IMG/VR virus record: IMGVR_UViG_3300044971_004534
Length of the DNA stretch: 64,000 nt
Strand: one strand, 5' to 3'
Source: a virus
Both the position numbers and the translations under genes were made by a program. The notes under the pieces were generated by a model. That model saw only the letters and a program-made list of their open reading frames with translations. It made no database searches and was not told where the DNA came from. Shown one piece after another: positions 1-64,000 of this stretch; the stretch's first letter is position 1, and each line of letters begins with the position of its first letter.

Positions 1-45
1 GAAGCAAAAGATTCTGCCAAAAAATCTCAAGAAGCTCCTAAGTAA
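1..45 (+). CDS. 3' end of an upstream gene (partial; ...EAKDSAKKSQEAPK*)
   Basis: Frame 1 is open from the window edge to TAA at 43-45. Too short to judge. Confidence 0.25.
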   Translation, partial: EAKDSAKKSQEAPK

Positions 46-1260
46 TTATTGTAAATCTTGTAAGTAATATTTTTTGCATTCTTCAGGGATGCAGGATGTA
101 TTATATTCTGTTAGCACCCAATGCCATAATCTTGGCTTTTTGTATTCCGCATAATCTCCGTAACCATCAGTTAATATGATAATTGCGTCATATTTTTTAA
201 TATTTTTATTTACGTAATCACTTATGCACTTAAATGATGTGCCGCCGTACCCAAAAAGATTTTTTGTTTTCTTATCTATTTTATGAACTGTTGTGTCAAA
301 ATTATATAAAAATACATTAAACTTATTTTCTGGGAATGAAGCAGCCGAAGCCATAAAAGCAGCACTCCAGTTAGAGCAAGATCCACTTGTGTCCATAAAA
401 ATATGAACATCTCTTTTTGTTATTGTTTCACACAGCGAATCTGTACTTGGTATAAAATAATCAGCTTGCCAGTCTCTTCTTCTTGGCTGCTCAAACCAAC
501 TCTCTTCCTGTACGTTTTGTGCATCAAATCTTTTTGATATTTTTCTTAACACATTTTGCCAATTTATTTTTCTTGAAGCTTCTTCTTCCTCTGCACTTAG
601 TGCTTTTTCAAGGTTTCCAGGCTCAGTTCCTGGAGCAGAGTATTTGTGCTTCAAATTTTTAATTAATTTCTGCAACTCTTTAGTATCAATGCCGTTTTGT
701 TTAAGCCAGTCGGTTATTCTTTTTAGTTGTTCATCTCCAAGATTGCCGATTTTTTCAAGCCAATCATGGTTTGATCCAGATGTAAACTGGTCCATGTCTA
801 TATCAGAATTGAGTATTTTTTTATAGTAATACTCGAAACATCTTCCAGATTCTAATGATTTATCTATTTTTTCTAGATAAACTGCGTTTTCAAGTACTGG
901 ACAATTTTCTGGATGAAAATCAAATTCATTTTTTAATATTTCATTAACGCATATGTCCATGCATACATTTTCTATCTTTGATACTTTATTATTTTTAGAA
1001 AATCTAGCTCCGTGATTTAATATAACATGCAGAAGTTCATGAGCAACAATAGCTGCCTTTTCTCTTGCAGACAATTTGTCCCAAAAATATGGATTATATG
1101 ATATGTAAAGAGGCTCTCTTGATCTAGTATTAAAATTTACGCAAGCCGTGGGAATAAAGTCACTTTCTACAAAATTAAATGACATTACTAGCTGAGAAAG
1201 TATCTTGCTTTTTTTGGCAAGTACGTTACTTATTTCTTTTTTCTCAAAAGAACCGTTCAT
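46..1260 (-). CDS. VWA-domain protein with N-terminal HExxH metallopeptidase-like domain (DUF2201-type partner of MoxR ATPases)
   Basis: 404-aa ORF. HELLH zinc motif (AIVAHELLHVILNH) in the N-half and a MIDAS-like DxSGS (FMDTSGSCS) in the C-half. Lies immediately downstream of a MoxR-like ATPase gene. Confidence 0.8.
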   Translation of the reverse strand: MNGSFEKKEISNVLAKKSKILSQLVMSFNFVESDFIPTACVNFNTRSREPLYISYNPYFWDKLSAREKAAIVAHELLHVILNHGARFSKNNKVSKIENVCMDICVNEILKNEFDFHPENCPVLENAVYLEKIDKSLESGRCFEYYYKKILNSDIDMDQFTSGSNHDWLEKIGNLGDEQLKRITDWLKQNGIDTKELQKLIKNLKHKYSAPGTEPGNLEKALSAEEEEASRKINWQNVLRKISKRFDAQNVQEESWFEQPRRRDWQADYFIPSTDSLCETITKRDVHIFMDTSGSCSNWSAAFMASAASFPENKFNVFLYNFDTTVHKIDKKTKNLFGYGGTSFKCISDYVNKNIKKYDAIIILTDGYGDYAEYKKPRLWHWVLTEYNTSCIPEECKKYYLQDLQ

Positions 1261-1265
1261 ATAAT

Positions 1266-2879
1266 TTATTTAATGAAGGAATAAATTTGCGCTTTTTCAT
1301 TTAACTTTATGTTATGAGCGCATCCGTGTTTTTCAACCTCAGGTATAATCAAGTGTCTATATATATTCATGTACGGACCTACTTGAACTTCTTCTCCTTT
1401 TATCATCAATCCATAGGATCTTTGTCTAATTGAGTCAATATTGCCATGCGTGCTGTAATTTATCATCTGTGCAGCTTTAGAGCTAATATTTTTCATGGAT
1501 TGGTCTTTTTCAATCATAGCTCGAATACGTCTATTTTTCAATGCGCTTTCAAGTATAGACAACATTTCGTTGGACTCTGAAATTTCTATAGGCTCATTAG
1601 ACTCACTAAAATTTAAGTTTGACCAGTCTGTCCATTTACTCATGGATCTCATGTTTGGATGTCTATTGCACCATTCTTGTACTCTAAAACTTAAGTATTC
1701 ATATCTCTTGCTGCACTGATATTCAAACTCTTTACTAGTCATTTCTTTGTTTGCAACTATCTTATAACCAGGCACGCATATCTTAATAATATTTTCTGCC
1801 CAATTTGACGCCGCCTTGTTATTGTTGATAGCTGATATGTTGGCAAGACAGGATATAATCTTTTTTTGCACATCATCAGGAACTTTTATGTCTTTTGAAA
1901 TTTTATTCAAAGAATTAGATGTATTTTTACTGTCATCGCACAGTTCTTCAATTTTAGACTCAGCCCATGTTCTCATATTTTCGTGTTGCATAAAACACGC
2001 AGCTAGCTGCTCTTCGTTCATTGCGTTTACACATGCTTCAAGAATAATGCCATTGGAAGTTTTGCCAATTGACATCATAATGCTGTCAAAGTTATTTAGT
2101 AAACTTTTAATTTTATTGATATCATTTTTTAGTGCAGCTTGAGCAAGCAAAGTTTTAAGGGTAACTGAATTTATAGAATCCTTAAATTCAGAAATATCTA
2201 TAGAGCTTGGCAGGACATCGGATGGATCTCCTCCGTTGTCCATTACGTCAATTGCGTACTCTACACGCCGAGGTGATATTTTGTCTTTTTCTTTTCTATC
2301 AAGTGATCCATACCATTCTGATATATTGTAAGCTTTTTCAGATCCGTACTTTTTGCTAAAAAAGTCTATGCATATATTATCTTTGATTTTGTATTGTAAA
2401 TGGAATCTGTCCATTTGGGCTGGATCTATCTTTTCAACATCATAAGTGTCCATCGTGTCTTCTGGATTGATTGCTGCCCAAACGCATTGTAGCTTAGGAA
2501 ATTTAATGCCATTAACAGATTTAAATTGTATAAGTTCCATTACTGCATTTCTTACTCTCTTAGGAGATCTGTTAAATTCATCAAAAAATAAAACTTTAAT
2601 TTCTTTTGGATTGATATACTCTGGCTTTACAAGCTTAATAACTGGTTCGCCATTATTTTCATACATTCTTGGGATGCCTAAAAAATCAATCCATGGGTCC
2701 ATGGTGGCTGCGCTAAAAGAAACATACTCTAGTTGCTGCTTTAACTTATTGTTTTCTATTACATTTTGTATAATTGAGGTTTTACCAACGCCGTGTTTTC
2801 CTTCGATAATAACATTGAGGCCGTTTTCGTATGCAAACTGTAGTTTTTTTGAAAGTTCGTATGATTCAATGTGTTTCAT
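1266..2879 (-). CDS. MoxR/AAA_5-like AAA+ ATPase with long C-terminal extension
   Basis: Walker A GKHGVGKTS and Walker B VLFFDEFNRS. Start moved to the MKHIESYEL ATG at 2879 because the longest ORF runs into the divergent neighbour. Confidence 0.8.
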   Translation of the reverse strand: MKHIESYELSKKLQFAYENGLNVIIEGKHGVGKTSIIQNVIENNKLKQQLEYVSFSAATMDPWIDFLGIPRMYENNGEPVIKLVKPEYINPKEIKVLFFDEFNRSPKRVRNAVMELIQFKSVNGIKFPKLQCVWAAINPEDTMDTYDVEKIDPAQMDRFHLQYKIKDNICIDFFSKKYGSEKAYNISEWYGSLDRKEKDKISPRRVEYAIDVMDNGGDPSDVLPSSIDISEFKDSINSVTLKTLLAQAALKNDINKIKSLLNNFDSIMMSIGKTSNGIILEACVNAMNEEQLAACFMQHENMRTWAESKIEELCDDSKNTSNSLNKISKDIKVPDDVQKKIISCLANISAINNNKAASNWAENIIKICVPGYKIVANKEMTSKEFEYQCSKRYEYLSFRVQEWCNRHPNMRSMSKWTDWSNLNFSESNEPIEISESNEMLSILESALKNRRIRAMIEKDQSMKNISSKAAQMINYSTHGNIDSIRQRSYGLMIKGEEVQVGPYMNIYRHLIIPEVEKHGCAHNIKLNEKAQIYSFIK

Positions 2880-2927
2880 AGGTATTTTTTTTCCTTCATA
2901 GTAATAATATCCATACTGGAGAAAGAT

Positions 2928-3518
2928 ATGCCAAATATTTTCAAAATAGAACAATTTAAGAACTTTGATGCCCCTGTTGGTTCTGTGCGAATCATAGGAC
3001 CCGGAGCCTCAAGGTCCATACCGATTAAGCAAACTGGCTACTCCATAAGATTGATGGACCTTTTGCAGGCCATTGCCGCTCAGCTTAAAAATTCTTTTAT
3101 GGAATCTAAAATTCACACTATAGACACCAGTCCAATTGCTGATGCAAAAGTGCTAGGATTGGCGAAGGTTGACATTCAGGGTGGTCCAGATGGGTATGTT
3201 GATAGGGAGTCTGGCAAAATTTATGTTGATGTAGAGAAGATTGTCAATCATGTAATGAATGGAATGTTTCCTCCAAATGTTCAGTTGCCCAATGAGGGGG
3301 CGTCTTTAGATCCTGATTTAAAAAAATCTATAGCTAAAAAAGTATACGAAGCCATTGCTCGCCAGGTCGCAGACACAGTTGCTCACGAGACTCACCATAA
3401 GAAAAGAACTATTTTAGACATAAGAGAAGGCAAGCCCGTTGACTACAACCCAGAAGCTGAGGCTGAATCTGCTGGAAGACAATTTGGGCAAAGCTTTTCT
3501 GCCCCCTCTCAGTTTTGA
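2928..3518 (+). CDS. hypothetical protein with C-terminal HExxH-like motif (AHETHH)
   Basis: ORF 2871..3518. Start placed at MPNIFKIEQ (ATG 2928), preceded by GGAGAAAG. HETHH motif near the C-terminus. Confidence 0.55.
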   Translation: MPNIFKIEQFKNFDAPVGSVRIIGPGASRSIPIKQTGYSIRLMDLLQAIAAQLKNSFMESKIHTIDTSPIADAKVLGLAKVDIQGGPDGYVDRESGKIYVDVEKIVNHVMNGMFPPNVQLPNEGASLDPDLKKSIAKKVYEAIARQVADTVAHETHHKKRTILDIREGKPVDYNPEAEAESAGRQFGQSFSAPSQF

Positions 3519-3546
3519 TATCACTTGGCGATGATGTCGGATATCA

Positions 3547-4101
3547 ATGAGTGTGTCCGAAGAGCACTCAGAAATTTTAAACCAGAAAATTGGTTCTTTC
3601 TCGCAGCATCGTGTTGCGTGTGAGAGGCTGTCTTGGCACAAATACTTTTTTGATCTTTCATATCTTGTTGCTGCTCGGTCTCCAGACGCTCAAACAAGGC
3701 ATGGAGCAGTAATCGTAGATAAAGAAAACAGGATTGTTTCTACTGGCTATAACGGATTCCCAGCCAACGGTCCTGATGAAATTTTGCCCAATGTTCGTCC
3801 AGAGAAGTATCCATACATAGTGCATGCAGAGATGAACGCCCTACTGTCGGCACGGTGCGATGTGCGTGGATACTCTGTGTACATCACTGGAATGCCGTGC
3901 AAAAATTGTCTTCTTCACCTGATTGGTGCTGGGATCTCAAAAATTTTTGCAGGCCATACCAAATTTCAAGAAGACCTTGAATCCATGATCGCAAAGGCTG
4001 TTCTGTGCGAGGTTTACGGTGTAGAAGTATACACCCATGCACAGGGTAGTCACGATAAAATCGTTCCCTGGGACCACAAGAAGTGGATTTCAGGGGCTTG
4101 A
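3547..4101 (+). CDS. dCMP deaminase (ComEB/dCMP_cyt_deam family)
   Basis: HAEMNAL zinc/catalytic motif and PCKNCLLHL second zinc motif. VIVDKENRIVSTGYNG core typical of dCMP deaminases. Confidence 0.85.
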   Translation: MSVSEEHSEILNQKIGSFSQHRVACERLSWHKYFFDLSYLVAARSPDAQTRHGAVIVDKENRIVSTGYNGFPANGPDEILPNVRPEKYPYIVHAEMNALLSARCDVRGYSVYITGMPCKNCLLHLIGAGISKIFAGHTKFQEDLESMIAKAVLCEVYGVEVYTHAQGSHDKIVPWDHKKWISGA

Positions 4102-4153
4102 CAGCATGACAAGTATACAGTATACTGTTGGTCCCCATTCGCAAGGAGGAAAC

Positions 4154-4999
4154 ATGGGTCTTGATAACGATAGGAAGTCGTTTTTGGTTGAAAAAATTAA
4201 GAAAGACATCTCTTTCATCAACACATCTTTGTTGACGACGGATCAGATGGTGGTTAGCTATGGTCGTTTGGTTGATCGTACTGCTAACAACAGCGTCAAT
4301 CATAAGACTATGGGCGTGGAGAATGTCATTTGGTTTACCGAGGAGGAAGAAAAAGAGTTTTTCTCTCTGTATGGTAGTGCTCGTGCTGACTTCATCCACA
4401 ATCAGAATGACATCGACATGGAGAAGATGCTTGAAGATGTCATGCGAATTCGCACTATTTTGATTTATCAGCACATGCCTATGGTGCAGGCATGGGTGCG
4501 CAGGCAGATGTCCAAGCGCTCCAAGAATAGGCACCATCTTACCATTGAAGATAAAAATAGCGAAGGGCTTCGTGTGCTCCTCAACTGCATCGACAGGTTC
4601 GATTGCAGCAAACAGACCAAGTTTTTGGGTTATCTCTTTAGAGCCTTGGACAATCTCGTCTTGAAGGACGTTAGGGACAATAAAAAGAGACAAAAAGACA
4701 TTGAGATGGACCTGGTTGATGTCTCTCATGTCAGAGATAGAGCTAGCGAGCTTTCCCCTGTCCTTGTTGAAGTCAAGGATATTTGGGAAGGATGCAGTGG
4801 CGACAATGGTGCTGCTGCCTTTCTGACTGATTTTGAAAGGTCTATCATCCTCCATGAGTTTGGCGATGATTTTGCCGATTTGGTACAGGATGAAAGGGCC
4901 AAGTCTTTGAATATTAACTTGGCCACCTTTAGAAAGAAGAGAAAGAATGCTATTCAAAAGATCAAAGAGGCAATCTTCTCGCGTCTTAATCTCCACTAG
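4154..4999 (+). CDS. sigma-70 family RNA polymerase sigma factor (divergent, phage-type)
   Basis: Region-2-like EGLRVLLNCIDRFDCSKQTKFLGYLFRALDNLVLKDVR and region-4-like FERSIILHEFGDD...LNINLATFRKKRKNAIQKIKEAI. Start chosen at ATG 4154 behind AAGGAGGA; ATG 4106 is an alternative. Confidence 0.7.
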   Translation: MGLDNDRKSFLVEKIKKDISFINTSLLTTDQMVVSYGRLVDRTANNSVNHKTMGVENVIWFTEEEEKEFFSLYGSARADFIHNQNDIDMEKMLEDVMRIRTILIYQHMPMVQAWVRRQMSKRSKNRHHLTIEDKNSEGLRVLLNCIDRFDCSKQTKFLGYLFRALDNLVLKDVRDNKKRQKDIEMDLVDVSHVRDRASELSPVLVEVKDIWEGCSGDNGAAAFLTDFERSIILHEFGDDFADLVQDERAKSLNINLATFRKKRKNAIQKIKEAIFSRLNLH

Positions 5000-5441
5000 A
5001 GATCAAGACTGCTATCATTTTGCTGGCAGCGATGTTCACGGAATAGGTGTTTTTGCAAAAAAAGACATTCAAAAGGGTGAAAAAATAGGAAAATTTCTTC
5101 ATCTAAGGAAGAAAGACAATTCTGATAAGATCAATAGGTTTGTCAGAGATGAACTTTGCAGGTTCATGAATCACAGTGACGAGCCTAATGTAATTCTTGT
5201 AATCAATGAAAATGGAGGGCTTGATGCTAAAGCCTTGCATAGATTACAAAAAAGTGAAGAACTTTTCATAAATTACAATGATGCTTTTCAGATGTTGATG
5301 GATAAATTTTTCCCTTTTTTCATCGATGTTCCAGTTCTTATTAGGACTAAAGAATTAAAAAATCACGGCGGTAATATCAATAGTCGTGGTCTTTTAGACG
5401 AAATAAAGAGAATCAAAGATGGCGTTTGGAGAAAAGTTTAA
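4947..5441 (+). CDS. SET-domain protein (putative lysine methyltransferase)
   Basis: GIGVFAKKDIQKGEKIG, RFMNHSDEPNV (NHS..PN) and ELFINYND (EL..Y) motifs. The start is uncertain: ATG 4947 overlaps the sigma gene by 53 nt. Confidence 0.7.
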   Translation: MLFKRSKRQSSRVLISTRDQDCYHFAGSDVHGIGVFAKKDIQKGEKIGKFLHLRKKDNSDKINRFVRDELCRFMNHSDEPNVILVINENGGLDAKALHRLQKSEELFINYNDAFQMLMDKFFPFFIDVPVLIRTKELKNHGGNINSRGLLDEIKRIKDGVWRKV

Positions 5442-6678
5442 TTTTAAAGATGTCGTATTTGATGGCAGAATTGACAAGGTAAACAGGAAGATATTTTTTG
5501 TTATATCTCGGATAGGTGGCGGGGAATATGCCTCTGTGGAAATGAGGCTACATCTGCCTGATCGTATTTCCGAAGACTTTGTGCCTTCTAATTTTGATAG
5601 AAATATAACATCAACATCTTATGGTGCAAAAGGTATTTGTTTTCATAGCAATTGTGGAACTATAAAAAGTCCACATTCAGTTGAAAGATTAACTAATTTT
5701 TTCTCTATTTCTTTAACAAATAGCTTTAGAAGTATTAGTAAGTATGAGACCTCAAGAGAAATTTCTCTATCTTCTGGTTTTCATTTGCATAAATTTCCTG
5801 ACAGAATGAGTAAGTGGTTCGGTCTATGGTGTTCTAAAAAGATAAAAGAAAGAATATATGGATTTATAAACCAGGGTTGCTCTTCTTTGTTAGCTTATTC
5901 AAAATTAGATGACCTGGAAAGGCAAAGGTTTTTTATCAGTGCTTTTTCAGCGAGTAACTGGGACAATTTAATGACATCGGATGCCATCAGCATTTTGCAT
6001 CACAGTAAAATGCCGTGCTCTTCTGAATTTAAAGCTGCTTTTGAATTGCCAGTTAGCAGAAAGTGTCTGCTTGACGCTTGCGTCATTGATGGCAAGCTTT
6101 TGTTTAGAAAAATGCTTATTAGTAAAGCTGAAAATTTTTGCATAGCGATAAGCGATAGCAAAGATAGTGGATTGTTCTCTGATGCTTTTCAGTATTATGA
6201 CAACTGGAAGTCTTATTTAGTAATGAGCGATTCTTCTAATGATCTTAATTTGGTTGAAAGGTGCATGCCTTTTATGAGGTATAACTTTTCTTTCTGCTAT
6301 CTAAATAACTTTCAGTACATACACCCAGACTCGAAAATAGAAAGTCATCTAGATTTCAAAACTGCGCTTTCTATCAGTTCTGCTATCGGTGAATTTTATC
6401 TAAGGAGCATGTCTGATATCGATATTTTTGAACTAAGGTGTAAGTTTAAAGACATATATGACCAGTACTTGCTTGACAGAGATGCTACTTTGTGTAAGAT
6501 ACACAAGTCTTACGCAAGTAAGGGCTCACTCTTTACGGGTACAATCTCTGACTTGAGGAAGTCTTTGCCCTCTTACTCGTCCGCTTGGTCAAATTATCTA
6601 GAAGAGGAAATTTTTGTGAAGGATAAACGTAAAGTGTCTAGTAACAATACTTTAGATGAAGAGATGGAACTTTTCTGA
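5419..6678 (+). CDS. hypothetical protein (419 aa)
   Basis: Long uninterrupted ORF in an AT-rich context, co-oriented with its neighbours. No motif recognised. Confidence 0.6.
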   Translation: MAFGEKFNFKDVVFDGRIDKVNRKIFFVISRIGGGEYASVEMRLHLPDRISEDFVPSNFDRNITSTSYGAKGICFHSNCGTIKSPHSVERLTNFFSISLTNSFRSISKYETSREISLSSGFHLHKFPDRMSKWFGLWCSKKIKERIYGFINQGCSSLLAYSKLDDLERQRFFISAFSASNWDNLMTSDAISILHHSKMPCSSEFKAAFELPVSRKCLLDACVIDGKLLFRKMLISKAENFCIAISDSKDSGLFSDAFQYYDNWKSYLVMSDSSNDLNLVERCMPFMRYNFSFCYLNNFQYIHPDSKIESHLDFKTALSISSAIGEFYLRSMSDIDIFELRCKFKDIYDQYLLDRDATLCKIHKSYASKGSLFTGTISDLRKSLPSYSSAWSNYLEEEIFVKDKRKVSSNNTLDEEMELF

Positions 6679-6718
6679 TCTTCTTCCCAAAAAACAACTT
6701 ACAAGCTATCTGAGTCAA

Positions 6719-7609
6719 ATGAAAGTCGCAACATGTCTATCATCATGTTTGGCGGCTTTTGCTGTTTCTATTCAGCCTGCTTGTTCTACACTTGATACTT
6801 GCCACGATGCATGGAGCGGAGATTTTGACGGTCGAAGAACAGCCAATCTGTCCGTTGCCATGCATCGTGGTGAGACGGTATATTTAAAACTGGATATCTA
6901 CTTTGAGGTTATTGTATGTGAAGTAAAGGGCATGGAGAATAAGTTAATCTTGACAAGCATTGATCCTGACAGAATTGACAGAGAGATTGAGTTGCTGCGT
7001 TCTTCTTTTGCTCCGATGCATGTTGATTTTATTTTTAATAGTGTCAATCCAGTTGTTGAAGAGGTATGTGCAAATAGCGTAGACGAAATAGAGTCCGTAT
7101 TGTCTGATAAAATTTCAGAAGTTATGAACAGAGATGGTCAAAAGCAGTGTGACGACAAAGCCTCGCACAATAAAGATGCTTGCAGTATGTTTTTTCAATT
7201 CTCTCTGGGTGAGAACTACGCAGGATTGAGTAAACTGCCATACTGGGAAGATTGTTCTGGAATCAGGATTTGTGGACCCATGCTTCATGACTATCTTTTG
7301 GCACACGAAGTAGGACACTATTTCGGATTGCAGCATACTTTCAGCGTCAATGGAGACAATGTCTCAGACACCCCAGACGGCCCTAGTGATCCAAGAATGA
7401 TTGGCACTCCAAATGATCCTAATCTCCATAATATTATGACATATGCTTCTAATGGAATTGCAAGAAGTTTTACAAGTGGTCAAATGGATTATATGAAAAA
7501 GTGCATGCTCGCTTTTAGATACAAAGAGCTGTACCTGAAGGTGGACAAAAATGCGATCAAAAAGCCTTTGTCTGAAACAGTTAAAGAAATCATTTTTGAT
7601 ATCAAGTAG
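6719..7609 (+). CDS. secreted zinc metalloprotease, M43 (pappalysin/cytophagalysin)-like
   Basis: HEVGHYFGLQHTF extended zincin motif and NIMTY Met-turn. Start at ATG 6719 gives the signal/lipoprotein-like N-terminus MKVATCLSSCLAAFAVSIQPACS. Confidence 0.75.
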   Translation: MKVATCLSSCLAAFAVSIQPACSTLDTCHDAWSGDFDGRRTANLSVAMHRGETVYLKLDIYFEVIVCEVKGMENKLILTSIDPDRIDREIELLRSSFAPMHVDFIFNSVNPVVEEVCANSVDEIESVLSDKISEVMNRDGQKQCDDKASHNKDACSMFFQFSLGENYAGLSKLPYWEDCSGIRICGPMLHDYLLAHEVGHYFGLQHTFSVNGDNVSDTPDGPSDPRMIGTPNDPNLHNIMTYASNGIARSFTSGQMDYMKKCMLAFRYKELYLKVDKNAIKKPLSETVKEIIFDIK

Positions 7610-8294
7610 TTTTGGTTTTTGTCTTATTGATAAATTCCATACATATATCAATTACTGAATTTTGATTTTCTTCGTCCATACGAAATGTTCTTGAAGAGCT
7701 TGAAAATAGGTTGGCATTTTTTGTATCCATAAACATAATAATTTGGTTATTATTTTTTTGAGCAGAAGATACAAGCATTTTGACGTATTCTTGAGATTCA
7801 GTCTCACTTAATCCTCTGCAGCAGTTGTCTATTACAAGACAGCAGTTTTGTATTGTTGAGTCATGAAGGTCTGCAAGTGGGATTGCGGCATTAGTTGCTA
7901 TTTCTCCATAAAAAAATAAATCGTCAACTACGCTATATCTTTCTGCTGGGTAGTATAGGATAGAATTTTTAATAGTTTTTTCTATTGATATTTTTGCTTG
8001 TATGGAAACTTTATTTGTCAACTTAGATGGTATGCCAAAAATTATAGGTTGTAAATCTGAAAAATTTGCCTCTATATTTATGTATCTATCAGTAGCAGAT
8101 TTTAAAATACCATTTTCTCCATGAAACAAATTCATTTGCCATGCATCAGATATAAGTTTTGCAAGATATGTTTTTCCGCAGTTATGATCTCCATATATGA
8201 AAAATTCATTATATGGATTACCATCCTGTTTTGTCAGGTTTATCAGGATATTCTTCCCAGTTTTATTTTTGAATTCAATTTTACTTATCTTCAT
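7602..8294 (-). CDS. P-loop NTPase (DnaA/Hda-like AAA+ core)
   Basis: Walker A YGDHNCGKTYL and Walker-B-like CCLVIDNCC. The arrangement resembles the DnaA/Hda ATPase module. Confidence 0.55.
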   Translation of the reverse strand: MKISKIEFKNKTGKNILINLTKQDGNPYNEFFIYGDHNCGKTYLAKLISDAWQMNLFHGENGILKSATDRYINIEANFSDLQPIIFGIPSKLTNKVSIQAKISIEKTIKNSILYYPAERYSVVDDLFFYGEIATNAAIPLADLHDSTIQNCCLVIDNCCRGLSETESQEYVKMLVSSAQKNNNQIIMFMDTKNANLFSSSSRTFRMDEENQNSVIDICMEFINKTKTKTT

Positions 8295-8670
8295 GGACTA
8301 TGTGATTACTAGGAACTACAACAACCATTTTCTTTAGGCTGTGTGGTTCTTTTGTCGTCACAATTCTTGTCTTAATTTCATCGTTTTGTGGTTTTGAAGA
8401 TACGCCATCAACTAAGTTTCCACAAAAATTCATCTTAACTTTATTTAAGATTTTTTCTTTTTCTTTTTGCTTCTGGAATACTTTTCTTATGTTCGATGGA
8501 AAAATGTTGTGAACTTTTTCATTCTTGTCTTTTATTACAAGTATGTAGCCTTTTGTTGCACTTGGTTTAATTAGTTGAAAAAGTCCGGTGACAAAATCAC
8601 CTATCTCTGTTAAACCAGAGATGTGCTTGTCTTTAAAACCGTTTTCTAAACCTTTAAGGTACCAATTCAT
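8281..8670 (-). CDS. hypothetical protein (N-terminus MNWYLK)
   Basis: 129-aa ORF overlapping the downstream gene by 14 nt (operon-like). Confidence 0.55.
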   Translation of the reverse strand: MNWYLKGLENGFKDKHISGLTEIGDFVTGLFQLIKPSATKGYILVIKDKNEKVHNIFPSNIRKVFQKQKEKEKILNKVKMNFCGNLVDGVSSKPQNDEIKTRIVTTKEPHSLKKMVVVVPSNHIVHEDK

Positions 8671-8748
8671 TATTAATTATTCTTTCTACATTGTGTCAAC
8701 TGATCAATCCCTCATGGATATATATACAAGCTAAAGGGATTTGTTCCT

Positions 8749-9228
8749 ATGGAAAAAAGACTAACAGAAATTGCAGTAAATTTAATGGGTGCTCATTTTT
8801 CATCCATGATCTCCATGGAAGGGCAAAAGAAGCATTGCAGTGCTATTGTCTATGACGGCGAGGTTATTGCAGTTGGCTTTAATAGACATAGGACTAGTCA
8901 AATTGCTTTCGAGTTTGGCTATCAATATGGAGAGTATCATGCCGAACTAGATGCGCTAATTCAGATTCACCATTTTGCCATGGATCTTGAAAAAGATAAA
9001 CTTTCTCTCATAAATTTTAGAATCAATAGATTTACTAACATAGGAATTTCTCGTCCATGCTCCAAGTGCATGAGATGGGCTGATGGACTTTTTTCTACAT
9101 TCATGTACACGGACGCTGATGGTGGTCTTGTTATCGAAGATTCACTTACCAAAGAACGTGTGAATGTTATGAATGCTTTTGATTTGCGCAAAAAATTAGG
9201 ATGGAAAGAGAGTGTGTGCCATGCTTGA
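8749..9228 (+). CDS. cytidine/deoxycytidylate deaminase-fold zinc protein (second, divergent copy)
   Basis: HAELDAL and PCSKCMRW motifs with the spacing typical of the CDA fold. The substrate cannot be assigned from sequence. Confidence 0.65.
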   Translation: MEKRLTEIAVNLMGAHFSSMISMEGQKKHCSAIVYDGEVIAVGFNRHRTSQIAFEFGYQYGEYHAELDALIQIHHFAMDLEKDKLSLINFRINRFTNIGISRPCSKCMRWADGLFSTFMYTDADGGLVIEDSLTKERVNVMNAFDLRKKLGWKESVCHA

Positions 9229-10009
9229 TGTGAAATCTTCAAAATATGCTGCTATGGTTTTTTCTCGTTCCGGCATGTGCAATGACTTCATTGCAAATCT
9301 CAGGCCAGAAGAGAACAACTTATTGCTTGCTTGTAGCGGCGGACCTGATAGTGCAGCCATGATCGGTATTGCAAGAGTTTTGCTGAATCGTGGTCTTATC
9401 AAAAAAGCTGATGTTGTTCACGTAAATCACAATCTAAGAGATGAGGCTATGCTTGATGCAGAGGTTTGTGAGAATCAAGCTAATATGTTTGGTCTTCCAT
9501 TCTTTTATTACGATGTATATCCATCTATGTCTAATAAAAATTTATATGAGGCTGGCAGGGAGCTGAGATATCAGATTCTTCAGCATCACGCTTTAAGGCA
9601 TAATAGTCATGTAATCATGACCGCTCATCATGCTGACGACATTGCAGAGACGGTTATGATGCATTTGGCAAGAGGTTGCGGAGCTAATGGTCTTTGTGGC
9701 GTCCATGAAAGAAACTCTTCTTTTGGTCACGTTGACGTTGTTCGCCCTCTCTTGAAGGCGAGGAAAAAGAAGCTAGAAGAACTCTGCGAAAAAGCGGGAA
9801 TCGAGTACTGCGTAGACAAATCAAATTTTAATACTGAAAAATCTAGAGCTTATATCCGGCACTCTGTAATCCCCATGCTGGAAAAACTAAATCCAGCTTT
9901 TGTTGAACATGTTGCAAAAACGGCAATGCTCATGCAGGGTATTGTCGAGAAAGATGAATATGGGAAAATTAATAGAACAAAAAAACACTCTTCGAGCATT
10001 AAAAGCTAA
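9221..10009 (+). CDS. tilS: tRNA(Ile)-lysidine synthetase, short form (PP-loop ATPase domain)
   Basis: PP-loop LLACSGGPDSAAM and HHADDIAETVMMHLARG motif. ATG 9221 overlaps the upstream stop (ATGCTTGA). About 263 aa, so it lacks the long C-terminal domains of E. coli-type TilS. Confidence 0.75.
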   Translation: MLDVKSSKYAAMVFSRSGMCNDFIANLRPEENNLLLACSGGPDSAAMIGIARVLLNRGLIKKADVVHVNHNLRDEAMLDAEVCENQANMFGLPFFYYDVYPSMSNKNLYEAGRELRYQILQHHALRHNSHVIMTAHHADDIAETVMMHLARGCGANGLCGVHERNSSFGHVDVVRPLLKARKKKLEELCEKAGIEYCVDKSNFNTEKSRAYIRHSVIPMLEKLNPAFVEHVAKTAMLMQGIVEKDEYGKINRTKKHSSSIKS

Positions 10010-10022
10010 TCAGGAAAGAATT

Positions 10023-11072
10023 ATGGATAACAAGTTTGAGCCAGACGTAAAACTTGACTTTTGCGACGTTCTTATAGTGCCAAAGTCAACAAGAGTTGGC
10101 AGCAGGAAAGAAGTTAATCTAAAAACTTCTCTTCAATTTAGAAAGGCTAGATTTTCTCTACCGTGTGTGCCAGTGTGTGCATCAAACATGGATGGAGTGG
10201 GGACCGTGTCTATGGGGCAAAAACTTGCCACGCATAGCATGCTTACTACTCTAACCAAATACACGACTATGAAAGTTTTTGAAGATCAGAACTATAAAAA
10301 GTCTGATTATATTTTTGGAACTTTTGGCTTAGACGATGACAGTAAGAGCATACTTTTTAATGAAAATTTAGAAAAATACTTTTCCACCATTTGCTTAGAT
10401 GTTGCTAATGGGTACATGGACAAATTTTTAGATTTTGTTTACGTGGTAAGAAAGCGTTGGCCAAACATGGGCATCCTCGCTGGCAACGTAGTTACTCCAG
10501 AGGGGGTTTACGAAACGGCTCGTGCCGGTGCAGACTTTGTTAAGGTAGGCATAGGCAGCGGGTCTGTCTGCACTACACGACGCGTTGCCGGTATCGGCTA
10601 TCCGCAGCTCTCTGCTCTACTTGAGTGTCGTTCTGCTGCTGAAGAAAGTGGATGTGGAGTAGTCAGTGATGGCGGCTGCGTGCATCCAGGAGACGTGTCA
10701 AAGGCATTTGCAGCAGGTGCGGAGATAGTCCTTCTTGGCGGCATGCTTGCTGGCCACGATGAAGGCGCCGATGACGGCGTATTCATAGATGACGGTGAAA
10801 AAAGAAGATTTGTTTTCTCGGGGTCTTCTTCTTCGCGTGCATTGAAAAAGATTGGAAACAACTCTAAATACAGAACTTCTGAGGGTCGAGTGGTAATCAT
10901 GGACGCCAAGGGTCCAGTTGAAGAAACCGTAAATCATATCCTGGGCGGACTTAGATCAACTTGCTCATACACAAATTGCTTCGACCTAAAGGATTTATTT
11001 ACTAATTCAAAGTTTATTCGTGTCAATAGACAACTTAATGAGTACTTCGAACATCACACAATAGGTGTTTAA
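10023..11072 (+). CDS. guaC: GMP reductase
   Basis: 349 aa from ATG 10023 (AGGAAAG upstream). The N-terminus MDNKFEPDVKLDFCDVLIVPKST parallels E. coli GuaC. GIGSGSVCTTR catalytic-Cys loop of the IMPDH/GMPR family, with no CBS insert. Confidence 0.85.
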   Translation: MDNKFEPDVKLDFCDVLIVPKSTRVGSRKEVNLKTSLQFRKARFSLPCVPVCASNMDGVGTVSMGQKLATHSMLTTLTKYTTMKVFEDQNYKKSDYIFGTFGLDDDSKSILFNENLEKYFSTICLDVANGYMDKFLDFVYVVRKRWPNMGILAGNVVTPEGVYETARAGADFVKVGIGSGSVCTTRRVAGIGYPQLSALLECRSAAEESGCGVVSDGGCVHPGDVSKAFAAGAEIVLLGGMLAGHDEGADDGVFIDDGEKRRFVFSGSSSSRALKKIGNNSKYRTSEGRVVIMDAKGPVEETVNHILGGLRSTCSYTNCFDLKDLFTNSKFIRVNRQLNEYFEHHTIGV

Positions 11073-11174
11073 GTCACATAGATGTTTTCGTGTCATCTCT
11101 GAGTTTTCAGGGATATATATGGGTGTGGCATAGCTGTGAATGTCGCCTGTTTTTGAGTAAAAAAGGAGCAAAAG

Positions 11175-11531
11175 ATGGAAGAACGTGAGAGTGAAAAAGT
11201 TACCAACGGCGACATTGAGTTTGCCATTTTTTTGGCCGAATCTGAAGACGCCAAAGAACAAAAAAAGTCATTCTTGACTCCTGGTAACATTTTTAGAATT
11301 TACCTCGAAACATCGTATGAAGATGATAACGAAGATTTTGAGGGAGGGGTCATTTATAATGTATACGCTTGCATTGACGGTATGTACTTTATGCTTGCAA
11401 CATTAGAAGACAAGGCGGATGCTATCAGATTCGCAGAAAACTCATGCATTCAGCTGGAAAAGAGCCTGAAGAAGCACATGATTGACTCTGTTTCCTCTAT
11501 CACTTTCAAAAAGGAAGATATCGATGAATAA
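11175..11531 (+). CDS. hypothetical acidic protein
   Basis: 118-aa ORF with AAGGAG 6 nt upstream of the ATG. Confidence 0.6.
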   Translation: MEERESEKVTNGDIEFAIFLAESEDAKEQKKSFLTPGNIFRIYLETSYEDDNEDFEGGVIYNVYACIDGMYFMLATLEDKADAIRFAENSCIQLEKSLKKHMIDSVSSITFKKEDIDE

Positions 11532-11685
11532 GACTGGAAGAAGAATGCTGAAAGTTCGCAAGAAGCGCAAGGAAAGAATTAAGGCTAAGCGCAAAGAGGC
11601 GATTATGCAGGCGCAAATGGAAAAGGAAGCAAGATCTCGTCGTAGAAAGAACTCCGCTAGTCAGGCTGGCAAGTCATCCATTTGA
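11524..11685 (+). CDS. small highly basic (Lys/Arg-rich) protein
   Basis: ATG 11524 overlaps the upstream stop (ATGAATAA). Encodes the 53-aa MNKTGRRMLKVRKKRKERIKAKRKE... Confidence 0.45.
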   Translation: MNKTGRRMLKVRKKRKERIKAKRKEAIMQAQMEKEARSRRRKNSASQAGKSSI

Positions 11686-12137
11686 TGAAGTGCTGATTGT
11701 GGCACGAACCAAGCCTTAGGTCTATCGTTATATGTTTTGGTTTCATGCTCATATCTTTCTGAGCCTCTGATCCAGCCGACAATCTTGTATTTGCAGCCGC
11801 TCCCGGTCACAAGCACGTAAATCTTGTGATCGGGATCGTCTTTTCTGAGTATTAAATCAAAATGGTCTTCACGTCTTGTTCTAACTTCATAATTTTTTAC
11901 GTCTGGAGTAGACCGAAATGTGTTTACCGTCAAGGCCTCATCGCTTCCTAGAAACTTTCTGAACGCTATTTCACCTCTTGCTCCAAGTAAATGATATTCT
12001 AAATTTTTTAAATTAGACGCCCCATGTTTGTCGTGCAGTCCAAGATCTTTAACTCCATTCATTCTTTTTTCAGCTAGGTCACATGCCTCGGCAAGTTCTT
12101 GCCTGCTCAAAGTGATGTACTTTGTGGTTTGATTCAC
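11661..12137 (-). CDS. putative PD-(D/E)xK-fold nuclease-like protein
   Basis: GARGEIAF ... PDVKNYEVRTRR resembles a D...E-x-K/R nuclease core. Start placed at GTG 12137, which lies 6 nt after a GGAGG. The longest ORF (GTG 12257) would cover a strong divergent promoter. Confidence 0.45.
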   Translation of the reverse strand: MNQTTKYITLSRQELAEACDLAEKRMNGVKDLGLHDKHGASNLKNLEYHLLGARGEIAFRKFLGSDEALTVNTFRSTPDVKNYEVRTRREDHFDLILRKDDPDHKIYVLVTGSGCKYKIVGWIRGSERYEHETKTYNDRPKAWFVPQSALHQMDDLPA

Positions 12138-12166
12138 TTGACACCTCCAGCATACCGTGGTATGAT
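12138..12166 (+). promoter_or_regulatory. sigma70-type promoter TTGACA-N17-TATGAT, 6 nt upstream of ATG 12173 (leaderless arrangement)
   Basis: TTGACA at 12138-12143, 17-nt spacer, TATGAT at 12161-12166, then actggc and the ATG. Confidence 0.6.
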
Positions 12167-12172
12167 ACTGGC

Positions 12173-12412
12173 ATGAACCAGATTGAGTCCATGCGTAAGA
12201 TGTTATCGTCAAAACAGCAGGTGTGGGTTCGTCATAATGCAAAGGGAAGAGCTCCACACCAGTCTAGGGCGCGTCTACTAGAGCTTCATGATACATATGC
12301 TATCATTAAGCCAATCAAGCACGGTGGTCGTATTGAAAAAGTCCCGGTAAATACGATAAAACTATGGCATAGCATGAATAATAAAATTGGTAATCGCAAT
12401 GAAAAGATATAG
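12173..12412 (+). CDS. hypothetical small protein (79 aa)
   Basis: The ATG sits 7 nt after the -10 hexamer. The ORF continues into the next gene with a 14-nt overlap. Confidence 0.5.
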   Translation: MNQIESMRKMLSSKQQVWVRHNAKGRAPHQSRARLLELHDTYAIIKPIKHGGRIEKVPVNTIKLWHSMNNKIGNRNEKI

Positions 12413-13268
12413 CCCTTGGGTATTTTTCAATAAGTCAGCAAAAATATCTGAATCGAATTTAGAATTAAATACATGGAAAAATGCTTTTAGTAGATATGTA
12501 ACCACTTACATTATTGATGAAGACAAGGGTAAATTTGATAACGACAACATAGAGTCTTCAATATCTAATATATTAAGGTATTCAGGAGTAGATACTCCAT
12601 CCTTTTTATGTTCTTTACATTTTGGAGAATCTCTTTTTCCAAAAGAGTCTTTTAATTTTTTACGGAATTATGGTTTAAAAAGAATCTTAGTTTTAACAAG
12701 CGAAGGAATCACAGAAGGCATATATAAAGAAATATCTCTTGGTTTTTTTGACTTCATATTGATAGATTCTGTAAGTGAGCATTTTGGCATGAAAAGCATA
12801 ATTCATGATATAAATCCATTTATGGAAGTTAGGGTGTATGATAACTTAAAAGTAAATGTAACAACTGATCAAGAACATGAATGGAAAATAATTGTAGATA
12901 AAACGGACAGTAATGATGTCGTATTAAAAAATCAAATTAAGAATATGAGTGCATTGGGCATGAATGGTTCGCTAGACAGTGTGTCTGAGATTGATATTTC
13001 AAAGCCGATTAATGGATGGATAGTTCTGCCTCAAATGGCAGATAGAATTATGACTATGAAAAAAGCAGTAGTTCTTAACGAAAGTGGAGAACGTGTTTTT
13101 GTGCCTACAGAAGTTTATAATAACATAAATTGCTGCATAGCGTATAATTCATTGCAAGATATAAAAAATTGGTCGATAAATGACAGAAGAGAAATGAATA
13201 AGACATTTAAATGTTCTGATATTTCAGATTTTGGAATAAAAATGCTTTCTATAATTCATGGGAGTTAA
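12399..13268 (+). CDS. hypothetical protein
   Basis: 289-aa ORF from ATG 12399. No motif recognised. Confidence 0.6.
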   Translation: MKRYSPWVFFNKSAKISESNLELNTWKNAFSRYVTTYIIDEDKGKFDNDNIESSISNILRYSGVDTPSFLCSLHFGESLFPKESFNFLRNYGLKRILVLTSEGITEGIYKEISLGFFDFILIDSVSEHFGMKSIIHDINPFMEVRVYDNLKVNVTTDQEHEWKIIVDKTDSNDVVLKNQIKNMSALGMNGSLDSVSEIDISKPINGWIVLPQMADRIMTMKKAVVLNESGERVFVPTEVYNNINCCIAYNSLQDIKNWSINDRREMNKTFKCSDISDFGIKMLSIIHGS

Positions 13269-13269
13269 T

Positions 13270-14163
13270 ATGAGAGAAATTATATGGTCAGTTTGTAGTG
13301 GAGATTCCTGTCTTGCTTTGCAGGGTTTTGTTCGCTCATTAAGAGCTGCTGGTAATCAAAATGAATTTATCGCTTGGTCTGATTTTGATATTGCTGGGGC
13401 AACAAGCATACCGCTTGACGCTTCCATAAAGTTTGACCCGAATGGCATGTGGAAATTTGATTATTTGAATAAATTGCATGAAATGTACCCTGATGCGATA
13501 CTTTCTTATTTTGGTGCTCATCACTACATGATTTATAACTTTGCACAATCATTTAATGACTTTATGGGCAATGAGCAATGTGTATCATTTTTAGAATCTA
13601 ATCTTATGGGAGACAACTTGCAAAGAAACAGCTGGAACGAAGTGAATGTGCTTCAATTTTCTGATGCTGTTAGAAGTTTTGGGAATCTTTCAAGTAGTTG
13701 TTATAATTTGAATGCAAATCACTTTTTTGTCAAACCAGATTTTGTAAAAGATTTTTATCAAATGACAAAAATGGCTTCTGAACATTTAAGAAAAAGAAAC
13801 ATCAAAATCAATGATGAAATGGTGCTTTCTGTAATTATGAACACAAGCATGCAAGATAAAGAAAAATATTTGCTTTCTAGCAACACTAATTTTTATGGAA
13901 TGGACATCACTGGAGTTTTCTCTGAAAAATTACCAGACGGAACTGAGTGGACCTCAGAAGAATATTTTACAGGCATCAAGAGCCAGGTAAATCCTAAATT
14001 AGTATTTTGTCCTCTCAATAGGCATAATCTAAAAAACTTGGGCAGACAACATCTTGGAAAAAGAATATCAAATGCCGTTGTTGGTCAACCAGTGAACAAA
14101 GGCTGCGGTGCTTGTCAAAGATCAAAGCCTCAGCTTAAAGAGGGTGAGCAGGTCAATTCTTAG
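13270..14163 (+). CDS. nucleotide-diphospho-sugar-transferase-like protein, paralogue of 47209..48021 (DxD not conserved)
   Basis: The N-terminal IIWSV..G...LQ..V.S.R..G and WKFDYL blocks are shared with the 47209 gene. Where that copy has FIDSDHYF this one has YFGAHHYM. GGGAG precedes ATG 13270. Confidence 0.5.
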   Translation: MREIIWSVCSGDSCLALQGFVRSLRAAGNQNEFIAWSDFDIAGATSIPLDASIKFDPNGMWKFDYLNKLHEMYPDAILSYFGAHHYMIYNFAQSFNDFMGNEQCVSFLESNLMGDNLQRNSWNEVNVLQFSDAVRSFGNLSSSCYNLNANHFFVKPDFVKDFYQMTKMASEHLRKRNIKINDEMVLSVIMNTSMQDKEKYLLSSNTNFYGMDITGVFSEKLPDGTEWTSEEYFTGIKSQVNPKLVFCPLNRHNLKNLGRQHLGKRISNAVVGQPVNKGCGACQRSKPQLKEGEQVNS

Positions 14164-14197
14164 TATATAATATTACCTTATGACAGGAGTAAATAAA

Positions 14198-14557
14198 ATG
14201 ATAATAAAAAGTTTTTTAACCATACAAAATCAGCTTCGCATTCTTCACTGGCAGACAACTTCTTATGCAGAGCATAAGGCGTTGGGCAATGCCTATGAAG
14301 ACCTTGATGGTCTAGTTGATTCATTTGTAGAAGTTTTTGCTGGTTCTGACAGATCTATATTAGAGGTAGGTTCTTTTGAGTGCAAGTGTCACTCAATAGA
14401 TTCCGTTACCCCACTTGACTTCATGAACAGTGTTGAGAAATTCATATCTGAAAGTCTTTCAGACGCTATTCCAGAAGAAAGAACTGATTTGCACAACATC
14501 AAGGATGAGATGTTGGCTTTAGTTAACAAAACAAAATACTTGCTTAACCTGAAATAA
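14198..14557 (+). CDS. hypothetical protein, possibly Dps/ferritin-like four-helix bundle
   Basis: LRILHWQTTSYAEHKALGNAYEDLDGLVDSFVE resembles the Dps helix A/B pattern. AGGAG lies 9 nt upstream of ATG 14198. Confidence 0.4.
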   Translation: MIIKSFLTIQNQLRILHWQTTSYAEHKALGNAYEDLDGLVDSFVEVFAGSDRSILEVGSFECKCHSIDSVTPLDFMNSVEKFISESLSDAIPEERTDLHNIKDEMLALVNKTKYLLNLK

Positions 14558-14655
14558 TTTATGTGTAAAGAAAAAGAAGATAAAGAAAATTTTCCAAGAG
14601 ATTTTGCTATTCCTGTCATCGACAAGTGCTCGTCGGATATAGATATAGAAGACTA

Positions 14656-14742
14656 GGACAGATGTCCGAGTGGTTGAAGGAGCAGCATTGGAAATGCTGT
14701 GTACGGGAAACCGTACCGTGGGTTCGAATCCCACTCTGTCCG
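14656..14742 (+). tRNA. tRNA-Ser (anticodon GGA), type II with long variable arm
   Basis: Manual fold: GGACAGA/TCTGTCC acceptor, anticodon stem CAGCA/TGCTG with loop TTGGAAA, variable arm TGTACGGGAAACCGTACC, T-arm GTGGG-TTCGAAT-CCCAC, discriminator G. No encoded CCA. Confidence 0.9.
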
Positions 14743-14755
14743 TTGAAGGAGTTTT

Positions 14756-14947
14756 ATGAGCAAGAAGAAGATCACCGCATTGGCAAGTTTAGAAGTACAT
14801 TGGGTTGACAAAGCAGATTACTTCAACAAGGATGAGGCTTTCTTTTTGCCCATACCAGACGAAATTATAAACCATCTGGAATGGAAAGATGGAGACGAGC
14901 TCGTTCTTGACATTAAAGATGGCAAAATTGTAATTAATAAAAAATAA
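14756..14947 (+). CDS. AbrB/MazE/SpoVT-type DNA-binding domain protein
   Basis: IPDEIINHLEWKDGDELVLDIKDGKIVI matches the swapped-hairpin AbrB pattern. GAAGGAG lies upstream of the ATG. Confidence 0.6.
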   Translation: MSKKKITALASLEVHWVDKADYFNKDEAFFLPIPDEIINHLEWKDGDELVLDIKDGKIVINKK

Positions 14948-14978
14948 GGTACATTCATGCTATTATAGAATTAATGGT

Positions 14979-15305
14979 ATGCGCAGGTTATTTTATTTAT
15001 TAGATAATTTAATAAAAACAGCATCAACATCTCACTCTGTATCTAGATTTCACTCAGCTGTTTTAAAAGCTGGTAAATCTAATTCGTCTAGAAAAAGCCT
15101 TGAGATAAAGTTGCATCACAGACAGGCTTCTGGTAAAGTAACTGTGGATGTTTACGAGTACACTAAATCTGGTCACAAACATAGGCGTTATGAGCTTGAA
15201 AATATATCAAAGCCTATGTTCGCAAAGCTTGAAAAAATGATATCTTCCGGTAGTTGGGGAATGTTCTTTGCCGTTGTGAACAAGCACAGGATACAAGAAG
15301 ACTAA
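14979..15305 (+). CDS. hypothetical basic protein
   Basis: 108-aa ORF. TAGAAT lies 7 nt upstream of the ATG. Confidence 0.45.
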   Translation: MRRLFYLLDNLIKTASTSHSVSRFHSAVLKAGKSNSSRKSLEIKLHHRQASGKVTVDVYEYTKSGHKHRRYELENISKPMFAKLEKMISSGSWGMFFAVVNKHRIQED

Positions 15306-17812
15306 ATTTCAGCCAATGCATCTGGTGCAGTTCCAAATGTATTTCTTCTTAGTGCACTCATATGTTTGAGAGCATTCCATTTTTCTTGTCTAATTCTTGC
15401 AATCTGCTCTCTGGCATCAACTGCCGTTGATGTGGCAGCTTTCTTCTCTGCTTCAGTGAGGTTCTGTATCTTTTCTGCTATCTTTTTCTTTTCCTGAAGT
15501 AGATTGTAGAACTTTCTGTCTAAGGTGTTGTCAGCAATCATATATGTGACGTTGATAGATTTTTTAGAGCTGATACGATAGAACCTACCCAAAGACTGGT
15601 CGTCGTCGCTTGGAGACCAGTCAAAGTCATTGACAATTACATCTGTTAATATGTTTGGAAAGTCAAGACCTGTACCTCCCGCATCTATACTTATCACAAT
15701 CGCCATATAATCAGATAGTGGCGATTTGAATTCAGATATAAGAGATTGTCTTTCTGTTCTGTTTTGCCCACCATAAATGGCAGCTGCTTTTTTATTTTTT
15801 CCTGGATACATAGATTGCAGTTCTAAGTTTAGCTGTCTTTGTATTTCTTTCAGAGAATCGGAATGTGCGGTAAATATACCAACTTTATGCCCCTGTTCCA
15901 TAATAGAAATAGCTAAAGCTACCGTATTCGGAACTTTGCTCATAGCAATTTTTTCTCTTATTTTGCTCATTTCTTGAGCAGTTGGTCTTTCTTTATTTTT
16001 TACTCCCTGTAAAACACTTTCAATTTCGTCAGAAGACAAAGATATTGGGCTTTCATTAATATTCATATCAGGTATATTTGGATTGACTTCTTTCTTACTT
16101 CTTCTTATGTAGACGCCTTGGTCTGTAAGCAAGTCTCTAATCATATCTGCTTTTTGAAAACTTTCATCCTCATCATCAGAAGATTCAAAGCGCTTTTTGA
16201 ATTCAGCATAATCCATATTTCCAAGTCCATGATTAATGGCTTGTAGCTGATTTAGCAAGTCTCTTGGCTTATTCGCAACGATAGTAGCAGAAGCCCCCCA
16301 TACGAATGGAATGTGCTTAGTTACCTCTTGTACATTGAAGGTTCTATGGCTATTTTTATGTTTTAAGAAACCATTTGCGTTTTTGTTTTCTGGATTTCCA
16401 TTTTTAACCATATGGATTTCATCTAATATGCATACTTTGAATTTTCCATTTTTTGCATAATTTATTAATGTTTCTGTCACCACTTCTCTTAACGGCTTTG
16501 CAGATCCGTCAGATGTCGCAACAGCAGAATCTTCTTCAAAAAGCTGATAGGGCAAAACTGTCCATTTAGATGGTGCTTGCCAATTTTCAGATATATCAGC
16601 ATCAGAAGCTCCTGTGATTTTCTGGATTTCTACAACAAGTTGTGGTACCACAGCATTTTTAGTTATAATAAGACATCCAGGACCACTTTTGGACATTCTA
16701 ATATCAGCTGCAACTATACATTGAATAGTTTTTCCTACACCTACTTCATCTCCTAGTAAAGCACTTTGTCTTGAATATAAGAACTGTATGCCCTTTACTT
16801 GTGCTGGGAAAAACTTTTTATCTTCTTCTGGAATATCTAAATGCCTGAAGAACATTTTTTCATATTGTGAAACGAGTTCTAAAAATTCCTTATTGGTTTT
16901 GAATCCATCTAATTGTCCGTCTATTCTGGTTTTCTGTATTTTCTTTTTTCTGGCGAGTTCGTCTATCAAGGCCCCCATTGCTGTTGTATTGAAATTGTTT
17001 TTCTCAAGCATGGTTTGTAAAGACTTTAATTCTCTGTAGTCGCATCTTAAGTAATAAGTAGTTCTCATGCTGTTTTTTATCACAGCTACTTTATATTGTG
17101 GTTCGTTATTGTTTGCACTATCTGTCTTGTTTGGGAAAAGAAAAGATATTACATTATCCATTTCTTGTGCAACTACGGATGGATCTCTGCTCCCCTGATT
17201 TGCAGTTATTTTCATAATCCAGTTTGGATAATCTGAAACTTCAGCAAGAACCATGGGATTTACATATCCTTCTCTATCCTCAGGTGCATTATTTACAATT
17301 GGAGTCAATGGCGATACGTCAAACCTGCTTGCCAGAAGAGCATTAACAAATTGTCTTATCAGATTTCTTGTAACACTAGATATAATGTATGTATTGTCTC
17401 CAACTGGAGCAACTTTATTCTCAAATATTCTTTTAACTATACTGTAAAATATTGCACTAAACTTGTCGGTACCGGTGCTTCTATCTTGCGTCTTGATAGT
17501 CAAGTCTCCAAATTTATCAAAAGACACTACTTTTATAATTGTGTCTTCATTATTTCTAGTGGACTGAGGAACATCAAATACTGTGGTATCATGTGATCGT
17601 AGGCCAATCTCTGTCAGTATGTTTTCTACTGCCATCTTATATTGAAAATTAGATTGCATAGTCTTTCTTGATCCAAATGAGGTAGTCATGATCAATGGTA
17701 TTTTTGCAGCTGCAGCTTTATGAGCAAATCTGCAAAATTCGTCTGGAGCAACCCCAATAAGGGTTATGAAAAGATTTCCCAATCTGTCGATATTAAATGT
17801 GTACGTACTCAT
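15302..17812 (-). CDS. SNF2/RAD54-family helicase with about 330-aa N-terminal domain of unknown function
   Basis: Motif I LGDEVGVGKT, motif II ILDEIHMVKN, C-terminal helicase motif DAGGTGLDF. Confidence 0.85.
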   Translation of the reverse strand: MSTYTFNIDRLGNLFITLIGVAPDEFCRFAHKAAAAKIPLIMTTSFGSRKTMQSNFQYKMAVENILTEIGLRSHDTTVFDVPQSTRNNEDTIIKVVSFDKFGDLTIKTQDRSTGTDKFSAIFYSIVKRIFENKVAPVGDNTYIISSVTRNLIRQFVNALLASRFDVSPLTPIVNNAPEDREGYVNPMVLAEVSDYPNWIMKITANQGSRDPSVVAQEMDNVISFLFPNKTDSANNNEPQYKVAVIKNSMRTTYYLRCDYRELKSLQTMLEKNNFNTTAMGALIDELARKKKIQKTRIDGQLDGFKTNKEFLELVSQYEKMFFRHLDIPEEDKKFFPAQVKGIQFLYSRQSALLGDEVGVGKTIQCIVAADIRMSKSGPGCLIITKNAVVPQLVVEIQKITGASDADISENWQAPSKWTVLPYQLFEEDSAVATSDGSAKPLREVVTETLINYAKNGKFKVCILDEIHMVKNGNPENKNANGFLKHKNSHRTFNVQEVTKHIPFVWGASATIVANKPRDLLNQLQAINHGLGNMDYAEFKKRFESSDDEDESFQKADMIRDLLTDQGVYIRRSKKEVNPNIPDMNINESPISLSSDEIESVLQGVKNKERPTAQEMSKIREKIAMSKVPNTVALAISIMEQGHKVGIFTAHSDSLKEIQRQLNLELQSMYPGKNKKAAAIYGGQNRTERQSLISEFKSPLSDYMAIVISIDAGGTGLDFPNILTDVIVNDFDWSPSDDDQSLGRFYRISSKKSINVTYMIADNTLDRKFYNLLQEKKKIAEKIQNLTEAEKKAATSTAVDAREQIARIRQEKWNALKHMSALRRNTFGTAPDALAEI

Positions 17813-17841
17813 TATTTATATTTTTCGAGGACTTTCGGTCC

Positions 17842-18600
17842 ATGACCTCCATATTTACCATATTAACTGCAAGCTATAACAATATTTCGTATCTTGAACA
17901 ATGGATGAACAGTATTTTATTACAAGATTACAGGCCTTTACGTGTTTCTTTCGTTGATGACTGCAGCACAGACGGGACAGATCAAAATTTTCATAAATAT
18001 GCTCAAAAATTGGCCAACAAAGACATACAAGTAGAATACGTAAAAAACAGCAAAAGACTTTTTTATGGAAATTGCTTAAAGGTTGCTTACGACATGTCTA
18101 AAGGCGATTTTTTTGGCTCTCTTGATGCTGATGATGGATTAACCCCAGATGCGGTATCTTCGGTCATGGAACAATATAATAAATATCCTCATATTGGGTA
18201 TGTGTATACTCAGTTCAAAATGTGTGATATTCATTTGAATCCAATTAAGCGAGGATTTAGTTCATGTCCTCCACATGGTAGCAGTCTATTAAACGAAGGT
18301 AAGCGCAATAAGCATTGCTATAGTCATTTTAGAACTTTTTCTAATAGAATAGAAAGATTGGAAAAAATATGGGCAAAAGACCTTAAATGTGCGGTGGATA
18401 AATATATGGGATATAGGCTAGAGGAGCTTGCTGACGGCTTATTCCTTGATAGGGAATGCTACCTGTGGAGGACGGGCAGAAAAGACTCTATAGGGCATAC
18501 AGAGCCATCTAGGGCGCAATGGACTAAAGTTATGATGGAAGCCCGTAAGAGAAGAGCAATGTGGAAACTTAGTCCTAGACCTATTTTACATATAAAATGA
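17842..18600 (+). CDS. glycosyltransferase family 2
   Basis: FTILTASYNN...FVDDCSTDGT and LDADD motifs. ATG 17842 is divergent from the SNF2 gene. Confidence 0.8.
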   Translation: MTSIFTILTASYNNISYLEQWMNSILLQDYRPLRVSFVDDCSTDGTDQNFHKYAQKLANKDIQVEYVKNSKRLFYGNCLKVAYDMSKGDFFGSLDADDGLTPDAVSSVMEQYNKYPHIGYVYTQFKMCDIHLNPIKRGFSSCPPHGSSLLNEGKRNKHCYSHFRTFSNRIERLEKIWAKDLKCAVDKYMGYRLEELADGLFLDRECYLWRTGRKDSIGHTEPSRAQWTKVMMEARKRRAMWKLSPRPILHIK

Positions 18601-20957
18601 AGATTTCTGTTATAACTACACTTTTTAATTATAAGTGTTATATTTTAGAGTGCGTTAAGAGTGTAATATCTCAGGATTTTACAGATCTTGAAATGATTAT
18701 CGTAGATGACGGTTCTTCTGATGGTGGACCAGAATATGTAGAAAGAAAATTTCAAAACGATCCAAGAGTAAAATTAGTTCGTCTATCTAAAAATTATGGA
18801 TATTCTGTTGCTAAAAATGTTGGCATAGCTATGTCTAGCGGAGATTTTATATGTATGCTTGATGCTGACGACATGTTAATGCCAAGCTCCCTGTCCAAGC
18901 GTTATAATAAAATAAAAGAAGGTTTTGACCTGGTTCATGGTTGGGCGTATAATTTTTCAAAAAATAGAAGATGGGAAAATGAATTAAGAAAAAAATGGAT
19001 TGATAATAAAAAGCCAGTTTACCAATGGAAGAATATACATCCGCAATGTGTTCTTTTAAGAAAAAACATTCACAATCTAGTTGGTCTTTATGATGAAGAC
19101 TTAAGATGTAAAAGTGATAGAGAGATGTGGGCTAGAATATACAATCATGGGTTTAAGATAGGATTTATTGACGAACCAGTTGCTCTTTACAGGCAGCATG
19201 GTGATCAAATGCATAAGAGTCCTTGGAAAATAAAGAATAACAAAAGGTTGAGTAGCGAGCTTCTCAGTCTTGTCGAAATAAGAAAGACTGATTTGTCGGA
19301 ATGCAAAATATTATCTAATTATAATTGGAAAGAAAAAATATTGAGTAAGCAAAAATTAAATAATACAGATGCGGAACCTATTGCTAGAGAAAATCCAGCT
19401 GATCTTTATCCAGAAGAGTTTTTTTCAAAGAGGACAAAAGATAAGCACAATTGGGGTGTCGCGATGGGGAAATATTTAGCAATGAAACTTGGCTCTTCTT
19501 CCATGATAGATTGGGGCTGCGGAATAGGCTCGCTTATATCTGGAGCAAAAGAGCAGGGTGTCAATAAAGTGTTGGGGATTGAGGTGGGTTATGAGGCGGC
19601 AAAGCCTTATTTGGTTGAAAATATAAAGCAAGATGTAATGTACGGAAATGCTGCTGAAAAGAGTGATTTTGGCAAATTTGACACTGCAGTATCGGTAGAG
19701 GTTGCAGAACACCTTTTACCAGAACAAGCAGACATGTTTTGTGAAAATATTGCCAATAGCTCTTCTCGCATGATAGTGATTACTGCGGCAAGACCAGGAC
19801 AAGAGGGTGTTTATCATTTTAATTGTCAGCCAAAAGAGTATTGGATAAATAAAATACAAAAATTTGGTTTCTTATACAGATCAGATCTATCTGAAAAAAT
19901 ATCAAAAGGATGGAAAGACAATGTGCCAGGAATACCTTCCTATCTTACGCAGAACGTAATGGTGTTCAAGATAGATAGTAAATGCCCCGAAGACATAAAA
20001 AAAAAGATAAGCAATAAGTTTTTAGCTCAAGATTCAATTAGAATAAGTTTTGACTTACCAGACAATGACTCAAGTGGTAAACATAAGTTTTTTCAAAGAG
20101 TAAGAGAAAACATATCTGATTTTGGTTGTAAGATTGTCAGTTCGCATGAAAAATCAGACATACATTTTTACATCAATAATCCTAATAAAAAATCAATAGT
20201 CAACATAAAAAGACTCGATGGCGTATACTTTGACGGAACTCATGGTACAAAAGTTAGAAATGCTGGCATATTGCATTCTATGAAAGTTTCTGATGGAATA
20301 ATATACCAGAGCAAGTATTGCAAAGATTACGCTTGTAAGATACTTAATTTTAATTCAAATAAGCCTAATGCAATAATATACAATGGATGTGATCCTAGAG
20401 AATTTTTAGTAGAGCCAAAGGACATAGGTTTTCCATACTTTTTAGCTTTATGTAAATGGCGTAGACATAAAAGGCTAAAAGAGTCAGTGGATGGCTTCCT
20501 GAGGGCTGAAATAAACGGAGTAAAGCTAGTTGTTTGTGGTCCACCAGACTATCATGTTTCCCATCCAAGTATAATATATGCTGGAGATTTGCATAGAGAA
20601 GAATTAGCTAGATATATTGCTGGCTGTATTGGTACTGTTCATCTTGCATGGATAGATTGGTGTCCAAATTCAGTAGTAGAGAGCGTAGTGGCTGGCAAGC
20701 AGGTTATTCACACTAATTCTGGAGGCACATCAGAGATAGTAAAACATAGAGGTTACATCGTAAATGATAAAGTTTGGCATGGAGAGCAGGCAAGTCCAAA
20801 AAATCCACCAGACATTAGTATTGATGAAGTTGCAAATGCTTACATAAACAGTTATAAAAATCCAATTTCAAATTTTGAGTATGACGATCTTTTGATATCA
20901 AATTCTTCTAAAAAATATGTAGAGTTTGGAATTTCGGTTTTGAGGAATAAAAAATGA
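18597..20957 (+). CDS. three-domain fusion: GT2 glycosyltransferase, SAM methyltransferase, GT4-like glycosyltransferase
   Basis: N-terminal VITTLFNY...IIVDDGSSDG plus MLDADD. Middle IDWGCGIGSL...VSVEVAEHL (class I MTase motifs I and post-II). C-terminal ...VVESVVAGKQVIHTNSGGTSEIV (GT4 E-x7-E region). Confidence 0.8.
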   Translation: MKISVITTLFNYKCYILECVKSVISQDFTDLEMIIVDDGSSDGGPEYVERKFQNDPRVKLVRLSKNYGYSVAKNVGIAMSSGDFICMLDADDMLMPSSLSKRYNKIKEGFDLVHGWAYNFSKNRRWENELRKKWIDNKKPVYQWKNIHPQCVLLRKNIHNLVGLYDEDLRCKSDREMWARIYNHGFKIGFIDEPVALYRQHGDQMHKSPWKIKNNKRLSSELLSLVEIRKTDLSECKILSNYNWKEKILSKQKLNNTDAEPIARENPADLYPEEFFSKRTKDKHNWGVAMGKYLAMKLGSSSMIDWGCGIGSLISGAKEQGVNKVLGIEVGYEAAKPYLVENIKQDVMYGNAAEKSDFGKFDTAVSVEVAEHLLPEQADMFCENIANSSSRMIVITAARPGQEGVYHFNCQPKEYWINKIQKFGFLYRSDLSEKISKGWKDNVPGIPSYLTQNVMVFKIDSKCPEDIKKKISNKFLAQDSIRISFDLPDNDSSGKHKFFQRVRENISDFGCKIVSSHEKSDIHFYINNPNKKSIVNIKRLDGVYFDGTHGTKVRNAGILHSMKVSDGIIYQSKYCKDYACKILNFNSNKPNAIIYNGCDPREFLVEPKDIGFPYFLALCKWRRHKRLKESVDGFLRAEINGVKLVVCGPPDYHVSHPSIIYAGDLHREELARYIAGCIGTVHLAWIDWCPNSVVESVVAGKQVIHTNSGGTSEIVKHRGYIVNDKVWHGEQASPKNPPDISIDEVANAYINSYKNPISNFEYDDLLISNSSKKYVEFGISVLRNKK

Positions 20958-21895
20958 TTAGTCATGTTATTTTGCACTATAACAGGCCGTGGCTTTTAAA
21001 AGCTCATATATGTTTATTAAAATTATTTTGTCCATCAGTATCTGAAATTGTTATAGCAGACGATGGCTCTGATAAGAGAGTTTTAGACTTAGTACAATCA
21101 TTTGGAGCTGATCATGTATATGTACAGAGTAATCATCGTTTTGAGTGGGGTAAAAGTTCTGCATCTAATACTTTGATGAGTGGTATAAAAAAATGCAAAA
21201 ACAAGTATATTAGTTTTTCTGAGGATGATTTTTTTGTGTGCCCGAATGGTATAGATGATAGCTCTTTTTATAATAATGGAGAGTATCCAAATTCAAAAAT
21301 ATCTGGTGGTGTAGATCCATTTGCAGATTGTCTTTTTTTGTTTAAAAGTCAAAAGGCCATAATGATTCAGCCTTCTAGGGACGCTAATGGATGGAAGGGT
21401 GTTCCATGTACTGGTAAAAATAGATCAAATCAACTGCAATGGTGTCAAATGGATCACGTTAAAAAGACTAGATTTTATTACAGTAATTGGCCTTGGGTCA
21501 TGCCAGCTACGATTGCAAAACACTTAGACATACCTAAGGACTCTGGCATGTGGACAGTTGAAAGTCATTTAAACAAATGGATGGCAAAAAACTTTGGTAC
21601 TGGCAATTGGAACTGGTGTGCCAGCAAGAGAATGTTTGTTCATGTTGGTCTGCCATTTTCCAAAAAAGATATGAGATATTCTGAAAAAACAGAAAAATCT
21701 ATGATAAGGAATGAGCAATCAAAAGCATTTGCAGACTCAATAGGTCAAAGAGAAGCTTTTTCCAATATAGATGATTTTAATAAAATATTTTTAAATAAGT
21801 GGTTAGAGAAAAAAGTAGATATATCCATAAGCGACCTCTCAACAATTGGAATAAAGAATACTTTTTCAAAATTTGCATCAGAGGTAATGGCTTGA
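20954..21895 (+). CDS. glycosyltransferase-like protein (GT-A fold, GT2-like)
   Basis: VILHYNRP...IVIADDGSD and SEDDFF motifs. ATGA overlap with the upstream gene. Confidence 0.55.
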   Translation: MISHVILHYNRPWLLKAHICLLKLFCPSVSEIVIADDGSDKRVLDLVQSFGADHVYVQSNHRFEWGKSSASNTLMSGIKKCKNKYISFSEDDFFVCPNGIDDSSFYNNGEYPNSKISGGVDPFADCLFLFKSQKAIMIQPSRDANGWKGVPCTGKNRSNQLQWCQMDHVKKTRFYYSNWPWVMPATIAKHLDIPKDSGMWTVESHLNKWMAKNFGTGNWNWCASKRMFVHVGLPFSKKDMRYSEKTEKSMIRNEQSKAFADSIGQREAFSNIDDFNKIFLNKWLEKKVDISISDLSTIGIKNTFSKFASEVMA

Positions 21896-22791
21896 ATATA
21901 GATTATGTAGTTCTTCATTGGAATAGGCCATATTTTGCTGAAGCTAATGTAAAATTGGCCAAAATGTATTTTCCATTTATAAGAAACTTTATTTTACTAG
22001 ATGATGGCTCAAGACAGGAGTGCGTTGATGCATTAAAGCCTAACTTTGACATTGTTTTTCAAAATGGCAAGAATCGTAATGAATGGAAAAAAGGAAGTGT
22101 TGGTAGATTGTTTGAGTCTTTTTTTAAGCAGTCTGATGCAGATTTTATTATTTTTACAGAAGACGATTTTTTCCCATGCACATCTTATTTTGATGATACT
22201 AGTACAGACAATACACTAATATCTCCCGATGTATTATTTTCAAAAGATACATGTTTCAAAGACTTGACAAATAAAATAGAAAAAATAAACACCCCATTCT
22301 TTTACCTCCAATTGGCAAAGTCAAATTATGGATGGAAGTGTTTAGAGACTTATGAGTACAGTGATGACTTTTTAAGAGTGGTTCCACAGCCAGAAAAAAG
22401 AATATATAGCAACTGGCCTTGGCTAATGGGCAAGTCTGTATTTAAAAAATGCATGCACACTCTAGGAGAAATCCCAATATGGCAAATGGAAAACATCGTT
22501 GATAAAAATATAAAGAATATCAATAGAATGAAACCATTGTGTGTAAGACAAAAAATGTTTATACACGTCGGATTCATCTGTACAACTAGAAGAGACCAAT
22601 TTAAATCAATAGGGAAATTTAATCAAAATAGATTAAATGGATCAAGTGCTTTTAGCGGCGAAAATCAAGAAAGTCTTGACGCGATAAGAGATGAGTACAT
22701 AGAAAAGTACTTGAATGGCAGTGCAATTAATATTGAGGATCTTTTTATTAAGGGCCTTCATTACGCCCTTAAAGGTTTTATTGCTGCGTAG
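21892..22791 (+). CDS. glycosyltransferase-like protein, tandem paralogue of 20954..21895
   Basis: VVLHWNRP...ILLDDGSR, TEDDFF and SNWPW blocks are shared with the preceding gene. A TTG start at 21892 (TTGA overlap, GAGGT upstream) is proposed because no in-frame ATG lies downstream of the overlap. Confidence 0.5.
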   Translation: MNIDYVVLHWNRPYFAEANVKLAKMYFPFIRNFILLDDGSRQECVDALKPNFDIVFQNGKNRNEWKKGSVGRLFESFFKQSDADFIIFTEDDFFPCTSYFDDTSTDNTLISPDVLFSKDTCFKDLTNKIEKINTPFFYLQLAKSNYGWKCLETYEYSDDFLRVVPQPEKRIYSNWPWLMGKSVFKKCMHTLGEIPIWQMENIVDKNIKNINRMKPLCVRQKMFIHVGFICTTRRDQFKSIGKFNQNRLNGSSAFSGENQESLDAIRDEYIEKYLNGSAINIEDLFIKGLHYALKGFIAA

Positions 22792-23182
22792 GAACTTCTT
22801 GTACTACGCCAGCAAGCGGTATTGGTTGGCTTATTGGCTGCCATCCAGAAAGCAAGTTGCTATCTTTTGGCTTGCCTCCAACTTCCGTATTTACTGCAAC
22901 GGTTACATGGGGCTTGCGTCCGTCTTTGATATCATATCCCTGCACTCCTACAGCTATCACCTTTTCGTCCTTGGCCCATTCTGATGCTGTTAGATTGATA
23001 ATTTTACCTACGTCTTTTTTATTTTTAGCAGGCCCCATGTTTATGGTCATGTGATGCGCATAGATCTTCCATCCTTTTGGAATGAAAGTGCTCATTCTTT
23101 CAATGAGCATTTGATGACTTGCTTGGTCTAGCAAGATTCCAGTATATGAAACTGTGGAGTTGGCTTTTTTGTACCAATTCAT
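22778..23182 (-). CDS. 2H-phosphoesterase superfamily protein (two HxT motifs)
   Basis: 135 aa from MNWYKK. AHHMTI (H44-x-T46) and PHVTVA (H92-x-T94) form the paired H-x-T/S signature of 2H cyclic/RNA phosphodiesterases. The longest ORF would run over tRNA-Gln. Confidence 0.6.
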   Translation of the reverse strand: MNWYKKANSTVSYTGILLDQASHQMLIERMSTFIPKGWKIYAHHMTINMGPAKNKKDVGKIINLTASEWAKDEKVIAVGVQGYDIKDGRKPHVTVAVNTEVGGKPKDSNLLSGWQPISQPIPLAGVVQEVPTQQ

Positions 23183-23260
23183 GTCGTATAATTTTATTTC
23201 ACTATTGCGGCTATTCTTTCCTCTCTTATTGCTGCTCTGGATACGATATAAGTAGAGTAT

Positions 23261-23331
23261 TGCCCCGTGATGTAACGGTAGCATCGGAGCCTTTGAAGCT
23301 TTTTGTCTTGGTTCGAATCCAAGCGGGGCAG
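23261..23331 (+). tRNA. tRNA-Gln (anticodon UUG)
   Basis: Manual fold: TGCCCCG/CGGGGCA acceptor (U1:A72, G73 as in bacterial tRNA-Gln), anticodon loop CTTTGAA, T-arm CTTGG-TTCGAAT-CCAAG. Confidence 0.9.
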
Positions 23332-23335
23332 TTTT

Positions 23336-23731
23336 ATGAGTAAGAATGATCTTTCAAAAATTGAATTTATATTTCCAAAACTTCTTCAAATTTGGGATAA
23401 AGCACCAGATGCAAGACCTGCGTCTATGTCTAACGTAAAAAAAGCACACGATCTTTGGGAATGGTGTGATGAAAGATCTATGGATTTTGAAGATCTTGAA
23501 ACATACTTAAGTATGTTTATTGTAGAAAAAATGTCTAAGTTTTTTACAATTTGCGTAACAGTAAAAAACGGTATACAAGAAGTTAAAAATATAGATGAAA
23601 ATATATCCGTTTCTGGATTCAATATTATATCTTCAATGTCTGAGTTGGTAAAAGCATCTGACAATATTATGCAAATTAAAAGCAGTCCTATTGAAATTAT
23701 AAAAAGAACTGTTCTTAATTCTGCTAGATGA
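23336..23731 (+). CDS. hypothetical protein
   Basis: ATG lies 4 nt (TTTT) after the tRNA-Gln 3' end. 131-aa ORF. Confidence 0.55.
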   Translation: MSKNDLSKIEFIFPKLLQIWDKAPDARPASMSNVKKAHDLWEWCDERSMDFEDLETYLSMFIVEKMSKFFTICVTVKNGIQEVKNIDENISVSGFNIISSMSELVKASDNIMQIKSSPIEIIKRTVLNSAR

Positions 23732-24001
23732 TTAGCGGAGCCTTAAAACATGCACGCACATTTCTGATCTTCTCGGGAAAGCTTCGATATGTTTTTTTAT
23801 TTCTATAAAATTAACATTCTCTATTAGTTCTTGATTGTTTAATGTTTTTTCTAGCAAAGAATTAAATTCTTTTACTACTTCGTTTTCAGCATCTTGTTTT
23901 AACGCCTCTTTCCACAAAGATATATCCCATCCAAATATTTTACTTATTCCAAGCTGGGGTAGCGAGTCAAGGTTGTTCGATAAAGAGTTGTAGGAAAGCA
24001 T
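23732..24001 (-). CDS. hypothetical protein (start uncertain)
   Basis: The ORF is open to 24193 but there overlaps the + strand ORF 24006..24617. The internal ATG at 24001 avoids the clash. Confidence 0.35.
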   Translation of the reverse strand: MLSYNSLSNNLDSLPQLGISKIFGWDISLWKEALKQDAENEVVKEFNSLLEKTLNNQELIENVNFIEIKKHIEAFPRRSEMCVHVLRLR

Positions 24002-24005
24002 ATTT

Positions 24006-24617
24006 ATGCAGAAGAATATAGTATATAATTCAGAAAAATTTGAAAAGTTCTTTGCTGAACCTTTTGATTTTTCATCTCGAATTTCTCTGGAAAAGCATAT
24101 TATACAATCAGTGGGACATGAATTAATAACTCCAGAAGAAAGATCAAAAATAATATTAAAGACTTCTTTTATGCGATCAGAATCTGGAGGCATAGTTACA
24201 TACCAAGGTGGTCATCCAGTCCGTAAATTTGTTACAAAATTGATGCAAATAATGAGATCTTTAGAGCCAGAAAATGTTCTTTTCTGGATGAATCATTTAC
24301 AGTCTGATGAAGTTAATCGTAGTACCTTGCAAAGATGCTGGAGGTCTTCCATAATGCGCATGAGTGAAAATTGGCAGACTCATGCATTTCGTGTTTGGAG
24401 TTTCCCTACAGGCCAAAAATGGCAGTCTTTTAATTGCGTTATAATATTGCCTAGTCGTGATGTATCAGAATCTTATAAACATCTTGATGGTGCTTTAAAC
24501 AATTTTGGATTTTCTAGCTCTACTGGGTTTGTGAGAAGAAATAAGCATGGTTTGCCTCCTTTTTGCATGCACTTGAACATGGATTTATTGAATGAATGTA
24601 TCATAGAGATGAAATGA
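24006..24617 (+). CDS. hypothetical protein (start uncertain)
   Basis: 203-aa ORF. Its first 60 codons overlap the alternative long form of the minus-strand ORF. Confidence 0.45.
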   Translation: MQKNIVYNSEKFEKFFAEPFDFSSRISLEKHIIQSVGHELITPEERSKIILKTSFMRSESGGIVTYQGGHPVRKFVTKLMQIMRSLEPENVLFWMNHLQSDEVNRSTLQRCWRSSIMRMSENWQTHAFRVWSFPTGQKWQSFNCVIILPSRDVSESYKHLDGALNNFGFSSSTGFVRRNKHGLPPFCMHLNMDLLNECIIEMK

Positions 24618-24632
24618 TGGATATATAAAGAT

Positions 24633-25235
24633 ATGAGCACTCAAAATTCAAATCAAAAAAACCATAATAGCATAAGCAAGAAAAGTCATAAAAATATTAT
24701 GCAAAAAAATCTATCACATTGGAGCAAGCATTATCAGAATTCGTATCCAAACTCCAATTCTACTTACAATGTTTATCCACACAGCTGGAAAGACTCTGAA
24801 GAGAAAACAGAAAAAATTGATTTAGGCTTTGACGGTTGGGAGTTCAATCTAACAACTAACTCTTGGACATGTAAAATAGATGGAATACGAAACTTTGCTG
24901 ATAGCGGCGTAAATATTTTAATATCTGCAAAGATAAACTCTGGCAGTATGAACAGTTTTTTTCATGTGCTTTTATCTAATAATACAGCTAGTCCCAGTGA
25001 GGATGTTCAGCAAGACTTTGATGACAATAGCATCGAAGTCAGATTAACAATCAAGTCTGCAGACGAAGACTATAAGAAATGGTTTAAAAATTGGAATATT
25101 AATCAAGAAGGAATGTCTTTGACTTTTAACTCAAAAGACAACGGGCCTATCATTGAAAGCCTATCTTCTATAAATCAAATTATAGAAAAAATTAAAGGGA
25201 GATTAATCCTTGAAAAACTCTCACAAAGAAAATAA
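24633..25235 (+). CDS. hypothetical Asn/Ser-rich protein
   Basis: 200-aa ORF. Confidence 0.55.
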   Translation: MSTQNSNQKNHNSISKKSHKNIMQKNLSHWSKHYQNSYPNSNSTYNVYPHSWKDSEEKTEKIDLGFDGWEFNLTTNSWTCKIDGIRNFADSGVNILISAKINSGSMNSFFHVLLSNNTASPSEDVQQDFDDNSIEVRLTIKSADEDYKKWFKNWNINQEGMSLTFNSKDNGPIIESLSSINQIIEKIKGRLILEKLSQRK

Positions 25236-25263
25236 GATAGATAAATACGCTTTTAAAATATGG

Positions 25264-25341
25264 ATGAGCGGCTTTGTCGTTGGTGTAATTTTAACTTTTT
25301 CTTTTGTCAGCTTAGTGCTAATGTTAAATTCAGCACACTAA
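25264..25341 (+). CDS. possible 25-aa single-pass membrane peptide
   Basis: Encodes MSGFVVGVILTFSFVSLVLMLNSAH. Below the ORF-track cutoff and found by eye in the gap between convergent genes. Confidence 0.25.
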   Translation: MSGFVVGVILTFSFVSLVLMLNSAH

Positions 25342-25689
25342 TCAAAAAGCCATCTTACGCATTTGCTCTATAAGAGCTGGCCCAGATGCCAAAGTTTTAA
25401 CGTATACATTCTTTTGATTGCTGTTATTTTGGAAAAAATTAACTGCTTCTAATAAGGCATTTCTTAAAGTAGATATTGCTTCTATGTTTTCTTTATTTTC
25501 AGATTCTTCTAAAAAACACAGCCATGGATTATTATAGGTTTTTGGAGTACCGCCACTAAATTGCTTATCAGCAGATAGCCTTTTTCCAGAGCTATTTAGT
25601 GTATCAATCAACTTTCTGCATTCTTCTGCAATGCTTTTTAATTGATTTTCTGATACCTTTTTAAAATTATTAGAAACAATCTTGATCAT
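25342..25689 (-). CDS. hypothetical protein
   Basis: 115-aa ORF upstream of, and co-oriented with, the GT25 gene. Confidence 0.55.
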   Translation of the reverse strand: MIKIVSNNFKKVSENQLKSIAEECRKLIDTLNSSGKRLSADKQFSGGTPKTYNNPWLCFLEESENKENIEAISTLRNALLEAVNFFQNNSNQKNVYVKTLASGPALIEQMRKMAF

Positions 25690-25708
25690 AACTTGATTTT
25701 ACCCACAT

Positions 25709-26326
25709 TTATCTAATATTCCTATAATCCTTAAATGTATTTTCTATGTCAGAGTGATCTGCTCTTTGCCATGCTAGGTGTGGTCTAAATCCATAGCATG
25801 GCATATGTTTTTGCAAAAATGCCAAATGAAGATCTGCTGGTTTTGTAAATATTACATTATCGCTAAATCTTTCCATAATTTTTTCTAATGCCGTTCTTTT
25901 AATTGCATAACAATGAGTTGTATATGTTTTTCTTAACTTATGGACATGCCTATTTATCATCATTATTGGATTATGCCTATGACTGCCTCCAAAATATAGC
26001 ATTTGCCAATCCTTTGGCACCATTGGGTAGTATTCTTGAAATCTTTTTCCTAAGTTTCTGTCAAATTCTACATCATCTTCCATAATCAAAGCTGTTTTTA
26101 TTGTTTTGTCTGCTAGGATCATCTCAAATACCTTGCGGTGCGACATGCAGCATCCAGCTGCCCCAGGCTTTAACTCCCCTATGTTTGTAAGGGTGCTTCC
26201 ATCAATTGCGTCTACAAATTGAACGTTTAATTGAAATTCAGAAAATATCTGTTCACATCTTGCCCTTCTGTCTTGTCTTCTTGGCAAGTTTATGCAATAC
26301 ATTTTATTAAAATCTCTTAATAACAT
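25709..26326 (-). CDS. glycosyltransferase family 25 (LOS/LPS beta-1,4-galactosyltransferase-like)
   Basis: YCINLPRRQDRR...VDAIDGS and IMEDDVEF motifs. Close paralogue of 45539..46153. Confidence 0.75.
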   Translation of the reverse strand: MLLRDFNKMYCINLPRRQDRRARCEQIFSEFQLNVQFVDAIDGSTLTNIGELKPGAAGCCMSHRKVFEMILADKTIKTALIMEDDVEFDRNLGKRFQEYYPMVPKDWQMLYFGGSHRHNPIMMINRHVHKLRKTYTTHCYAIKRTALEKIMERFSDNVIFTKPADLHLAFLQKHMPCYGFRPHLAWQRADHSDIENTFKDYRNIR

Positions 26327-26359
26327 ATAATTATTTTGTCGAAAAAATACAATATTACC

Positions 26360-27103
26360 ATGACTAAATATTTAATTAATTATGCAGCTAAGGGAACTAA
26401 TTGTTCTGCAAACCACCCAAATGGCGGTTATTTTAACGCACAAATATTAAACAGTAAAACTGGCAAGGAAGTTGCTGGATTTGATCACGTAATAAGTTAC
26501 GGGAAACATTCGTTGTCAACTGATTTTGTAAACAGGCACGAAAAACATTTCCAATACACCAGAGGCGCAGGATACTGGGCCTGGAAGCCTCAAATATGTC
26601 TAGATGCTTTAGATAAAATAAGTAATGGTGACATATTGATGTATTCTGATTCTGGATGTCATTTTGTTCACTCTATGAGCCCTGTTTTTGAAAGATTGGA
26701 AAATGCAAAAAGTAATGTTTTGTGTTTCAATATAGCTCAGATCGAAAAAGATTGGAACAAGAGAGATTGCTTCGTGAGTTTAAATTGTGATTCCCCAGAA
26801 TATACGGATACAAAACAAATTATGAGCACTTTCTTGCTATGCAAAAAAAACGATTTTGCTTATCATATAATTAATGAGTGGCAAAGGCTTGTGAGTGATT
26901 TTCATATGGTGTCCGATGAATTTTTATCTCCTAGTAAAACTCCTAATTATCCATCTTTTAAAGAGCATAGGCATGATCAGTCGCTATTGAGCTTAGTATG
27001 CAAAAAAAATTCGGTATCGATGATGGAAGATATCACTGAATGGGGAGATCCGCATTTGAGAGGCACTCCTCAGATTGTAGCCCATACAAGAAGGACGGAT
27101 TAA
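26360..27103 (+). CDS. hypothetical island protein (possible glycan-modifying enzyme)
   Basis: GYWAWKPQ and MYSDSGCHF blocks. The family is not securely recognised. ATG 26360 is preferred over TTG 26336. Confidence 0.45.
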   Translation: MTKYLINYAAKGTNCSANHPNGGYFNAQILNSKTGKEVAGFDHVISYGKHSLSTDFVNRHEKHFQYTRGAGYWAWKPQICLDALDKISNGDILMYSDSGCHFVHSMSPVFERLENAKSNVLCFNIAQIEKDWNKRDCFVSLNCDSPEYTDTKQIMSTFLLCKKNDFAYHIINEWQRLVSDFHMVSDEFLSPSKTPNYPSFKEHRHDQSLLSLVCKKNSVSMMEDITEWGDPHLRGTPQIVAHTRRTD

Positions 27104-27871
27104 ATGAAAATTGATAAGGTCATACATGCTTCAGACGACAAAGCTTTTTATTTAGATTTTTGGCCCATAGTTTCTAAAATATGGAAGAAAAAGTTCCAAG
27201 TTGAACCAGTTCTTTTGTATTTTGGTAATGGAAATCCGTCTACAGAATTTGGCACAGTTATTAAAATGCCTATTATCCCAGGTGTTCCAGTAAATACTCA
27301 GTGTCAAATATCTCGTTACTGGATTCCTTCAACCGATCTTGACGCAACTTGGATGACATCGGATATTGATATGTTGCCAATATCAAGACATTATTTTCTA
27401 GGATGGCCTTTAGATGTTCCTGATGACAAGTGGCTTCATCTTAATGCGGACCCAGGAGAGCACCACCCCAATATTGTTTATCTATGCTGCTACAACGTAG
27501 CCAAAGGAAGAACTTTTAAGGAAATTTTAGAATTGCCAGAAAGTTTTGAAGAATTTGTAAAAAAAGAATTCTGGAAAGAAAATAGTCACAATTATACTCC
27601 AAATGGTCTTTCGCATGCCTTGCCTCATTGGGGAGCAGATGAGATGTGGTCTAGTAGAATGTTAAATAGATTTTTAGATCAATCAAGAATAGTTCGTCAA
27701 TTTAGAGATTGTGGGCCTCACGGATGCCATAGAATTGATCGATTGAACTGGGAATGGGATGAATCAAAAGTAATCTCCGAAGATTACTATGATTGTCATG
27801 CAATTAGGCCATATTCAAAACATAAAGACTCAATTGACAAGCTAACTAACCTAATACTTAAAAATGTTTAA
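27104..27871 (+). CDS. hypothetical island protein with DxD-like motif (SDIDMLP)
   Basis: 255-aa ORF that starts directly after the upstream stop. Confidence 0.45.
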   Translation: MKIDKVIHASDDKAFYLDFWPIVSKIWKKKFQVEPVLLYFGNGNPSTEFGTVIKMPIIPGVPVNTQCQISRYWIPSTDLDATWMTSDIDMLPISRHYFLGWPLDVPDDKWLHLNADPGEHHPNIVYLCCYNVAKGRTFKEILELPESFEEFVKKEFWKENSHNYTPNGLSHALPHWGADEMWSSRMLNRFLDQSRIVRQFRDCGPHGCHRIDRLNWEWDESKVISEDYYDCHAIRPYSKHKDSIDKLTNLILKNV

Positions 27872-28616
27872 TTTTTCTATAGAATATAATGACCTTGTTT
27901 GGGGTGATAGGTTTTCAAGCATCCCAGGAGTAAAGTTTTTAAAAATTGATGATGCTCTTAATTTTATCAAAAACAACAGCTCAAAAATCAATATAGTAAC
28001 TCATAATGGAGACATAGCGGTGGATGAAAAGTTTACACCATATGCTAACAAGTTTCCAAAATGGTATGGTCAAAATATTGTTACCGGATCTCCAAAATTT
28101 TCTCCAATTCCGATAGGATTAGAGAATGACTATGTTGCGAACTCGGTTGAAAAAAAGCACATGCTTGTTAGACTTTCTAATGAGCGTAGCTATATAATGC
28201 CTAGTAAAATGCTTTATATAAATCACAACATAGGAACAAATCCAGGCGAAAGAAATAAACCATATCATTTATTTGCTACCAGTAATTGGTCTACTGTTGA
28301 GCATAGTGGTGGATTCAGCTATCAAGAGCATTATTACTCCAAAATATTGGATCATTTTTTTATGCTTAGTCCACCAGGAAACGGCATAGATTGTCACAGA
28401 ACTTGGGAGATATTATATCTTAAAAGAATTCCCATACTAAAAAGAGTTGGAAGACTAGAAGAGCTTTATTCTGGACTTCCGGTAGTGTTTATTGATAATT
28501 ACGAAGAAATATCTGAAGAATTTTTACGTAATAAGTATGATGAAATTTTTAACAAACCATTTAATTTTAATAAACTAAAATTTACATATTGGCAAAACTT
28601 AATAGAGCATTCATAA
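27864..28616 (+). CDS. exostosin (GT47)-like glycosyltransferase
   Basis: FMLSPPGNGIDCHRTWEILYLKRIPI resembles the exostosin C-terminal motif. Confidence 0.45.
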   Translation: MFNFSIEYNDLVWGDRFSSIPGVKFLKIDDALNFIKNNSSKINIVTHNGDIAVDEKFTPYANKFPKWYGQNIVTGSPKFSPIPIGLENDYVANSVEKKHMLVRLSNERSYIMPSKMLYINHNIGTNPGERNKPYHLFATSNWSTVEHSGGFSYQEHYYSKILDHFFMLSPPGNGIDCHRTWEILYLKRIPILKRVGRLEELYSGLPVVFIDNYEEISEEFLRNKYDEIFNKPFNFNKLKFTYWQNLIEHS

Positions 28617-29245
28617 TGAGAATACAATCATATCAGGACATGCTTGAGAATTGGTCTATTAGCAGATATGGTCCCGGCTTTCACGGAGACTTAAGAATGA
28701 TAGAGTGCGTTCATGATATTATAAAATCATGTGATTATTTTATAGAAACAGGTACTAATTTAGGAAATACTCTTTTTTTTGTGTCTCGTAATTTTGATAT
28801 ATTTTGTTACTCTTGCGAGATCTCAGATGCCACTCCAGAGTATGTAAAATACAAAGATAATGTGTGCTTTAGAAAAGAAACATCTCCTCAATTTTTAATG
28901 AATATCGTTAATGAAAACCCTGAAATAGTAGAAAAAAAATGCTTTTTTTATTTAGATGCTCATAGCGATACCCAGTCTGTTTGGCAGGAAGAAATAAAAT
29001 TTATTCTACAATCATTTAAAAATTTTTGTATTATAATAGACGACTTTAATATTAATAATATTTTATTTTCTCATAATGGCTACAGTACAAAAGAATTATT
29101 TAGCATTACTAGCAATGCAAGAGTCAAAGTTTATTCGCCTTCATATAGTGAGTCAACTTCTAATTTTCATTCGCTAACAGGTTGGGTTTTGGTTACTAAT
29201 AGAAATGATTTAAAATTTATAAATGTGAAAGAAATAAATGAATAG
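28616..29245 (+). CDS. possible CmcI/class I methyltransferase-like protein
   Basis: FIETGTNLGNT and FYLDAHSDT blocks. TAATG overlap with the upstream gene. Confidence 0.4.
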   Translation: MRIQSYQDMLENWSISRYGPGFHGDLRMIECVHDIIKSCDYFIETGTNLGNTLFFVSRNFDIFCYSCEISDATPEYVKYKDNVCFRKETSPQFLMNIVNENPEIVEKKCFFYLDAHSDTQSVWQEEIKFILQSFKNFCIIIDDFNINNILFSHNGYSTKELFSITSNARVKVYSPSYSESTSNFHSLTGWVLVTNRNDLKFINVKEINE

Positions 29246-29816
29246 AAAAATATCAGAAAAAGAAAGTTTTGAATTTTGGTTTAATAACTCAGAGTTTGAT
29301 GAACATGATCAATTTGGATCAAAGTATTATGTTAATGATTTTTACAACAAGATAGTTTCTAAGCTAGATGTTCCCAAAGATGGACTTATAGTGGTTGCTG
29401 GAACTCATAAAGCGGTTTCTTTCAATATCCTGTGTGAAATGTTTGGTAGCGAGAGATGTGTTGGTTTAGATTTATACAATCCTTCAGGGCATGATAGGGT
29501 TCTCATTAAGGACTGCTTATCGCTATCTGACTCTGATGATATACCCATAGCATTCGCGCATAACGATGTTGGCAGTCTTTCTCACACCCCAGATGTGAAG
29601 ATACATACTCACAGGTGGCTAACAAAAAATATCGTTCGAGGTGGATACTTAATGGGTAACAATAATTTAAATAGAGCAAAATTTAAATTTGAAGAATATA
29701 TGATTGATAATGGATTTAATAATACTAATTTTTCAGATTTAGATGCAAGCATATTCGATGTATCTTCTTTCCCAAAAGAAAGAATAGAAGGATACATGCT
29801 CTCAAGGAAGAGATAA
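29238..29816 (+). CDS. hypothetical protein, weak Rossmann/methyltransferase-like
   Basis: LIVVAGTHKAVSF...CVGLDLYNP. ATGAATAG overlap with the upstream gene. Confidence 0.35.
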   Translation: MNRKISEKESFEFWFNNSEFDEHDQFGSKYYVNDFYNKIVSKLDVPKDGLIVVAGTHKAVSFNILCEMFGSERCVGLDLYNPSGHDRVLIKDCLSLSDSDDIPIAFAHNDVGSLSHTPDVKIHTHRWLTKNIVRGGYLMGNNNLNRAKFKFEEYMIDNGFNNTNFSDLDASIFDVSSFPKERIEGYMLSRKR

Positions 29817-29818
29817 AT

Positions 29819-30454
29819 ATGAATGATACAAATTTCGACACCTCTTTTACTCAGCTTGTTTCTTATCCTCGAACTGGTAGTCATTATGTAAGAATAGTTA
29901 TTGAGGATTGTACAGGGTCTCCATGTGCTCCAACTTCTTTTCTAGGAAATGAAGGCGTAAAGCCATGGGGTTTTCATCTTCATGATAGAATTGTTGGTAA
30001 AGGAGATGAGGGTGTGGTGTCTGGATTTGACAAAGTTATCTATTTGTATAGAAACCCGGTTGACACCATCTTTTCGCACATTAAATATCAAGGTACGGAA
30101 GATTGGATTTCAATAGCTAGCGAATATAAAATGCATTTGCTAAGATGGTTGCACAACCACTCTGACTGTAAAAGTGTTTTAGTTAAAAATTATGATGACA
30201 TATTAAGAAATCCAGTTCGTCACTTTAATGATATTCTTAATTATATTAATTTTGAAGTAGACAAGAATAGACTGTCAACGGCCATAGGAAGAACAACAAT
30301 TGGCAGAGTAAAGGCGTTAACGGACAAGATTGACAACAAAGTAGTCAGCGATAGTCATTTTGACGGAAAATACGTGATAGACAAATCTGTTTTTATTTCA
30401 AATCATGGTGAAGAAATACATAAAATGTTTGATGGAATTTATACTTATGAGTGA
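29819..30454 (+). CDS. sulfotransferase
   Basis: 5'-PSB-like SYPRTGSHYVR and KVIYLYRNPVDTIFSH (the RNP.D..S block of PAPS-dependent sulfotransferases). Confidence 0.7.
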   Translation: MNDTNFDTSFTQLVSYPRTGSHYVRIVIEDCTGSPCAPTSFLGNEGVKPWGFHLHDRIVGKGDEGVVSGFDKVIYLYRNPVDTIFSHIKYQGTEDWISIASEYKMHLLRWLHNHSDCKSVLVKNYDDILRNPVRHFNDILNYINFEVDKNRLSTAIGRTTIGRVKALTDKIDNKVVSDSHFDGKYVIDKSVFISNHGEEIHKMFDGIYTYE

Positions 30455-31388
30455 ATATAAAATAATAAATTTTATTGACGAAAATATCAGTCATGCTAAA
30501 ACCTGGAAACACGGCAGCATTATGTGCGGCTGTCGTGTTGGCGAAGAAAATATTGGCAAATATTACACTCCCCCAAAAAATATATGGGTAAAAAAGCAAA
30601 AAAGATTTCATAAAAATGAAATAGACAGCGGAATATCAGTTTTTACCGATCAGACATTTTGCACAGTAAAGAATTATGAATCAGATTTTAAAGTTGCTTT
30701 AATATTAGAGCCTCCTATAGAAGCAAGAGGCGCTTATGAAAAAATATTAGACTATGAAAACGACTTTGATTTTATTTTTACTTTTGAAAAACGATTGCTT
30801 GAGCGAAACAGTGAGAAGTATAAGTTTATGCCCGCAGACTTTGTGACACTACAAGACGAAGTACACAGTATAAAAGAGAAAAATAAGCATTTATCCATGG
30901 TGTATTCTGGAATGCGTGGTCATAATAGGGATCTTAGACATGAAGTGGCAAACGTTTTTAAAAATAATATAGACCTTTATGGAAGCGGTAGCCCAAAAGG
31001 ACATCTAGATTTAAAGTCAGATAGTCTTGTTGACTACAGATTTTCTATAGTTATAGAAAATTCCACTCCATTTGATTACTATTTTACAGAAAAAATACTA
31101 GATTGTTTTATTGTTGGGAATATTCCAATATATAATGGAACTAAATCAATTGATAAATTTTTTGATAAACGTGGTTTTTTTACATGGTCATCATTAGAAG
31201 AGCTTAAATCTATTTTAGATAGATTGTCGGAAGAAGAATATTTAAAAATGCTACCTTTTATAAAAACCAATTATGAGCTAGCTAAAAAATATGTAAGTGC
31301 AGATGACGTTATGACAGAATTAATATATTCATGTTTTGAAAATCCGACGACAAATACTATGGAAAAATATATTTACCAATGGAGATAG
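30447..31388 (+). CDS. GT10-like (alpha-1,3/4-fucosyltransferase family) glycosyltransferase
   Basis: YRFSIVIENSTPFDYYFTEKILDCFIVGNIPIYNG matches the GT10 ENS...Y.TEK...P.Y signature. ATG 30447 overlaps the upstream stop by 8 nt. Confidence 0.7.
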   Translation: MSEYKIINFIDENISHAKTWKHGSIMCGCRVGEENIGKYYTPPKNIWVKKQKRFHKNEIDSGISVFTDQTFCTVKNYESDFKVALILEPPIEARGAYEKILDYENDFDFIFTFEKRLLERNSEKYKFMPADFVTLQDEVHSIKEKNKHLSMVYSGMRGHNRDLRHEVANVFKNNIDLYGSGSPKGHLDLKSDSLVDYRFSIVIENSTPFDYYFTEKILDCFIVGNIPIYNGTKSIDKFFDKRGFFTWSSLEELKSILDRLSEEEYLKMLPFIKTNYELAKKYVSADDVMTELIYSCFENPTTNTMEKYIYQWR

Positions 31389-31389
31389 T

Positions 31390-32094
31390 ATGAAAATTTT
31401 ATATTATGATACGCAAAAGTATCCATTCAGAGATTTATTGCAAACAGTTTATAGCACAGATTTAACTAGCTTAGATACTGATGATGCTAAAAAGAACTTA
31501 ACTTTAGGCAATGACACTAAAACTTCTTTACACAAAGAGTTCTATAAAAAAATAGATGCTGGTTGGCCTGAGTTTATGGACTTGTACAAATCTTTCATAT
31601 CAAACGTCATACATCCTATGTTTGAAGATGACATTTTGATATATCAAAAAACTCCTGGAATTAGATTTTGCAGACCTGGGGCTAAAGCTGTATATAAATG
31701 GCATTCTGATGGAGATAAGGATCACAAGCATCCTCTAGGAGAAGTAAATATATTTTTGCCGCTCACTAAATGTTTTGATACTAATTCTGTATGGTTTGAG
31801 ACAATACCTGGAATGGGCGATTGGCGTCCTTTAGACATTGATTACGGTCAATTTTATATAGGATATTGGAATCAATGCAGACACGGAAATAAAGAGAATT
31901 CAACAGGCAAGACTAGGGTAAGTTTTGATTTCAGGGTAATTCCAGGATTTGCATACGATGAAAATTGTGATTTACAAAGCTGTACTACAAAGCAGCGATT
32001 TATCGTTGGAAGCTATTATGAAAAAGTTACTCGAGAAAAAACTCCATCCATGTACGATCCTGTAGAAAACGCAAAACTTGGAGCAGCATGTTAG
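31390..32094 (+). CDS. 2OG-Fe(II) oxygenase-like protein
   Basis: H-x-D (WHSDGD) ... H (CRHGN) ... R-x-S (TRVSFDFR) triad pattern. GGAG upstream of ATG 31390. Confidence 0.45.
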   Translation: MKILYYDTQKYPFRDLLQTVYSTDLTSLDTDDAKKNLTLGNDTKTSLHKEFYKKIDAGWPEFMDLYKSFISNVIHPMFEDDILIYQKTPGIRFCRPGAKAVYKWHSDGDKDHKHPLGEVNIFLPLTKCFDTNSVWFETIPGMGDWRPLDIDYGQFYIGYWNQCRHGNKENSTGKTRVSFDFRVIPGFAYDENCDLQSCTTKQRFIVGSYYEKVTREKTPSMYDPVENAKLGAAC

Positions 32095-32771
32095 ACCCAA
32101 ATGATTATGAATCTTGGCTGCTTCGTCATACCATGGATCAGTATGATCTTAAAGATCCATGGGAGGTAGTTGAAACTTTTGAAAACATCATTGCCAGCTA
32201 CGCTGGTAGTAGATATGCAGTATCTGTTGACAATTGTACAGACGCTATGTTTTTGTGTCTTAAATATCTTAATGCAAATGGTATAATAGAAATACCAAAA
32301 AGAACATATGTTTCTGTGCCATGCACAATTATAAATGCAGGATGTCAGGTTAAATTCAGTGACATAAGCTGGAGTGGTGCATATCAGCTTTTGCCATATC
32401 CAGTTTATGATTCAGCTACTAGGATGAAGAGGGGTATGTACGTAGAGGATTCATATTATTGTTTATCTTTTCATAGGAGAAAGCATATTCCTATAGGTAA
32501 GGGCGGAATGATATTGACTAATGACAAAAAAGCCTACGAATGGTTTAAAGTAGTTAGATACGAAGGCAGGCATATGGATCGTCTATACAAAGATGATCAT
32601 TTTGATGCAATTGGATGGAATATGTACATGACTCCAGAGCAAGCTGCAAAAGGTATATTTTTGTTCGATAAACACGTAAAGGATGACAATCAAGATCTTG
32701 AGACATCTGGAATACACAAAGATCTTTCTTTGTACCCGATTTTTACAAAATCTAATGACCGAGGAACTTAA
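32088..32771 (+). CDS. DegT/DnrJ/EryC1-like PLP-dependent sugar aminotransferase/dehydratase, short form
   Basis: VDNCTDAMFLCL and SFHRRKHIPIGKGGMILTND (the SF..K....GG...T.D Lys block). Only 227 aa compared with about 370 for typical members. Confidence 0.5.
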   Translation: MLDPNDYESWLLRHTMDQYDLKDPWEVVETFENIIASYAGSRYAVSVDNCTDAMFLCLKYLNANGIIEIPKRTYVSVPCTIINAGCQVKFSDISWSGAYQLLPYPVYDSATRMKRGMYVEDSYYCLSFHRRKHIPIGKGGMILTNDKKAYEWFKVVRYEGRHMDRLYKDDHFDAIGWNMYMTPEQAAKGIFLFDKHVKDDNQDLETSGIHKDLSLYPIFTKSNDRGT

Positions 32772-32776
32772 GTGCT

Positions 32777-33526
32777 ATGTTTTCAAAAAAAGATGTAATA
32801 AAAAAAATATTATTAACTGCTAGTGCAAGCAAAGAAGGTCACATACCTAGTGCTCTCTCTATATTAGATTTGCTTTACGTCATATATAGAGATTATGTAT
32901 CTGTAGAAAAAGGTAGATTTGTTTTATCAAAAGGTCATGCGTCTATTGGCCTTTATGCAATACTTGATTATTTTAATATGCTTGAAGAAGATATTGGTAA
33001 TTTTTGCAAATTTGATTCCAAGCTTGGAGGCCATCCTTCATGTAGGCTAAAAAACGTAGAGTGCTCTACTGGTTCTCTTGGTCATGGTTTTCCTTTTGCG
33101 CTTGGCTTAGCAATGAGTCAAAAAATACAGGGCTCAAATAAGAAAATATTTACTATCATAGGAGATGGTGAGGCTAACGAGGGCACTATATGGGAAACTG
33201 CTTTGCTTGCCAGTCATCACAAGGTCGGCAATCTTTGCTGCATATTAGATCATAATCATTCTACAGACAGAGCTTTAGATATTGGAGACATGATTAAAAA
33301 ATTTAAATCATTTGGATGGATTTGCAGCAAAGTACATGGTCACGATCTTGTTAAGATATCAAAAGTTCTTGCAAAGTCAGATGTAGAAAAGCCACATTTC
33401 GTGCTAGCTCATACGATAAAAGGCAAGGGTATAAAATGTATGGAAAGCAATCCAGAGTGGCACCATAAGTCTCCAACTGCCAGCGACTGTGAGAATATAA
33501 TCAAGGAATTATATGACAGCATCTAA
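32777..33526 (+). CDS. transketolase, N-terminal (ThDP pyrophosphate-binding) subunit
   Basis: GHIPSALSILDLL, GSLGHGFPFALGLA and IIGDGEANEGTIWE motifs. Confidence 0.85.
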   Translation: MFSKKDVIKKILLTASASKEGHIPSALSILDLLYVIYRDYVSVEKGRFVLSKGHASIGLYAILDYFNMLEEDIGNFCKFDSKLGGHPSCRLKNVECSTGSLGHGFPFALGLAMSQKIQGSNKKIFTIIGDGEANEGTIWETALLASHHKVGNLCCILDHNHSTDRALDIGDMIKKFKSFGWICSKVHGHDLVKISKVLAKSDVEKPHFVLAHTIKGKGIKCMESNPEWHHKSPTASDCENIIKELYDSI

Positions 33527-34358
33527 AAGCTTAATTATTAATACCAGAGAATATGGAATGTTCTCTAGTTTGTTTCAAATTATAGATAATCTAAAATTCT
33601 GTGAAATGAACAACATGAAACCAATATTGAATATTGGTGAAAAGTTTCTTTACCGCGATGGGCCGGAAAATCCATGGACTCATTATTTTAAGCCCATCAA
33701 TGACGGCAAGCCCGAGGGCGAAGTGTTTGAGGTTTCTCAGCTTACCACTACTGCTAACTTCTTTTTAGAAAACTATATAATGGCTCAGCCTTCGATTCAT
33801 GATTACCGATTAAAACTCTGGAACATGATAGCGGACAGAGACGATCTTCTTGCGCATCGTCAAGAAATAAAGTCGATGCTAGATAAGTACGTAAAACCAC
33901 TGCCAGTTATAACTGAAGAAGTGCAAAAATTTGCCAAAAAGAATTTTAAAGGTAACAGTGTATTGTCTGTTCACATAAGAAGTACAGATTATAAATTTGT
34001 CAACTTACCTTTGCTTATAGATAGAATTGATAAGATACAAAAGCAGAACAATTATAAGAAAATATTTGTTGCTTCTGATAGCTTAGAGGCAATTATGGGA
34101 ATTTATAATGCTTTTCCTAATGTGTGTTATTACGAAACAGGTCTAAGGTGTGAAAAGATTGATTCTCCAAAGCCTTTGTGTCATATTGTTTTTGGTCAAG
34201 ATAAAATAAAGCACGGGAGAGATGCTATCATAGAGTGCTTGCTTCTCTCTAAAGGAAAAGAGATAGTTTGTATCAACTCAAATGTTGCTGGTATGGCATG
34301 TTATTTAAATCCACAAATGAAAATACACTTAATGTGGAGGCAAATTCATGGGGGATAA
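33513..34358 (+). CDS. fucosyltransferase-like protein (GT11/GT23/O-FucT superfamily)
   Basis: LSVHIRSTDYKF (HxRxxD) and KIFVASDS blocks. Confidence 0.4.
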   Translation: MTASKSLIINTREYGMFSSLFQIIDNLKFCEMNNMKPILNIGEKFLYRDGPENPWTHYFKPINDGKPEGEVFEVSQLTTTANFFLENYIMAQPSIHDYRLKLWNMIADRDDLLAHRQEIKSMLDKYVKPLPVITEEVQKFAKKNFKGNSVLSVHIRSTDYKFVNLPLLIDRIDKIQKQNNYKKIFVASDSLEAIMGIYNAFPNVCYYETGLRCEKIDSPKPLCHIVFGQDKIKHGRDAIIECLLLSKGKEIVCINSNVAGMACYLNPQMKIHLMWRQIHGG

Positions 34359-34992
34359 AATGGAAGCAATTGAAATATCTGAAATTATTGATAATTTAAA
34401 ACAAAAAAGAGGATCGTTTCATTCATCTCCATGTCAGACTGATGAAGAGTTTTTAGTCATTGCTGACATAGTGCAAAAGTGTAATCATTTGCATGGAGAG
34501 TTTGCCGAAATAGGAGCCTACGAAGGTTTTACTAGTGAATTTATTTTGCGTTTAAAAAACAAAGACAAGGCCATATTTTTATGTGACACTTTCGAAGGAC
34601 TTGCAGATGTTGGCGATGAAGATAAGTCATTGTGCATTCCTAATGGACTTTTAAGGGTAGACTTTCAGCGATTTAATTCTACAAATGATTTTTGCAATAA
34701 CCAAAATGTTTTTATTATTAAAGGTTACTTCCCAGAATCAGCAACAGAAGAAATGAATCGGTCTAGATATGCTTTTGTTCACATAGATACAGACACATAT
34801 TTATCAACTTTAAAAAGCCTAGAATACTTCTATCCGAAAATGGTAAATGGAGGTATTATAATAGTTCATGATTACAGAAATCATACGGGAACATTGGGGG
34901 TAAAAAAAGCAGTAGATAGCTTTATGATCGATAAAGAAGATGCTCTTTCAACTAGAGGTGATACAACTCAAGGAATTATTACGAAGATATAA
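34348..34992 (+). CDS. TylF/macrocin-type O-methyltransferase
   Basis: FAEIGAYEGFTS and FVHIDTDTYLSTLKSLEYFYPKMVNGGIIIVHDY. Confidence 0.6.
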   Translation: MGDKMEAIEISEIIDNLKQKRGSFHSSPCQTDEEFLVIADIVQKCNHLHGEFAEIGAYEGFTSEFILRLKNKDKAIFLCDTFEGLADVGDEDKSLCIPNGLLRVDFQRFNSTNDFCNNQNVFIIKGYFPESATEEMNRSRYAFVHIDTDTYLSTLKSLEYFYPKMVNGGIIIVHDYRNHTGTLGVKKAVDSFMIDKEDALSTRGDTTQGIITKI

Positions 34993-34993
34993 T

Positions 34994-35872
34994 ATGAGAA
35001 AACAATTTGTAAAATCAATGAAAGAAATACTGTATGGAAATGATAAGTCCATACTTTTGCTTGGAGACATAGGCGTATTTGGTTTTAGAGAAGAGCTCAA
35101 AAATATACCAGACCGAGCATACAATATAGGCATACTTGAGCAGGCAACCGTTAGTTTAGCCGCTGGAATGGCTCGTGGAGGATTGATACCCTTCATACAC
35201 ACTATAGCTCCATTTATGGTTGAAAGAGCTTTAGAACAAATTAAGGTAGACTTTGGTTATCAAGAATTGAACGGCAATTTGATCAGTGTGGGTGCTTCTT
35301 ATGATTATGCTGGATTAGGATGCACTCATCATTGCCCAGGAGACATTCAAGCTCTTATGAGTATACCAAATATTAATATATTTGTGCCAGGGTCTTCTCA
35401 AGAGTTTGACATTTTATTGAAGCATTTTTACTTACAATCTATACCTAAATACTTTAGGTTAAGTGAGCATGAAAATCAGCAAACATATCACTGCAGTCCA
35501 GGAAGTGCTACCGTGTTGAAAAATGGAACATTAGCGACAATAGTAGTTTATGGTCCGATGTGTGACAGCGTTTTAAAGGCATGCGAAAATATTGATGTGT
35601 GTATATTGTACTATAATTCCATTTTGCCTTTTGATGGCAGTACACTTGTAAATAACTTTAATGAAACAATCATAGTGTGCGAGCCTTTTTATTGTGGTTC
35701 AACCAATTACCTTATAAATAATGCTCTAAAAAATAAAAAATATAGCATATCTAACATAGGAGTTCCGCGCCATTTCCTTCATAATTATGGCGATAAAAAG
35801 CAGCACGATCAACATTTAATGCTTGATGTAGAAGGTATAAGAAAGAGAGTAGAAGAATGCTTGAAATTATAA
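34994..35872 (+). CDS. transketolase, C-terminal (pyrimidine-binding) subunit
   Basis: YNIGILEQATVSLAAGMARGGLIPFIHTIAPFMVERALEQI. ATG 34994 follows the upstream TAA. Confidence 0.8.
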   Translation: MRKQFVKSMKEILYGNDKSILLLGDIGVFGFREELKNIPDRAYNIGILEQATVSLAAGMARGGLIPFIHTIAPFMVERALEQIKVDFGYQELNGNLISVGASYDYAGLGCTHHCPGDIQALMSIPNINIFVPGSSQEFDILLKHFYLQSIPKYFRLSEHENQQTYHCSPGSATVLKNGTLATIVVYGPMCDSVLKACENIDVCILYYNSILPFDGSTLVNNFNETIIVCEPFYCGSTNYLINNALKNKKYSISNIGVPRHFLHNYGDKKQHDQHLMLDVEGIRKRVEECLKL

Positions 35873-36894
35873 ATGAAGAATGCTCTAAAATAGTAGAGAA
35901 AATAGATTTTTCAAAGTTAAGAGGAAAAAGAATACTAATAACTGGGGCTTCAGGTATTGTCGGTGTGTATATGCTTTCGTGCCTTCAGGAGGTAAAAAAG
36001 AAATACAACATAGATATTTTTTGCTGGGTTAATAATGATATTGAATCAGTTTTCCAGCCTTTGTTCAAAGACTGTGCAATCATAAAGGGAGACATTTGTG
36101 ATGACAAATTGCTAGATGCTGTTTTTTCAGATTTATGTGAAAACCATTTAAGTGGATTTGATTTGATTATACACGCTGCTGGTTATGCTCAGCCTAACAA
36201 ATTTTTAGAAAACAAGGTCAAAACTATACAGCTAAATACAACTTCAACAGTGAAGTTATTTAACATGCTTAACAAGGGTGGATCTTTTGTTTTTATGAGC
36301 ACAAGTGAGCTGTACAGTGGAATAGATCATGACAACATATCTGAAGCTGACATAGGAACTTCCTCTACAAACCATCCCAGATCTTGCTATATAGAGGGGA
36401 AGAGATGCGGAGAAGCTATATGTCATGCATTTTGCAATGAAGATGCAAAAGTAAAAATTATTAGATTAAGTTTAGCGTATGGTCCTGGAACAAAGAAAAA
36501 TGATCAAAGAGTTTTGAATTCTCTTTTTCAAAAAGCATTTGAAAATGGTAAAATTAATTTGCTTGATAGTGGATCTTCAATGAGAACATATGGATACATA
36601 TCTGATATTATAGAAATGATATGGAATATATCTCTCTTTGGTAAAGAGATTGTGTATAACGTTGCAGGCGAATCAAGAACGACAATCTTAGATTTGGCAA
36701 AACAAATTGCTGGTCTTACAAATGTAGAGTTAACAGCTCCGCAAGATGATGCATCTCAGTTGGCTGGTGTGCCAAAAAATGTTAATTTAAGTTTGCAAAG
36801 ATACTGCAGTGAATTTAGTAAGCCAAATTTTGTATCTTTAGAGGATGGACTCAAAAAGACCATGGAGTGGCAGAGAGGAATTTATGTCAAATAA
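35857..36894 (+). CDS. NAD-dependent sugar epimerase/dehydratase (extended SDR)
   Basis: ILITGASGIVGVY glycine-rich loop and YIEGK catalytic YxxxK. Confidence 0.8.
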   Translation: MLEIINEECSKIVEKIDFSKLRGKRILITGASGIVGVYMLSCLQEVKKKYNIDIFCWVNNDIESVFQPLFKDCAIIKGDICDDKLLDAVFSDLCENHLSGFDLIIHAAGYAQPNKFLENKVKTIQLNTTSTVKLFNMLNKGGSFVFMSTSELYSGIDHDNISEADIGTSSTNHPRSCYIEGKRCGEAICHAFCNEDAKVKIIRLSLAYGPGTKKNDQRVLNSLFQKAFENGKINLLDSGSSMRTYGYISDIIEMIWNISLFGKEIVYNVAGESRTTILDLAKQIAGLTNVELTAPQDDASQLAGVPKNVNLSLQRYCSEFSKPNFVSLEDGLKKTMEWQRGIYVK

Positions 36895-37801
36895 GATAAC
36901 CGCAGAGGACATATCAAACATACTTGGGTTTGAGATCTCAGAACTCACAGCCAAAATGGTTGAGAATTTTGATTTACAATATGAAAATCTCACAGAAAAA
37001 GAAATGGATGACTACCTCATTAGGGTTACGGATGTTCTTACTGGAGATATAGTAAAAAGCGGATCTCATCGTATAGATGACTGGGAAAAAGGTTGGGGAG
37101 AAAATCTTGAGCTATACAGGAAGACTCGTGATATAAATGCACTTATACCAAAGTATCACTGTAAGAATAGGTTTGTTAGATGGATGGGCAATATAGTTAA
37201 TCCTATTACTCCGGCATTTGACTACAAGATACACATATGCTTTATAGACGCTATATTGCATCATTATCTAAAAGATGGCTACGGGAGTGTATATGAGTTT
37301 GGCTGCGGTCCTGGCTATCACCTTTTGAGGCTTCGGGAATCTCGTCCAGATTTGAATCTTACAGGCCTAGACTGGGCTACTTCCTCTCAGGAATTGATTG
37401 CCGAGATAAGCAAGTCTCTGTCAAAACCAATAGGGGCTCACAGGCTTGATTTCTTTAAGCCAGACTATAGTTTTGACATAGATCCAAATAGTATTGCGTA
37501 TACAGTTGCTGCTCTTGAGCAAACAGGAAGTAACTATGTTAAGTTCGTTGATTACTTACTTGACAAAAAGCCAAGCCTGTGCATCAATATGGAGCCTATT
37601 GCAGAATTGCTAGATGATTCTAGTCTGATAGACAATCTTTCTATAAAATACTTCAGAAAAAGAAATTATCTGCATGAGTATTTGATACATCTTGAATGGC
37701 TTGAAAGCATTGGCAAGATAAAGATTATAGATAAGAGAAGAATTTGGAGCGGAAGCTACTTTATAGAGGGTCACTCTCTCGTAGTGTGGAAGCCTCTTTA
37801 A
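36884..37801 (+). CDS. class I SAM-dependent methyltransferase
   Basis: VYEFGCGPGYHLLRL motif I and LTGLDWA motif II. GAGAGGAA upstream of ATG 36884. Confidence 0.6.
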   Translation: MSNKITAEDISNILGFEISELTAKMVENFDLQYENLTEKEMDDYLIRVTDVLTGDIVKSGSHRIDDWEKGWGENLELYRKTRDINALIPKYHCKNRFVRWMGNIVNPITPAFDYKIHICFIDAILHHYLKDGYGSVYEFGCGPGYHLLRLRESRPDLNLTGLDWATSSQELIAEISKSLSKPIGAHRLDFFKPDYSFDIDPNSIAYTVAALEQTGSNYVKFVDYLLDKKPSLCINMEPIAELLDDSSLIDNLSIKYFRKRNYLHEYLIHLEWLESIGKIKIIDKRRIWSGSYFIEGHSLVVWKPL

Positions 37802-38701
37802 TTAGCTGCCCAATATATCATTCATAATAATTTTTATTGGATTATAATGATTGAGATATAAATCTTTTGAATGATCAAGACTATAGTCTTTAAGTGATTT
37901 ATTGCTGTTAATAATTTGTTTAATGCGTTCTATTTCTCTGCCGTCGTACTCTATGTATTCGCAAGCGTTCGGATAGAACTTTTCTATATCTCTATGGCCG
38001 TTGTAAATTGGAATGGTGTTACACAAAACTGCATCAATAAATTTTTCACTTATATTACCACTTATTGAAGAATTTTCTAAACATATTGTATATTTATAGT
38101 CAATGATGCCGTGCATTTTATTTGCGAGTGGACCCTTGTATCTTTGATCATTTAAGTTCCAAGATCTACCATACATATCAAAATCTATATCTGAGTTTAA
38201 TAGTTTTGTAACAAGATCTTTTCTTTTGTTATAGTTTGTAAATGATCTTGAATCATATGGAGCATTAGAAACTATAATAGACAACTGTTTACTTTTTTCA
38301 ATAGGCTTTTTAATAACTTCTCTAGTCGTTCCTGGAACGCAATTAATTTCTCCACTTCCATCTGGATTCGCATTATATAGCCTATGTGTTCCTAGCAAGG
38401 GAGACCATATTGTTCTACCGCTTTGATATTTTTCTGGCTGATACGTCACTATCTTTTTACAGTAGTTGAGCATATTTTTATCAAAATTTTCAGACCAATA
38501 TGGCTCTATTACAATTCCATACGTGCATTCTTGATTAATTCTATATCTGCTGTTGTCAACAGAATTTAATATAACCAAGTGCGTATAATCGTCTTGGTAG
38601 GTTAAATTGTCACTGTATAATCCATCTATATTCCATATGTCATTAATAAAGGCATATATATTATAATCACTATTCCAGTATGCTACAAATTTTATCTTCA
38701 T
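37802..38701 (-). CDS. GT10-like glycosyltransferase (divergent)
   Basis: YKYTICLENSSISGNISEKFIDAVLCNTIPIYNG. Confidence 0.55.
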   Translation of the reverse strand: MKIKFVAYWNSDYNIYAFINDIWNIDGLYSDNLTYQDDYTHLVILNSVDNSRYRINQECTYGIVIEPYWSENFDKNMLNYCKKIVTYQPEKYQSGRTIWSPLLGTHRLYNANPDGSGEINCVPGTTREVIKKPIEKSKQLSIIVSNAPYDSRSFTNYNKRKDLVTKLLNSDIDFDMYGRSWNLNDQRYKGPLANKMHGIIDYKYTICLENSSISGNISEKFIDAVLCNTIPIYNGHRDIEKFYPNACEYIEYDGREIERIKQIINSNKSLKDYSLDHSKDLYLNHYNPIKIIMNDILGS

Positions 38702-38705
38702 TTTA

Positions 38706-39338
38706 TTAAGGCTTACCTTGTATTTCGCTTTGATATTTACCGTTTTGAGAACCTTGTGTTATGAATCCAGGCTCATACCAGTAGACTGTTGTATTTAGTT
38801 TAATAAATCTGTAATTTAAATCCCAATCTATGGGTAAATATGCTCTCGTTTCTTTCATGTCTTCATATATCTTTCTTGCAGCTAATGGGTGTATCATCAT
38901 GCTGTCTGTGCATTTAGATTTTAGTCTGTTATTGTTCTTTACAAATCCTTGTCCATCAACCTTTAAGCCACAGCATGTTCCAAAAAAGCAAAACTCCCAG
39001 TCTTCAGGTATTGAATTAAAATTGTGGACAAAATTATCAAGTTCTGATGGATTGAATATTACGTCATCTTCTAGAATCATTGCAGGCTCTCCGCTATCTG
39101 CTATCTTTTTAAAAGTTCTAAATTGCTTATGTATTAGAGACCTGTTGCCATTATTGATTTCTACTTTAGGAAAATCTTCTGGTAGTATATTTTTTTCTTC
39201 CATCGTAGAAAAATGTATTTCACTATGTTCAAACATAACTATTTCAAGATCTTCAACAAAATTACATTGCATAATTAATTCAATCACATTGTTCAATCTC
39301 TCTTTAAAACCCTTGCGGTGCATCAAATATACCTTCAT
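38706..39338 (-). CDS. GT25-like glycosyltransferase (divergent)
   Basis: MILEDDVIF block and overall length and pattern like the other two GT25 genes. Sits upstream of a GT10-like gene, as at 45539/44757. Confidence 0.5.
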   Translation of the reverse strand: MKVYLMHRKGFKERLNNVIELIMQCNFVEDLEIVMFEHSEIHFSTMEEKNILPEDFPKVEINNGNRSLIHKQFRTFKKIADSGEPAMILEDDVIFNPSELDNFVHNFNSIPEDWEFCFFGTCCGLKVDGQGFVKNNNRLKSKCTDSMMIHPLAARKIYEDMKETRAYLPIDWDLNYRFIKLNTTVYWYEPGFITQGSQNGKYQSEIQGKP

Positions 39339-39459
39339 ATGCTTGCCTCCTTAAGTGCATAATTTATAATACAATTTTTTATCATATAACATTAGTTAAT
39401 AATTGATAATTTTATTATTTATCGATAAATATGACGAAATAGTTGTACAAGAGAGTTTT

Positions 39460-40293
39460 ATGATCCTATCTATATTGGTTCCAGGCAAAAATGATAATTT
39501 TAGATATAATGGTTCAAAAACCATAGAGTTTAACATACATCAAACATTAGATAATATAGAAAAATCTAAGATAAAAGACGTAGAGCTTGTGTTGTGCGAT
39601 TGGGGCAGTGAAGTAAAAATTATTGATAAAATATCAAACAAAAGAAAAAATTTTAAATGCGTATATGTACCTCCAGATATAGCAAAAAAATATAATGGAC
39701 AAGCTAATTACTCTATAGTGCATCCCATCAATACAGCTTTTAGAAATAGCTCTGGAAAATATGTATGTTTTTGGGATTCTGATTGTTTTGTTTTACTAGA
39801 TAGTTTTTTAAAGTTATATGAATTTGTTCAGCAAATGGAATCTACCCAAGATATGCATTTTTATTGGGGTTCTAGATTTAATATCCCGTATGAACAGTAT
39901 AACGAAATGCAGTCGCATAGTGAATTAGTTGCAAAAATAAAAAGTGGAATACAGGTTTATCATGACAAGATAGCTGGCGGTGGTAAATTTATGGGGGCTT
40001 CAATATCTTTACTTATGAATAGGCATCTCTGGGAAGACAGTACGGGTTGGTATGAAAATTTGCCTTATTGGGGCTGGCAAGACATTGAATTTCATCATCG
40101 TTTGATGAAAAGATATAGCTATGGTGGAGATCTAGAGGATTGGGGTATGCAATTTTTCCATCTTTTACAGCCAGCAAAAAATGATGGAAACAAAAATAAA
40201 CACTTAATGAATCCATCAATAAACGCAACTTTTTTTAGAGCTAATCCGCCAAGTTGGGGTTTAGCAAATGAGAAATTGGAGATAATAGAATGA
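39460..40293 (+). CDS. GT2-like glycosyltransferase
   Basis: LSILVPGKND, LVLCDWGS and WDSDCF blocks. GAGAG upstream of ATG 39460. Confidence 0.5.
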   Translation: MILSILVPGKNDNFRYNGSKTIEFNIHQTLDNIEKSKIKDVELVLCDWGSEVKIIDKISNKRKNFKCVYVPPDIAKKYNGQANYSIVHPINTAFRNSSGKYVCFWDSDCFVLLDSFLKLYEFVQQMESTQDMHFYWGSRFNIPYEQYNEMQSHSELVAKIKSGIQVYHDKIAGGGKFMGASISLLMNRHLWEDSTGWYENLPYWGWQDIEFHHRLMKRYSYGGDLEDWGMQFFHLLQPAKNDGNKNKHLMNPSINATFFRANPPSWGLANEKLEIIE

Positions 40294-41195
40294 ATACTTT
40301 AATTACAGGCGGCAGAGGTCTTTTGGGCAGTGCATTTAATTTTGGACATAAGCCTTCTAAGGAAGAACTGAACTGTTTGCAATATGATAATTTAAGAAGC
40401 TATATAAAAAATAATAGCATAGACTCTATTGTGCACGCAGCAGCAAGAGTAGGTGGGGTAAAAGCAAATACGGATTTCGTTTACGATTTTTTTGCTGATA
40501 ATATTTCTATGAGCGTTAATGTAATGAACGCGTGTAGAGAATTTGAAATAAAGAGGGCAATTTTTATTGTTTCCACATGCGCATTTCCAGTGAGTGCCCC
40601 TTTACCCCTTGCTGAATCGTCTTTGCATTGTGGAGAGCCACATCATACTAATTTCGGATATGCATATGCAAAGAGGATGCTTGAGGTTGGTTCAAGAGCG
40701 CTCAGACAACAGTATGGAATAAACAGTTCATGTGTAATACCATGCAATTTATATGGTGAGCATGACAGTTATAATTTACAGAGTGGGCACGTTATTCCTA
40801 GTCTTGTGCATAAATGTTGGATAGCCAAAAATACCAACTCAACACTTGAAATATGGGGAAGTGGTAAGGCGGAAAGAGAATTTATATATGTAAACGATTT
40901 TGCTAGCATTATAGACAAGCTTATAAATGAAAAACCATATATCCCAGAAACAATGATCATATCTCCAGGAATTACTTATACTATTGAGGAAATAGTTCAT
41001 CATATAGTAAAAATATTTAAATTTGAAGGTAAAGTTTTCTTTGATAAGAGTAAGCCAGAGGGAATAATGAAGAAAAATTCTAATAACTCTATTTTTAGAA
41101 AATATTTTGAAGACTTCAAGTTTACAGATTTAGATACAGGTCTTTCTAATTCTATAGAATATTTTGTAAAAAACTATGATACATTGAGAAAGTAA
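40290..41195 (+). CDS. fcl: GDP-L-fucose synthase (GDP-4-keto-6-deoxymannose 3,5-epimerase/4-reductase)
   Basis: LITGGRGLLGSA, HAAARVGGVKAN, STCAFP and NFGYAYAKRM (YxxxK), in the order typical of Fcl/GMER. Confidence 0.8.
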   Translation: MNTLITGGRGLLGSAFNFGHKPSKEELNCLQYDNLRSYIKNNSIDSIVHAAARVGGVKANTDFVYDFFADNISMSVNVMNACREFEIKRAIFIVSTCAFPVSAPLPLAESSLHCGEPHHTNFGYAYAKRMLEVGSRALRQQYGINSSCVIPCNLYGEHDSYNLQSGHVIPSLVHKCWIAKNTNSTLEIWGSGKAEREFIYVNDFASIIDKLINEKPYIPETMIISPGITYTIEEIVHHIVKIFKFEGKVFFDKSKPEGIMKKNSNNSIFRKYFEDFKFTDLDTGLSNSIEYFVKNYDTLRK

Positions 41196-41201
41196 AATTT
41201 A

Positions 41202-42143
41202 ATGAAAACTCTTGTAACGGGTGGTGCTGGATTTATTGGTTCTAACTTAGTTGATGCATTAATCAAAAATGGCCATGAAGTCACAGTTATAGATAATGAA
41301 TCATCTGATGCTCATGATCATTTTTATTGGAATTCAGAAGCAAAAAATTACAAGTATGATATAAACGACTACGAATCAGTTCTGAGACTATACGAAGGTG
41401 TCGATACTGTTTTTCACTTGGCAGCAGAAGCTCGAATTCAGCCATGCATAGTCGATCCATTGAAGGCAGTAAAGGCAAATATGCTTGGCACAGCGACGGT
41501 GCTTCAGTGCTCTCGTGTATGTGGAGTAAGGCGTGTTATATACTCTTCTACCTCATCAGCATATGGTCTCAGTAACACCCCACCTCTTGTTGAAACGATG
41601 CCAAATGACTGTCTTAACCCCTATTCAGTCACCAAAACAGGTGGAGAAGAGTTGTGTAAAATGTACTCTAAACTTTACGGTTTAGAAACAATCATTTTTA
41701 GATATTTTAATGTGTATGGTGAGCGTCAGCCATTGCGTGGGCAGTATGCTCCGGTCATAGGGATATTTCTTCGTCAAAGATCTGCTGGTCAACCAATGAC
41801 GATTGTAGGGGATGGGGAGCAACGGCGAGATTTTACGCATGTCAGTGACGTAGTAGAGGCAAATATTCATGCTCTATCTTTTGTTGCTCCAGAATACAAT
41901 GTCATCGAAAAAGGCTCTTGTAAAACTTATACTGGATGGGAATGGGGTCAAGTATATAACATAGGTACTGGGAAAAATCATTCTATTAATGAAATAGCTT
42001 CACTTATGGGTGGACCTATATCTCACATTCCGCCGCGCCTTGGTGAATCCAGGATAACTTTAGCAGATTCAGGTAAGGCCCTAGCGCAATTGGGATGGAA
42101 GCCAAAAGTACGCCTTGAAGATTGGATACTCAAAAATAGATAA
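41202..42143 (+). CDS. NAD-dependent nucleotide-sugar 4-epimerase/dehydratase (extended SDR)
   Basis: LVTGGAGFIGSNLVDAL and YSVTKTGGE. Confidence 0.8.
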   Translation: MKTLVTGGAGFIGSNLVDALIKNGHEVTVIDNESSDAHDHFYWNSEAKNYKYDINDYESVLRLYEGVDTVFHLAAEARIQPCIVDPLKAVKANMLGTATVLQCSRVCGVRRVIYSSTSSAYGLSNTPPLVETMPNDCLNPYSVTKTGGEELCKMYSKLYGLETIIFRYFNVYGERQPLRGQYAPVIGIFLRQRSAGQPMTIVGDGEQRRDFTHVSDVVEANIHALSFVAPEYNVIEKGSCKTYTGWEWGQVYNIGTGKNHSINEIASLMGGPISHIPPRLGESRITLADSGKALAQLGWKPKVRLEDWILKNR

Positions 42144-42152
42144 AGAGAAAAA

Positions 42153-42872
42153 ATGACACATATACCCACACAGCCTCCAGAATGGTATGAGCATCCGCAG
42201 ATCAAATACATGAAAAATATTGATCGAAATCTTTCCAGTATAGATCAATTTTATGCAGTAAAATCTTTTGACTGGTCTGGAGAAAGAGTGCAAGTAGATT
42301 TGTTTTGCGAATTATTAAAAACTATAAAAAGTGACGTACCAAGTATGATTGAACTTGGAAGTGCTGGTGTTGGAGGCTCTTTTTATTCTGTTTTATTTGA
42401 AAAATGGTTTGATAAAAAGTGTATGATTATTAATGTAGATCCAAGAAAAGAAATGTTAGAAGAAGTAAAAACTTATTGGAAAGATTTGCATTTAACGCAA
42501 GCAAAATTTTATCATGGATATGTGGGTGTTCCAAAGCACTACCAAGCTTTGCCAGACTTTAAGACTGATCAAACGCCATTTTTGAAAATAAATAATATGT
42601 TTGAAGAAAATAAAATAACCAAGTTAGACATACTTCATGCCGACATTCAAGGATCAGAGATCTCGGTATGCGAAGAGATGAAGTCTGATGGACTACTTGA
42701 TAGGGTTAGGTATTTTTTTATAAGCACTCATTCAGGAGAGGGCATAAACACATACTATCCTTGTATGGATATTTTTTCTTCAAGCTTAAATTGTAAATTT
42801 CACTTTTCTGATCCATTGAATGGTGGATGGGGTGATGGCTTAATAGTTGTTGAAAATTTGTCATGGGAGTAA
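42153..42872 (+). CDS. FkbM-family methyltransferase-like protein
   Basis: IELGSAGVGGS and ILHADIQGSEISV blocks. Confidence 0.55.
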   Translation: MTHIPTQPPEWYEHPQIKYMKNIDRNLSSIDQFYAVKSFDWSGERVQVDLFCELLKTIKSDVPSMIELGSAGVGGSFYSVLFEKWFDKKCMIINVDPRKEMLEEVKTYWKDLHLTQAKFYHGYVGVPKHYQALPDFKTDQTPFLKINNMFEENKITKLDILHADIQGSEISVCEEMKSDGLLDRVRYFFISTHSGEGINTYYPCMDIFSSSLNCKFHFSDPLNGGWGDGLIVVENLSWE

Positions 42873-42875
42873 AGA

Positions 42876-43484
42876 ATGAAAAAAGAAACTTTAGATTTAT
42901 GGTATAAAAATAATGACGTTCATGATTTTCTACATGTTCATGATTTGTCTCGTGAAAGTTTGATAGTCGATATCGGCAGCTACAAGGGTAGTTGGCTTCA
43001 CCATATGAATAAACTCTATGGCTGTAAGTGCATAGGAGTAGAACCTGTCACTGATTATTTTAAAGAATCTTTAAAATTAGAATTTAACAACAAATGTGAA
43101 ATTCATGATTTTGGTTTAACAGTAGATGCTTCTGATAAGGTAAGAATGTCTTTTGACGAAGATGCATCTTCTATGGTAAAAGAGATTGATTTGAAGAAAA
43201 GCGTTGTTGTTAACACTGTAAATGCAAAAGAGTTTTTTCAAAGAATTCAAGAGCCAATAGACGTTTTACAAATCAATGCAGAAGGGCTAGAGTATTCTCT
43301 TATCCCATACATGCATGAAAATAATCTATTTGCTCCCGTAAAATTTGTGCAAATTCAGTTTCATGACATAAGTCCCGATTGTCAAAGATCCATGTATGCT
43401 TGTATAGATTTGGTAGAAAAAAGTGGATTTAATACGAAGTTTGAATATCCATTTGTTTGGTATGGTGCAGAAAGGAAGAAGTGA
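42876..43484 (+). CDS. FkbM-family methyltransferase-like protein
   Basis: VDIGSYKGSW and VLQINAEGLEYSLI blocks. Confidence 0.55.
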   Translation: MKKETLDLWYKNNDVHDFLHVHDLSRESLIVDIGSYKGSWLHHMNKLYGCKCIGVEPVTDYFKESLKLEFNNKCEIHDFGLTVDASDKVRMSFDEDASSMVKEIDLKKSVVVNTVNAKEFFQRIQEPIDVLQINAEGLEYSLIPYMHENNLFAPVKFVQIQFHDISPDCQRSMYACIDLVEKSGFNTKFEYPFVWYGAERKK

Positions 43485-43984
43485 TGCAATCTTATTCTCA
43501 ATCTGGTCAAGACGGTTATGCTTTAGAAAAATCTGGCGGTAAAACAAACGGTTTTTATATAGAAATAGGAGCTCATCATCCAATTGAAAATAGTAATTCT
43601 TTGATGCTTGAGAGACTTGGATGGAATGGTATAAGCTTTGAAATATCAGATATTTCAGCTTCTTGGGAAGCTCATAGAAAAAATAAAATTATTATATGTG
43701 ATGCAACAGATTATGATTTTGTGAGCTGTTTTTTATCTAATAATGTTCCACAAGAAATAGATTATTTATCTTTAGATATTGACGGAGCAACTTTAGATTG
43801 TTTAAAAAAACTACCTTTACACTCTTATGTTTTTAAAGCAATAACTATAGAGCACGACGAATATCATAGAGGTAGTGATGTCAAAAACGCAATGAGAGAA
43901 ATACTTAACTCACACGGATATGTTTTAGATAGGCCTGATGTTGCAAATAATGGATTTGTGTATGAAGACTGGTGGATTCATTAA
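43484..43984 (+). CDS. FkbM-family methyltransferase-like protein
   Basis: SQSGQDGY, YIEIGAHHP and YLSLDIDGATLDCL blocks. TGATG overlap with the upstream gene. Confidence 0.55.
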   Translation: MQSYSQSGQDGYALEKSGGKTNGFYIEIGAHHPIENSNSLMLERLGWNGISFEISDISASWEAHRKNKIIICDATDYDFVSCFLSNNVPQEIDYLSLDIDGATLDCLKKLPLHSYVFKAITIEHDEYHRGSDVKNAMREILNSHGYVLDRPDVANNGFVYEDWWIH

Positions 43985-44760
43985 ACTCTAATCCATCTTG
44001 ATGGACATAAGTCTTTAGTGCATTCATCATGGTTGGGATGTACATCTCTGTGTGGCCATCTGTTGCCAAACCAGTTTTGTGGATAAAATACCTTTTCAGC
44101 TCTTCCTAGCCATGATGCCCACCAGCTAAAACTACTATTTGCCATTATGACATTTTTGCATTTTGACATTAGATACATAGAGGGTAGTGGGGGAAGATCG
44201 ACCATGGTGTAATCTCTTCCGCTAAAAACGTTTCTACACCATCCTAGATCATCAGAAAATACCAAGACTCTACCTATTTCTCCCATTTTTGACAAGCACA
44301 TATCGTAATGGTCTAGTCCGTATTGAGGGTATACGTCTGGATATTTTAAATAGTCTGTTCTTCTTATATGTATTGCGGTATTTAAATTACCATCCAAAAA
44401 ACATTTATATTTACCATCATAAAGCTTTTTCGTAGCCTCTACAGTATTTGTGTCAAATGAAAAGCATCTTCTGACTTCATCTTCTGCAGATAAAAAGTAT
44501 TTTTCTGATTGAAAATATCCGTCTAAATGCGTATTGTCTGCAAGACTTTCAATGCCACTATCATAATTAAATCTTCTCTCCACAAAAGACTTAGAACATC
44601 TTTTTTGTATTTTAGAAACGCCCTTGAGCTTTAACCCATGTAAGTGGCTATCATCTCCTACATAATATGGCTGTACTCCAAGTCTTTTTGCAACTGCTAT
44701 TGCAGTTGCAATTTGGAACATATTGTTACCCGTTCTCCCGTAAAGTTCTACTGTTATCAT
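43981..44760 (-). CDS. GT11 alpha-1,2-fucosyltransferase
   Basis: ELYGRTGNNMFQIATAIAVA (G..GNQMFQ motif) and AIHIRRTDYL (HxRRxD motif). Confidence 0.8.
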   Translation of the reverse strand: MITVELYGRTGNNMFQIATAIAVAKRLGVQPYYVGDDSHLHGLKLKGVSKIQKRCSKSFVERRFNYDSGIESLADNTHLDGYFQSEKYFLSAEDEVRRCFSFDTNTVEATKKLYDGKYKCFLDGNLNTAIHIRRTDYLKYPDVYPQYGLDHYDMCLSKMGEIGRVLVFSDDLGWCRNVFSGRDYTMVDLPPLPSMYLMSKCKNVIMANSSFSWWASWLGRAEKVFYPQNWFGNRWPHRDVHPNHDECTKDLCPSRWIRV

Positions 44761-45542
44761 CTGAACATTTTCTCCACTATTTGATGTATGCCATCTGGTG
44801 ATTTGAAGTTTAAATTTTGAGCAATTTGTATGTTTTTTATAACAGCATGCTTTCTGCTCTCATATTCTTGCTCAAAATTAAAGCCGTTTTTTATGTGCAT
44901 AAAGTCTTTTAGCCATATTATGCCTGCTGGTTCAAAAATATTATATACTTTTTTTGTACCCCAATATATTGGTATTGTGCCAGTTAAAAAACAGTCTAAA
45001 ATCTTTTCTGTAAAGTATGTATCTATGCAGCTATTCTCCATGGCAACTGAAAATCTATAATCTCTAAGTCCATCTATTTTTGCATTTAACGAGTTTGGTC
45101 TACCGTGACCATAAAGATCTACTGATGAACTAAGCTCATTGGCAATATCTTGTCTGTATTGGTGTCCAGAGCACATCACCTTAGAAGAAGCAATCATACT
45201 TATGTTTTTTGTTTTTTCATATATGCGTTGATCATCTTTTTCTATCCATGCAGGCACGCATGGATGTATTTGTATTAAATGATTTTTAATATTCAATTTA
45301 TCGCAATGTGATATTACTGCATCATATGGTACTTTTCTGTGCTCTACAGCATTGTATATGTCTGGCTCTATTGCTCTTGGCTCAAGTAACCAAAGAGCCT
45401 TTTTTGCTTGCTGGTTAAATTTATTAATTCTATTTACAGATACTATTAAATTGGCATCATCGGGGCTAGAATTTATCCAGTTATGATGTTCTAGGGGCTG
45501 TAGAAAATAGTCCCAATCTATGAATACTTTAACTTTGCTCAT
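44757..45542 (-). CDS. GT10-like glycosyltransferase
   Basis: YRFSVAMENSCIDTYFTEKILDCFLTGTIPIYWG. Paralogue of 30447..31388. Confidence 0.7.
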   Translation of the reverse strand: MSKVKVFIDWDYFLQPLEHHNWINSSPDDANLIVSVNRINKFNQQAKKALWLLEPRAIEPDIYNAVEHRKVPYDAVISHCDKLNIKNHLIQIHPCVPAWIEKDDQRIYEKTKNISMIASSKVMCSGHQYRQDIANELSSSVDLYGHGRPNSLNAKIDGLRDYRFSVAMENSCIDTYFTEKILDCFLTGTIPIYWGTKKVYNIFEPAGIIWLKDFMHIKNGFNFEQEYESRKHAVIKNIQIAQNLNFKSPDGIHQIVEKMFR

Positions 45543-46153
45543 TTTAAGAAATCGTACTTTCTATGTCCACCTTCAATGTCAGACCAGCCTTCTCTCTGCC
45601 ATGCTAAGTGGTGGCAAAATCCATAGCACGGAATTCTTTTTTGTATTTTATGAAGATGTACATCTGCTGGCAAGTTAAATATGTTACTATCAGAAAACTG
45701 CTCCATGAGCGTGTTGACTGCATTTTGATTTATAGCGTAACAATGAGTTGTAAAGGTCTTTCTTAATTTATGTACATGCTCATTTATTTTTTTAGGTGGC
45801 TCATTATGAGAGCCCCCGAAAAACAGCAAGTTCCAATCTTCTGGTACATTTTTGTAGTATTTTGAAAAAAGTTCTTTGAATCTTGGATGAAATTCTATGT
45901 CGTCTTCAAGAACTAAAACTTTTTGCAAACTTCTATCATGAAACATTTTTTCATATATTTTTTTGTGCGACAGACAGCATCCAGCAGCCCCTGGCTTAAG
46001 TCCTTTTGTGTCTGCGACCATAGAACCATCAACAGCTTCTAAAAACTCTACATTCATTCCGTGTTTGCGAAATATTTGCTCACACTCTGATTTTCTATCA
46101 GTCCTGCGTGCTAAATTTATGCAATATATTTTATTAAAATCTGAAATTTCCAT
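45539..46153 (-). CDS. glycosyltransferase family 25
   Basis: YCINLARRTDRK...LEAVDGS and VLEDDIEF. Long collinear identity with 25709..26326. Confidence 0.75.
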   Translation of the reverse strand: MEISDFNKIYCINLARRTDRKSECEQIFRKHGMNVEFLEAVDGSMVADTKGLKPGAAGCCLSHKKIYEKMFHDRSLQKVLVLEDDIEFHPRFKELFSKYYKNVPEDWNLLFFGGSHNEPPKKINEHVHKLRKTFTTHCYAINQNAVNTLMEQFSDSNIFNLPADVHLHKIQKRIPCYGFCHHLAWQREGWSDIEGGHRKYDFLK

Positions 46154-46158
46154 ATCGT

Positions 46159-47082
46159 TTATTGTATTTTATGAGAATTTGCTCCATGAAATTCTAAAAC
46201 TTTTTGTTCTTGGACTTTTAAAAATTCTTCAAACATCTTGACTAACTTTCTTTTGTCATTTAAGTTTAAGTGTATAAAATAGTTTCTAGTTTTTAAGCCT
46301 TTATTCCTAACCGGGAGCGGGGTAGCTTTTTCATTGCTTGGATGCCAAAAGTGAAACATTTCAATAGGTGGATTATTGCAGCCATAAAATTTAGTAAATA
46401 ACTCTATTTTATCAACAAAAAATTGATCTTCAATAGAGTAAGCCCAAAAATAGTATGGATCAAATCCTCCAATATTATTAAACAAATCTCTTTTAATTAC
46501 AAGAGATCCACCTGGAGCACCAGGTTTTCCCTGATGAAATGAATTTGGTTGAGAAATTGCTTGTTCTATAGTCATCTGACCAGAAAATATTTTGTTTGTT
46601 ATATCTTCATTTAAATAGTTAACTCTTCTGCCATTAAATGATTGTGCAACTTCTCTACCCTTCATATTGTGTCTTAATTCTGACCAAAAATTATTGGGAA
46701 TCCAAAGATCAACATCATGAAAATGTACATATTTGGAATCATGAATAAAGCTGCCAATATTCATGCTCAAGCATTTATTAAATAAATCTTTTTCTTTGGG
46801 TATAAAAACATAGTCAACATCATTTTCAGAACACATGTCAAGAGCTTCTTTACTATCTCCGTGTTCTACAACAACTAGTCTATGAGAGTTTTCGCTATTC
46901 TTTACTGAATTCTTCCAGCTTTGCATCACATTATGTAAATGCTTTTGTCTGCCACATTTTGGAATTACAGTCAAAAAATCATAATATGATCTTGGAGCGC
47001 ATTTGTACCTGCATCTTTCAATTCTTTCAAGAACGTTGCTTTTATTTCCAATAAAATTGTCTAATAAAAATTGTATGTTCAT
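46159..47082 (-). CDS. GT2/GT7-like (beta-4-galactosyltransferase-like) glycosyltransferase
   Basis: LVVVEHGDS, FHDVDLWIP and YYFWAYSIEDQFF blocks. Start set at ATG 47082 because the longer TTG form would include a terminator hairpin. Confidence 0.55.
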   Translation of the reverse strand: MNIQFLLDNFIGNKSNVLERIERCRYKCAPRSYYDFLTVIPKCGRQKHLHNVMQSWKNSVKNSENSHRLVVVEHGDSKEALDMCSENDVDYVFIPKEKDLFNKCLSMNIGSFIHDSKYVHFHDVDLWIPNNFWSELRHNMKGREVAQSFNGRRVNYLNEDITNKIFSGQMTIEQAISQPNSFHQGKPGAPGGSLVIKRDLFNNIGGFDPYYFWAYSIEDQFFVDKIELFTKFYGCNNPPIEMFHFWHPSNEKATPLPVRNKGLKTRNYFIHLNLNDKRKLVKMFEEFLKVQEQKVLEFHGANSHKIQ

Positions 47083-47101
47083 ATTTTGTATATCGTCATT
47101 G

Positions 47102-47130
47102 TAAAAATAACCGCTGCCTTGCGGCAACGG
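47102..47130 (-). terminator. intrinsic terminator (8-bp stem, GCAA tetraloop, U-tract)
   Basis: The minus strand reads CCGTTGCC-GCAA-GGCAGCGG followed by TTATTTTT, downstream of the 47209..48021 gene. Confidence 0.6.
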
Positions 47131-47208
47131 ATAAAAAGGGGTAGGGGGCGAAAATTTGACAAGATGTTACGCCCATAGCATCTTGGTTAGTAGAGTCAGC
47201 TGCAGGAA

Positions 47209-48021
47209 TCACGAGTACTTTCTGTCTGGATTCCTCTTCATGATCTCTCTGCCCATACTTACAAGCGCATTTTTACTTCTCATAGCATGCACGATAGCAG
47301 GATCTACAACTGACTCTTTGTGAGTCATATATTCAACAAATTTCCACGGCATACCTTGTGGTATTTTATCTTTTAAGGCCCCGGTCCATTCACTTGCCCA
47401 TATGTCCATGTATTTTTTGTGAAGCCTATTTTCATAATACATACTGAACATATGAGATAGTATCCCTATCGGAACCTCTTCTGGTAAATTAAGGCCCAAT
47501 CTTCCTTGATATTGTCTAAAATTATTGACGACCAATCTGGCTTGTTTGGCAAATTGTTTTTTACATATCCAGAATCCACCATTTGTATTGTACATCGTTT
47601 TTTGCGTAACTCCAAAGTTCTTCCACATATTGGTCATATTGTCATTTTTTACACCCCACCAGTCTCCTCTCATGGTTGATGAATCGTTAAGTGGACTTTC
47701 TAAGAAGCTGTGCCATAAGTCATCACCAATAATGTCTGAAAAATCCAGTCTAGGTTTTCTTACGAAATAATGGTCACTATCTATAAATACAAAAATATCA
47801 TAATCTAGCTCTGCTACCTTAACAAGATAGTCAAACTTCCAGTATTGTGTTTGATCCATGTTTATGTCTTTAATCATTGCTTTTGATTTACATCCATGAA
47901 GTGGTTCATCACAGTAGACCAGTACATCATGCTCTATACCACAGTTTCTCATGCTTTGAACGAGAGACTGAAGCATGTAGCGATATTCTCCCCACGCTAC
48001 TGACCATATTAAAGTTTTCAT
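47209..48021 (-). CDS. GT8-like nucleotide-diphospho-sugar transferase
   Basis: FVFIDSDHYF DxD block. Paralogue of 13270..14163. Confidence 0.5.
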   Translation of the reverse strand: MKTLIWSVAWGEYRYMLQSLVQSMRNCGIEHDVLVYCDEPLHGCKSKAMIKDINMDQTQYWKFDYLVKVAELDYDIFVFIDSDHYFVRKPRLDFSDIIGDDLWHSFLESPLNDSSTMRGDWWGVKNDNMTNMWKNFGVTQKTMYNTNGGFWICKKQFAKQARLVVNNFRQYQGRLGLNLPEEVPIGILSHMFSMYYENRLHKKYMDIWASEWTGALKDKIPQGMPWKFVEYMTHKESVVDPAIVHAMRSKNALVSMGREIMKRNPDRKYS

Positions 48022-49073
48022 GATTTCACCTCTATATTCTGATTCGCAAGTGCAAGCAAATTACTCCATTTGGCAAGAGCCTTTTCTTTGTTGCACCACA
48101 CGTCTTTTGCATACTCACTGGCCTTTTTCCCCATAGCAATTCTTTTGTCGTAGTCGCATATTTCTTTGGCGTAAACTCTTGCTTCCTCTAAATTATTCCA
48201 CAGGAACCCGCATTCTTTGTCAATTATCATATTAGGAAAATTCCATTTATATGGAGCAATTACTGGCGCTCCAGTAAGCTGACTTTCCATAATCGCCCTA
48301 CTTTGATTCTCAATAAATTTAAAATTGCAATTATATAAAAATACATCTAGGTCTGCAAACCATTCTTGAGTAGGCATGGCATTGGATGCATATAGTCTCC
48401 ATTTTGAATTAAAATTATGCCAGTTGTAAATTTCGGACAACTTGTCTGACCATCCAAGAATAGAAAATTCGCATTCTACACCATCACAAACTTGTTCATA
48501 AAAAATGGGGAAGTTGTCTCCAAATTTCATAGGATCATCCCTAGATACTTTGCCAAAGACTGTTTTGTTTCTGCGTTCTCTTTTTGTAAACGGCCACATA
48601 TCTGCTTCAAAATAATTTTCTATAATGAATGTTTTTTGCAACTTGTTTTGTGCTGACACATCTTTGTGCATAACAGATCTGTGAAAGGGAGAAGTGTAAG
48701 CAACAACATCTATTTGATTTTTTTTGATTGCATTTAGTTCTTCTGGAGTATGCCACATCATGTCGTTGGACCATATCATTTTAAGTCCAGATTCTTTGAT
48801 AAAGTTTATTTTCTGAAAGTCTGAGAAAATTCTGAAATTGCAATTAGCATAAGCAAATCCTTGCATCTTTTTTGGCAAATCACTCATCAGACAATACTTT
48901 ATCCCCAACTTGTCTAAAAAATCAGTATTATGCTTTTCTCTCAATCGGAATTCATCATTTGGCACACATGTTATATTGTGTGTATCTTTCAGCAATACAA
49001 GAAGTTCTTTCAGTCTTGTGTCTGCACCACCAAGATCAGATATCCACTGGAATACATATAAATTGTCTTTCAT
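48018..49073 (-). CDS. GT4/GT1-like (GT-B fold) glycosyltransferase
   Basis: The N-terminal ...DLGGADTRLKELL and C-terminal ESQLTGAPVIAP pattern resembles GT4. ATGA overlap with the downstream gene. Confidence 0.55.
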   Translation of the reverse strand: MKDNLYVFQWISDLGGADTRLKELLVLLKDTHNITCVPNDEFRLREKHNTDFLDKLGIKYCLMSDLPKKMQGFAYANCNFRIFSDFQKINFIKESGLKMIWSNDMMWHTPEELNAIKKNQIDVVAYTSPFHRSVMHKDVSAQNKLQKTFIIENYFEADMWPFTKRERRNKTVFGKVSRDDPMKFGDNFPIFYEQVCDGVECEFSILGWSDKLSEIYNWHNFNSKWRLYASNAMPTQEWFADLDVFLYNCNFKFIENQSRAIMESQLTGAPVIAPYKWNFPNMIIDKECGFLWNNLEEARVYAKEICDYDKRIAMGKKASEYAKDVWCNKEKALAKWSNLLALANQNIEVKS

Positions 49074-49126
49074 GTACTATTTATCGGTTTCTAGGTAAAT
49101 GTTTTAATTGGTCGAAGTAATGTTAT

Positions 49127-49789
49127 ATGGAAAATCATATTACATTTACAACAACGGCGATGGCGCGTCCAGAAATATTGGAGCAAACATATAGTAATTT
49201 TCAAGTTTGCTTAGATGTAGATATGAAAGAGTACAATTTAAGAATAAACATTGACCCGTTGCCAAAGGCAAGAAAAGTTGATCAAGTAGTAAATGTCGCA
49301 AAAAAGTTTTTTAAACATGTTGATTTTAATATTTCAGCAAATGCAAATTTCCCTAGTGCAGTTAAGTGGTGCTGGAGCGAATTGAGCACAAAGTATGTAT
49401 TTCATCTTGAGGATGACTGGGAGCTTACTAGGCGCATCTTGTTGTCAGATTTATACAATATGTTAGAAAACGCTCCAGAAATGAATCAAGTTCTACTTCG
49501 ACCATACCACGAAACTCACAAGGTAAGTTTAGTTCCTGGTTTATTAAGAAGTGATGTGGCTATGTTTCTATCTAGACATATGATTCTAAATAAAAATCCT
49601 GAAAAACAAATTCATTCAAATGAACACTGCGGAAAAGACGGAGACCCTGGATTTGATGCGAACAAAGTAATAGTGTATCCAGAAGACGTATGTTTAAGAG
49701 ACATTGGCAGAGTATGGATAAAGTCTCAGCCAGTTATTCGTCCTGGACCTGACTTTATATCTTGGGAAAAGAAAAAAGACATTTACTGA
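49127..49789 (+). CDS. hypothetical protein, possible GT-A-like (HLEDDWEL)
   Basis: 220-aa ORF. Only a weak EDD motif. Confidence 0.4.
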   Translation: MENHITFTTTAMARPEILEQTYSNFQVCLDVDMKEYNLRINIDPLPKARKVDQVVNVAKKFFKHVDFNISANANFPSAVKWCWSELSTKYVFHLEDDWELTRRILLSDLYNMLENAPEMNQVLLRPYHETHKVSLVPGLLRSDVAMFLSRHMILNKNPEKQIHSNEHCGKDGDPGFDANKVIVYPEDVCLRDIGRVWIKSQPVIRPGPDFISWEKKKDIY

Positions 49790-50793
49790 ACAACTTCAGA
49801 TGTTGACACGTTTTCTTTATGTCCAGAAAACTGAATGTTTACCAATTCTGTTCTTTCTCTTATAGCGTCATCTACAAATCTTTGCATGTCATATAGAGTT
49901 GCAAAATCAACTAGATTGCCGTCAAGTATGACCTTAAATACACCCACTGACTGGAGAACGTCACACTTGTTGATGACTAAATCTGTGCATCCAGAAATAC
50001 GGATAGACTCAATGAGCTTGTCAATATTTAACCAATTGACCATTCTTTTTCTGCCAGTAGTAGATCCAAATTCTTCTCCAGCACTGATAATTTTATCAAG
50101 CACCTTATCTTCCCACAAAGACTCAGGGAATAATGGATCTACTCCACTTTTAGTGTCGTATATTTTAGCAACTCCAATAAGTCGTCTAATTTTTTGTGGA
50201 GAAAAGCCAAGAGAGCATGCGCCATAAGGCATGGTTGTGCTGCTTGTAACGAAGGGATAGCAGCCATGATCTATATCGAGCCATACACTTTGAGCGCCTT
50301 CGCATAAAACTTTACCTTCAAGTACTCCATCCCAGATATATTCTTTTGGTAAAAAGTCTTTTACTCTAAGTCCTTTGCGAAGCATTTTGTCTGCGTAGCA
50401 CGGAGCTATTCCCTGACCTGTAGTGCCAAGGCTCTTTTTTAGATTATTTAAATCGAAGGAAATGTGCTCTTCCGTTATGACATGTGCATTTGGAGAAACT
50501 TTAACAAGCGAAGTATTAAAACCGGCTTCATTGAGATAATTAATTTCATCAAAAAATTTCTTTACATTAATTACACATCCAGGGCCTATGATACACTTCT
50601 TGTTCTTGAAAATACCAGAAGGTATCATATGGGTTTTATATTTTTTATCATTGACGTACACCGTATGCCCAGCATTTGGACCACCATTCCATCTGCATAC
50701 GCAATCATATTTGTCCGCAAGTGCATTTGCTATCTTTCCTTTTCCTTCATCTCCCCATGATAGTCCATAAATAACGTCAACAAATTTGATCAT
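49783..50793 (-). CDS. purA: adenylosuccinate synthetase, short (about 336 aa, archaeal-length) form
   Basis: WGDEGKGKI P-loop, NGGPNAGHTV, GTTGQGIAPCYADK, GSTTGRKRMVNW and the NKCD guanine-specificity-like motif. Confidence 0.85.
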   Translation of the reverse strand: MIKFVDVIYGLSWGDEGKGKIANALADKYDCVCRWNGGPNAGHTVYVNDKKYKTHMIPSGIFKNKKCIIGPGCVINVKKFFDEINYLNEAGFNTSLVKVSPNAHVITEEHISFDLNNLKKSLGTTGQGIAPCYADKMLRKGLRVKDFLPKEYIWDGVLEGKVLCEGAQSVWLDIDHGCYPFVTSSTTMPYGACSLGFSPQKIRRLIGVAKIYDTKSGVDPLFPESLWEDKVLDKIISAGEEFGSTTGRKRMVNWLNIDKLIESIRISGCTDLVINKCDVLQSVGVFKVILDGNLVDFATLYDMQRFVDDAIRERTELVNIQFSGHKENVSTSEVVQ

Positions 50794-50897
50794 CTCGAAC
50801 CTTTCTTAAACATTTTGTATATGAACTTAAAAGACATGTGCCCAATTGCAAATGCAACGGCTAAAACGGTGATCATTGTCCATGTGTTATCGCTCAT
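50790..50897 (-). CDS. 35-aa single-pass membrane peptide
   Basis: Encodes MSDNTWTMITVLAVAFAIGHMSFKFIYKMFKKGSR. The ATG lies 4 nt (UUUU) after the tRNA-Asn 3' end, and the stop overlaps the purA ATG (ATGA). Confidence 0.45.
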   Translation of the reverse strand: MSDNTWTMITVLAVAFAIGHMSFKFIYKMFKKGSR

Positions 50898-50901
50898 AAA
50901 A

Positions 50902-50974
50902 CTCTCCGAACTGGGATCGAACCAGTGACATGCGAGTTAACAGCTCGCCGCTCTACCTGCTGAGCTATCGGAGA
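50902..50974 (-). tRNA. tRNA-Asn (anticodon GUU)
   Basis: The reverse complement folds as TCTCCGA/TCGGAGA acceptor, anticodon loop CTGTTAA, T-arm ACTGG-TTCGATC-CCAGT, discriminator G. Closely parallels E. coli tRNA-Asn. Confidence 0.9.
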
Positions 50975-50978
50975 AAAA

Positions 50979-51068
50979 CGGATAGAGAGGGATTCGAACC
51001 CCCGGATGGTTTCTTGAACCATCGGCGGTTTAGTAAACCGCAGCCTTAAACCACTCGGCCATCTATCC
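50979..51068 (-). tRNA. tRNA-Ser, type II, with unusual anticodon ACU (A34)
   Basis: The reverse complement is GGATAGA-TG-GCCG..GGCT-GCGGT-TTACTAA-ACCGC-(21-nt variable arm)-GGGGG-TTCGAAT-CCCTC-TCTATCC-G. It aligns position by position with bacterial tRNA-Ser, and loop positions 34-36 read ACT. Confidence 0.8.
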
Positions 51069-51095
51069 ATGCCATGTATATCGGCTGCAGATCAA

Positions 51096-51623
51096 TCACA
51101 AGCCCGGAGGATTGTATGTTTGTTCGTATTCTTTTTTTGCAATTCTGTAGTATGCGCCTTCGCCCTCTTTTACAAGGTAGTCTCCTGGTTTGAGAATCAT
51201 GTCTTCGCCCCAAGAAGCCTTAAAAGTTACGGGCTCTTTGCCAGTATATTCGGCAACCATGCGTGGATTTTGCTCTGGGACAACATCCTCTCCTATTTTC
51301 CCTTGATACATTTTAGAAAACTTTGCTTGCTTAATTACATACTTTTCAGCACTGGGTCCACTCATCACAATATCGCCATTTTGTGCAGTGTTTTCTGTTT
51401 CCTTGCCGTCTGACGTAACAGTTACCACTTTGAGAGATTCTTGATCATTAACGCCATAGCTCATTGGGGGCATGCCATCAATGGCCCCATTGTTAATCTT
51501 GAAGAAAGAATATCTGCGAGCTTGTTTGCGAGTGGGTAAAAAATCAAGATTTGACGCAACCTCATTGATGCTTATGCCTGTATTTTCTCCGTCTTGCGAT
51601 TGCGATAGTTTGTACCAATTCAT
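51096..51623 (-). CDS. hypothetical protein with PGDY(L/G)-type C-terminal motif (N-terminus MNWYK)
   Basis: 175-aa ORF with AGGAG upstream. LKPGDYLVKEGEGAYYRI resembles the PGDYG-domain family (tentative). Confidence 0.5.
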   Translation of the reverse strand: MNWYKLSQSQDGENTGISINEVASNLDFLPTRKQARRYSFFKINNGAIDGMPPMSYGVNDQESLKVVTVTSDGKETENTAQNGDIVMSGPSAEKYVIKQAKFSKMYQGKIGEDVVPEQNPRMVAEYTGKEPVTFKASWGEDMILKPGDYLVKEGEGAYYRIAKKEYEQTYNPPGL

Positions 51624-51725
51624 GAGTGATCTCCTAAGTAGTAAAAATATTTACAAAATTTTCATTAACTATACCTTGCGACATGTATTACTTAAATATA
51701 TCTCCGAAATATTTTTGGAGGTTTC

Positions 51726-51929
51726 ATGAAAAACTTAAAAATATACTACATAATCGCTTCTGCAATTTCTATCATACTTGTTTTGCTAAAATTAACTGGA
51801 TTAGTTGATATCGGATGGACTTGGATTATATGTCCACTCATTGCTCCATTTGTCGCAACTTTCTTTGCAGTAGCATTTGTTATGTGCGCAGCAATATGTA
51901 TGGCTTTTTTGTTCTTGCTTTTTAGATAA
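51726..51929 (+). CDS. small two-span membrane protein
   Basis: GGAGG upstream. Two hydrophobic segments (IIASAISIILVLL and FVATFFAVAFVMCAAICMAFLFLLF). Confidence 0.6.
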   Translation: MKNLKIYYIIASAISIILVLLKLTGLVDIGWTWIICPLIAPFVATFFAVAFVMCAAICMAFLFLLFR

Positions 51930-51975
51930 CATTTGCATTAGCAGGATATCAATTAAAAATAAAGAACATATATTT

Positions 51976-52467
51976 ATGAACTTTAAATTTAACAAACAAC
52001 AATGGATGCGCATTGGGCACCAACTTGGTTGGCTGAAGAAGGCTGATTTAAATGCTGATGATCAAAAAATGATGGAACAAATCATGAAGGCAGAGCCAAT
52101 TCGTACCAAACAACCGTCTGACAAACTTATTCGTGATGCAGAAATCGTTGTTCAAGACGCCATGGAAAATTTACTGCATATTTCTCATGAGCTGGGCGAT
52201 GTATTGAGTGGAAATATTGCTGCCGATGACAACGTTGTTAGCATGACACGTGCTCTTGAGGAAGATTACAGATACGTCATGCAAGAACTGCCAAGCAAGC
52301 CTTTGCAATTTGCGCAAGGATTAAAAGAAGTTGTAAATCAAGCTTTGTTTCATCTTGATACGCTCACAGAGTCCATGAATCGCCATAATCTGGCGAAGAG
52401 TTCTTTAATAAACGATATTCGAAAAGATCTCATCTTTGGACGCAGAATATTGGAAAATGTAATTTAA
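51976..52467 (+). CDS. hypothetical protein
   Basis: 163 aa from MNFKFNKQQW. Confidence 0.55.
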   Translation: MNFKFNKQQWMRIGHQLGWLKKADLNADDQKMMEQIMKAEPIRTKQPSDKLIRDAEIVVQDAMENLLHISHELGDVLSGNIAADDNVVSMTRALEEDYRYVMQELPSKPLQFAQGLKEVVNQALFHLDTLTESMNRHNLAKSSLINDIRKDLIFGRRILENVI

Positions 52468-53094
52468 TTACTTTAAGTAACCTGCAAGTGCTTTGTGTAT
52501 TCTTGCTGGTATTTTTCTGTGAGTATGTACTCTAAAATTTGGCGGCATTAGTGAGAGTATGTATCTGCTTGTCATTGGATCTCTACGGAAAGCCCAGAAC
52601 TTTTGTTCCTGTTCCATAATCCAATGAGAATATATGTAAATATTTGCTCTACGTGCATATCCATGTAGATTGATTGGAAGCCTAAACTTCTTGGCAACTC
52701 TGCACGCCCTTATCTCGCAATCTCTTTCCATTTCCCTTACGATATAAAATGCTTTTTCTAGTCTTTTCTTTTGTATTTTTTCTCTAGAAAACCACTTATC
52801 AATATAGATAAGGGCAGAATCAGATTGTTTGTATATTTTTGACTTATCAAGCCACTGTAGGAAGTGTGCATATTCATGCACTAGAGATTCAAGCCACAAG
52901 TTATTTTTTCTTGCTACTCTGATAACGCGTTCATCTTCAGAGAAATATGCGCTACTGGTATAGCCGCCGCACTGGACAGTAGCACCTTGACCCCATATGA
53001 GTCTCATTTTGTACTCAGCAAGATGTCTTTTTATGTGCTTTATAAAACTTTTTACGGATTTATATTTTGCTATGTGCTCACTTTTTGTTAGCAT
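52468..53094 (-). CDS. hypothetical HExxH zinc-metallopeptidase-like protein
   Basis: ESLVHEYAHFLQW motif. Confidence 0.5.
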   Translation of the reverse strand: MLTKSEHIAKYKSVKSFIKHIKRHLAEYKMRLIWGQGATVQCGGYTSSAYFSEDERVIRVARKNNLWLESLVHEYAHFLQWLDKSKIYKQSDSALIYIDKWFSREKIQKKRLEKAFYIVREMERDCEIRACRVAKKFRLPINLHGYARRANIYIYSHWIMEQEQKFWAFRRDPMTSRYILSLMPPNFRVHTHRKIPARIHKALAGYLK

Positions 53095-53224
53095 ACAAAC
53101 GCCTCCCTGTCTATATGTCGATCAAAGCTTGCCCAAGAGCAGCACTTATTATTACTTTTTTATGCACTGTTGCACCTTGGGCAGGAAAAATTAAAAAACG
53201 TAGATAAATAACATGGGAGTTTTT

Positions 53225-53620
53225 ATGGAAAATGAATCTTTAGAAAAATCAGCGAATTTAGACCGATGGTTTAAAGAAAAATGGGTAGATATTTCCCGCA
53301 AAGACAAGCACGGGAAGCACCCTCCATGTGGTAGATCGGACGCTTCTAAGGGCTCATATCCAAAATGCCGTCCCTCTAAGAAAGTATCCAAGAAGACCCC
53401 TTCCACATCGCGTGGGATGTCTAAAAAGACTAAAGAAAAGGCTGTTAGGCAAAAAAGACAGGCTGAACAGGCTCCCAGAGTCGATAAGAAGCCTCACATG
53501 ACATCTCATCATGATTTAAAAAAGAAAAAAGCTTCCTCTGAAGTCCGTATGACTAAAGAGGCTTGGTTGGAAATAGGCCTAACGGCGGGGTGGCTAAATG
53601 AACAAAGTAATTCAGAATGA
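53225..53620 (+). CDS. hypothetical basic protein
   Basis: GGGAG lies 5 nt upstream of ATG 53225; ATG 53213 is an alternative. W..EKWVDI...PCGR...YPKCRP cysteine/proline pattern. Confidence 0.55.
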   Translation: MENESLEKSANLDRWFKEKWVDISRKDKHGKHPPCGRSDASKGSYPKCRPSKKVSKKTPSTSRGMSKKTKEKAVRQKRQAEQAPRVDKKPHMTSHHDLKKKKASSEVRMTKEAWLEIGLTAGWLNEQSNSE

Positions 53621-53720
53621 AGACAAAGTCTGTCCTACAACAGAAAAGTTAAAATTTTTCTTTTGGTTTTGGACTGGATGGACTCTTGCTCTAATGTCGT
53701 GCAATAGTATAATGCACTGA
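53598..53720 (+). CDS. possible 40-aa hydrophobic peptide
   Basis: Encodes MNKVIQNEDKVCPTTEKLKFFFWFWTGWTLALMSCNSIMH. Its stop overlaps the next ATG (TGATG). This call competes with the promoter interpretation of the same DNA. Confidence 0.25.
   Translation: MNKVIQNEDKVCPTTEKLKFFFWFWTGWTLALMSCNSIMH
53686..53713 (+). promoter_or_regulatory. sigma70-type promoter TTGCTC-N16-TATAAT, 6 nt upstream of ATG 53720 (leaderless arrangement)
   Basis: Consensus -10 TATAAT at 53708-53713, followed by gcactg and the ATG. Confidence 0.55.
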
Positions 53721-53950
53721 TGTTTGGTATTAAAGTATCTGGTTACGACATTAACGGGGAACCGCTCCTGCTTGCTGATGGCATCAAAGGTGAGGGGAGA
53801 AAAATTCTTATTTTTTCAACCAAAGAAGCGGCTGAAAAAGACTGTCGTGAGATGAACTCCATCAGAGCACGGATGAAGACTCCCACCAACTACGAAGTGA
53901 TTAAGATTAAAAAAGAGTGGATTGAGGGGATGCCAGTAGAGTATCTGTAA
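53720..53950 (+). CDS. hypothetical protein (76 aa)
   Basis: ORF that starts 7 nt after the -10 hexamer. Confidence 0.55.
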   Translation: MFGIKVSGYDINGEPLLLADGIKGEGRKILIFSTKEAAEKDCREMNSIRARMKTPTNYEVIKIKKEWIEGMPVEYL

Positions 53951-53984
53951 TGTTTGTGAAAACATGAAAAGTTTTCTACAGCAC

Positions 53985-54012
53985 TTGACAGAGCGTACAA
54001 ACTGTGTATAGT
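53985..54012 (+). promoter_or_regulatory. sigma70-type promoter TTGACA-N16-TATAGT
   Basis: Consensus -35 at 53985-53990 and TATAGT at 54007-54012, about 140 nt upstream of the 54151 gene. Confidence 0.55.
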
Positions 54013-54150
54013 ACATGCACAAGGCCGTTACTGACGTTCATGTAACGCCTCTTGTGTCAGGGACTTGCAGTATTTTCAGCCGTTACCGAATCTACTGCCA
54101 CACTGATACGAATCAAAAAGTGCCTGCTGTACTTTAGGAGAGTAAGCTCA

Positions 54151-54759
54151 ATGGTCAAGTTTATCGCCACTCAGGATCTCAAGTCTGCCAACATCGGCAA
54201 GTCTATGACTCTGTATGAAATGTACGAGTACATTAGAGCGCACCGGGTTGAGCTTGCTGCCATGAAAAGACAAGCAGCAAATACTCGAGTTGAGTTGGAG
54301 CATTTGGTCGCAGAGATGACTTACAAGGTCGCCTCTGTGGATTGCTCCAAAAAGGCAAACAGGCTGAGAGTTTCCTTGGACGAACTTGTGAAAAACATTC
54401 GTGCCATTGAATCGTGTTCAAAAGAGATTGGTGGTCTTGACGATCAGGCAAAGTCTAAGTCTGCCAAGAAAGACGGGAAAAAGCCTTTCAGAGAATGTGT
54501 TGAGCAGTTTGTTCAGCTCAAGGGTTCTGAGCCTTTTGAGCCCACTGAAGTTGCAAGATTTGTTGCTGAATCTAGAGGGCAAGAGCTTACTAATTCTCTT
54601 AGAGTGTTTACTCACCGGATCATCAAGGACTTTGTTCTTGAGAAGCGAATCATTCAGCTTGCTCACGGCTTGTACGAAAGTTCTAGTGCCGTGAATCTTT
54701 TCTCCGAATCTGACACTTCTGTTTCGCTTGAGGATGCTGCAAAAGCAAATTGCGCTTAA
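54151..54759 (+). CDS. hypothetical protein
   Basis: 202 aa from MVKFIATQDL. AGGAG upstream. Confidence 0.55.
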   Translation: MVKFIATQDLKSANIGKSMTLYEMYEYIRAHRVELAAMKRQAANTRVELEHLVAEMTYKVASVDCSKKANRLRVSLDELVKNIRAIESCSKEIGGLDDQAKSKSAKKDGKKPFRECVEQFVQLKGSEPFEPTEVARFVAESRGQELTNSLRVFTHRIIKDFVLEKRIIQLAHGLYESSSAVNLFSESDTSVSLEDAAKANCA

Positions 54760-54809
54760 ATTAAAAAGAATATTGCCTTCGTTGTTTTGCTTGTTGTCGA
54801 TATAGGTGG

Positions 54810-55028
54810 ATGAACGACACACAAAGCAACGAAGGCGATATTATTTCTGTATTAGAACAGATTGACTACATACTTCAAAACCTGGATGTTGTACCACTTC
54901 CAGGGCATGTTGTGGCAACTTTATGTCAGTCTAGAAGATACATACAGTATTTAGAAACTGAAGTTCTTAAAAACATGCAACAGCCAATTCAGCACGAAGC
55001 AGAGTTGGTCGAAAAAAACGAAAACTAA
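54810..55028 (+). CDS. hypothetical protein
   Basis: 72-aa ORF. Confidence 0.5.
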   Translation: MNDTQSNEGDIISVLEQIDYILQNLDVVPLPGHVVATLCQSRRYIQYLETEVLKNMQQPIQHEAELVEKNEN

Positions 55029-55048
55029 AAATTAGATGGAGATTTATT

Positions 55049-55399
55049 ATGTCAGATCATATAGTGAAATTAGATAACGACAATTTTGAAAAACAGGTTT
55101 ATCAAAGTGATTTACCTTATTTTGTGCAATTCAGCACTCCATGGTGCGCCCCATGCAGAACATTTGCGCCAATAATGCTATCTCTTGCTGAGCAGTTTGA
55201 CGGCAAGTGCAGGTTTGGGAAAGTTGACGCGGAAGAAAATATGGATTTGGCTTACAGGTTCAATATTGTCTCGGTTCCCACTATGATTATTTTTCATAAA
55301 GATAAAATAGTTGATAGAATCAACGGCTTGATTGGAAGAGAAAACGTTGTCGCCAAGATCGAAAATGCGCTTCAGTCTGCTTCATCTGAGAGAGTTTAA
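55049..55399 (+). CDS. trxA: thioredoxin
   Basis: WCAPC active site within FSTPWCAPCRTFAP. Length and VPT cis-Pro region are typical. GGAG upstream. Confidence 0.85.
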   Translation: MSDHIVKLDNDNFEKQVYQSDLPYFVQFSTPWCAPCRTFAPIMLSLAEQFDGKCRFGKVDAEENMDLAYRFNIVSVPTMIIFHKDKIVDRINGLIGRENVVAKIENALQSASSERV

Positions 55400-55407
55400 T
55401 AATCTAT

Positions 55408-56403
55408 ATGCAAAAAACAGCAGTTATTACAGGAGTGAATGGCCAAGATGGTTCTTACCTTTCTGAGCTATTGCTTTCAAAAGGCTATAAAGTAATAGGA
55501 CTTAAGCGTAGGACTTCCACGATTAATACGTCAAGAGTTGACCATCTAATGTCTAACTCAGATTTTCAATTACGATATTATGATCTTCAAGATGGGCCTT
55601 GTATCACTCATTTACTCAATACGTACCGTGTAGATGAGCTGTACAACTTGGCTGCTCAATCTCATGTAGGTGTATCTTTTGAGATCCCGGAGTACACCTC
55701 GTATGGAATTTGCCAGGGAACAATAAAGATACTAGAAGCAATACGCTCTTCAAGTCCGCACACAAAGTTCTATCAGGCTTCTTCTTCTGAGATGTATGGA
55801 GACAGCACTGATTATGATGACAATCAGGCTTTCAATGAGGAAAGTCGAATGCTTCCGGTATCTCCGTATGCATGCTCTAAATTGCACGCACACCACATGA
55901 CTCGTGTTTATCGTAATGCCTATGGGATGCATGCTTCTTCAGGAATACTTTTTAATCACGAAAGTCCGCGTCGTGGAGAAACTTTTGTAACACGAAAGAT
56001 TACGATGGCTGCTGCGAAGATTAAACTTGGGAAGCAAAGAAAGTTGAGTCTAGGAAATTTGGATGCCCAAAGAGACTGGGGTCATGCCGCTGACTACGTA
56101 GAAGCGATGTGGTTAATGCTACAGCAGTCCACTGGAGATGATTACGTGGTTGCAACGAATGAAACTTACACGGTCAGAGATTTCTTAAAAGTAGTTTTTG
56201 ACTATGCTGGACTAGGAGATTACAACCAATATGTCGTAATAGATCAGCGTCTTTTTAGGCCTAATGAAGTTCCTTTCTTGAAGGGAAACCCAGCAAAGGC
56301 CATATCAAGATTGGGGTGGAAGCCGAAGCATAGCATGGAGTCTCTTGCAAAGAGCATGTTTGATGAAGATCTAAAACTTTTAACAGAAAAGGTTTCAATA
56401 TGA
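55408..56403 (+). CDS. gmd: GDP-mannose 4,6-dehydratase
   Basis: VITGVNGQDGSYLSELLLSKGY, YACSKLHAH (YxxxK) and LFNHESPRRGETFVTRKI, all hallmark Gmd blocks. Confidence 0.9.
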   Translation: MQKTAVITGVNGQDGSYLSELLLSKGYKVIGLKRRTSTINTSRVDHLMSNSDFQLRYYDLQDGPCITHLLNTYRVDELYNLAAQSHVGVSFEIPEYTSYGICQGTIKILEAIRSSSPHTKFYQASSSEMYGDSTDYDDNQAFNEESRMLPVSPYACSKLHAHHMTRVYRNAYGMHASSGILFNHESPRRGETFVTRKITMAAAKIKLGKQRKLSLGNLDAQRDWGHAADYVEAMWLMLQQSTGDDYVVATNETYTVRDFLKVVFDYAGLGDYNQYVVIDQRLFRPNEVPFLKGNPAKAISRLGWKPKHSMESLAKSMFDEDLKLLTEKVSI

Positions 56404-56801
56404 GTAAGAAAAAAGATAGTTCAAAGAAGAGCGGGGGAAAGAAGCAGTCCAAGAAAGATGTGAAGAAGGAAAAGAAGTCGGCAAAGAAGACTGAGCCTAA
56501 GCCAATGAAGCCACAATTTGTGTGGCCAAAAGACGAGCCTGCCATGAAGAAAGATCCAGTCGTTTCTGAAGAAGTAAAAGAAGAGACTCTTCATCCAGAA
56601 GAAGCAGGTTTTGCGTCTTTTGAAGAGCCAAAGCTAAATGGCACTGAAACTCCGTTTGTATTTACAAGTCATGTTTCAGTGAGTACTTCTGCTAATTTTG
56701 ATCACGTGAAAGAAAAAGCAGCAAATTTTGCTGAAAAAACTCAGAATGACATCAAGAAAATGTGGAAGACTTTCATCAGAAAGATGAAGGGGTTGGCTTG
56801 A
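56400..56801 (+). CDS. hypothetical protein with Lys-rich N-terminal tail
   Basis: ATGA overlap with the gmd stop. N-terminus MSKKKDSSKKSGGKKQSKKDVKKEKKSAKK. Confidence 0.55.
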   Translation: MSKKKDSSKKSGGKKQSKKDVKKEKKSAKKTEPKPMKPQFVWPKDEPAMKKDPVVSEEVKEETLHPEEAGFASFEEPKLNGTETPFVFTSHVSVSTSANFDHVKEKAANFAEKTQNDIKKMWKTFIRKMKGLA

Positions 56802-56833
56802 TTAAAGTATTTTGAGCCATAGGCTTTCGCCTT

Positions 56834-57019
56834 ATGCATGCATACTTGTATAAATTTGCAGTCCCGCTGGTAAGCTTACTTACGGTGGCTGCAATTTTTA
56901 TTTACATTCAAAGTAAAAAACAAAAAAATACATTTTCAAGTAATGATGCACTGAAAAAAGCGCAAACGCTTGAGGACATTAAAAAAATAGAAAAAGCCCT
57001 TTACGATGGAGAGGGCTAA
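56834..57019 (+). CDS. small single-pass membrane protein
   Basis: FAVPLVSLLTVAAIFIYI hydrophobic segment. Confidence 0.45.
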   Translation: MHAYLYKFAVPLVSLLTVAAIFIYIQSKKQKNTFSSNDALKKAQTLEDIKKIEKALYDGEG

Positions 57020-57044
57020 TCTCTAAAAATTTGTCTCTCACGCA

Positions 57045-57073
57045 TTGACAAGAGTATAGCACAGTGCTATGCT
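57045..57073 (+). promoter_or_regulatory. sigma70-type promoter TTGACA-N17-TATGCT upstream of csrA
   Basis: TTGACA at 57045-57050 and TATGCT at 57068-57073. A 5' UTR hairpin GAAAGC-ACGGT-GCTTTC lies at 57080-57096. Confidence 0.6.
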
Positions 57074-57118
57074 ACTTATGAAAGCACGGTGCTTTCAACA
57101 CTCTAGCCAAGGAAGGTT

Positions 57119-57304
57119 ATGCAAAAAGAAAAAAAGGTTTTGGTAGTTTCTAGAAAAGTCGGTGAAGTGGTCGTGATTGGAGAGCCCACCAACCCTCTCG
57201 GTGAAGTCGAAATCGTGAAGGTTGAGGGTGGAAAGGTCAGAATCGCGTTCCGCTTTCCAGAAGACGTGAAAATCAATCGTGAAGAAGTTGCGCTGACTAA
57301 GTAA
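57119..57304 (+). CDS. csrA: carbon storage regulator CsrA/RsmA homologue
   Basis: LVVSRKVGEVVVIG...VKVEGGKVRIAFRFPEDVKINREEV is collinear with CsrA (LILTRRVGE..IG...V.G..VRIG..AP..V.VHREE). 61 aa. AAGGAAGG RBS. Confidence 0.8.
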   Translation: MQKEKKVLVVSRKVGEVVVIGEPTNPLGEVEIVKVEGGKVRIAFRFPEDVKINREEVALTK

Positions 57305-57323
57305 TCTTTTTCACTCAGCATTT

Positions 57324-57363
57324 AAAGGCTGTACACAAAAATGTGTGCAGCCTTTATCTTTTT
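57324..57363 (+). terminator. intrinsic terminator after csrA
   Basis: 14-bp stem AAAGGCTGTACACA / TGTGTGCAGCCTTT (one G-U pair), AAAA loop, followed by ATCTTTTT. Confidence 0.7.
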
Positions 57364-57400
57364 ACCACGCTCATGGATATTAACCAATACGGAGATATCC

Positions 57401-58045
57401 ATGGGAGCGAACGATCCAACTACCGCTTACATCATAATTGAACACTCTGACGGCAAGTATTATTCTTATCGTGAAAGCGTTGATCATTTCAAAGTAGCAG
57501 AGGAAACCAGAAGCAAGTCTGGTCTTAAAAAAGTTTCAGAAACACTGCTAGATGAAGACTGCGATCTATCAAGTCTTCCAAACAACACTTATATTGTATT
57601 AAATGTTAATTCAAAGCAGTCTTGTGGAAACGCAAGAAGCACCGATTTGATGATCGATATGTGGGGAGAAAAGTGCGAAGAGTACGAATCATTGTGCTCT
57701 GCCTGCATAGCTTGGACTATTTATGAATCAACGGGCACTGTTCCCTTGACTAGTGAAGTTTCAGAAAAAATCCAAGCACTAAAAAGAAATTCATCTTCAA
57801 CTTCAAAGGCTGCAAACATATCTCACTGGAACTGCAGGCTCGTTAGAAAATTCTATGAAGAATCTGACGAATACTACGTTGCGGTCTATGAGGTTTACTA
57901 TGACGAAAATGGTGATCCTATTTTACGTACTGAAGAGCCAGTTCATGTTGACGGCAGCACTGTAAAAGAAGTTGAGAAATATCTCAAATTGATCAAAAAG
58001 GCAATGAAAAAGCCTGTACTGGATGATTCTATTTTTAACAAGTGA
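57401..58045 (+). CDS. hypothetical protein
   Basis: 214 aa from MGANDPTT. GGAG upstream. The longer ORF would begin inside the terminator. Confidence 0.55.
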   Translation: MGANDPTTAYIIIEHSDGKYYSYRESVDHFKVAEETRSKSGLKKVSETLLDEDCDLSSLPNNTYIVLNVNSKQSCGNARSTDLMIDMWGEKCEEYESLCSACIAWTIYESTGTVPLTSEVSEKIQALKRNSSSTSKAANISHWNCRLVRKFYEESDEYYVAVYEVYYDENGDPILRTEEPVHVDGSTVKEVEKYLKLIKKAMKKPVLDDSIFNK

Positions 58046-58052
58046 GGAAAAT

Positions 58053-58511
58053 ATGGCTATTACTTTTGGTTATTCTATACTTTATGGCGTTGGTAACAAG
58101 GTAACTGAATCAAATGCAGAAGGATCTACATATGTAGATTTTTCGTATACATCTCCACTTTCTTTCACTGGAGCACTGGAGCATCCTGTTCCAACAAATG
58201 AGGGGATTTATACACCCACCGTTGGACATTCGTATCCTAACGTAGTTTTTATGGGAGTTGCTGACGGGTTCTGGGTGCACAGGGTGTTTCTTGATGGACA
58301 TCTTGTCCAGACTTTCACATTCATGGATCAGCATTTTACGATACCAATACAGTTCGATTTTGTTGAAAGCGTTGCTATGCAGATTTCTCCAACAAACGGT
58401 GGAATTGGCTGTGCAACTGCTGACTGTGACGTTCCTGGGCCTGCAAGCTTAATTACTCTTTGCGCCAGTGCAGCACTAATTTTTAACAAGAGAAAAAGAT
58501 GTTCTCTGTAA
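58053..58511 (+). CDS. hypothetical protein with PEP-CTERM-like C-terminal anchor
   Basis: C-terminus DVPGPASLITLCASAALIFNKRKRCSL, that is a P-x-P motif, a hydrophobic helix and a basic cluster. GAGGA upstream of ATG 58053. Confidence 0.5.
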   Translation: MAITFGYSILYGVGNKVTESNAEGSTYVDFSYTSPLSFTGALEHPVPTNEGIYTPTVGHSYPNVVFMGVADGFWVHRVFLDGHLVQTFTFMDQHFTIPIQFDFVESVAMQISPTNGGIGCATADCDVPGPASLITLCASAALIFNKRKRCSL

Positions 58512-58549
58512 ATCTAACGGGTGTCAAGCCTACTGTCGATAAATAATAC

Positions 58550-58672
58550 ATGGAACCAATTTTACAATTATCTATCATATTTGTTTTAGGAGCACTTGGT
58601 TTTACTATTATCTTGAACGAAGTTCCAAGAAGCATGGTAAAGAGTAGGCAAAAGAAAGCAAAAAAGAAATGA
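58550..58672 (+). CDS. 40-aa single-pass membrane peptide
   Basis: Encodes MEPILQLSIIFVLGALGFTIILNEVPRSMVKSRQKKAKKK. Its stop overlaps the next ATG (ATGA). Confidence 0.45.
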   Translation: MEPILQLSIIFVLGALGFTIILNEVPRSMVKSRQKKAKKK

Positions 58673-59022
58673 AAGTAATTATAGCTGGATCTAGAAGCAT
58701 AACTGACAAAGATGTCGTGAATCAAGCAATTAAGGATTCAGGTTTTAAAATTACAGAAATTCTTTGTGGATGTGCAAAAGGTGTTGATGATCTCGGTAGA
58801 CAATATGGTGAGCAAAACAAGATTTTGGTGACTGAATATCCACCTAATTGGCACAAGTATGGCAACGCCGCTGGCATCATGCGAAACATTGTGATGGCAA
58901 AGAAGTGCGACGCCTTAATAGCGGTGTGGGATGGAAAGTCTAGGGGTACTAAGCACATGATTGAGTGCATAGAAAAATTAAAATTACCACTTTATGTAAA
59001 AGATATGTCACATGGACAGTGA
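58669..59022 (+). CDS. SLOG-fold DUF2493-family protein
   Basis: MKVIIAGSRSITD...ILCGCAKGVDDLG...NAAGIMRNIVMAKKCDALIAVWDGKSRGTKHMIE matches the DUF2493 (GGA.G.D ... RN..M ... G..GT) pattern. Confidence 0.7.
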   Translation: MKVIIAGSRSITDKDVVNQAIKDSGFKITEILCGCAKGVDDLGRQYGEQNKILVTEYPPNWHKYGNAAGIMRNIVMAKKCDALIAVWDGKSRGTKHMIECIEKLKLPLYVKDMSHGQ

Positions 59023-59503
59023 GAAAGAAAAAAAGAATAATAGCCTCTCTAAGGCACTGTCTGAAATAGGAGAACTGCAGGAGCAGAGCAAATCTCAATA
59101 TGCTGCTAATGCAGATGCTTGGTGGAACAATCTGTCATATGATGACAAGTTGAAGGCTTTTTACTCAGTGTGTTCAAGGATACACAAAGGCGATTTCATT
59201 GAAGGAAAATCCTACCGGGGTGTTTTGTACGATATTTTTGATTTTGGACTGGATTCGTATAGCATAGGCATGATGTGTGGATATTTAGAGATACACAACT
59301 CAATTGTCCCAGAAAGGAATCAAAAAATGCAAGACATCGCCTCACAGTTTATAGCCAACTTTCCAACAGAGGAAATCCCTCCAAGCGTTTTTGGTCTATG
59401 GCAGCAGTGGATTGTTCACGGAGGAGTCCCAAATGGATGGAGTGAAGAACAGGCTTATTACATGTTTAAGGAATTTGAAAAAAACGGTAATGAAGAAAAG
59501 TAA
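59012..59503 (+). CDS. hypothetical protein
   Basis: 163-aa ORF overlapping the upstream gene by 11 nt. Confidence 0.55.
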   Translation: MDSEKEKKNNSLSKALSEIGELQEQSKSQYAANADAWWNNLSYDDKLKAFYSVCSRIHKGDFIEGKSYRGVLYDIFDFGLDSYSIGMMCGYLEIHNSIVPERNQKMQDIASQFIANFPTEEIPPSVFGLWQQWIVHGGVPNGWSEEQAYYMFKEFEKNGNEEK

Positions 59504-59521
59504 TCTCAAAAGGAGAAACAC

Positions 59522-59689
59522 ATGAACAGCACAGAAATGACAACAAAAAAAGAAATGAATGCAGAAGAGCTAAGAGCTATTATTCGTGAAGCACTGAATA
59601 AGTTGGAAAATGCTCCGAATCATATTTTTACTACTTCAAAGCACGCAATATTTATATACGAGCTTGAGAAGATTTTGCGCAAGGCTTGA
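59522..59689 (+). CDS. hypothetical 55-aa protein
   Basis: AAGGAG lies 6 nt upstream of the ATG. Below the ORF-track cutoff and found by eye. Confidence 0.45.
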   Translation: MNSTEMTTKKEMNAEELRAIIREALNKLENAPNHIFTTSKHAIFIYELEKILRKA

Positions 59690-59698
59690 TATTAGTTC

Positions 59699-59851
59699 AT
59701 GAAATACATCAAGCAGCTAGTGATAGCTCGAAAAATAAAACCATTTGAAATGGTGATGTCTATTACAGATTTGGTGATAGACGGATTCTTGGCTATGATG
59801 ATTGTTTTAATATTGATCGCAACGATTAGTTGGATTGCTAATCATTTTTGA
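59699..59851 (+). CDS. 50-aa single-pass membrane peptide
   Basis: Encodes ...DGFLAMMIVLILIATISWIANHF. Found by eye. Confidence 0.35.
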   Translation: MKYIKQLVIARKIKPFEMVMSITDLVIDGFLAMMIVLILIATISWIANHF

Positions 59852-59872
59852 AGCACTGTTACTAAAAGTACA

Positions 59873-60424
59873 ATGGAAACTCGTAACATAATAGATCACT
59901 ATGCATACTGGAACGATGACGCTATTAGAGCTGATCTTGATGATAAGCGTTTTAACTATTCAGTTGTGTGCTGCAATATTGGGAACGATTTTAATATTGC
60001 AACCGTTATTCGCAACGCTAATGCGTTTCTTGCGAAAGAAGTCGTAATTTATGGCAACAAAAAGTACGATAGGCGTGGGACTGTTGGAACGCATCACTAC
60101 ACCAATTTTCGTCATGTTAAGTCTGTTGACGATCTTTCTGCTTATTTTTGCTCACTGGGGGGAGTACATGATGTCGAAAGAGTCCAAATCATCGGAATAG
60201 ATAATGTGGGTCATTCGGAAAACATCAATGATTTTTCATTTGACCCATCAGTTTACTATGTGATGATTTTCGGTCAGGAGCAAATAGGCATCCCGACAGA
60301 AGTTCTTGAGATGTGCGATCATGTCCTCTACATTCCTCAGTACGGGTCTGTGAGGAGTATTAATGTGGGGTCTGCCAGCGCAATCGCCATGAATGCCTAC
60401 TGTGCCTCTTGCGCGCTTGTGTAA
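59873..60424 (+). CDS. SpoU/TrmH-family (SPOUT) RNA 2'-O-methyltransferase
   Basis: NIATVIRNANAF, MIFGQEQIGIP and YIPQYGSVRSINVGSASAIAM motifs. Confidence 0.75.
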   Translation: METRNIIDHYAYWNDDAIRADLDDKRFNYSVVCCNIGNDFNIATVIRNANAFLAKEVVIYGNKKYDRRGTVGTHHYTNFRHVKSVDDLSAYFCSLGGVHDVERVQIIGIDNVGHSENINDFSFDPSVYYVMIFGQEQIGIPTEVLEMCDHVLYIPQYGSVRSINVGSASAIAMNAYCASCALV

Positions 60425-60449
60425 TCTACAAAAAAGTACCATACACCCC

Positions 60450-60478
60450 TTGACAGACCCGTTCTCCTGCACTACCTT
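60450..60478 (+). promoter_or_regulatory. promoter-like TTGACA-N17-TACCTT, 6 nt upstream of ATG 60485 (leaderless arrangement)
   Basis: Consensus -35 but a weak -10. Same spacing to the ATG as at 12173, 53720 and 62088. Confidence 0.4.
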
Positions 60479-60484
60479 CCGTGC

Positions 60485-60745
60485 ATGAGCATTGAGACAG
60501 TCTTCAAGCGCATGACCGCCAAGGGGTACAGTTTTTCCGTTGGCACCATGGATGGAAATTTTGCAAAATTAATTTTGCCTGCGATGCACATTACTGGAGG
60601 AACAGTAATGATCCCCATGTGGGTCAAGTCGCAGAACGAAAAGGAAGTCGTGTGTGTTCTAGGGTCTGAGCCAACAGAGTCTCACCCTGAGCAAAAAATC
60701 CCAAGAAGTTATTTTAGCAGCATCGTTTCATTGCCCAAGCCATGA
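60485..60745 (+). CDS. hypothetical protein
   Basis: 86-aa ORF. Confidence 0.5.
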   Translation: MSIETVFKRMTAKGYSFSVGTMDGNFAKLILPAMHITGGTVMIPMWVKSQNEKEVVCVLGSEPTESHPEQKIPRSYFSSIVSLPKP

Positions 60746-61224
60746 GTAGACCATACACTTCATCTGAATGGCTTGTGCGTGGCAGGGAACTTCTTGCCCA
60801 AAAGTCTTCTGTTCAACCAAATGGTTGTATTGTGTGGAACGGATATGTCCACAAGACCTGTGGATACGGTGTGCAGAAGTTTATGGGCATGCCAAGGGAT
60901 GTTCGTCGCATCGCCCTTATGTGTGCAGGTATGCCACACGCAAAAGGAGTTGTGATGCCGTCTTGCGGCAATCGCCTTTGCATTAATCCCAGTCATCTTG
61001 TGCTTGTGAACAGGCAGACTTGGAGAGAGCGAAGGTTCCCAACCGTTTTTCCTATTGGTGCTGGAGAGAAAAATGGCAGAGCTGTTTTGAATGAAAAACT
61101 TGTTCAAAAGATGAGAGATGAAAGGACTGGAGGCAAGAAAGTTTCCATGCTTGCCTTGGAGTACGGGGTGTGCGAAAGCACCGTGAGAGACATCATTAGC
61201 AAAAATCTCTGGAAGCATTGCTAG
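60742..61224 (+). CDS. HNH_3-like homing-endonuclease-type protein with degenerate active site plus C-terminal HTH-like tail
   Basis: NGCIVWNGYV..CGYG...CGNRLCINPSHLVLVN resembles the HNH_3 scaffold, but the usual H.CDN is PSCGN. C-terminal ALEYGVCESTVRDIISKNLW. ATGA overlap upstream. Confidence 0.55.
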   Translation: MSRPYTSSEWLVRGRELLAQKSSVQPNGCIVWNGYVHKTCGYGVQKFMGMPRDVRRIALMCAGMPHAKGVVMPSCGNRLCINPSHLVLVNRQTWRERRFPTVFPIGAGEKNGRAVLNEKLVQKMRDERTGGKKVSMLALEYGVCESTVRDIISKNLWKHC

Positions 61225-61233
61225 GAGAACAGC

Positions 61234-62022
61234 ATGAGCACTGAAAACGAAGAGCCGTTCGGAATCGAAGTGACCACCAGTCCTCTTGAAGGAATGGTTG
61301 ACGGTGACAAAATCTCTGACTGGATGGAGCGCAGGGAGGAAAAGGCGGGCGTCAAAGAACTGATTGATATTCTTTCCAATCGTGCTTTCGCCGCCATGCG
61401 TTCCTACAAGAGAGAGAACAATAGCGACATGCCTTGTCATGCCGCTTGTTACTACAGTGGGGGTGTGGCTTTCATTTCTCCCGTGAAGATTGAAAGCGTG
61501 GAGGATAAGGAAAAGTTCTTTGAGGCGTCTTCAGAGATTGCTTACGAGGTTGGCCGTCAGTACGATGACCAGCCTATCATTGTCACTTTTACTTCAACCG
61601 CTTGGTCTTGCTTTTTCCGCAAGGAAGCCATCAGGGATATCGAAATGGCGATTTCCAAGGTTGACGCAAAAATGGACCCCAAGAAGGCGAACGAAGCAAA
61701 AGCATTCCTTTTGAACGAAATTGTTGATTCCTACGGAAGCATGGAAAATGTTCCCGAAGATCACCCCTTGGTGGGCAAGATGGATTTGATGCTTTTTTCA
61801 GCTCACTTCTTGTCTATGGATGGACCCATTCAGGTCACAAAAACAAGCTTGACAAACCGAGAAGTTTTTTCTGAATTGGATGATGAGCAGAAGATGATGC
61901 TTGATGTCTACATGGTCACGGACATGCCTCGTAACCGGATTAACTTTGATGTGAGTGAATACGAACCCGTGTCCTATAAAAAGGGCGATTTTGGGAACAG
62001 CGAATTTACTCTGGGTGCCTAA
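61234..62022 (+). CDS. hypothetical protein
   Basis: 262-aa ORF with AGGAG upstream. Confidence 0.55.
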   Translation: MSTENEEPFGIEVTTSPLEGMVDGDKISDWMERREEKAGVKELIDILSNRAFAAMRSYKRENNSDMPCHAACYYSGGVAFISPVKIESVEDKEKFFEASSEIAYEVGRQYDDQPIIVTFTSTAWSCFFRKEAIRDIEMAISKVDAKMDPKKANEAKAFLLNEIVDSYGSMENVPEDHPLVGKMDLMLFSAHFLSMDGPIQVTKTSLTNREVFSELDDEQKMMLDVYMVTDMPRNRINFDVSEYEPVSYKKGDFGNSEFTLGA

Positions 62023-62075
62023 AAAAAGTTTGAGAAAAACATTCGCTTTCACTACCACTCAGGCCCGTCTTGGTG

Positions 62076-62081
62076 TATGAT
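62076..62081 (+). promoter_or_regulatory. -10-like TATGAT, 6 nt upstream of ATG 62088
   Basis: Same TATGAT-N6-ATG arrangement as at 12161. No convincing -35. Confidence 0.3.
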
Positions 62082-62087
62082 ACAATC

Positions 62088-62288
62088 ATGGAAAGCACAG
62101 ATTCGATTACAGCCATCTCCACTCAATCCGACTTGCTCCGTGCTTCGTTAGATATTTCCATGGGGGCAAACAAAGGATGGGTGCTGGTGGGAAAAAGCGG
62201 CAGAAAATATGACTTGCATGAACTTCTTGAAGCAGTGAACAAGATGATTGAGGGGGTTCTTCCCCACTATGAGCCTGAAGACAAGTGA
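62088..62288 (+). CDS. hypothetical protein (66 aa)
   Basis: This is the first ATG of the ORF whose track start is a TTG at 62070. Confidence 0.45.
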   Translation: MESTDSITAISTQSDLLRASLDISMGANKGWVLVGKSGRKYDLHELLEAVNKMIEGVLPHYEPEDK

Positions 62289-62295
62289 CGAACAC

Positions 62296-62598
62296 ATGAA
62301 GGTAGCCAAAGTAAAAGTCAAGACTGTCCCGCATGAAGGAAAAAGACTTCCTTTCGGTATTTTTTCTTTCAGGGTTGTCGTAGACGCAAGCAAGGAAAGC
62401 TTGCTTCACGAAGCGTTTTCCAATCTGCATAGTCATCTTCATGAAACAGGTCGTGGTTTTCACAAGAGTGGTGGCAGTGTTAGTGTTGAATTCAGGTGTC
62501 AGGGTGCAATTCGCAAAACAAAGATCATTGAGCATTTCATTTCAATGTTAAAAGACTGCAAGATTCAGCATTCAATCGACGGAAAGTTTGAAAGATAA
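62296..62598 (+). CDS. hypothetical protein
   Basis: The MKVAKVKVKT start follows the upstream stop. The longest form overlaps the previous gene. Confidence 0.45.
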   Translation: MKVAKVKVKTVPHEGKRLPFGIFSFRVVVDASKESLLHEAFSNLHSHLHETGRGFHKSGGSVSVEFRCQGAIRKTKIIEHFISMLKDCKIQHSIDGKFER

Positions 62599-62600
62599 AA

Positions 62601-63518
62601 ATGAGCAAAAACATTGAACAACTCGTAGCGGAAAATGAACTTCTCAAGAAGCGCATAGACATCATGCGCTACATCATGGTTGAACAAAATGAAGAAGATT
62701 CTTTCTATGATGATCGCCGCCTGAAGGCGCTTGGTGAGTCACGGAAAGACTACAGCAAATTCGTTTTCAGGTATCGCAGTGCAGACTGGAAGTTCTGTTT
62801 CCGTTGGGATAGTGACGAAGGATGCGGTCTTGATAATGAAGGCAACATCCATACGTGGAAGGGTAACGTCTTTGGCATTCACACCCTGAAGGTCGATGGA
62901 GCCAAGAAGGTTGTGTGCAACGGAGACACGGAAAAGAACAATTTTATTGCTTGCTTGACCGATGACGGCAGCGTTGTCTGCATCAACATCGAAGAGGATG
63001 GTGAAGAAAAGTCTCGCTTTGTTGTTGACGAGCCAAATTCATTCACGAACATACTCATGTGTAGGGAACACGCCATTCTTGAGAAGAAGAACGGGGATGT
63101 CGTTATCTTTGACGGAAAAACTTCTACTCCAGTGAATAGGATTAAGTCCTTCTTCAAGAGCAAGCATGGCTCTGGAGACAGGCTTTCATACGCGCACATC
63201 CTGACGGAAGACAACAAACTTTATGTCGTCAGCTACGGGCTGAAATCTTACTGCTCAGTCAATCGCTTCGTCAATTTGTTCGGTGGCGATGTCATGGGCG
63301 TAAATGATCTAGGCAAGGTGTTTAGCACGGAAGATGGCGTTGCTGTCATTCCTCGTACTTTAAAATTGACCCACAAGCAGTATCTTTACGTTGCGAAAAA
63401 GTTCTACTGGATCAAGTCGTCCGAATTCCCCAGTTCCGTTCGCAACACGAATGAGTACAGGGAGATCCGCAAGACTCAGCGAGCAAAGCGCTTGCTTGGC
63501 AAACTTTATTTAGATTGA
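62601..63518 (+). CDS. hypothetical protein
   Basis: 305-aa ORF. Confidence 0.55.
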   Translation: MSKNIEQLVAENELLKKRIDIMRYIMVEQNEEDSFYDDRRLKALGESRKDYSKFVFRYRSADWKFCFRWDSDEGCGLDNEGNIHTWKGNVFGIHTLKVDGAKKVVCNGDTEKNNFIACLTDDGSVVCINIEEDGEEKSRFVVDEPNSFTNILMCREHAILEKKNGDVVIFDGKTSTPVNRIKSFFKSKHGSGDRLSYAHILTEDNKLYVVSYGLKSYCSVNRFVNLFGGDVMGVNDLGKVFSTEDGVAVIPRTLKLTHKQYLYVAKKFYWIKSSEFPSSVRNTNEYREIRKTQRAKRLLGKLYLD

Positions 63519-63519
63519 C

Positions 63520-63858
63520 ATGAACTACAAGGATCTACAATACCGTCTACGCTGCCATACCAAGCGCACAGATCTTCCCTCTGATGTTCTGCGGGACATT
63601 GGTGAGGCGTATGCAGAGATCGCAGATCTTTCCAAACGCATCATAGACATACAGGTTTTGTACGAACGCTTGATAGAGGTCGAGCTAGCTGCTTCTTTGG
63701 AGCGTGACGAGGCGAGGCGTGAGTTGTGCAGGAATGAGGCAATCATCCGTTTGCAACGGCATCGTGTCCATAGAGACAGCGAAGATGTCGTGGGTCTGGC
63801 AAAGGAGATAGCGGTTGAGCGCGGATGGGACTGCTTCAAGGAGAACGCGGATGTTTGA
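63520..63858 (+). CDS. hypothetical protein
   Basis: 112-aa ORF starting 2 nt after the upstream stop. The antisense ORF 63525..63902 is judged a shadow. Confidence 0.5.
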   Translation: MNYKDLQYRLRCHTKRTDLPSDVLRDIGEAYAEIADLSKRIIDIQVLYERLIEVELAASLERDEARRELCRNEAIIRLQRHRVHRDSEDVVGLAKEIAVERGWDCFKENADV

Positions 63859-63873
63859 AAGAGGAAACTACGA

Positions 63874-64000
63874 ATGAGCAATCTTTCAAAGCCTGTTAAC
63901 ACACGTTATTACAAGCCTCTAGAAAATCCAACCCGATACCCTCTTGAGTTGTGTTCTGACCATCATATTTGCCTATGGTCGGAGGATGGAAAATTCAAGT
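63874..64000 (+). CDS. hypothetical protein, 5' partial at window edge
   Basis: GAGGAAA upstream of ATG 63874. The frame is open to the end of the window. Confidence 0.4.
   Translation, partial: MSNLSKPVNTRYYKPLENPTRYPLELCSDHHICLWSEDGKFK

Follow-up and report, generated by a model that had tools for sequence, protein, structure and literature searches.

A glycan island with a recurrent sulfotransferase-fucosyltransferase module in a huge freshwater bacteriophage

The question raised by the locus described here is what glycan a bacteriophage would make with genes for GDP-L-fucose synthesis, several fucosyltransferase-type proteins, methyltransferases and a sulfotransferase, and to what the glycan would be attached. 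The window is the whole stretch of 64,000 nucleotides analysed (IMG/VR record IMGVR_UViG_3300044971_004534), which represents a portion of the genome (at least 400 kb) of a huge freshwater bacteriophage. The explanation that we favour as a whole, with somewhat better than even confidence, is that a phage glycan island makes a fucosylated, methylated and sulfated glycan that is transferred directly to a phage protein.

Several lines of evidence bear on the viral origin of the window. Identical proteins are found on contigs of 161–406 kb, the same sequence is present in a Lake Soyang virome run (a virus-particle metagenome), and over 30 sample blocks contained near-identical sequence (99–100%). 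Relatives occur on IMG/VR viral contigs of 130–290 kb. Four tRNAs are scattered through the window, which also carries the phage-typical DUF2201 and AAA pair (phrog_1314 and phrog_1297), a sigma factor (phrog_351) and an SNF2 helicase. A bacterial O-antigen or capsule locus, located on a chromosome or plasmid and mis-assigned to a virus, would account for the enzyme families of the island, all of which are common in bacterial polysaccharide loci. It would also agree with the zero megablast matches of the window to deposited phages and with the failure to find any capsid, terminase, tail or other virion gene in the 64 kb. Such an origin is nevertheless highly improbable, since the tRNAs, the phage-typical genes, the recurrence across samples, the virome occurrence and the IMG/VR relatives all speak against it, as does the absence from the window of ribosomal or core bacterial genes and of Wzx and Wzy. 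The assignment to a virus is supported.

The island extends from 17797 to 49073 (about 32 kb), with Gmd at 55408 in addition. The original prediction had described a fucose-centred island at 29819–46153; all the genes that it named were found at their positions, but the true size is about twice as large. The fucose genes were confirmed, although the label is incomplete because GalE-like, GT25, mini-DegT and split transketolase genes, belonging to other sugar pathways, also lie in the island. The starts 30447, 36884 and 43484 are gene calls on public contigs, and the corresponding starts in the mechanical ORF list are 30405, 36845 and 43457.

Both enzymes predicted for GDP-L-fucose synthesis were recovered. 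GDP-mannose 4,6-dehydratase (Gmd; 55408..56403, + strand) matched TIGR01472 with 417.7 bits (cutoff 415) and PF16363 with 392 bits. The best NCBIfam match of the GDP-L-fucose synthase (Fcl/GMER type; 40290..41195, +) was GDP-L-fucose synthase (NF047922) with 195 bits, below the strict cutoff of 500, and the next family scored 47 bits. All of its closest relatives among solved structures are GDP-fucose synthases, including human FX (3e-62) and E. coli Fcl (5e-42); the alignment with the solved synthases runs end to end, and the STC, YxxxK and GHV catalytic positions align. The N-terminal Rossmann segment is shortened, with about 15–20 residues missing after GxxGxxG, and this short form is shared with other phage homologues. 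The score below the equivalog cutoff and the short segment were both counted against the favoured explanation. As predicted, Gmd and Fcl lie far apart, at 14.2 kb versus 0–3 kb in related viral loci.

Fucosyltransferase-type proteins of three kinds were found. Three GT10 proteins matched PF00852 above its gathering threshold of 23.9 bits: GT10a (30405..31388, called start 30447, +; 29.6 bits), whose gene begins within the final part of the sulfotransferase gene, GT10b (37802..38701, −; 39.9 bits) and GT10c (44757..45542, −; 48.8 bits). The signature ENS...Y.TEK had been ascribed to all three; GT10a carries IENS....YYFTEK, but GT10b has the variant ENS....NISEK (ENS....N.SEK). GT10c matched the H. 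pylori alpha1,3-fucosyltransferase 2nzw at 1e-9 and has homologues in T4-like cyanophages and in one 735 kb phage. The predicted GT11 alpha-1,2-fucosyltransferase-type protein (43981..44760, −) matched PF01531 with 59.5 bits and phrog_2644 at 3.5e-46, and its motifs GRTGNNMFQ, HIRRTDY and NSSFSWWASWL are readable. The protein at 33513..34358 (+), with the motif HIRSTDY, had no Pfam match as a single sequence. Its family profile matched NodZ (8.7e-4), FUT8 and POFUT1, Pfam NodZ was matched by 10 of the 16 family members, and the AF2 model (pLDDT 89.7) gave a Foldseek match to FUT8/NodZ (E 2e-10), all of which agree with the expected NodZ/FUT8-fold, GT23-like type. HMM, solved-structure and fold searches placed the GT10, GT11 and GT23-like proteins among fucosyl families.

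The PAPS-type sulfotransferase (29819..30454, +) was also confirmed. It matched PF00685 with 27.4 bits (threshold 22), and the top 50 PDB fold matches of its AF2 model (pLDDT 92.9) are all PAPS sulfotransferases. The segments LVSYPRTGSH, HLHDR and YLYRNPVDT..S are invariant in 25 family members, as are the 5'-PSB, candidate catalytic His and 3'-PB positions, and both PAPS-binding motifs (5'-PSB and 3'-PB) are kept in alignment to the solved SULT7A1. Neither of the two results that would have contradicted the original prediction, a non-fucosyl placement of the GT10/GT11-like proteins or a loss of PAPS-binding residues, was obtained. The protein has 211 aa, is without the C-terminal GxxGxxK region of cytosolic SULTs, and had no NCBIfam or PHROG match. 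A virus-encoded glycan sulfotransferase had been called unusual; it is unusual but not unique, because the same family occurs in 18 IMG/VR contigs and sulfotransferases have been predicted in the glycan clusters of Moumouvirus and Cotonvirus (PMC10117803). PAPS-synthesis genes were searched for in the window and none was found, which was likewise counted against the favoured explanation.

The island is built around an eight-gene "sulfo-fucose" module common to other large phages, consisting of GT11, the sulfotransferase, GT10a, a 29238-like protein, a 2OG-like protein, a mini-DegT, Fcl and Gmd. This module recurs, with shuffled gene order, in seven or more groups of IMG/VR viral contigs. The eight genes lie within about 8 kb in L010, L011-13, L014-16, L017-19, L020 and L021, where sulfotransferase identity is 27–47%, and they also occur in L007-9. 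GT10a adjoins or is near the sulfotransferase in 15 of the 18 viral loci, and Fcl is present in every module lineage. Bacterial relatives of the sulfotransferase adjoin GT10, GT11, Fcl and Gmd, and on a related phage contig, IMGVR_UViG_3300022935_000005, an APS kinase (PF01583, 222 bits) is encoded together with a second sulfotransferase (PF03567). Conservation of this synteny across other viral lineages and among bacterial glycan clusters, together with the APS kinase on the related phage contig, makes the link of fucose to sulfate stronger. The recurrence of the module suggests that phages may build sulfated, methylated fucose glycans; no published report of a phage sulfotransferase module was found in a literature search. 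The 29238 protein (29238..29816, +) is a conserved core-module protein of unknown function, 43–77% identical and syntenic in the seven viral-contig groups. It had been guessed to be a methyltransferase; searches of Pfam, PHROG and PDB gave no match, and the guess was not confirmed. The 2OG-Fe(II) oxygenase-like protein (31336..32094, called start 31390, +) is 38–83% identical in viral loci and matched TIGR04324, "sporadic carbohydrate cluster 2OG-Fe(II) oxygenase", weakly (31 bits, far below cutoff). The mini DegT/DnrJ-type PLP enzyme (32088..32771, +; 227 aa) matched PF01041 in two stretches (72.5 bits), keeps the SFHxxK lysine and is without the C-terminal domain; it is 47–87% identical across viral loci.

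Of the six predicted methyltransferases, 34348, 42876 and 43484 were verified, while support is weak for 42153, 36884 and the middle domain of 18597. The TylF-type sugar O-methyltransferase (34348..34992, +) matched PF05711 (58 bits) and PF13578 (41 bits). Three FkbM-type genes (42153, 42876 and 43457/43484; 42153..43984, +) matched PF05050, the first with 21.6 bits, just below gathering, and the others above it with 27.4 and 27.6 bits. A probable SAM methyltransferase (36845..37801, called start 36884, +) has the motif YEFGCGPGY, a Methyltransf_25 match below gathering (E 0.0089) and PDB methyltransferase matches at E ~0.3 only. Further sugar enzymes comprise a split transketolase, with an N-terminal ThDP-binding subunit (32777..33526, +; PF00456, 105 bits) and a pyrimidine-binding plus C-terminal subunit (34940..35872, +; PF02779, 56.8 bits), an SDR nucleotide-sugar dehydratase or UDP-glucuronate decarboxylase-like protein (35857..36894, +; PF01370, 114 bits; PDB 8v4g 1.6e-27, UXS1 1e-25) and a GalE-type UDP-hexose 4-epimerase SDR (41202..42143, +; TIGR01179, 152 bits; UDP-glucose 4-epimerase PDB 4zrm 3e-49).

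Other glycosyltransferases reach to both edges of the island. The left edge is a GT2 (17797..18600, +; PF00535, 71 bits), followed by a three-domain protein (18597..20957, +) with a GT2 domain (PF00535, 112 bits, residues 4–135), a class-I methyltransferase-like middle (Methyltransf_23, CMAS and Methyltransf_11 at residues 294–387, all below gathering) and a GT4-like C-terminus (weak Glyco_trans_1_4 match at 625–723). Next to it are a GT2 (20954-21895, +; PF00535, 27.4 bits) and a GT2-like paralogue (21799-22791, +) with 26% identity to it over 316 aa (E 1e-24). Two GT25 paralogues (25709..26326, −, PF01755 65 bits; 45539..46153, −, 77 bits) are 54% identical, and a weak GT25-like protein (38706..39338, −; PF01755 E 0.004) is locally similar to both. 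Another GT2 is located at 39403..40293 (+; PF10111 36 bits, PF00535 33 bits). No function is known for four conserved ORFs (26336, 27104, 27864 and 28589; 26336..29245, +), which are syntenic in L007-L009 and had no Pfam family above threshold; in three bacterial MAG loci (L025, L028 and L031), 28589-like genes are neighbours of the sulfotransferase. The right edge (46159..49073, −) comprises a GT2 (46159; PF10111, 29.7 bits), a 270-aa protein of unknown function (47209) and a weak GT4-like protein (48018; Glyco_trans_1_4 E 0.005).

From gene content only, we infer a fucosylated, methylated and sulfated glycan; the predicted fucose-rich, methylated and possibly sulfated product is in line with the family searches and the conserved synteny. 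Host GDP-mannose would be converted to GDP-L-fucose by Gmd and Fcl, and the GalE-type epimerase with the other SDR, PLP and ThDP enzymes would supply further activated sugars. About 15 soluble glycosyltransferases would then assemble the glycan step by step in the cytoplasm, with fucose added by the three GT10, the GT11 and the NodZ/FUT8-fold enzyme. The glycan would be O-methylated by the TylF- and FkbM-type enzymes, and sulfate would be added by the PAPS-dependent sulfotransferase, genetically coupled to GT10a, with PAPS presumably from the host. The GT10-, GT11- and GT23-like enzymes could instead use GDP-6-deoxyhexoses other than L-fucose, such as perosamine, rhamnose, 6-deoxytalose or colitose derivatives from the Gmd product, which would make the glycan 6-deoxyhexose-rich. 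In favour of this reading, pathways diverge at the Gmd product, a DegT-type PLP enzyme is in the core module, and in sister lineages a full-length DegT lies immediately upstream of Gmd; all the fucosyltransferase-type proteins are remote from characterised enzymes (30–40% identity or fold-level only), and the Fcl score fits too. It is unlikely, however, given that Fcl is kept in every module lineage with its catalytic residues intact and that the characterised relatives found by HMM, sequence and fold searches are all fucosyltransferases. Similarly doubtful is a sulfotransferase that acts on a small molecule, protein tyrosine or another metabolite, or is an inactive PAPS/PAP-binder, its place in the island being incidental. 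Its nearest solved folds, SULT1C3, SULT7A1, Teg12 and StaL, act on small molecules and not on carbohydrates, a point also counted against the favoured explanation, and its shortness, the missing family matches and the want of PAPS-synthesis genes in the window point the same way. Against this stand the overlap with GT10a and their proximity despite reordering, the invariant motifs, the distant bacterial relatives that also lie within GT10, GT11, Fcl or GT2 clusters, and the sister lineage in which an APS kinase and a PF03567 sulfotransferase of carbohydrate type are additionally present.

The strongest competitor, possible but clearly less probable than the favoured explanation, keeps the chemistry and changes the target. 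The island would be an auxiliary "cell-wall synthesis and modification" cluster acting on host lipid-linked LPS, O-antigen or capsule intermediates, with export through host initiating transferases and flippases, and would alter the cell surface, for example against superinfecting phages or grazers. Homologous gene sets in T4-like cyanophages, from which fucose gene sets are already known, are usually read in this way: S-SCSM1 carries Gmd, Fcl, O-FucT, alpha1,2-FucT and NodZ (PMC9602691), and S-SCSM2R carries GT10 and GT11 (PMC12801897). The closest deposited-phage relatives of GT10c and Fcl are in such cyanophages, GT25 is an LPS-type family, the bacterial sulfotransferase relatives lie within cellular polysaccharide clusters, and soluble glycosyltransferases could equally use host Und-PP-linked intermediates. 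However, the host-surface role is putative even for cyanophages, and it would be costly, within a lytic cycle, to make an elaborate glycan on a host carrier with about 15 glycosyltransferases. The 64 kb window also holds no initiating phosphoglycosyl transferase, flippase, polymerase, ligase or ABC exporter, and among its ORFs of at least 120 aa the only transmembrane-like segments are three Rossmann strands. The lack of these genes and of membrane proteins in the window argues for cytoplasmic assembly and, with no lipid-carrier initiating transferase or ligase, favours the direct transfer of the glycan to a phage protein, probably at the virion surface. This is the least certain step of the favoured explanation. 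No virion gene was identified in the window, and the case for a virion acceptor is negative evidence from 64 kb of a genome of at least 400 kb. Direct glycosylation of a virion protein would resemble that of chloroviruses, mimiviruses and mycobacteriophages. The GT2-methyltransferase-GT4 fusion at 18597 parallels multidomain viral glycosylation enzymes.

The sulfotransferase encoded at 29819 belongs to a gene module that several lineages of very large phages have in common. When IMG/VR was scanned with an alignment of this protein, 18 viral contigs were recovered, the longest of 289 kb. They include seven groups that carry the same members in a span of about 8 kb: GT11, the sulfotransferase, an orthologue of the GT10 protein at 30405 (GT10a), a protein without family resembling that at 29238, a 2OG-like protein, a mini-DegT, Fcl, and Gmd. 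Identity to the window sulfotransferase is just 27–47% in six of the seven groups, and gene order differs between groups. The sulfotransferase is adjacent to GT10a or one or two genes away in 15 of the 18 loci. Sister lineages carry in addition a full-length DegT just upstream of Gmd, a sulfotransferase of family PF03567, a carbamoyltransferase, and a B12 radical-SAM enzyme. At one sister locus (L021:10517-14111), the NodU/CmcH-type carbamoyltransferase and the B12-binding radical-SAM enzyme are placed between mini-DegT and Fcl, and their sequences predict further glycan decorations. Bacterial metagenome-assembled genomes (MAGs) also contain relatives of the sulfotransferase (25–34% identical), in polysaccharide clusters with GT10, GT11, Fcl/Gmd, FkbM, and genes resembling that at 28589. 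Because of the conserved viral module and these bacterial glycan clusters, a glycan acceptor for the sulfotransferase is much likelier than an incidental location. Neither phage Gmd, Fcl, and fucosyltransferase genes nor viral sulfotransferases are unprecedented singly; literature searches found no description of a conserved bacteriophage fucose module containing a sulfotransferase.

The sulfotransferase itself scores 27.4 bits against PF00685 (gathering score 22). Three stretches are invariant among 25 aligned metagenomic relatives: the 5'-phosphosulfate loop LVSYPRTGSH, the 3'-phosphate motif YLYRNPVDT..S, and HLHDR, a candidate catalytic site. The sulfation proposed in the original prediction depended on the retention of PAPS-binding residues relative to solved structures. 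Both motifs are kept, as YPRTGSHY aligns with YPKSGTHW and YRNPVDTIFS with VRNPKDTAVS of solved SULT7A1. The AF2 model of the protein (pLDDT 92.9, pTM 0.90) has PAPS sulfotransferases as all of its top 50 PDB matches (E about 1e-7, TM 0.5–0.65). The family is of modest size, with 369 representatives at E ≤1e-10 among 1.84 billion, and it has no counterpart in NCBIfam, in PHROGs, or, by tblastn, in 50,697 deposited phage genomes. The 2OG-like protein likewise has no homologue by tblastn in the 50,697 deposited phage records. Kinship with the rhizobial sulfotransferases NoeE and NodH was rejected at the sensitivity of a tblastn search of 72,556 plasmids, which returned no rhizobial gene; the sole plasmid match was one Octadecabacter gene at E 1e-3.

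Family scans of the window found no genes for PAPS synthesis (APS kinase, ATP sulfurylase). A regular-expression search, weak as negative evidence, found no motifs of APS kinase, ATP sulfurylase, CysD, or CysH in the window and 42 loci. A sister contig that bears the module, IMGVR_UViG_3300022935_000005 (280,913 bp), encodes an APS kinase (L074:2989-3594, PF01583 222 bits), and therefore at least one of these phages could contribute to PAPS supply. On the same contig the first sulfotransferase is immediately followed by another, which is of the carbohydrate type (PF03567; L014:8650-9324). The APS kinase gene is full and lies amid small phage-like genes about 210 kb from this second sulfotransferase.

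Both enzymes of GDP-L-fucose synthesis named in the original prediction were recovered. Gmd at 55408 passes the TIGR01472 equivalog over its full length (417.7 bits against a cutoff of 415). For Fcl at 40290 the top NCBIfam family is the GDP-L-fucose synthase NF047922; the score of 195 bits is under the equivalog cutoff of 500 bits, yet it is ahead of other families by about 150 bits (runner-up 47 bits). The identity of Fcl is further supported by solved structures, among which GDP-fucose synthases account for all top 18 matches (human FX 3.4e-62, E. coli 5e-42). It aligns with them end to end, VSTCAFP, YAYAK, and SGHVIPS standing opposite LSTCIFP, YSYAK, and DGHVLPG, and the positions of the Ser-Tyr-Lys triad and the Cys/His epimerisation pair (STC, YAYAK, GHV) are matched. 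The GxxGxxG motif is present as GGRGLLGSA, and the human and E. coli enzymes have some 15–20 residues directly after it that Fcl lacks. Since other phage homologues are equally short, the shortened N-terminus looks like a feature of the lineage and not damage. In related viral loci Gmd and Fcl are 0–3 kb apart, and the gap of 14 kb in the window is therefore a derived rearrangement of this lineage. A strain sequence, L003 (ENA ERZ28594056 LIAN20-1 scaffold_1, 301 kb), is 99.1% identical to the window across 20.5 kb. Its homology ends exactly at the start of Fcl (window 40286), where a different gene of 226 aa is found instead, and by this sequence comparison the island of glycan genes appears to vary among strains at that junction.

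The fucosyltransferase-type proteins of the original prediction (three GT10, one GT11, and one GT23-like) were assigned to their families by HMM, sequence, and fold. All three GT10 proteins exceed the PF00852 gathering score of 23.9, with 29.6 bits at 30405, 39.9 at 37802, and 48.8 at 44757, and they are divergent paralogues, 30–33% identical to each other. The C-terminal nucleotide-binding motif ENS....Y.TEK, which aligns to H. pylori FucT, had been ascribed to all three. It is present at 30405 (IENSTPFDYYFTEK) and 44757 (MENSCIDTYFTEK), and not at 37802, which has the variant LENSSISGNISEK. The top solved relatives of the protein at 44757 (GT10c) are alpha1,3-fucosyltransferases of H. pylori (the best), plants, and human. 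The GT11 protein at 43981 scores 59.5 bits against PF01531 (gathering score 23.9), matches phrog_2644 at 3.5e-46, and shows the classical motifs I, II, and IV as GRTGNNMFQ, HIRRTDY, and NSSFSWWASWL; it matched no solved GT11 sequence. The protein at 33513 has no Pfam match by itself (NodZ 12.7 bits against a gathering score of 28.3). The profile of its family of 16 members matches NodZ at 8.7e-4 and also FUT8 and POFUT1/2, and 10 of the 16 members touch Pfam NodZ (E up to 1; best 1.8e-6). Its AF2 model (pLDDT 89.7) retrieves FUT8 and NodZ at E 2e-10 in Foldseek, followed by AtFUT1 and POFUT1, and all top 50 PDB matches are fucosyltransferases. The predicted GT-B fold includes the HxR motif that binds GDP-fucose, with H154 and R156 invariant. 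By profile and predicted fold, this protein probably works like an enzyme of the NodZ/FUT8 type, short of strict GT23 membership.

The glycan genes span 17797 to 49073, and those in 29819-46153 are densely packed, short, often overlapping, and mostly on the + strand. The heavy methylation that had been proposed for this region is plausible. Three methyltransferases are firm, the TylF gene at 34348 and two FkbM-type genes above gathering, and three are soft, a third FkbM-type gene marginally below gathering and the weak calls at 36845 and in the middle domain of 18597. The protein at 36845 is a probable SAM methyltransferase, and it and the middle domain of 18597 are weakly consistent with class-I SAM enzymes. 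The guess by eye that 29238 is a SAM methyltransferase found no support in Pfam or in a seven-sequence profile against PDB. The island further contains five GT2 genes, among them one fused to methyltransferase- and GT4-like domains, along with a GT2-like paralogue, two firm and one weak GT25, one weak GT4-like gene, a GalE-type 4-epimerase (4zrm 3e-49), a dehydratase/UXS-like SDR, a 2OG-oxygenase-like protein, and a split transketolase. The fusion is a single protein of 786 aa (18597-20957, +) with GT2, methyltransferase-like, and GT4-like domains, which recalls A064R, the multidomain capsid-glycan enzyme of chlorovirus PBCV-1.

Because the island includes GalE-type, GT25, mini-DegT, split-transketolase, and further genes, the glycan is unlikely to consist of fucose alone. 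The halves of the transketolase, ThDP-binding (32777-33526, +) and pyrimidine/C-terminal (34940-35872, +), flank the GT23-like and TylF genes, and the dehydratase/UXS-like SDR gene comes next; the transketolase and the SDR suggest that a two-carbon-branched or chain-extended sugar is made besides fucose. The mini-DegT (32088-32771, +; 227 aa) retains from DegT/DnrJ aminotransferases the N-terminal portion and the SFHxxK PLP lysine and is without their C-terminal domain. No other protein of the module is as well conserved across distant lineages (47–60% identical), and it has relatives of about 220–234 aa at L010:12661-13365, L014:5769-6434, and L021:9852-10520 among the compared loci. Homologues are also present in Flavobacterium phage immuto, huge phage LR756511, and cyanophage S-SCSM2R. 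A row of five conserved ORFs of 190–255 aa without family match (26336-29816, +) may encode new glycan-modifying enzymes. Relatives of one of them, 28589, adjoin the sulfotransferase in three bacterial MAGs, and another, 29238, is always part of the viral core module.

Several observations point to a huge phage whose genome measures 400 kb or more. Across 20.6 kb the window is 100% identical to contig Ga0453138_0000025 (161 kb) of JGI metagenome 3300042945, and the gene starts read originally agree with independent gene calls on public contigs of identical sequence. Identical proteins are found on contigs of 281, 301, and 406 kb. Sequence that is 99–100% identical is present in more than 30 sample blocks, including run ERR2814753, which is part of the Lake Soyang freshwater virome (PMC7553992). 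Four tRNAs are scattered over the window, which also encodes, with PHROG matches, a DUF2201 and AAA pair, a sigma factor, and an SNF2 helicase, and no cellular core genes were found in it. When the island was compared by megablast with 50,697 phage records, nothing matched; the genome has no close deposited relative. A GC content of about 35% and the mini-DegT homologue in Flavobacterium phages are only hints at the host.

Reports exist of Gmd, Fcl, GT10, GT11, and NodZ-type genes at the annotation level in the T4-like cyanophages S-SCSM1 and S-SCSM2R (PMC9602691, PMC12801897). The cell-wall or 'LPS' clusters of these and other cyanophages (P-SSM2, S-SSM7, S-CAM7) share with the window Gmd, Fcl, GT10, GT11, NodZ/O-FucT, other glycosyltransferases, and epimerases, and identity to the cyanophage proteins is 35–41% for GT10c and about 30% for Fcl. 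Unlike those clusters, the window island is larger (about 15 glycosyltransferases), lies in a phage genome of at least 400 kb, and has the sulfotransferase and the 2OG-like protein, which are without deposited-phage homologue. The eight-gene module is absent from the descriptions in PMC9602691 and PMC12801897. Homologues also occur in 'huge phage' records of 595–735 kb.

Among the giant viruses, the glycosylation clusters of Moumouvirus australiensis (ma457-ma468) and Cotonvirus include a predicted sulfotransferase adjoining SAT/APS kinase (PMC10117803). The window has no APS kinase, though a sister phage contig has one. These viruses and the chlorovirus PBCV-1 resemble the window in virus-encoded nucleotide-sugar synthesis and soluble cytoplasmic glycosyltransferases and methyltransferases, which in their case decorate virion proteins. 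They differ as eukaryote-infecting Nucleocytoviricota from a bacteriophage, and the sulfation in Moumouvirus and Cotonvirus is likewise only predicted. Chloroviruses encode GMD and GMER, and their capsid glycans, made by machinery such as that of PBCV-1, are methylated and contain fucose.

Two bacterial systems offer further comparison. The Lewis-antigen O-chain pathway of H. pylori comprises GalE, a GT25 beta1,4-GalT, the GT10 enzymes FutA/FutB, the GT11 enzyme FutC, Gmd, and Fcl, and the window appears to share this set of families. The H. pylori O-chain is assembled on a lipid carrier and then exported, by machinery not found in the window, and H. pylori is not known to have a sulfotransferase or O-methyltransferases. 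The Nod-factor pathway of Rhizobium sp. NGR234 is the only well-characterised bacterial system known to fucosylate and both 2-O-methylate and sulfate the fucose. Its toolkit consists of NodZ, NoeI, NoeE, NoeL/NolK, and NolO/NodU, including a GT23 fucosyltransferase, a methyltransferase, a PAPS sulfotransferase, and Gmd/Fcl. The window protein 33513 matches the NodZ fold, and a carbamoyltransferase is present in sister locus L021. The acceptor in NGR234 is a chitin oligomer, whereas a NodC-type chitin synthase is absent here, and the likeness would be one of functional analogy only.

The reading favoured here is that a phage protein, probably of the virion, would be glycosylated stepwise in the cytoplasm, as in chloroviruses, mimiviruses, and mycobacteriophages. 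Among ORFs of 120 aa or more in the 64-kb window, membrane-like segments are limited to three SDR beta-strands. No family of initiating polyprenyl-phosphate glycosyl-phosphate transferase, flippase, ABC exporter, polymerase, or ligase was found in the ORFs scanned, which cover 64 kb of a genome that measures 400 kb or more. The enzymes are therefore taken to be soluble and to act in the cytoplasm. The main rival is that they act on lipid-linked intermediates of host LPS or capsule, which is the usual reading of cyanophage 'LPS genes'. Within the 64-kb window the genes do not make up a Wzx/Wzy- or ABC-dependent O-antigen or capsule locus, and they have the features of virus-encoded, lipid-carrier-independent glycosylation: predicted soluble proteins, their own Gmd, Fcl, and GalE-like enzymes, and a protein of GT-MT-GT architecture. 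No structural genes were identified in the window. A reading as DNA hypermodification was dropped because glycans are what GT10, GT11, GT23, GT25, sulfotransferase, and sugar O-methyltransferase enzymes act on, and the searches turned up no DNA-glycosyltransferase family.

Overall, the gene set described in the original prediction is confirmed, and its interpretation is supported by gene content and conserved context, from which we infer the glycan product, its sulfation, and its acceptor. A wider proposal is put forward tentatively and judged doubtful in its full form. Huge freshwater phages would coat their own virions, through the eight-gene 'sulfo-fucose' module, with a sulfated, O-methylated, fucose-rich glycan that is fucoidan- or sulfo-Lewis-like, and some lineages would make their own PAPS by a phage APS kinase. 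Phage glycan genes have mostly been filed as 'LPS genes' without known product, and experimental evidence for phage virion glycosylation is known for just a few mycobacteriophages. The portable, conserved module described here is shared by several very large phage lineages, one of which adds an APS kinase; it joins GDP-fucose synthesis to a sulfotransferase and members of two fucosyltransferase families, and its eight small, soluble core proteins form an easily expressed, defined, and testable system. Confirmation of the product would bring into phage biology the sulfated glycans that have hitherto been characteristic of cells and predicted in a few giant viruses, and would make new fucosyl- and sulfotransferases available for glyco-engineering. 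Such a sulfated coat on the virion would be the first bacteriophage-made sulfated glycan and a new virion surface chemistry, with relevance to adhesion (hosts, particles, mucus) and to shielding from recognition.

Other parts of the window hold genes of various kinds. The PurA-like gene for a protein of 336 aa (49783-50793, -) raised the possibility of PurZ and with it a 2-aminoadenine genome, which was rejected, as the protein scores 290 bits for PurA against 102 for PurZ (cutoff 300) and keeps the GDEGKG aspartate. In 60001-64000 GC reaches about 0.46, against about 0.35 elsewhere in the window; at 60742-61440 the two strands carry overlapping ORFs, and neither of the scanned ORFs of this region (61234, 62601) has a family match. 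ARAGORN predicts a 92-nt tRNA-Ser (50978-51069, -) beside a tRNA-Asn, with the anticodon ACT (A at position 34), which is unusual for Ser. An IMPDH/GMP-reductase-like gene is found at 9900-11072 (+). Accessory phage genes in 46-11072 and 59873-60424 encode a DUF2201 metallopeptidase/VWA protein, a MoxR-like AAA ATPase, a sigma-70-like factor, a dCMP deaminase, a SET-domain protein, an M43/reprolysin-like peptidase, a TilS-like PP-loop ATPase, and a SpoU methylase.

Follow-up and report, generated by a model that had tools for sequence, protein, structure and literature searches.

Introduction

Homologues of CsrA/RsmA have been reported on Pseudomonas phages F116 and phi297, Burkholderia phage DC1 and Vibrio phages, and also on the Xanthomonas jumbo phage PhiXhv-12, on Legionella ICEs and on a Sinorhizobium plasmid. 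CsrA proteins of mobile elements have been proposed to manipulate post-transcriptional control in the host, CRISPR-Cas included (PMC8450108, PMC7366521), and those described are 'highly similar' to the CsrA of their hosts (PMC8450108). CsrA is present in 47 GenBank phage records, some of them 227-kb jumbo phages in which it is annotated as 'translational regulator CsrA'. In the cellular system, translation of E. coli csrA is repressed by its own product via a site that overlaps the Shine-Dalgarno (SD) sequence of the gene (PMC7652899).

Virus-encoded CsrA is thus already documented, jumbo phages included, and the gene described below is a new divergent example rather than a new type of system. 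It lies in a stretch of 64 kb of viral DNA, analysed as a whole and hereafter called the window.

Results

A csrA-family gene in a freshwater megaphage

The carrier of the gene is an uncultivated freshwater megaphage of ~400 kb, with contigs of up to ~406 kb that recur across samples. The viral nature of the element is supported by a sister lineage in IMG/VR (found as UViGs that reach 224 kb), by the scattered tRNAs of the ~406-kb contigs and by a phage-type sigma factor in the window. The window also harbors scattered tRNAs and a dCMP deaminase, most of its ORFs are unknown, and Rfam searches at gathering thresholds yielded four tRNAs and nothing else. INPHARED phages gave no match by megablast (5 kb) or by tblastn (CsrA protein). 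An SNF2 helicase was considered as a clue to the host and dropped: with ~23% identity to assorted phages, it is uninformative. Nor is there evidence that the lineage is that of the 'Moraphages', whose published genomes do not exceed 307 kb and whose hosts are Bacteroidota.

The identical 61-aa protein is present on contigs from 72 index blocks, and the syntenic position of csrA is retained in a lineage with 48% identity (280-kb contigs). For comparative analysis we used seven distinct sequences, which represent five protein haplotypes of one megaphage lineage. The features of the locus are the following:

57045–57073, + strand: sigma70-type promoter TTGACA-N17-TATGCT, extended by TG (10/12 consensus positions, conserved in haplotypes)
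57080–57096, + strand: 5'-terminal stem-loop GAAAGCA-CGG-UGCUUUC (minimum-energy fold, shape kept across haplotypes)
57104–57121, + strand: initiation block with the candidate hairpin UAGCC[AAGGAA]GGUUA, its 3' arm abutting the AUG (invariance, motif match)
57119–57304, + strand: csrA-family coding sequence, 61 aa, ATG start (Pfam, PHROG, PDB, Foldseek, codon conservation)
57323–57363, + strand: Rho-independent terminator with a 15-bp stem, an AAAA loop and UAUCUUUUU (fold, conservation)

The phage protein is a divergent CsrA

A reading made from the sequence only had taken the 61-aa protein for a CsrA/RsmA relative, and matches in Pfam, PHROG, PDB and Foldseek bear this out. Pfam family PF02599 was matched with 42.8 bits (cut-off, 27), residues 8–58 aligning with positions 2–48 of the 53 in the profile. 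PHROG 9500, a 'CsrA-like regulator', was matched with E = 6.5e-8, and PDB chains of CsrA/RsmE, to which residues were mapped, with E ~4e-5. An AF2 model of the monomer (pLDDT 71.6) contains three beta elements, and its best 15 Foldseek matches were all CsrA/RsmA/RsmE (TM 0.57–0.62). The equivalog cut-offs of NCBIfam were missed: scores were 41.7 vs. 70.1 for TIGR00202, 38.9 vs. 73 for NF002469 and 26.2 vs. 106 for NF001844. Judged by these scores, the phage protein is a divergent member of the family and no equivalog of housekeeping CsrA.

Residue mapping identified equivalents of the RNA-contact residues both in beta1 (L2, L4, R6 and R7, corresponding to L8, V10, R12 and K13 of the phage protein) and in beta5 (V40, V42, R44, E46 and I47, corresponding to V50, I52, R54, E56 and V57). 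Residues L4 and R44 of CsrA have been called critical (PMC7652899). The Arg44 equivalent, which the sequence-only reading had singled out as a check, is retained as R54, and so are other key contact residues; L8, R12, R54 and E56 are invariant in 26 aligned sequences, three reference proteins included.

The protein also has peculiarities. A Lys-rich N-terminal extension of six residues (MQKEKK) lies adjacent to beta1 and could alter RNA binding. Four residues are inserted at the beta2-beta3 turn of the CsrA beta core (PTNPLG region). The C-terminus stops four residues past the I47 equivalent, so that the C-terminal helix can be a stub at most.

When haplotypes were compared, the first, second and third codon positions were invariant in 39, 53 and 7 of the 61 codons, respectively, a pattern that shows strong purifying selection on csrA. 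A TTG at 57140 was ruled out as an alternative start, as it is TTA in two haplotypes whereas the ATG and its SD are invariant. An antisense ORF of 72 aa (57103–57321) is a mere shadow of the csrA frame.

As in the case of the phage CsrAs of PHROG 9500, the homologue is here encoded by a viral genome. In PhiXhv-12, the SD reads CACGGAG and a 3-residue insertion is found at the loop that corresponds to the insertion described above. The window protein gave no tblastn match at E <= 0.01 with previously known phage CsrAs. Those described are mostly of gammaproteobacterial type, whereas the window protein is Planctomycetota-like, shorter, and belongs to a ~400-kb lineage.

Relationship to cellular CsrA proteins

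The phage protein has its Pfam family and fold in common with gammaproteobacterial CsrA/RsmA/RsmE (E. coli CsrA, 1Y00; P. fluorescens RsmE, 2JPP), and it keeps the critical residues L4, R6/R7, V40, V42, R44, E46 and I47. Identity with E. coli CsrA, RsmE and B. subtilis CsrA is 35–39%. Like E. coli csrA, the phage gene carries at its SD a GGA site that matches CANGGANG; however, one candidate CsrA site is found in the phage leader, compared with four in E. coli csrA. The insertion, the N-terminal extension and the stub of a C-terminal helix are further differences from the gammaproteobacterial proteins.

The nearest cellular relatives that we found are 'long-loop' CsrA proteins (e.g., MLALTRRVGEEVVIGDPxxPxG...), with 46–55% identity. 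One subset of them maps to genomes of Planctomycetota/Phycisphaerae, a result that is biased, as the pattern used in the taxonomic scan was specific for a Phycisphaerae subset and covers that long-loop subset only. The phage protein shares with these Planctomycetota (Phycisphaerae) proteins the 4-residue insertion (IGxPxNPxG) and an AFxFP motif, and many of the bacterial genes also place the GGA of the SD in a hairpin loop. Differences exist too: Planctomycetota CsrA starts with ML, without extension, and ends in a helix or tail of at least ten residues, in contrast with the extended N-terminus and the 4-residue stub of the phage protein. In addition, Planctomycetota genomes are rich in G+C, and the G+C content of the phage (~35–40%) is far under their values. 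Sequence likeness suggests that the gene originated from a Planctomycetota-like CsrA and weakly suggests that the phage has a host in the Planctomycetota.

Transcription signals and the first hairpin

The promoter TTGACA-N17-TATGCT had been proposed at 57045–57073. It is confirmed at that position, where it ranks second among 32 sites in the 50–64 kb region, and is conserved at orthologous loci. The 5' hairpin, the SD and the terminator are likewise found where they had been placed, and they recur in the five haplotypes. Transcription is predicted to start at ~57080. Five of the six columns of the −35 hexamer are invariant in the comparative set (TTGAC is fixed), the −10 hexamer reads TATGCT, TATACT or TACACT across the five haplotypes, and the 17-nt spacing is retained even if the spacer sequence is variable (3/17 invariant).

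At the other end of the unit, the terminator stem spans 57323–57356 and the T-run reaches 57363. This is the top terminator-like site in 50–64 kb, with a predicted fold of −23.2 kcal/mol (z = −6.4), and the L011 orthologue behaves alike (−24.2 kcal/mol, z = −5.8). The T-tail is invariant at 7/7 positions in the five haplotypes. The terminator is strong and conserved, with a stem that amounts to 15 pairs instead of the 14 initially counted. No terminator is present in the distant L027 lineage.

Consensus matches prove nothing by themselves, because the number of sites in the region does not exceed that found in shuffled sequences (32 vs. 30.9 for promoter-like sites, 9 vs. 10.5 for terminator-like sites). 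The comparative data, however, support the view that promoter, SD and terminator are more than chance: adjoining non-coding stretches are just 12–33% invariant in the same haplotypes, two pairs are altered on both sides of the terminator stem and two more in the 5' hairpin, and the paired cells of both structures amount overall to 88%, a share that never exceeds 53% if the partners are shifted along the sequence.

The description of the locus as a 'self-contained' cassette holds insofar as csrA has a promoter and a terminator of its own. It is otherwise an overstatement: the scan of sites in 50–64 kb detected no terminator between the upstream operon and the cassette, and no sigma70-like promoter in the stretch that leads from the csrA terminator to the following gene.

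The hairpin at 57080–57096 has a predicted 7-bp stem and a CGG loop. A hairpin is found at the predicted +1 in the five haplotypes and also in the distant L027 lineage, with differing sequences. The GG-containing loop had been proposed as a CsrA site, a proposal that did not survive comparison: in other haplotypes the loop reads GCGU, AUGC, CAU or ACGU, so that GGA is never found in it and the loop is not conserved. 5'-terminal stem-loops are established stabilisers of mRNA, and the first hairpin looks like an element of this kind rather than a CsrA site. This interpretation provides a better fit because the hairpin begins at the predicted +1 and its shape survives sequence change. The fold of the whole leader was not significant when compared with shuffles (z = −1.5).

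The Shine-Dalgarno block as a candidate CsrA site

The SD of csrA, AAGGAAGG at 57109–57116, occurs once in the window. The block that contains it (57105–57121) is invariant at 17/17 positions in the haplotypes, compared with 2/8 and 3/17 in the adjoining leader segments. Within the block, CAAGGAAG at 57108–57115 is a match to the Rsm/CsrA core, placed in the possible hairpin UAGCC[AAGGAA]GGUUA, and the AAGGAA hexaloop is an exact match to CANGGANG, quoted as the Rsm/CsrA consensus (PMC6849547). Among the 32 CANGGANG matches of the window, the csrA site has the longest flanking stem. Its architecture, with a stem of 4–5 bp and a 6-nt loop, fits the SELEX archetype (PMC7652899).

A possible if somewhat doubtful explanation is that the CsrA protein works but its leader is not autoregulatory. 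The block would then be a very strong ribosome-binding site (RBS), with AAGGAAGG at optimal spacing plus the start codon, maintained by a need for strong constitutive expression; the hairpin would be incidental. The csrA SD is indeed among the strongest in a genome stretch where the SD of most genes is weak or absent. The hairpin is weak as well, and its energy is not beyond that of shuffles (−4.1 kcal/mol, z = −0.4). The longest invariant run in a four-way alignment of 5.2 kb is shared by the SD block and by a second 17-nt run at a nearby RBS (56379–56395), which overlaps coding sequence, so that strong RBS conservation is not peculiar to csrA. A metagenome scan for intermediate lineages yielded only copies identical to known haplotypes, as well as unrelated CsrAs, and a hairpin whose sequence never varies offers no covariation test.

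The number of sites also fits a plain RBS. The sequence-only reading had spoken of a GGA-rich SD; the 39-nt leader turned out to contain a single GGA, that of the SD, and other GGAs of the transcript, coding sequence included, are not conserved. Multiple leader sites that might be bridged by a dimer, as in the E. coli csrA model, were not found. High-affinity binding of CsrA generally involves the bridging of two sites (PMC7652899). Furthermore, 'GGA in any loop' is a lax rule that 32–35% of the GGA-type RBSs of these phages satisfy as background. Because of this background, we replaced it by a strict one that combines CANGGANG and stem length.

Under the strict rule, the csrA site is the top CANGGANG hairpin in 128 kb, both strands counted, which speaks against a plain RBS. 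Nor does SD pairing explain the stem positions: the AGCC directly 5' of the SD is invariant, takes no part in SD pairing and complements GGUU, and the UU that precedes the AUG is invariant too. The RBS of the downstream gene is invariant at 7/18 positions only. Similar arrangements at the SD are found in independent csrA genes: UAAC[AUGGAG]GUUA in an unrelated phage csrA (L112), AGCAA[GGGA]UUGCU in L111 and GCAA[AGGA]UUGC in L027, even if the L027 and L111 leaders lack a strict CANGGANG match. Among csrA leaders of Phycisphaerae, 26/75 have a GGA-loop hairpin at the SD (expected, 14.5).

As to the suggestion that the phage csrA is autoregulated, the upstream site first proposed is not supported, while the SD hexaloop that had been overlooked, UAGCC[AAGGAA]GGUUA, is a better candidate for an autoregulatory site than the first hairpin, as predicted from motif and conservation.

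Alternative roles of the protein

The same RNA-binding protein might have as its main task the timing of phage gene expression, not the reprogramming of the host. It would bind GGA-type RBSs of phage mRNAs, its own included, and switch off or delay sets of genes. A comparison is provided by RegA of phage T4, a small protein that represses several mRNAs at their ribosome-binding sites, that of its own mRNA included. The sites bound by RegA are AU-rich and surround the AUG, in contrast with GGA hairpins, and the comparison concerns the way of working only: fold and sequence are unrelated, and no homology is claimed.

Several observations agree with a timing role. The window contains 32 occurrences of CANGGANG, compared with 17.0 ± 3.5 in dinucleotide shuffles and with 22.3 ± 3.8 under codon permutation (3/200 reach 32), although the excess is mild and the gene model behind the codon permutation is crude. 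A canonical UCUC[AAGGAA]GAGA is located 8 nt ahead of the ATG of a sulfotransferase gene (29819). In the gene that follows csrA (57401), a conserved hairpin (−18.4 kcal/mol, z = −4.7) has the SD, ACGGAG, in its loop and the AUG in its stem; the P5 lineage, however, lacks this hairpin. Canonical sites are found at only 2–3 phage RBSs in the 64 kb, and GGA near the start is missing from most genes of the window. Besides, a timing role is compatible with host targets as well. Altogether, we view timing of phage genes as the main task as rather unlikely. The sulfotransferase gene, with its canonical RBS site, belongs to the neighboring glycan island, but the link between csrA and that island is unsupported beyond proximity.

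A role as decoy or poison appears highly improbable. In such a case the phage protein would titrate host antagonists of CsrA (sponge RNAs, FliW-like) or form mixed dimers, thus shifting the activity of host CsrA indirectly. The odd termini, with the Lys-rich extension and the C-terminus four residues past the I47 equivalent, and the presence of all the dimer-core strands are in agreement with this view. However, all RNA-contact residues are retained under selection, which is needless for a pure protein-partner decoy, and loss of the C-terminal region speaks against a FliW-type partner. In Poriferisphaera sp. WC338 and Planctomycetota bacterium strain ZRK32, fliW is not beside csrA. As to sponge RNAs, the CsrB/RsmZ type known from gammaproteobacterial systems has no counterpart in the 64-kb window of the ~406-kb genome, where Rfam detected no sponge RNA and a density scan no GGA-dense non-coding stretch.

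The view that csrA is a passenger gene, non-functional or in decay, or else a fortuitous ORF flanked by chance signals, might invoke the unexceptional counts of promoter-like and terminator-like sites and the missed equivalog thresholds, but is effectively refuted by comparative sequence data: the uneven invariance of codon positions (39/53/7 of 61), a gene position kept in lineages down to 48% identity, the exact protein on contigs from 72 index blocks, and a conserved promoter, SD and terminator with compensatory changes.

Discussion

The interpretation that we favor, and consider reasonably probable, is that the ~400-kb freshwater megaphage encodes a functional, divergent RNA-binding translational regulator of the CsrA/RsmA family. 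Early transcription by the host RNA polymerase would produce a short, mainly monocistronic csrA mRNA, whose decay would be slowed by the 5'-terminal hairpin. The protein would dimerise as CsrA does, bind GGA in short hairpin loops over SD sequences, and block ribosome entry. Its own SD (UAGCC[AAGGAA]GGUUA-UG) would be among the sites, so that a rise in protein level would shut its own translation, a negative feedback that would fix the dose. GGA-type RBSs of host genes, phage genes or both would be further targets. Because the C-terminal helix is nearly gone and a basic N-terminus has been added, the phage protein may escape restraints that act on host CsrA.

A bolder speculation, in our opinion improbable, is that the protein is a stripped CsrA, taken from Planctomycetota-like bacteria and proof against host antagonists because it lacks the C-terminal regulatory helix and has gained a basic N-terminus, which is produced early and in a self-limited manner, clamps GGA-type RBSs of host mRNAs (defence mRNAs included) and gates a subset of phage genes. 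If true, a virus would here have seized a network of global post-transcriptional control, in a phylum whose phages and Csr regulation are unstudied, and the gated genes would include the hairpin-occluded gene located just downstream of csrA.

The general understanding of CsrA action is unchanged by this example. Its interest lies elsewhere. Host manipulation and suppression of CRISPR-Cas have been proposed for phage CsrA, but huge environmental phages have so far provided no characterised example. Kinship with Planctomycetota CsrA gives a hint, weak but of a rare kind, as to which host a ~400-kb freshwater phage lineage infects. Lastly, a conserved protein of 61 aa with a short, single-site leader makes a handy test case for autoregulation by a viral CsrA and for its targets.

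A CsrA-family protein in a very large uncultivated phage

The sequence-only reading had proposed that the window encodes a CsrA-family protein in a transcription unit of its own. The features of this region are as follows:

57045-57073 (+): promoter TTGACA-N17-TATGCT, 10/12 matches, with a TG extension
57080-57096 (+): 5' hairpin GAAAGCA-CGG-UGCUUUC, from RNA folding of the predicted leader
57104-57119 (+): second small hairpin UAGCC[AAGGAA]GGUUA, from RNA folding
csrA leader (+): Shine-Dalgarno sequence (SD) AAGGAAGG, occurring once in the window
57119-57304 (+): csrA ORF, 61 aa, ATG start
57323-57356 (+): terminator stem-loop of 15 pairs, then a T-run to 57363
57401-58045 (+): downstream gene, 214 aa, function unassigned, PHROG 21321

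The family assignment was borne out. The protein scores 42.8 bits against Pfam CsrA (threshold 27) and matches PHROG 9500 ('CsrA-like regulator'), and its residues 7-57 align to solved Yersinia, E. coli and Pseudomonas CsrA/RsmE structures. In a Foldseek comparison, the 15 best PDB matches of its AlphaFold2 monomer model (pLDDT 71.6) are CsrA/RsmA/RsmE chains only (TM 0.57-0.62). The protein falls below all three NCBIfam csrA equivalog cut-offs. Alignment of the RNA-contact residues, a check proposed at the outset with the Arg44 equivalent as an example, revealed that the counterparts of E. coli L2 (L8), L4 (V10), R6 (R12), V40 (V50), V42 (I52), R44 (R54), E46 (E56) and I47 (V57) are retained, with K13 for R7; L4 and R44 are considered critical (PMC7652899). 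Compared with canonical CsrA, the protein carries six added N-terminal residues, mostly lysine, and a four-residue insertion in the beta2-beta3 turn. It stops four residues past the I47 equivalent, and hence the C-terminal helix is nearly absent.

The exact protein was found on many metagenomic contigs, the longest of 406,003 bp, together with four more haplotypes (85, 84, 80 and 70% identity). Gene order is common to all haplotypes: thioredoxin, GDP-mannose dehydratase, two small ORFs, csrA, unknowns and a YAcAr/SLOG protein. One record is labelled freshwater metagenome, and IMG/VR contains the 70% lineage in viral contigs that reach 224 kb. The window contains four scattered tRNAs and many ORFs without a family match, and megablast and tblastn searches of phage databases found no isolated phage resembling it. 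On these sequence grounds we accept that the window derives from a very large uncultivated phage. Among the tRNAs, a 92-nt tRNA-Ser with anticodon ACT (ARAGORN; 50978-51069, -) has an unusual A34 anticodon and directly adjoins tRNA-Asn(GTT); Rfam supports a tRNA at 50978-51069 with 53.6 bits.

Across haplotypes, 39/61, 53/61 and 7/61 codons are invariant at positions 1, 2 and 3; judged from these figures, csrA is under strong purifying selection, in a background where neutral sites are near saturation. An internal TTG was considered as an alternative start and rejected: the codon is TTA in two haplotypes. ATG and SD are invariant, and the ATG is the real start.

Conservation of the transcription unit

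Promoter, hairpin, SD and terminator lie where the sequence-only reading had placed them. Taken alone, such matches are weak evidence because promoter-like and terminator-like sites in the region are no more numerous than in shuffled sequence and the predicted leader fold does not reach significance (z = -1.5). The terminator, which outranks every other terminator-like site in 50-64 kb by a wide margin, is the only thermodynamic outlier among the cassette folds (z = -6.4). Seven distinct cassette sequences were aligned and segments scored for invariant columns.

Invariant columns in the alignment of seven distinct cassette sequences
-35 hexamer: 5/6
Promoter spacer: 3/17
-10 hexamer: 4/6
5' hairpin: 3/17
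Linker: 2/8
SD block (57105-57121): 17/17
csrA 3' UTR: 6/18
Terminator stem-loop: 21/34
Terminator T-tail: 7/7
Next gene's ribosome-binding site (RBS): 7/18

Paired cells amounted to 88% on this alignment versus at most 53% with slid partners, and two pairs have changed on both sides in the 5' hairpin, as have two in the terminator. Column conservation and pair counts together indicate that the promoter, the 5' hairpin and the terminator are real conserved features. The description of the cassette as self-contained goes too far: it has its own conserved promoter and terminator but is not fully insulated. We found no terminator ahead of the csrA promoter and no sigma70-like promoter in the stretch from the csrA terminator to the gene that follows, and the terminator after csrA is absent in a distant megaphage lineage (L027). 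In L027, the ~640 nt ahead of csrA (9360-10000) hold a small membrane protein as sole ORF, and a long inverted repeat, CCCACCTCTG...CAGAGGTGGG, lies upstream of the gene at ~9618-9695.

Other sigma70-like promoters with 11/12 matches occur at 53985-54012, 12138-12166 and 4098-4126 (+), the first preceding a gene at 54151 with a weak PIN-like match. Together with the csrA promoter, they may be markers of an early-gene class. The window also encodes a sigma-factor homologue (4037-4999, +; PHROG 351, Pfam Sigma70_r2), so that host RNA polymerase is probably redirected by the phage later in infection. A dCMP deaminase gene (3547-4101) lies directly upstream of it.

Two hairpins in the csrA leader

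The 5' hairpin had been put forward as a CsrA site. It begins seven bases past the -10 hexamer, at the expected transcription start, and its shape is constant while its sequence varies. Its loops are CGG, GCGU, AUGC, CAU and ACGU across haplotypes, with AAG in the distant lineage; none contains GGA, which speaks against a CsrA site. 5'-terminal stem-loops can protect bacterial mRNAs from 5'-end-dependent decay, and a protective role of this kind would fit the hairpin.

The second hairpin, overlooked in the sequence-only reading, is a better candidate. The sole GGA of the leader is the SD, within CAAGGAAG, an exact match to the Rsm/CsrA consensus core CANGGANG (Schubert et al. 2007, as quoted in PMC6849547). 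Its flanks can form a 5-bp stem with a six-base loop, the architecture of SELEX CsrA ligands, which have short stems and six-base loops (PMC7652899), and the stem is the longest among the 32 CANGGANG matches on both window strands. Just ahead of the SD, an invariant AGCC can pair with GGUU in this hairpin but plays no part in 16S rRNA pairing. No invariant run in a 5.2-kb four-way alignment is longer than the SD block; two others equal it, both overlapping coding sequence. Where the GDP-mannose dehydratase gene meets the following ORF (56379-56410, +; ATG 56400), 17-nt and 11-nt runs are invariant in four haplotypes, a conservation that equals that of the SD block but overlaps coding sequence.

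Similar arrangements are found elsewhere. An unrelated phage csrA locus (L112) has UAAC[AUGGAG]GUUA at its SD, and distant megaphage lineages have GCAA[AGGA]UUGC and AGCAA[GGGA]UUGCU. A GGA-loop hairpin of 4 bp or longer is found at the SD in 26 of 75 distinct Phycisphaerae csrA leaders, versus 14.5 expected. E. coli CsrA represses its own translation via an SD-overlapping site (PMC7652899).

Other observations temper this reading. At -4.1 kcal/mol, the SD hairpin is weak and does not surpass shuffled sequence; it is invariant in all haplotypes and so offers no covariation. A lax 'GGA in a loop' rule is satisfied by one third of the GGA-type RBSs in these phages. Lastly, the leader offers a single candidate site, and tight CsrA binding usually bridges two (PMC7652899). 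Altogether, the case for and against csrA autoregulation through the candidate SD hairpin seems evenly balanced.

Relatives and origin

With a threshold of E <= 0.001, an exhaustive HMMER search retrieved 989 relatives. Closest, at 48% identity, are proteins of a more distant megaphage lineage (contigs of up to 280 kb), where csrA occupies the same syntenic spot; the gene has thus long been stably maintained in this phage family. The next-nearest are 46-55% identical and share with the window protein its four-residue insertion (IGDPxNPxG), while identity to E. coli CsrA, RsmE and B. subtilis CsrA is 35-39%. Some long-loop relatives from the search, P0006 (138 aa), P0008 (219 aa) and P0009 (208 aa), have two CsrA domains per polypeptide and would be covalently linked 'dimers'; P0008 and P0009 have an additional C-terminal domain.

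A scan of species-representative genomes, queried with one subset of long-loop proteins, yielded 118 loci; among the matches listed (80 of 118), almost all are from Planctomycetota, mostly Phycisphaerae. Because the pattern is specific to that subset, it shows that Planctomycetota have the long-loop type, not that the type is restricted to them. A 2026 survey describes CsrA as common in Planctomycetota and rare in Bacteroidota (PMC13443453), and CsrA presence in phages is reported to correlate with that in their hosts (PMC8450108). Relatives and surveys give a weak hint as to where the gene came from, and perhaps as to the host. The phage is low in G+C, which calls for caution on a Planctomycetota origin or host.

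Possible targets and significance

Neither Rfam nor a GGA-density scan detected a sponge RNA-like element in the 64-kb window. CANGGANG occurs 32 times on both strands versus 17.0 +/- 3.5 in dinucleotide shuffles (~2x); after codon permutation, with a crude gene model, the expectation is 22.3 +/- 3.8, and 3/200 permutations reach 32. The excess is mild. Two sites deserve mention:

29799-29814 (+): canonical CsrA-type hexaloop hairpin UCUC[AAGGAA]GAGA, 8 nt before ATG 29819
57372-57403 (+): hairpin CAUGGAUAU-[14 nt]-AUAUCCAUG, -18.4 kcal/mol, z = -4.7

The first precedes a sulfotransferase-domain gene (29819-30454) within the glycosyltransferase island, and is the only island RBS with a canonical site. 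The suggested link between CsrA and the glycan island finds support limited to this site and to physical proximity. The second holds the SD of the downstream gene (ACGGAG) in its loop and the AUG in the 3' arm of its stem. It is present in 4/5 haplotypes, where C->U changes give G.U pairs and preserve pairing, and the 70% lineage has lost it. The hairpin could be bound by CsrA, or it could act as a translational occlusion element. Both sites are leads, not findings.

CsrA/RsmA homologues on phages and other mobile elements are documented (PMC8450108, PMC7366521). Those of phages have their own PHROG family, 9500, and at least 47 GenBank phage records carry a csrA annotation, among them those of 227-kb Xanthomonas jumbo phages. 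The idea that phage CsrA manipulates host regulation, CRISPR-Cas included, has also been published (PMC8450108). Phage-borne CsrA as such is thus known; lineage and variant form are new. The novelty lies in a csrA gene in an uncultivated freshwater phage family of ~400 kb, in a protein of the long-loop type otherwise seen in Planctomycetota, with an extended N-terminus and truncated C-terminus, and in a particularly clean leader with a single candidate site. The main role of the window CsrA may be host reprogramming or the timing of phage genes, either of which is compatible with the leads at the sulfotransferase and downstream genes.
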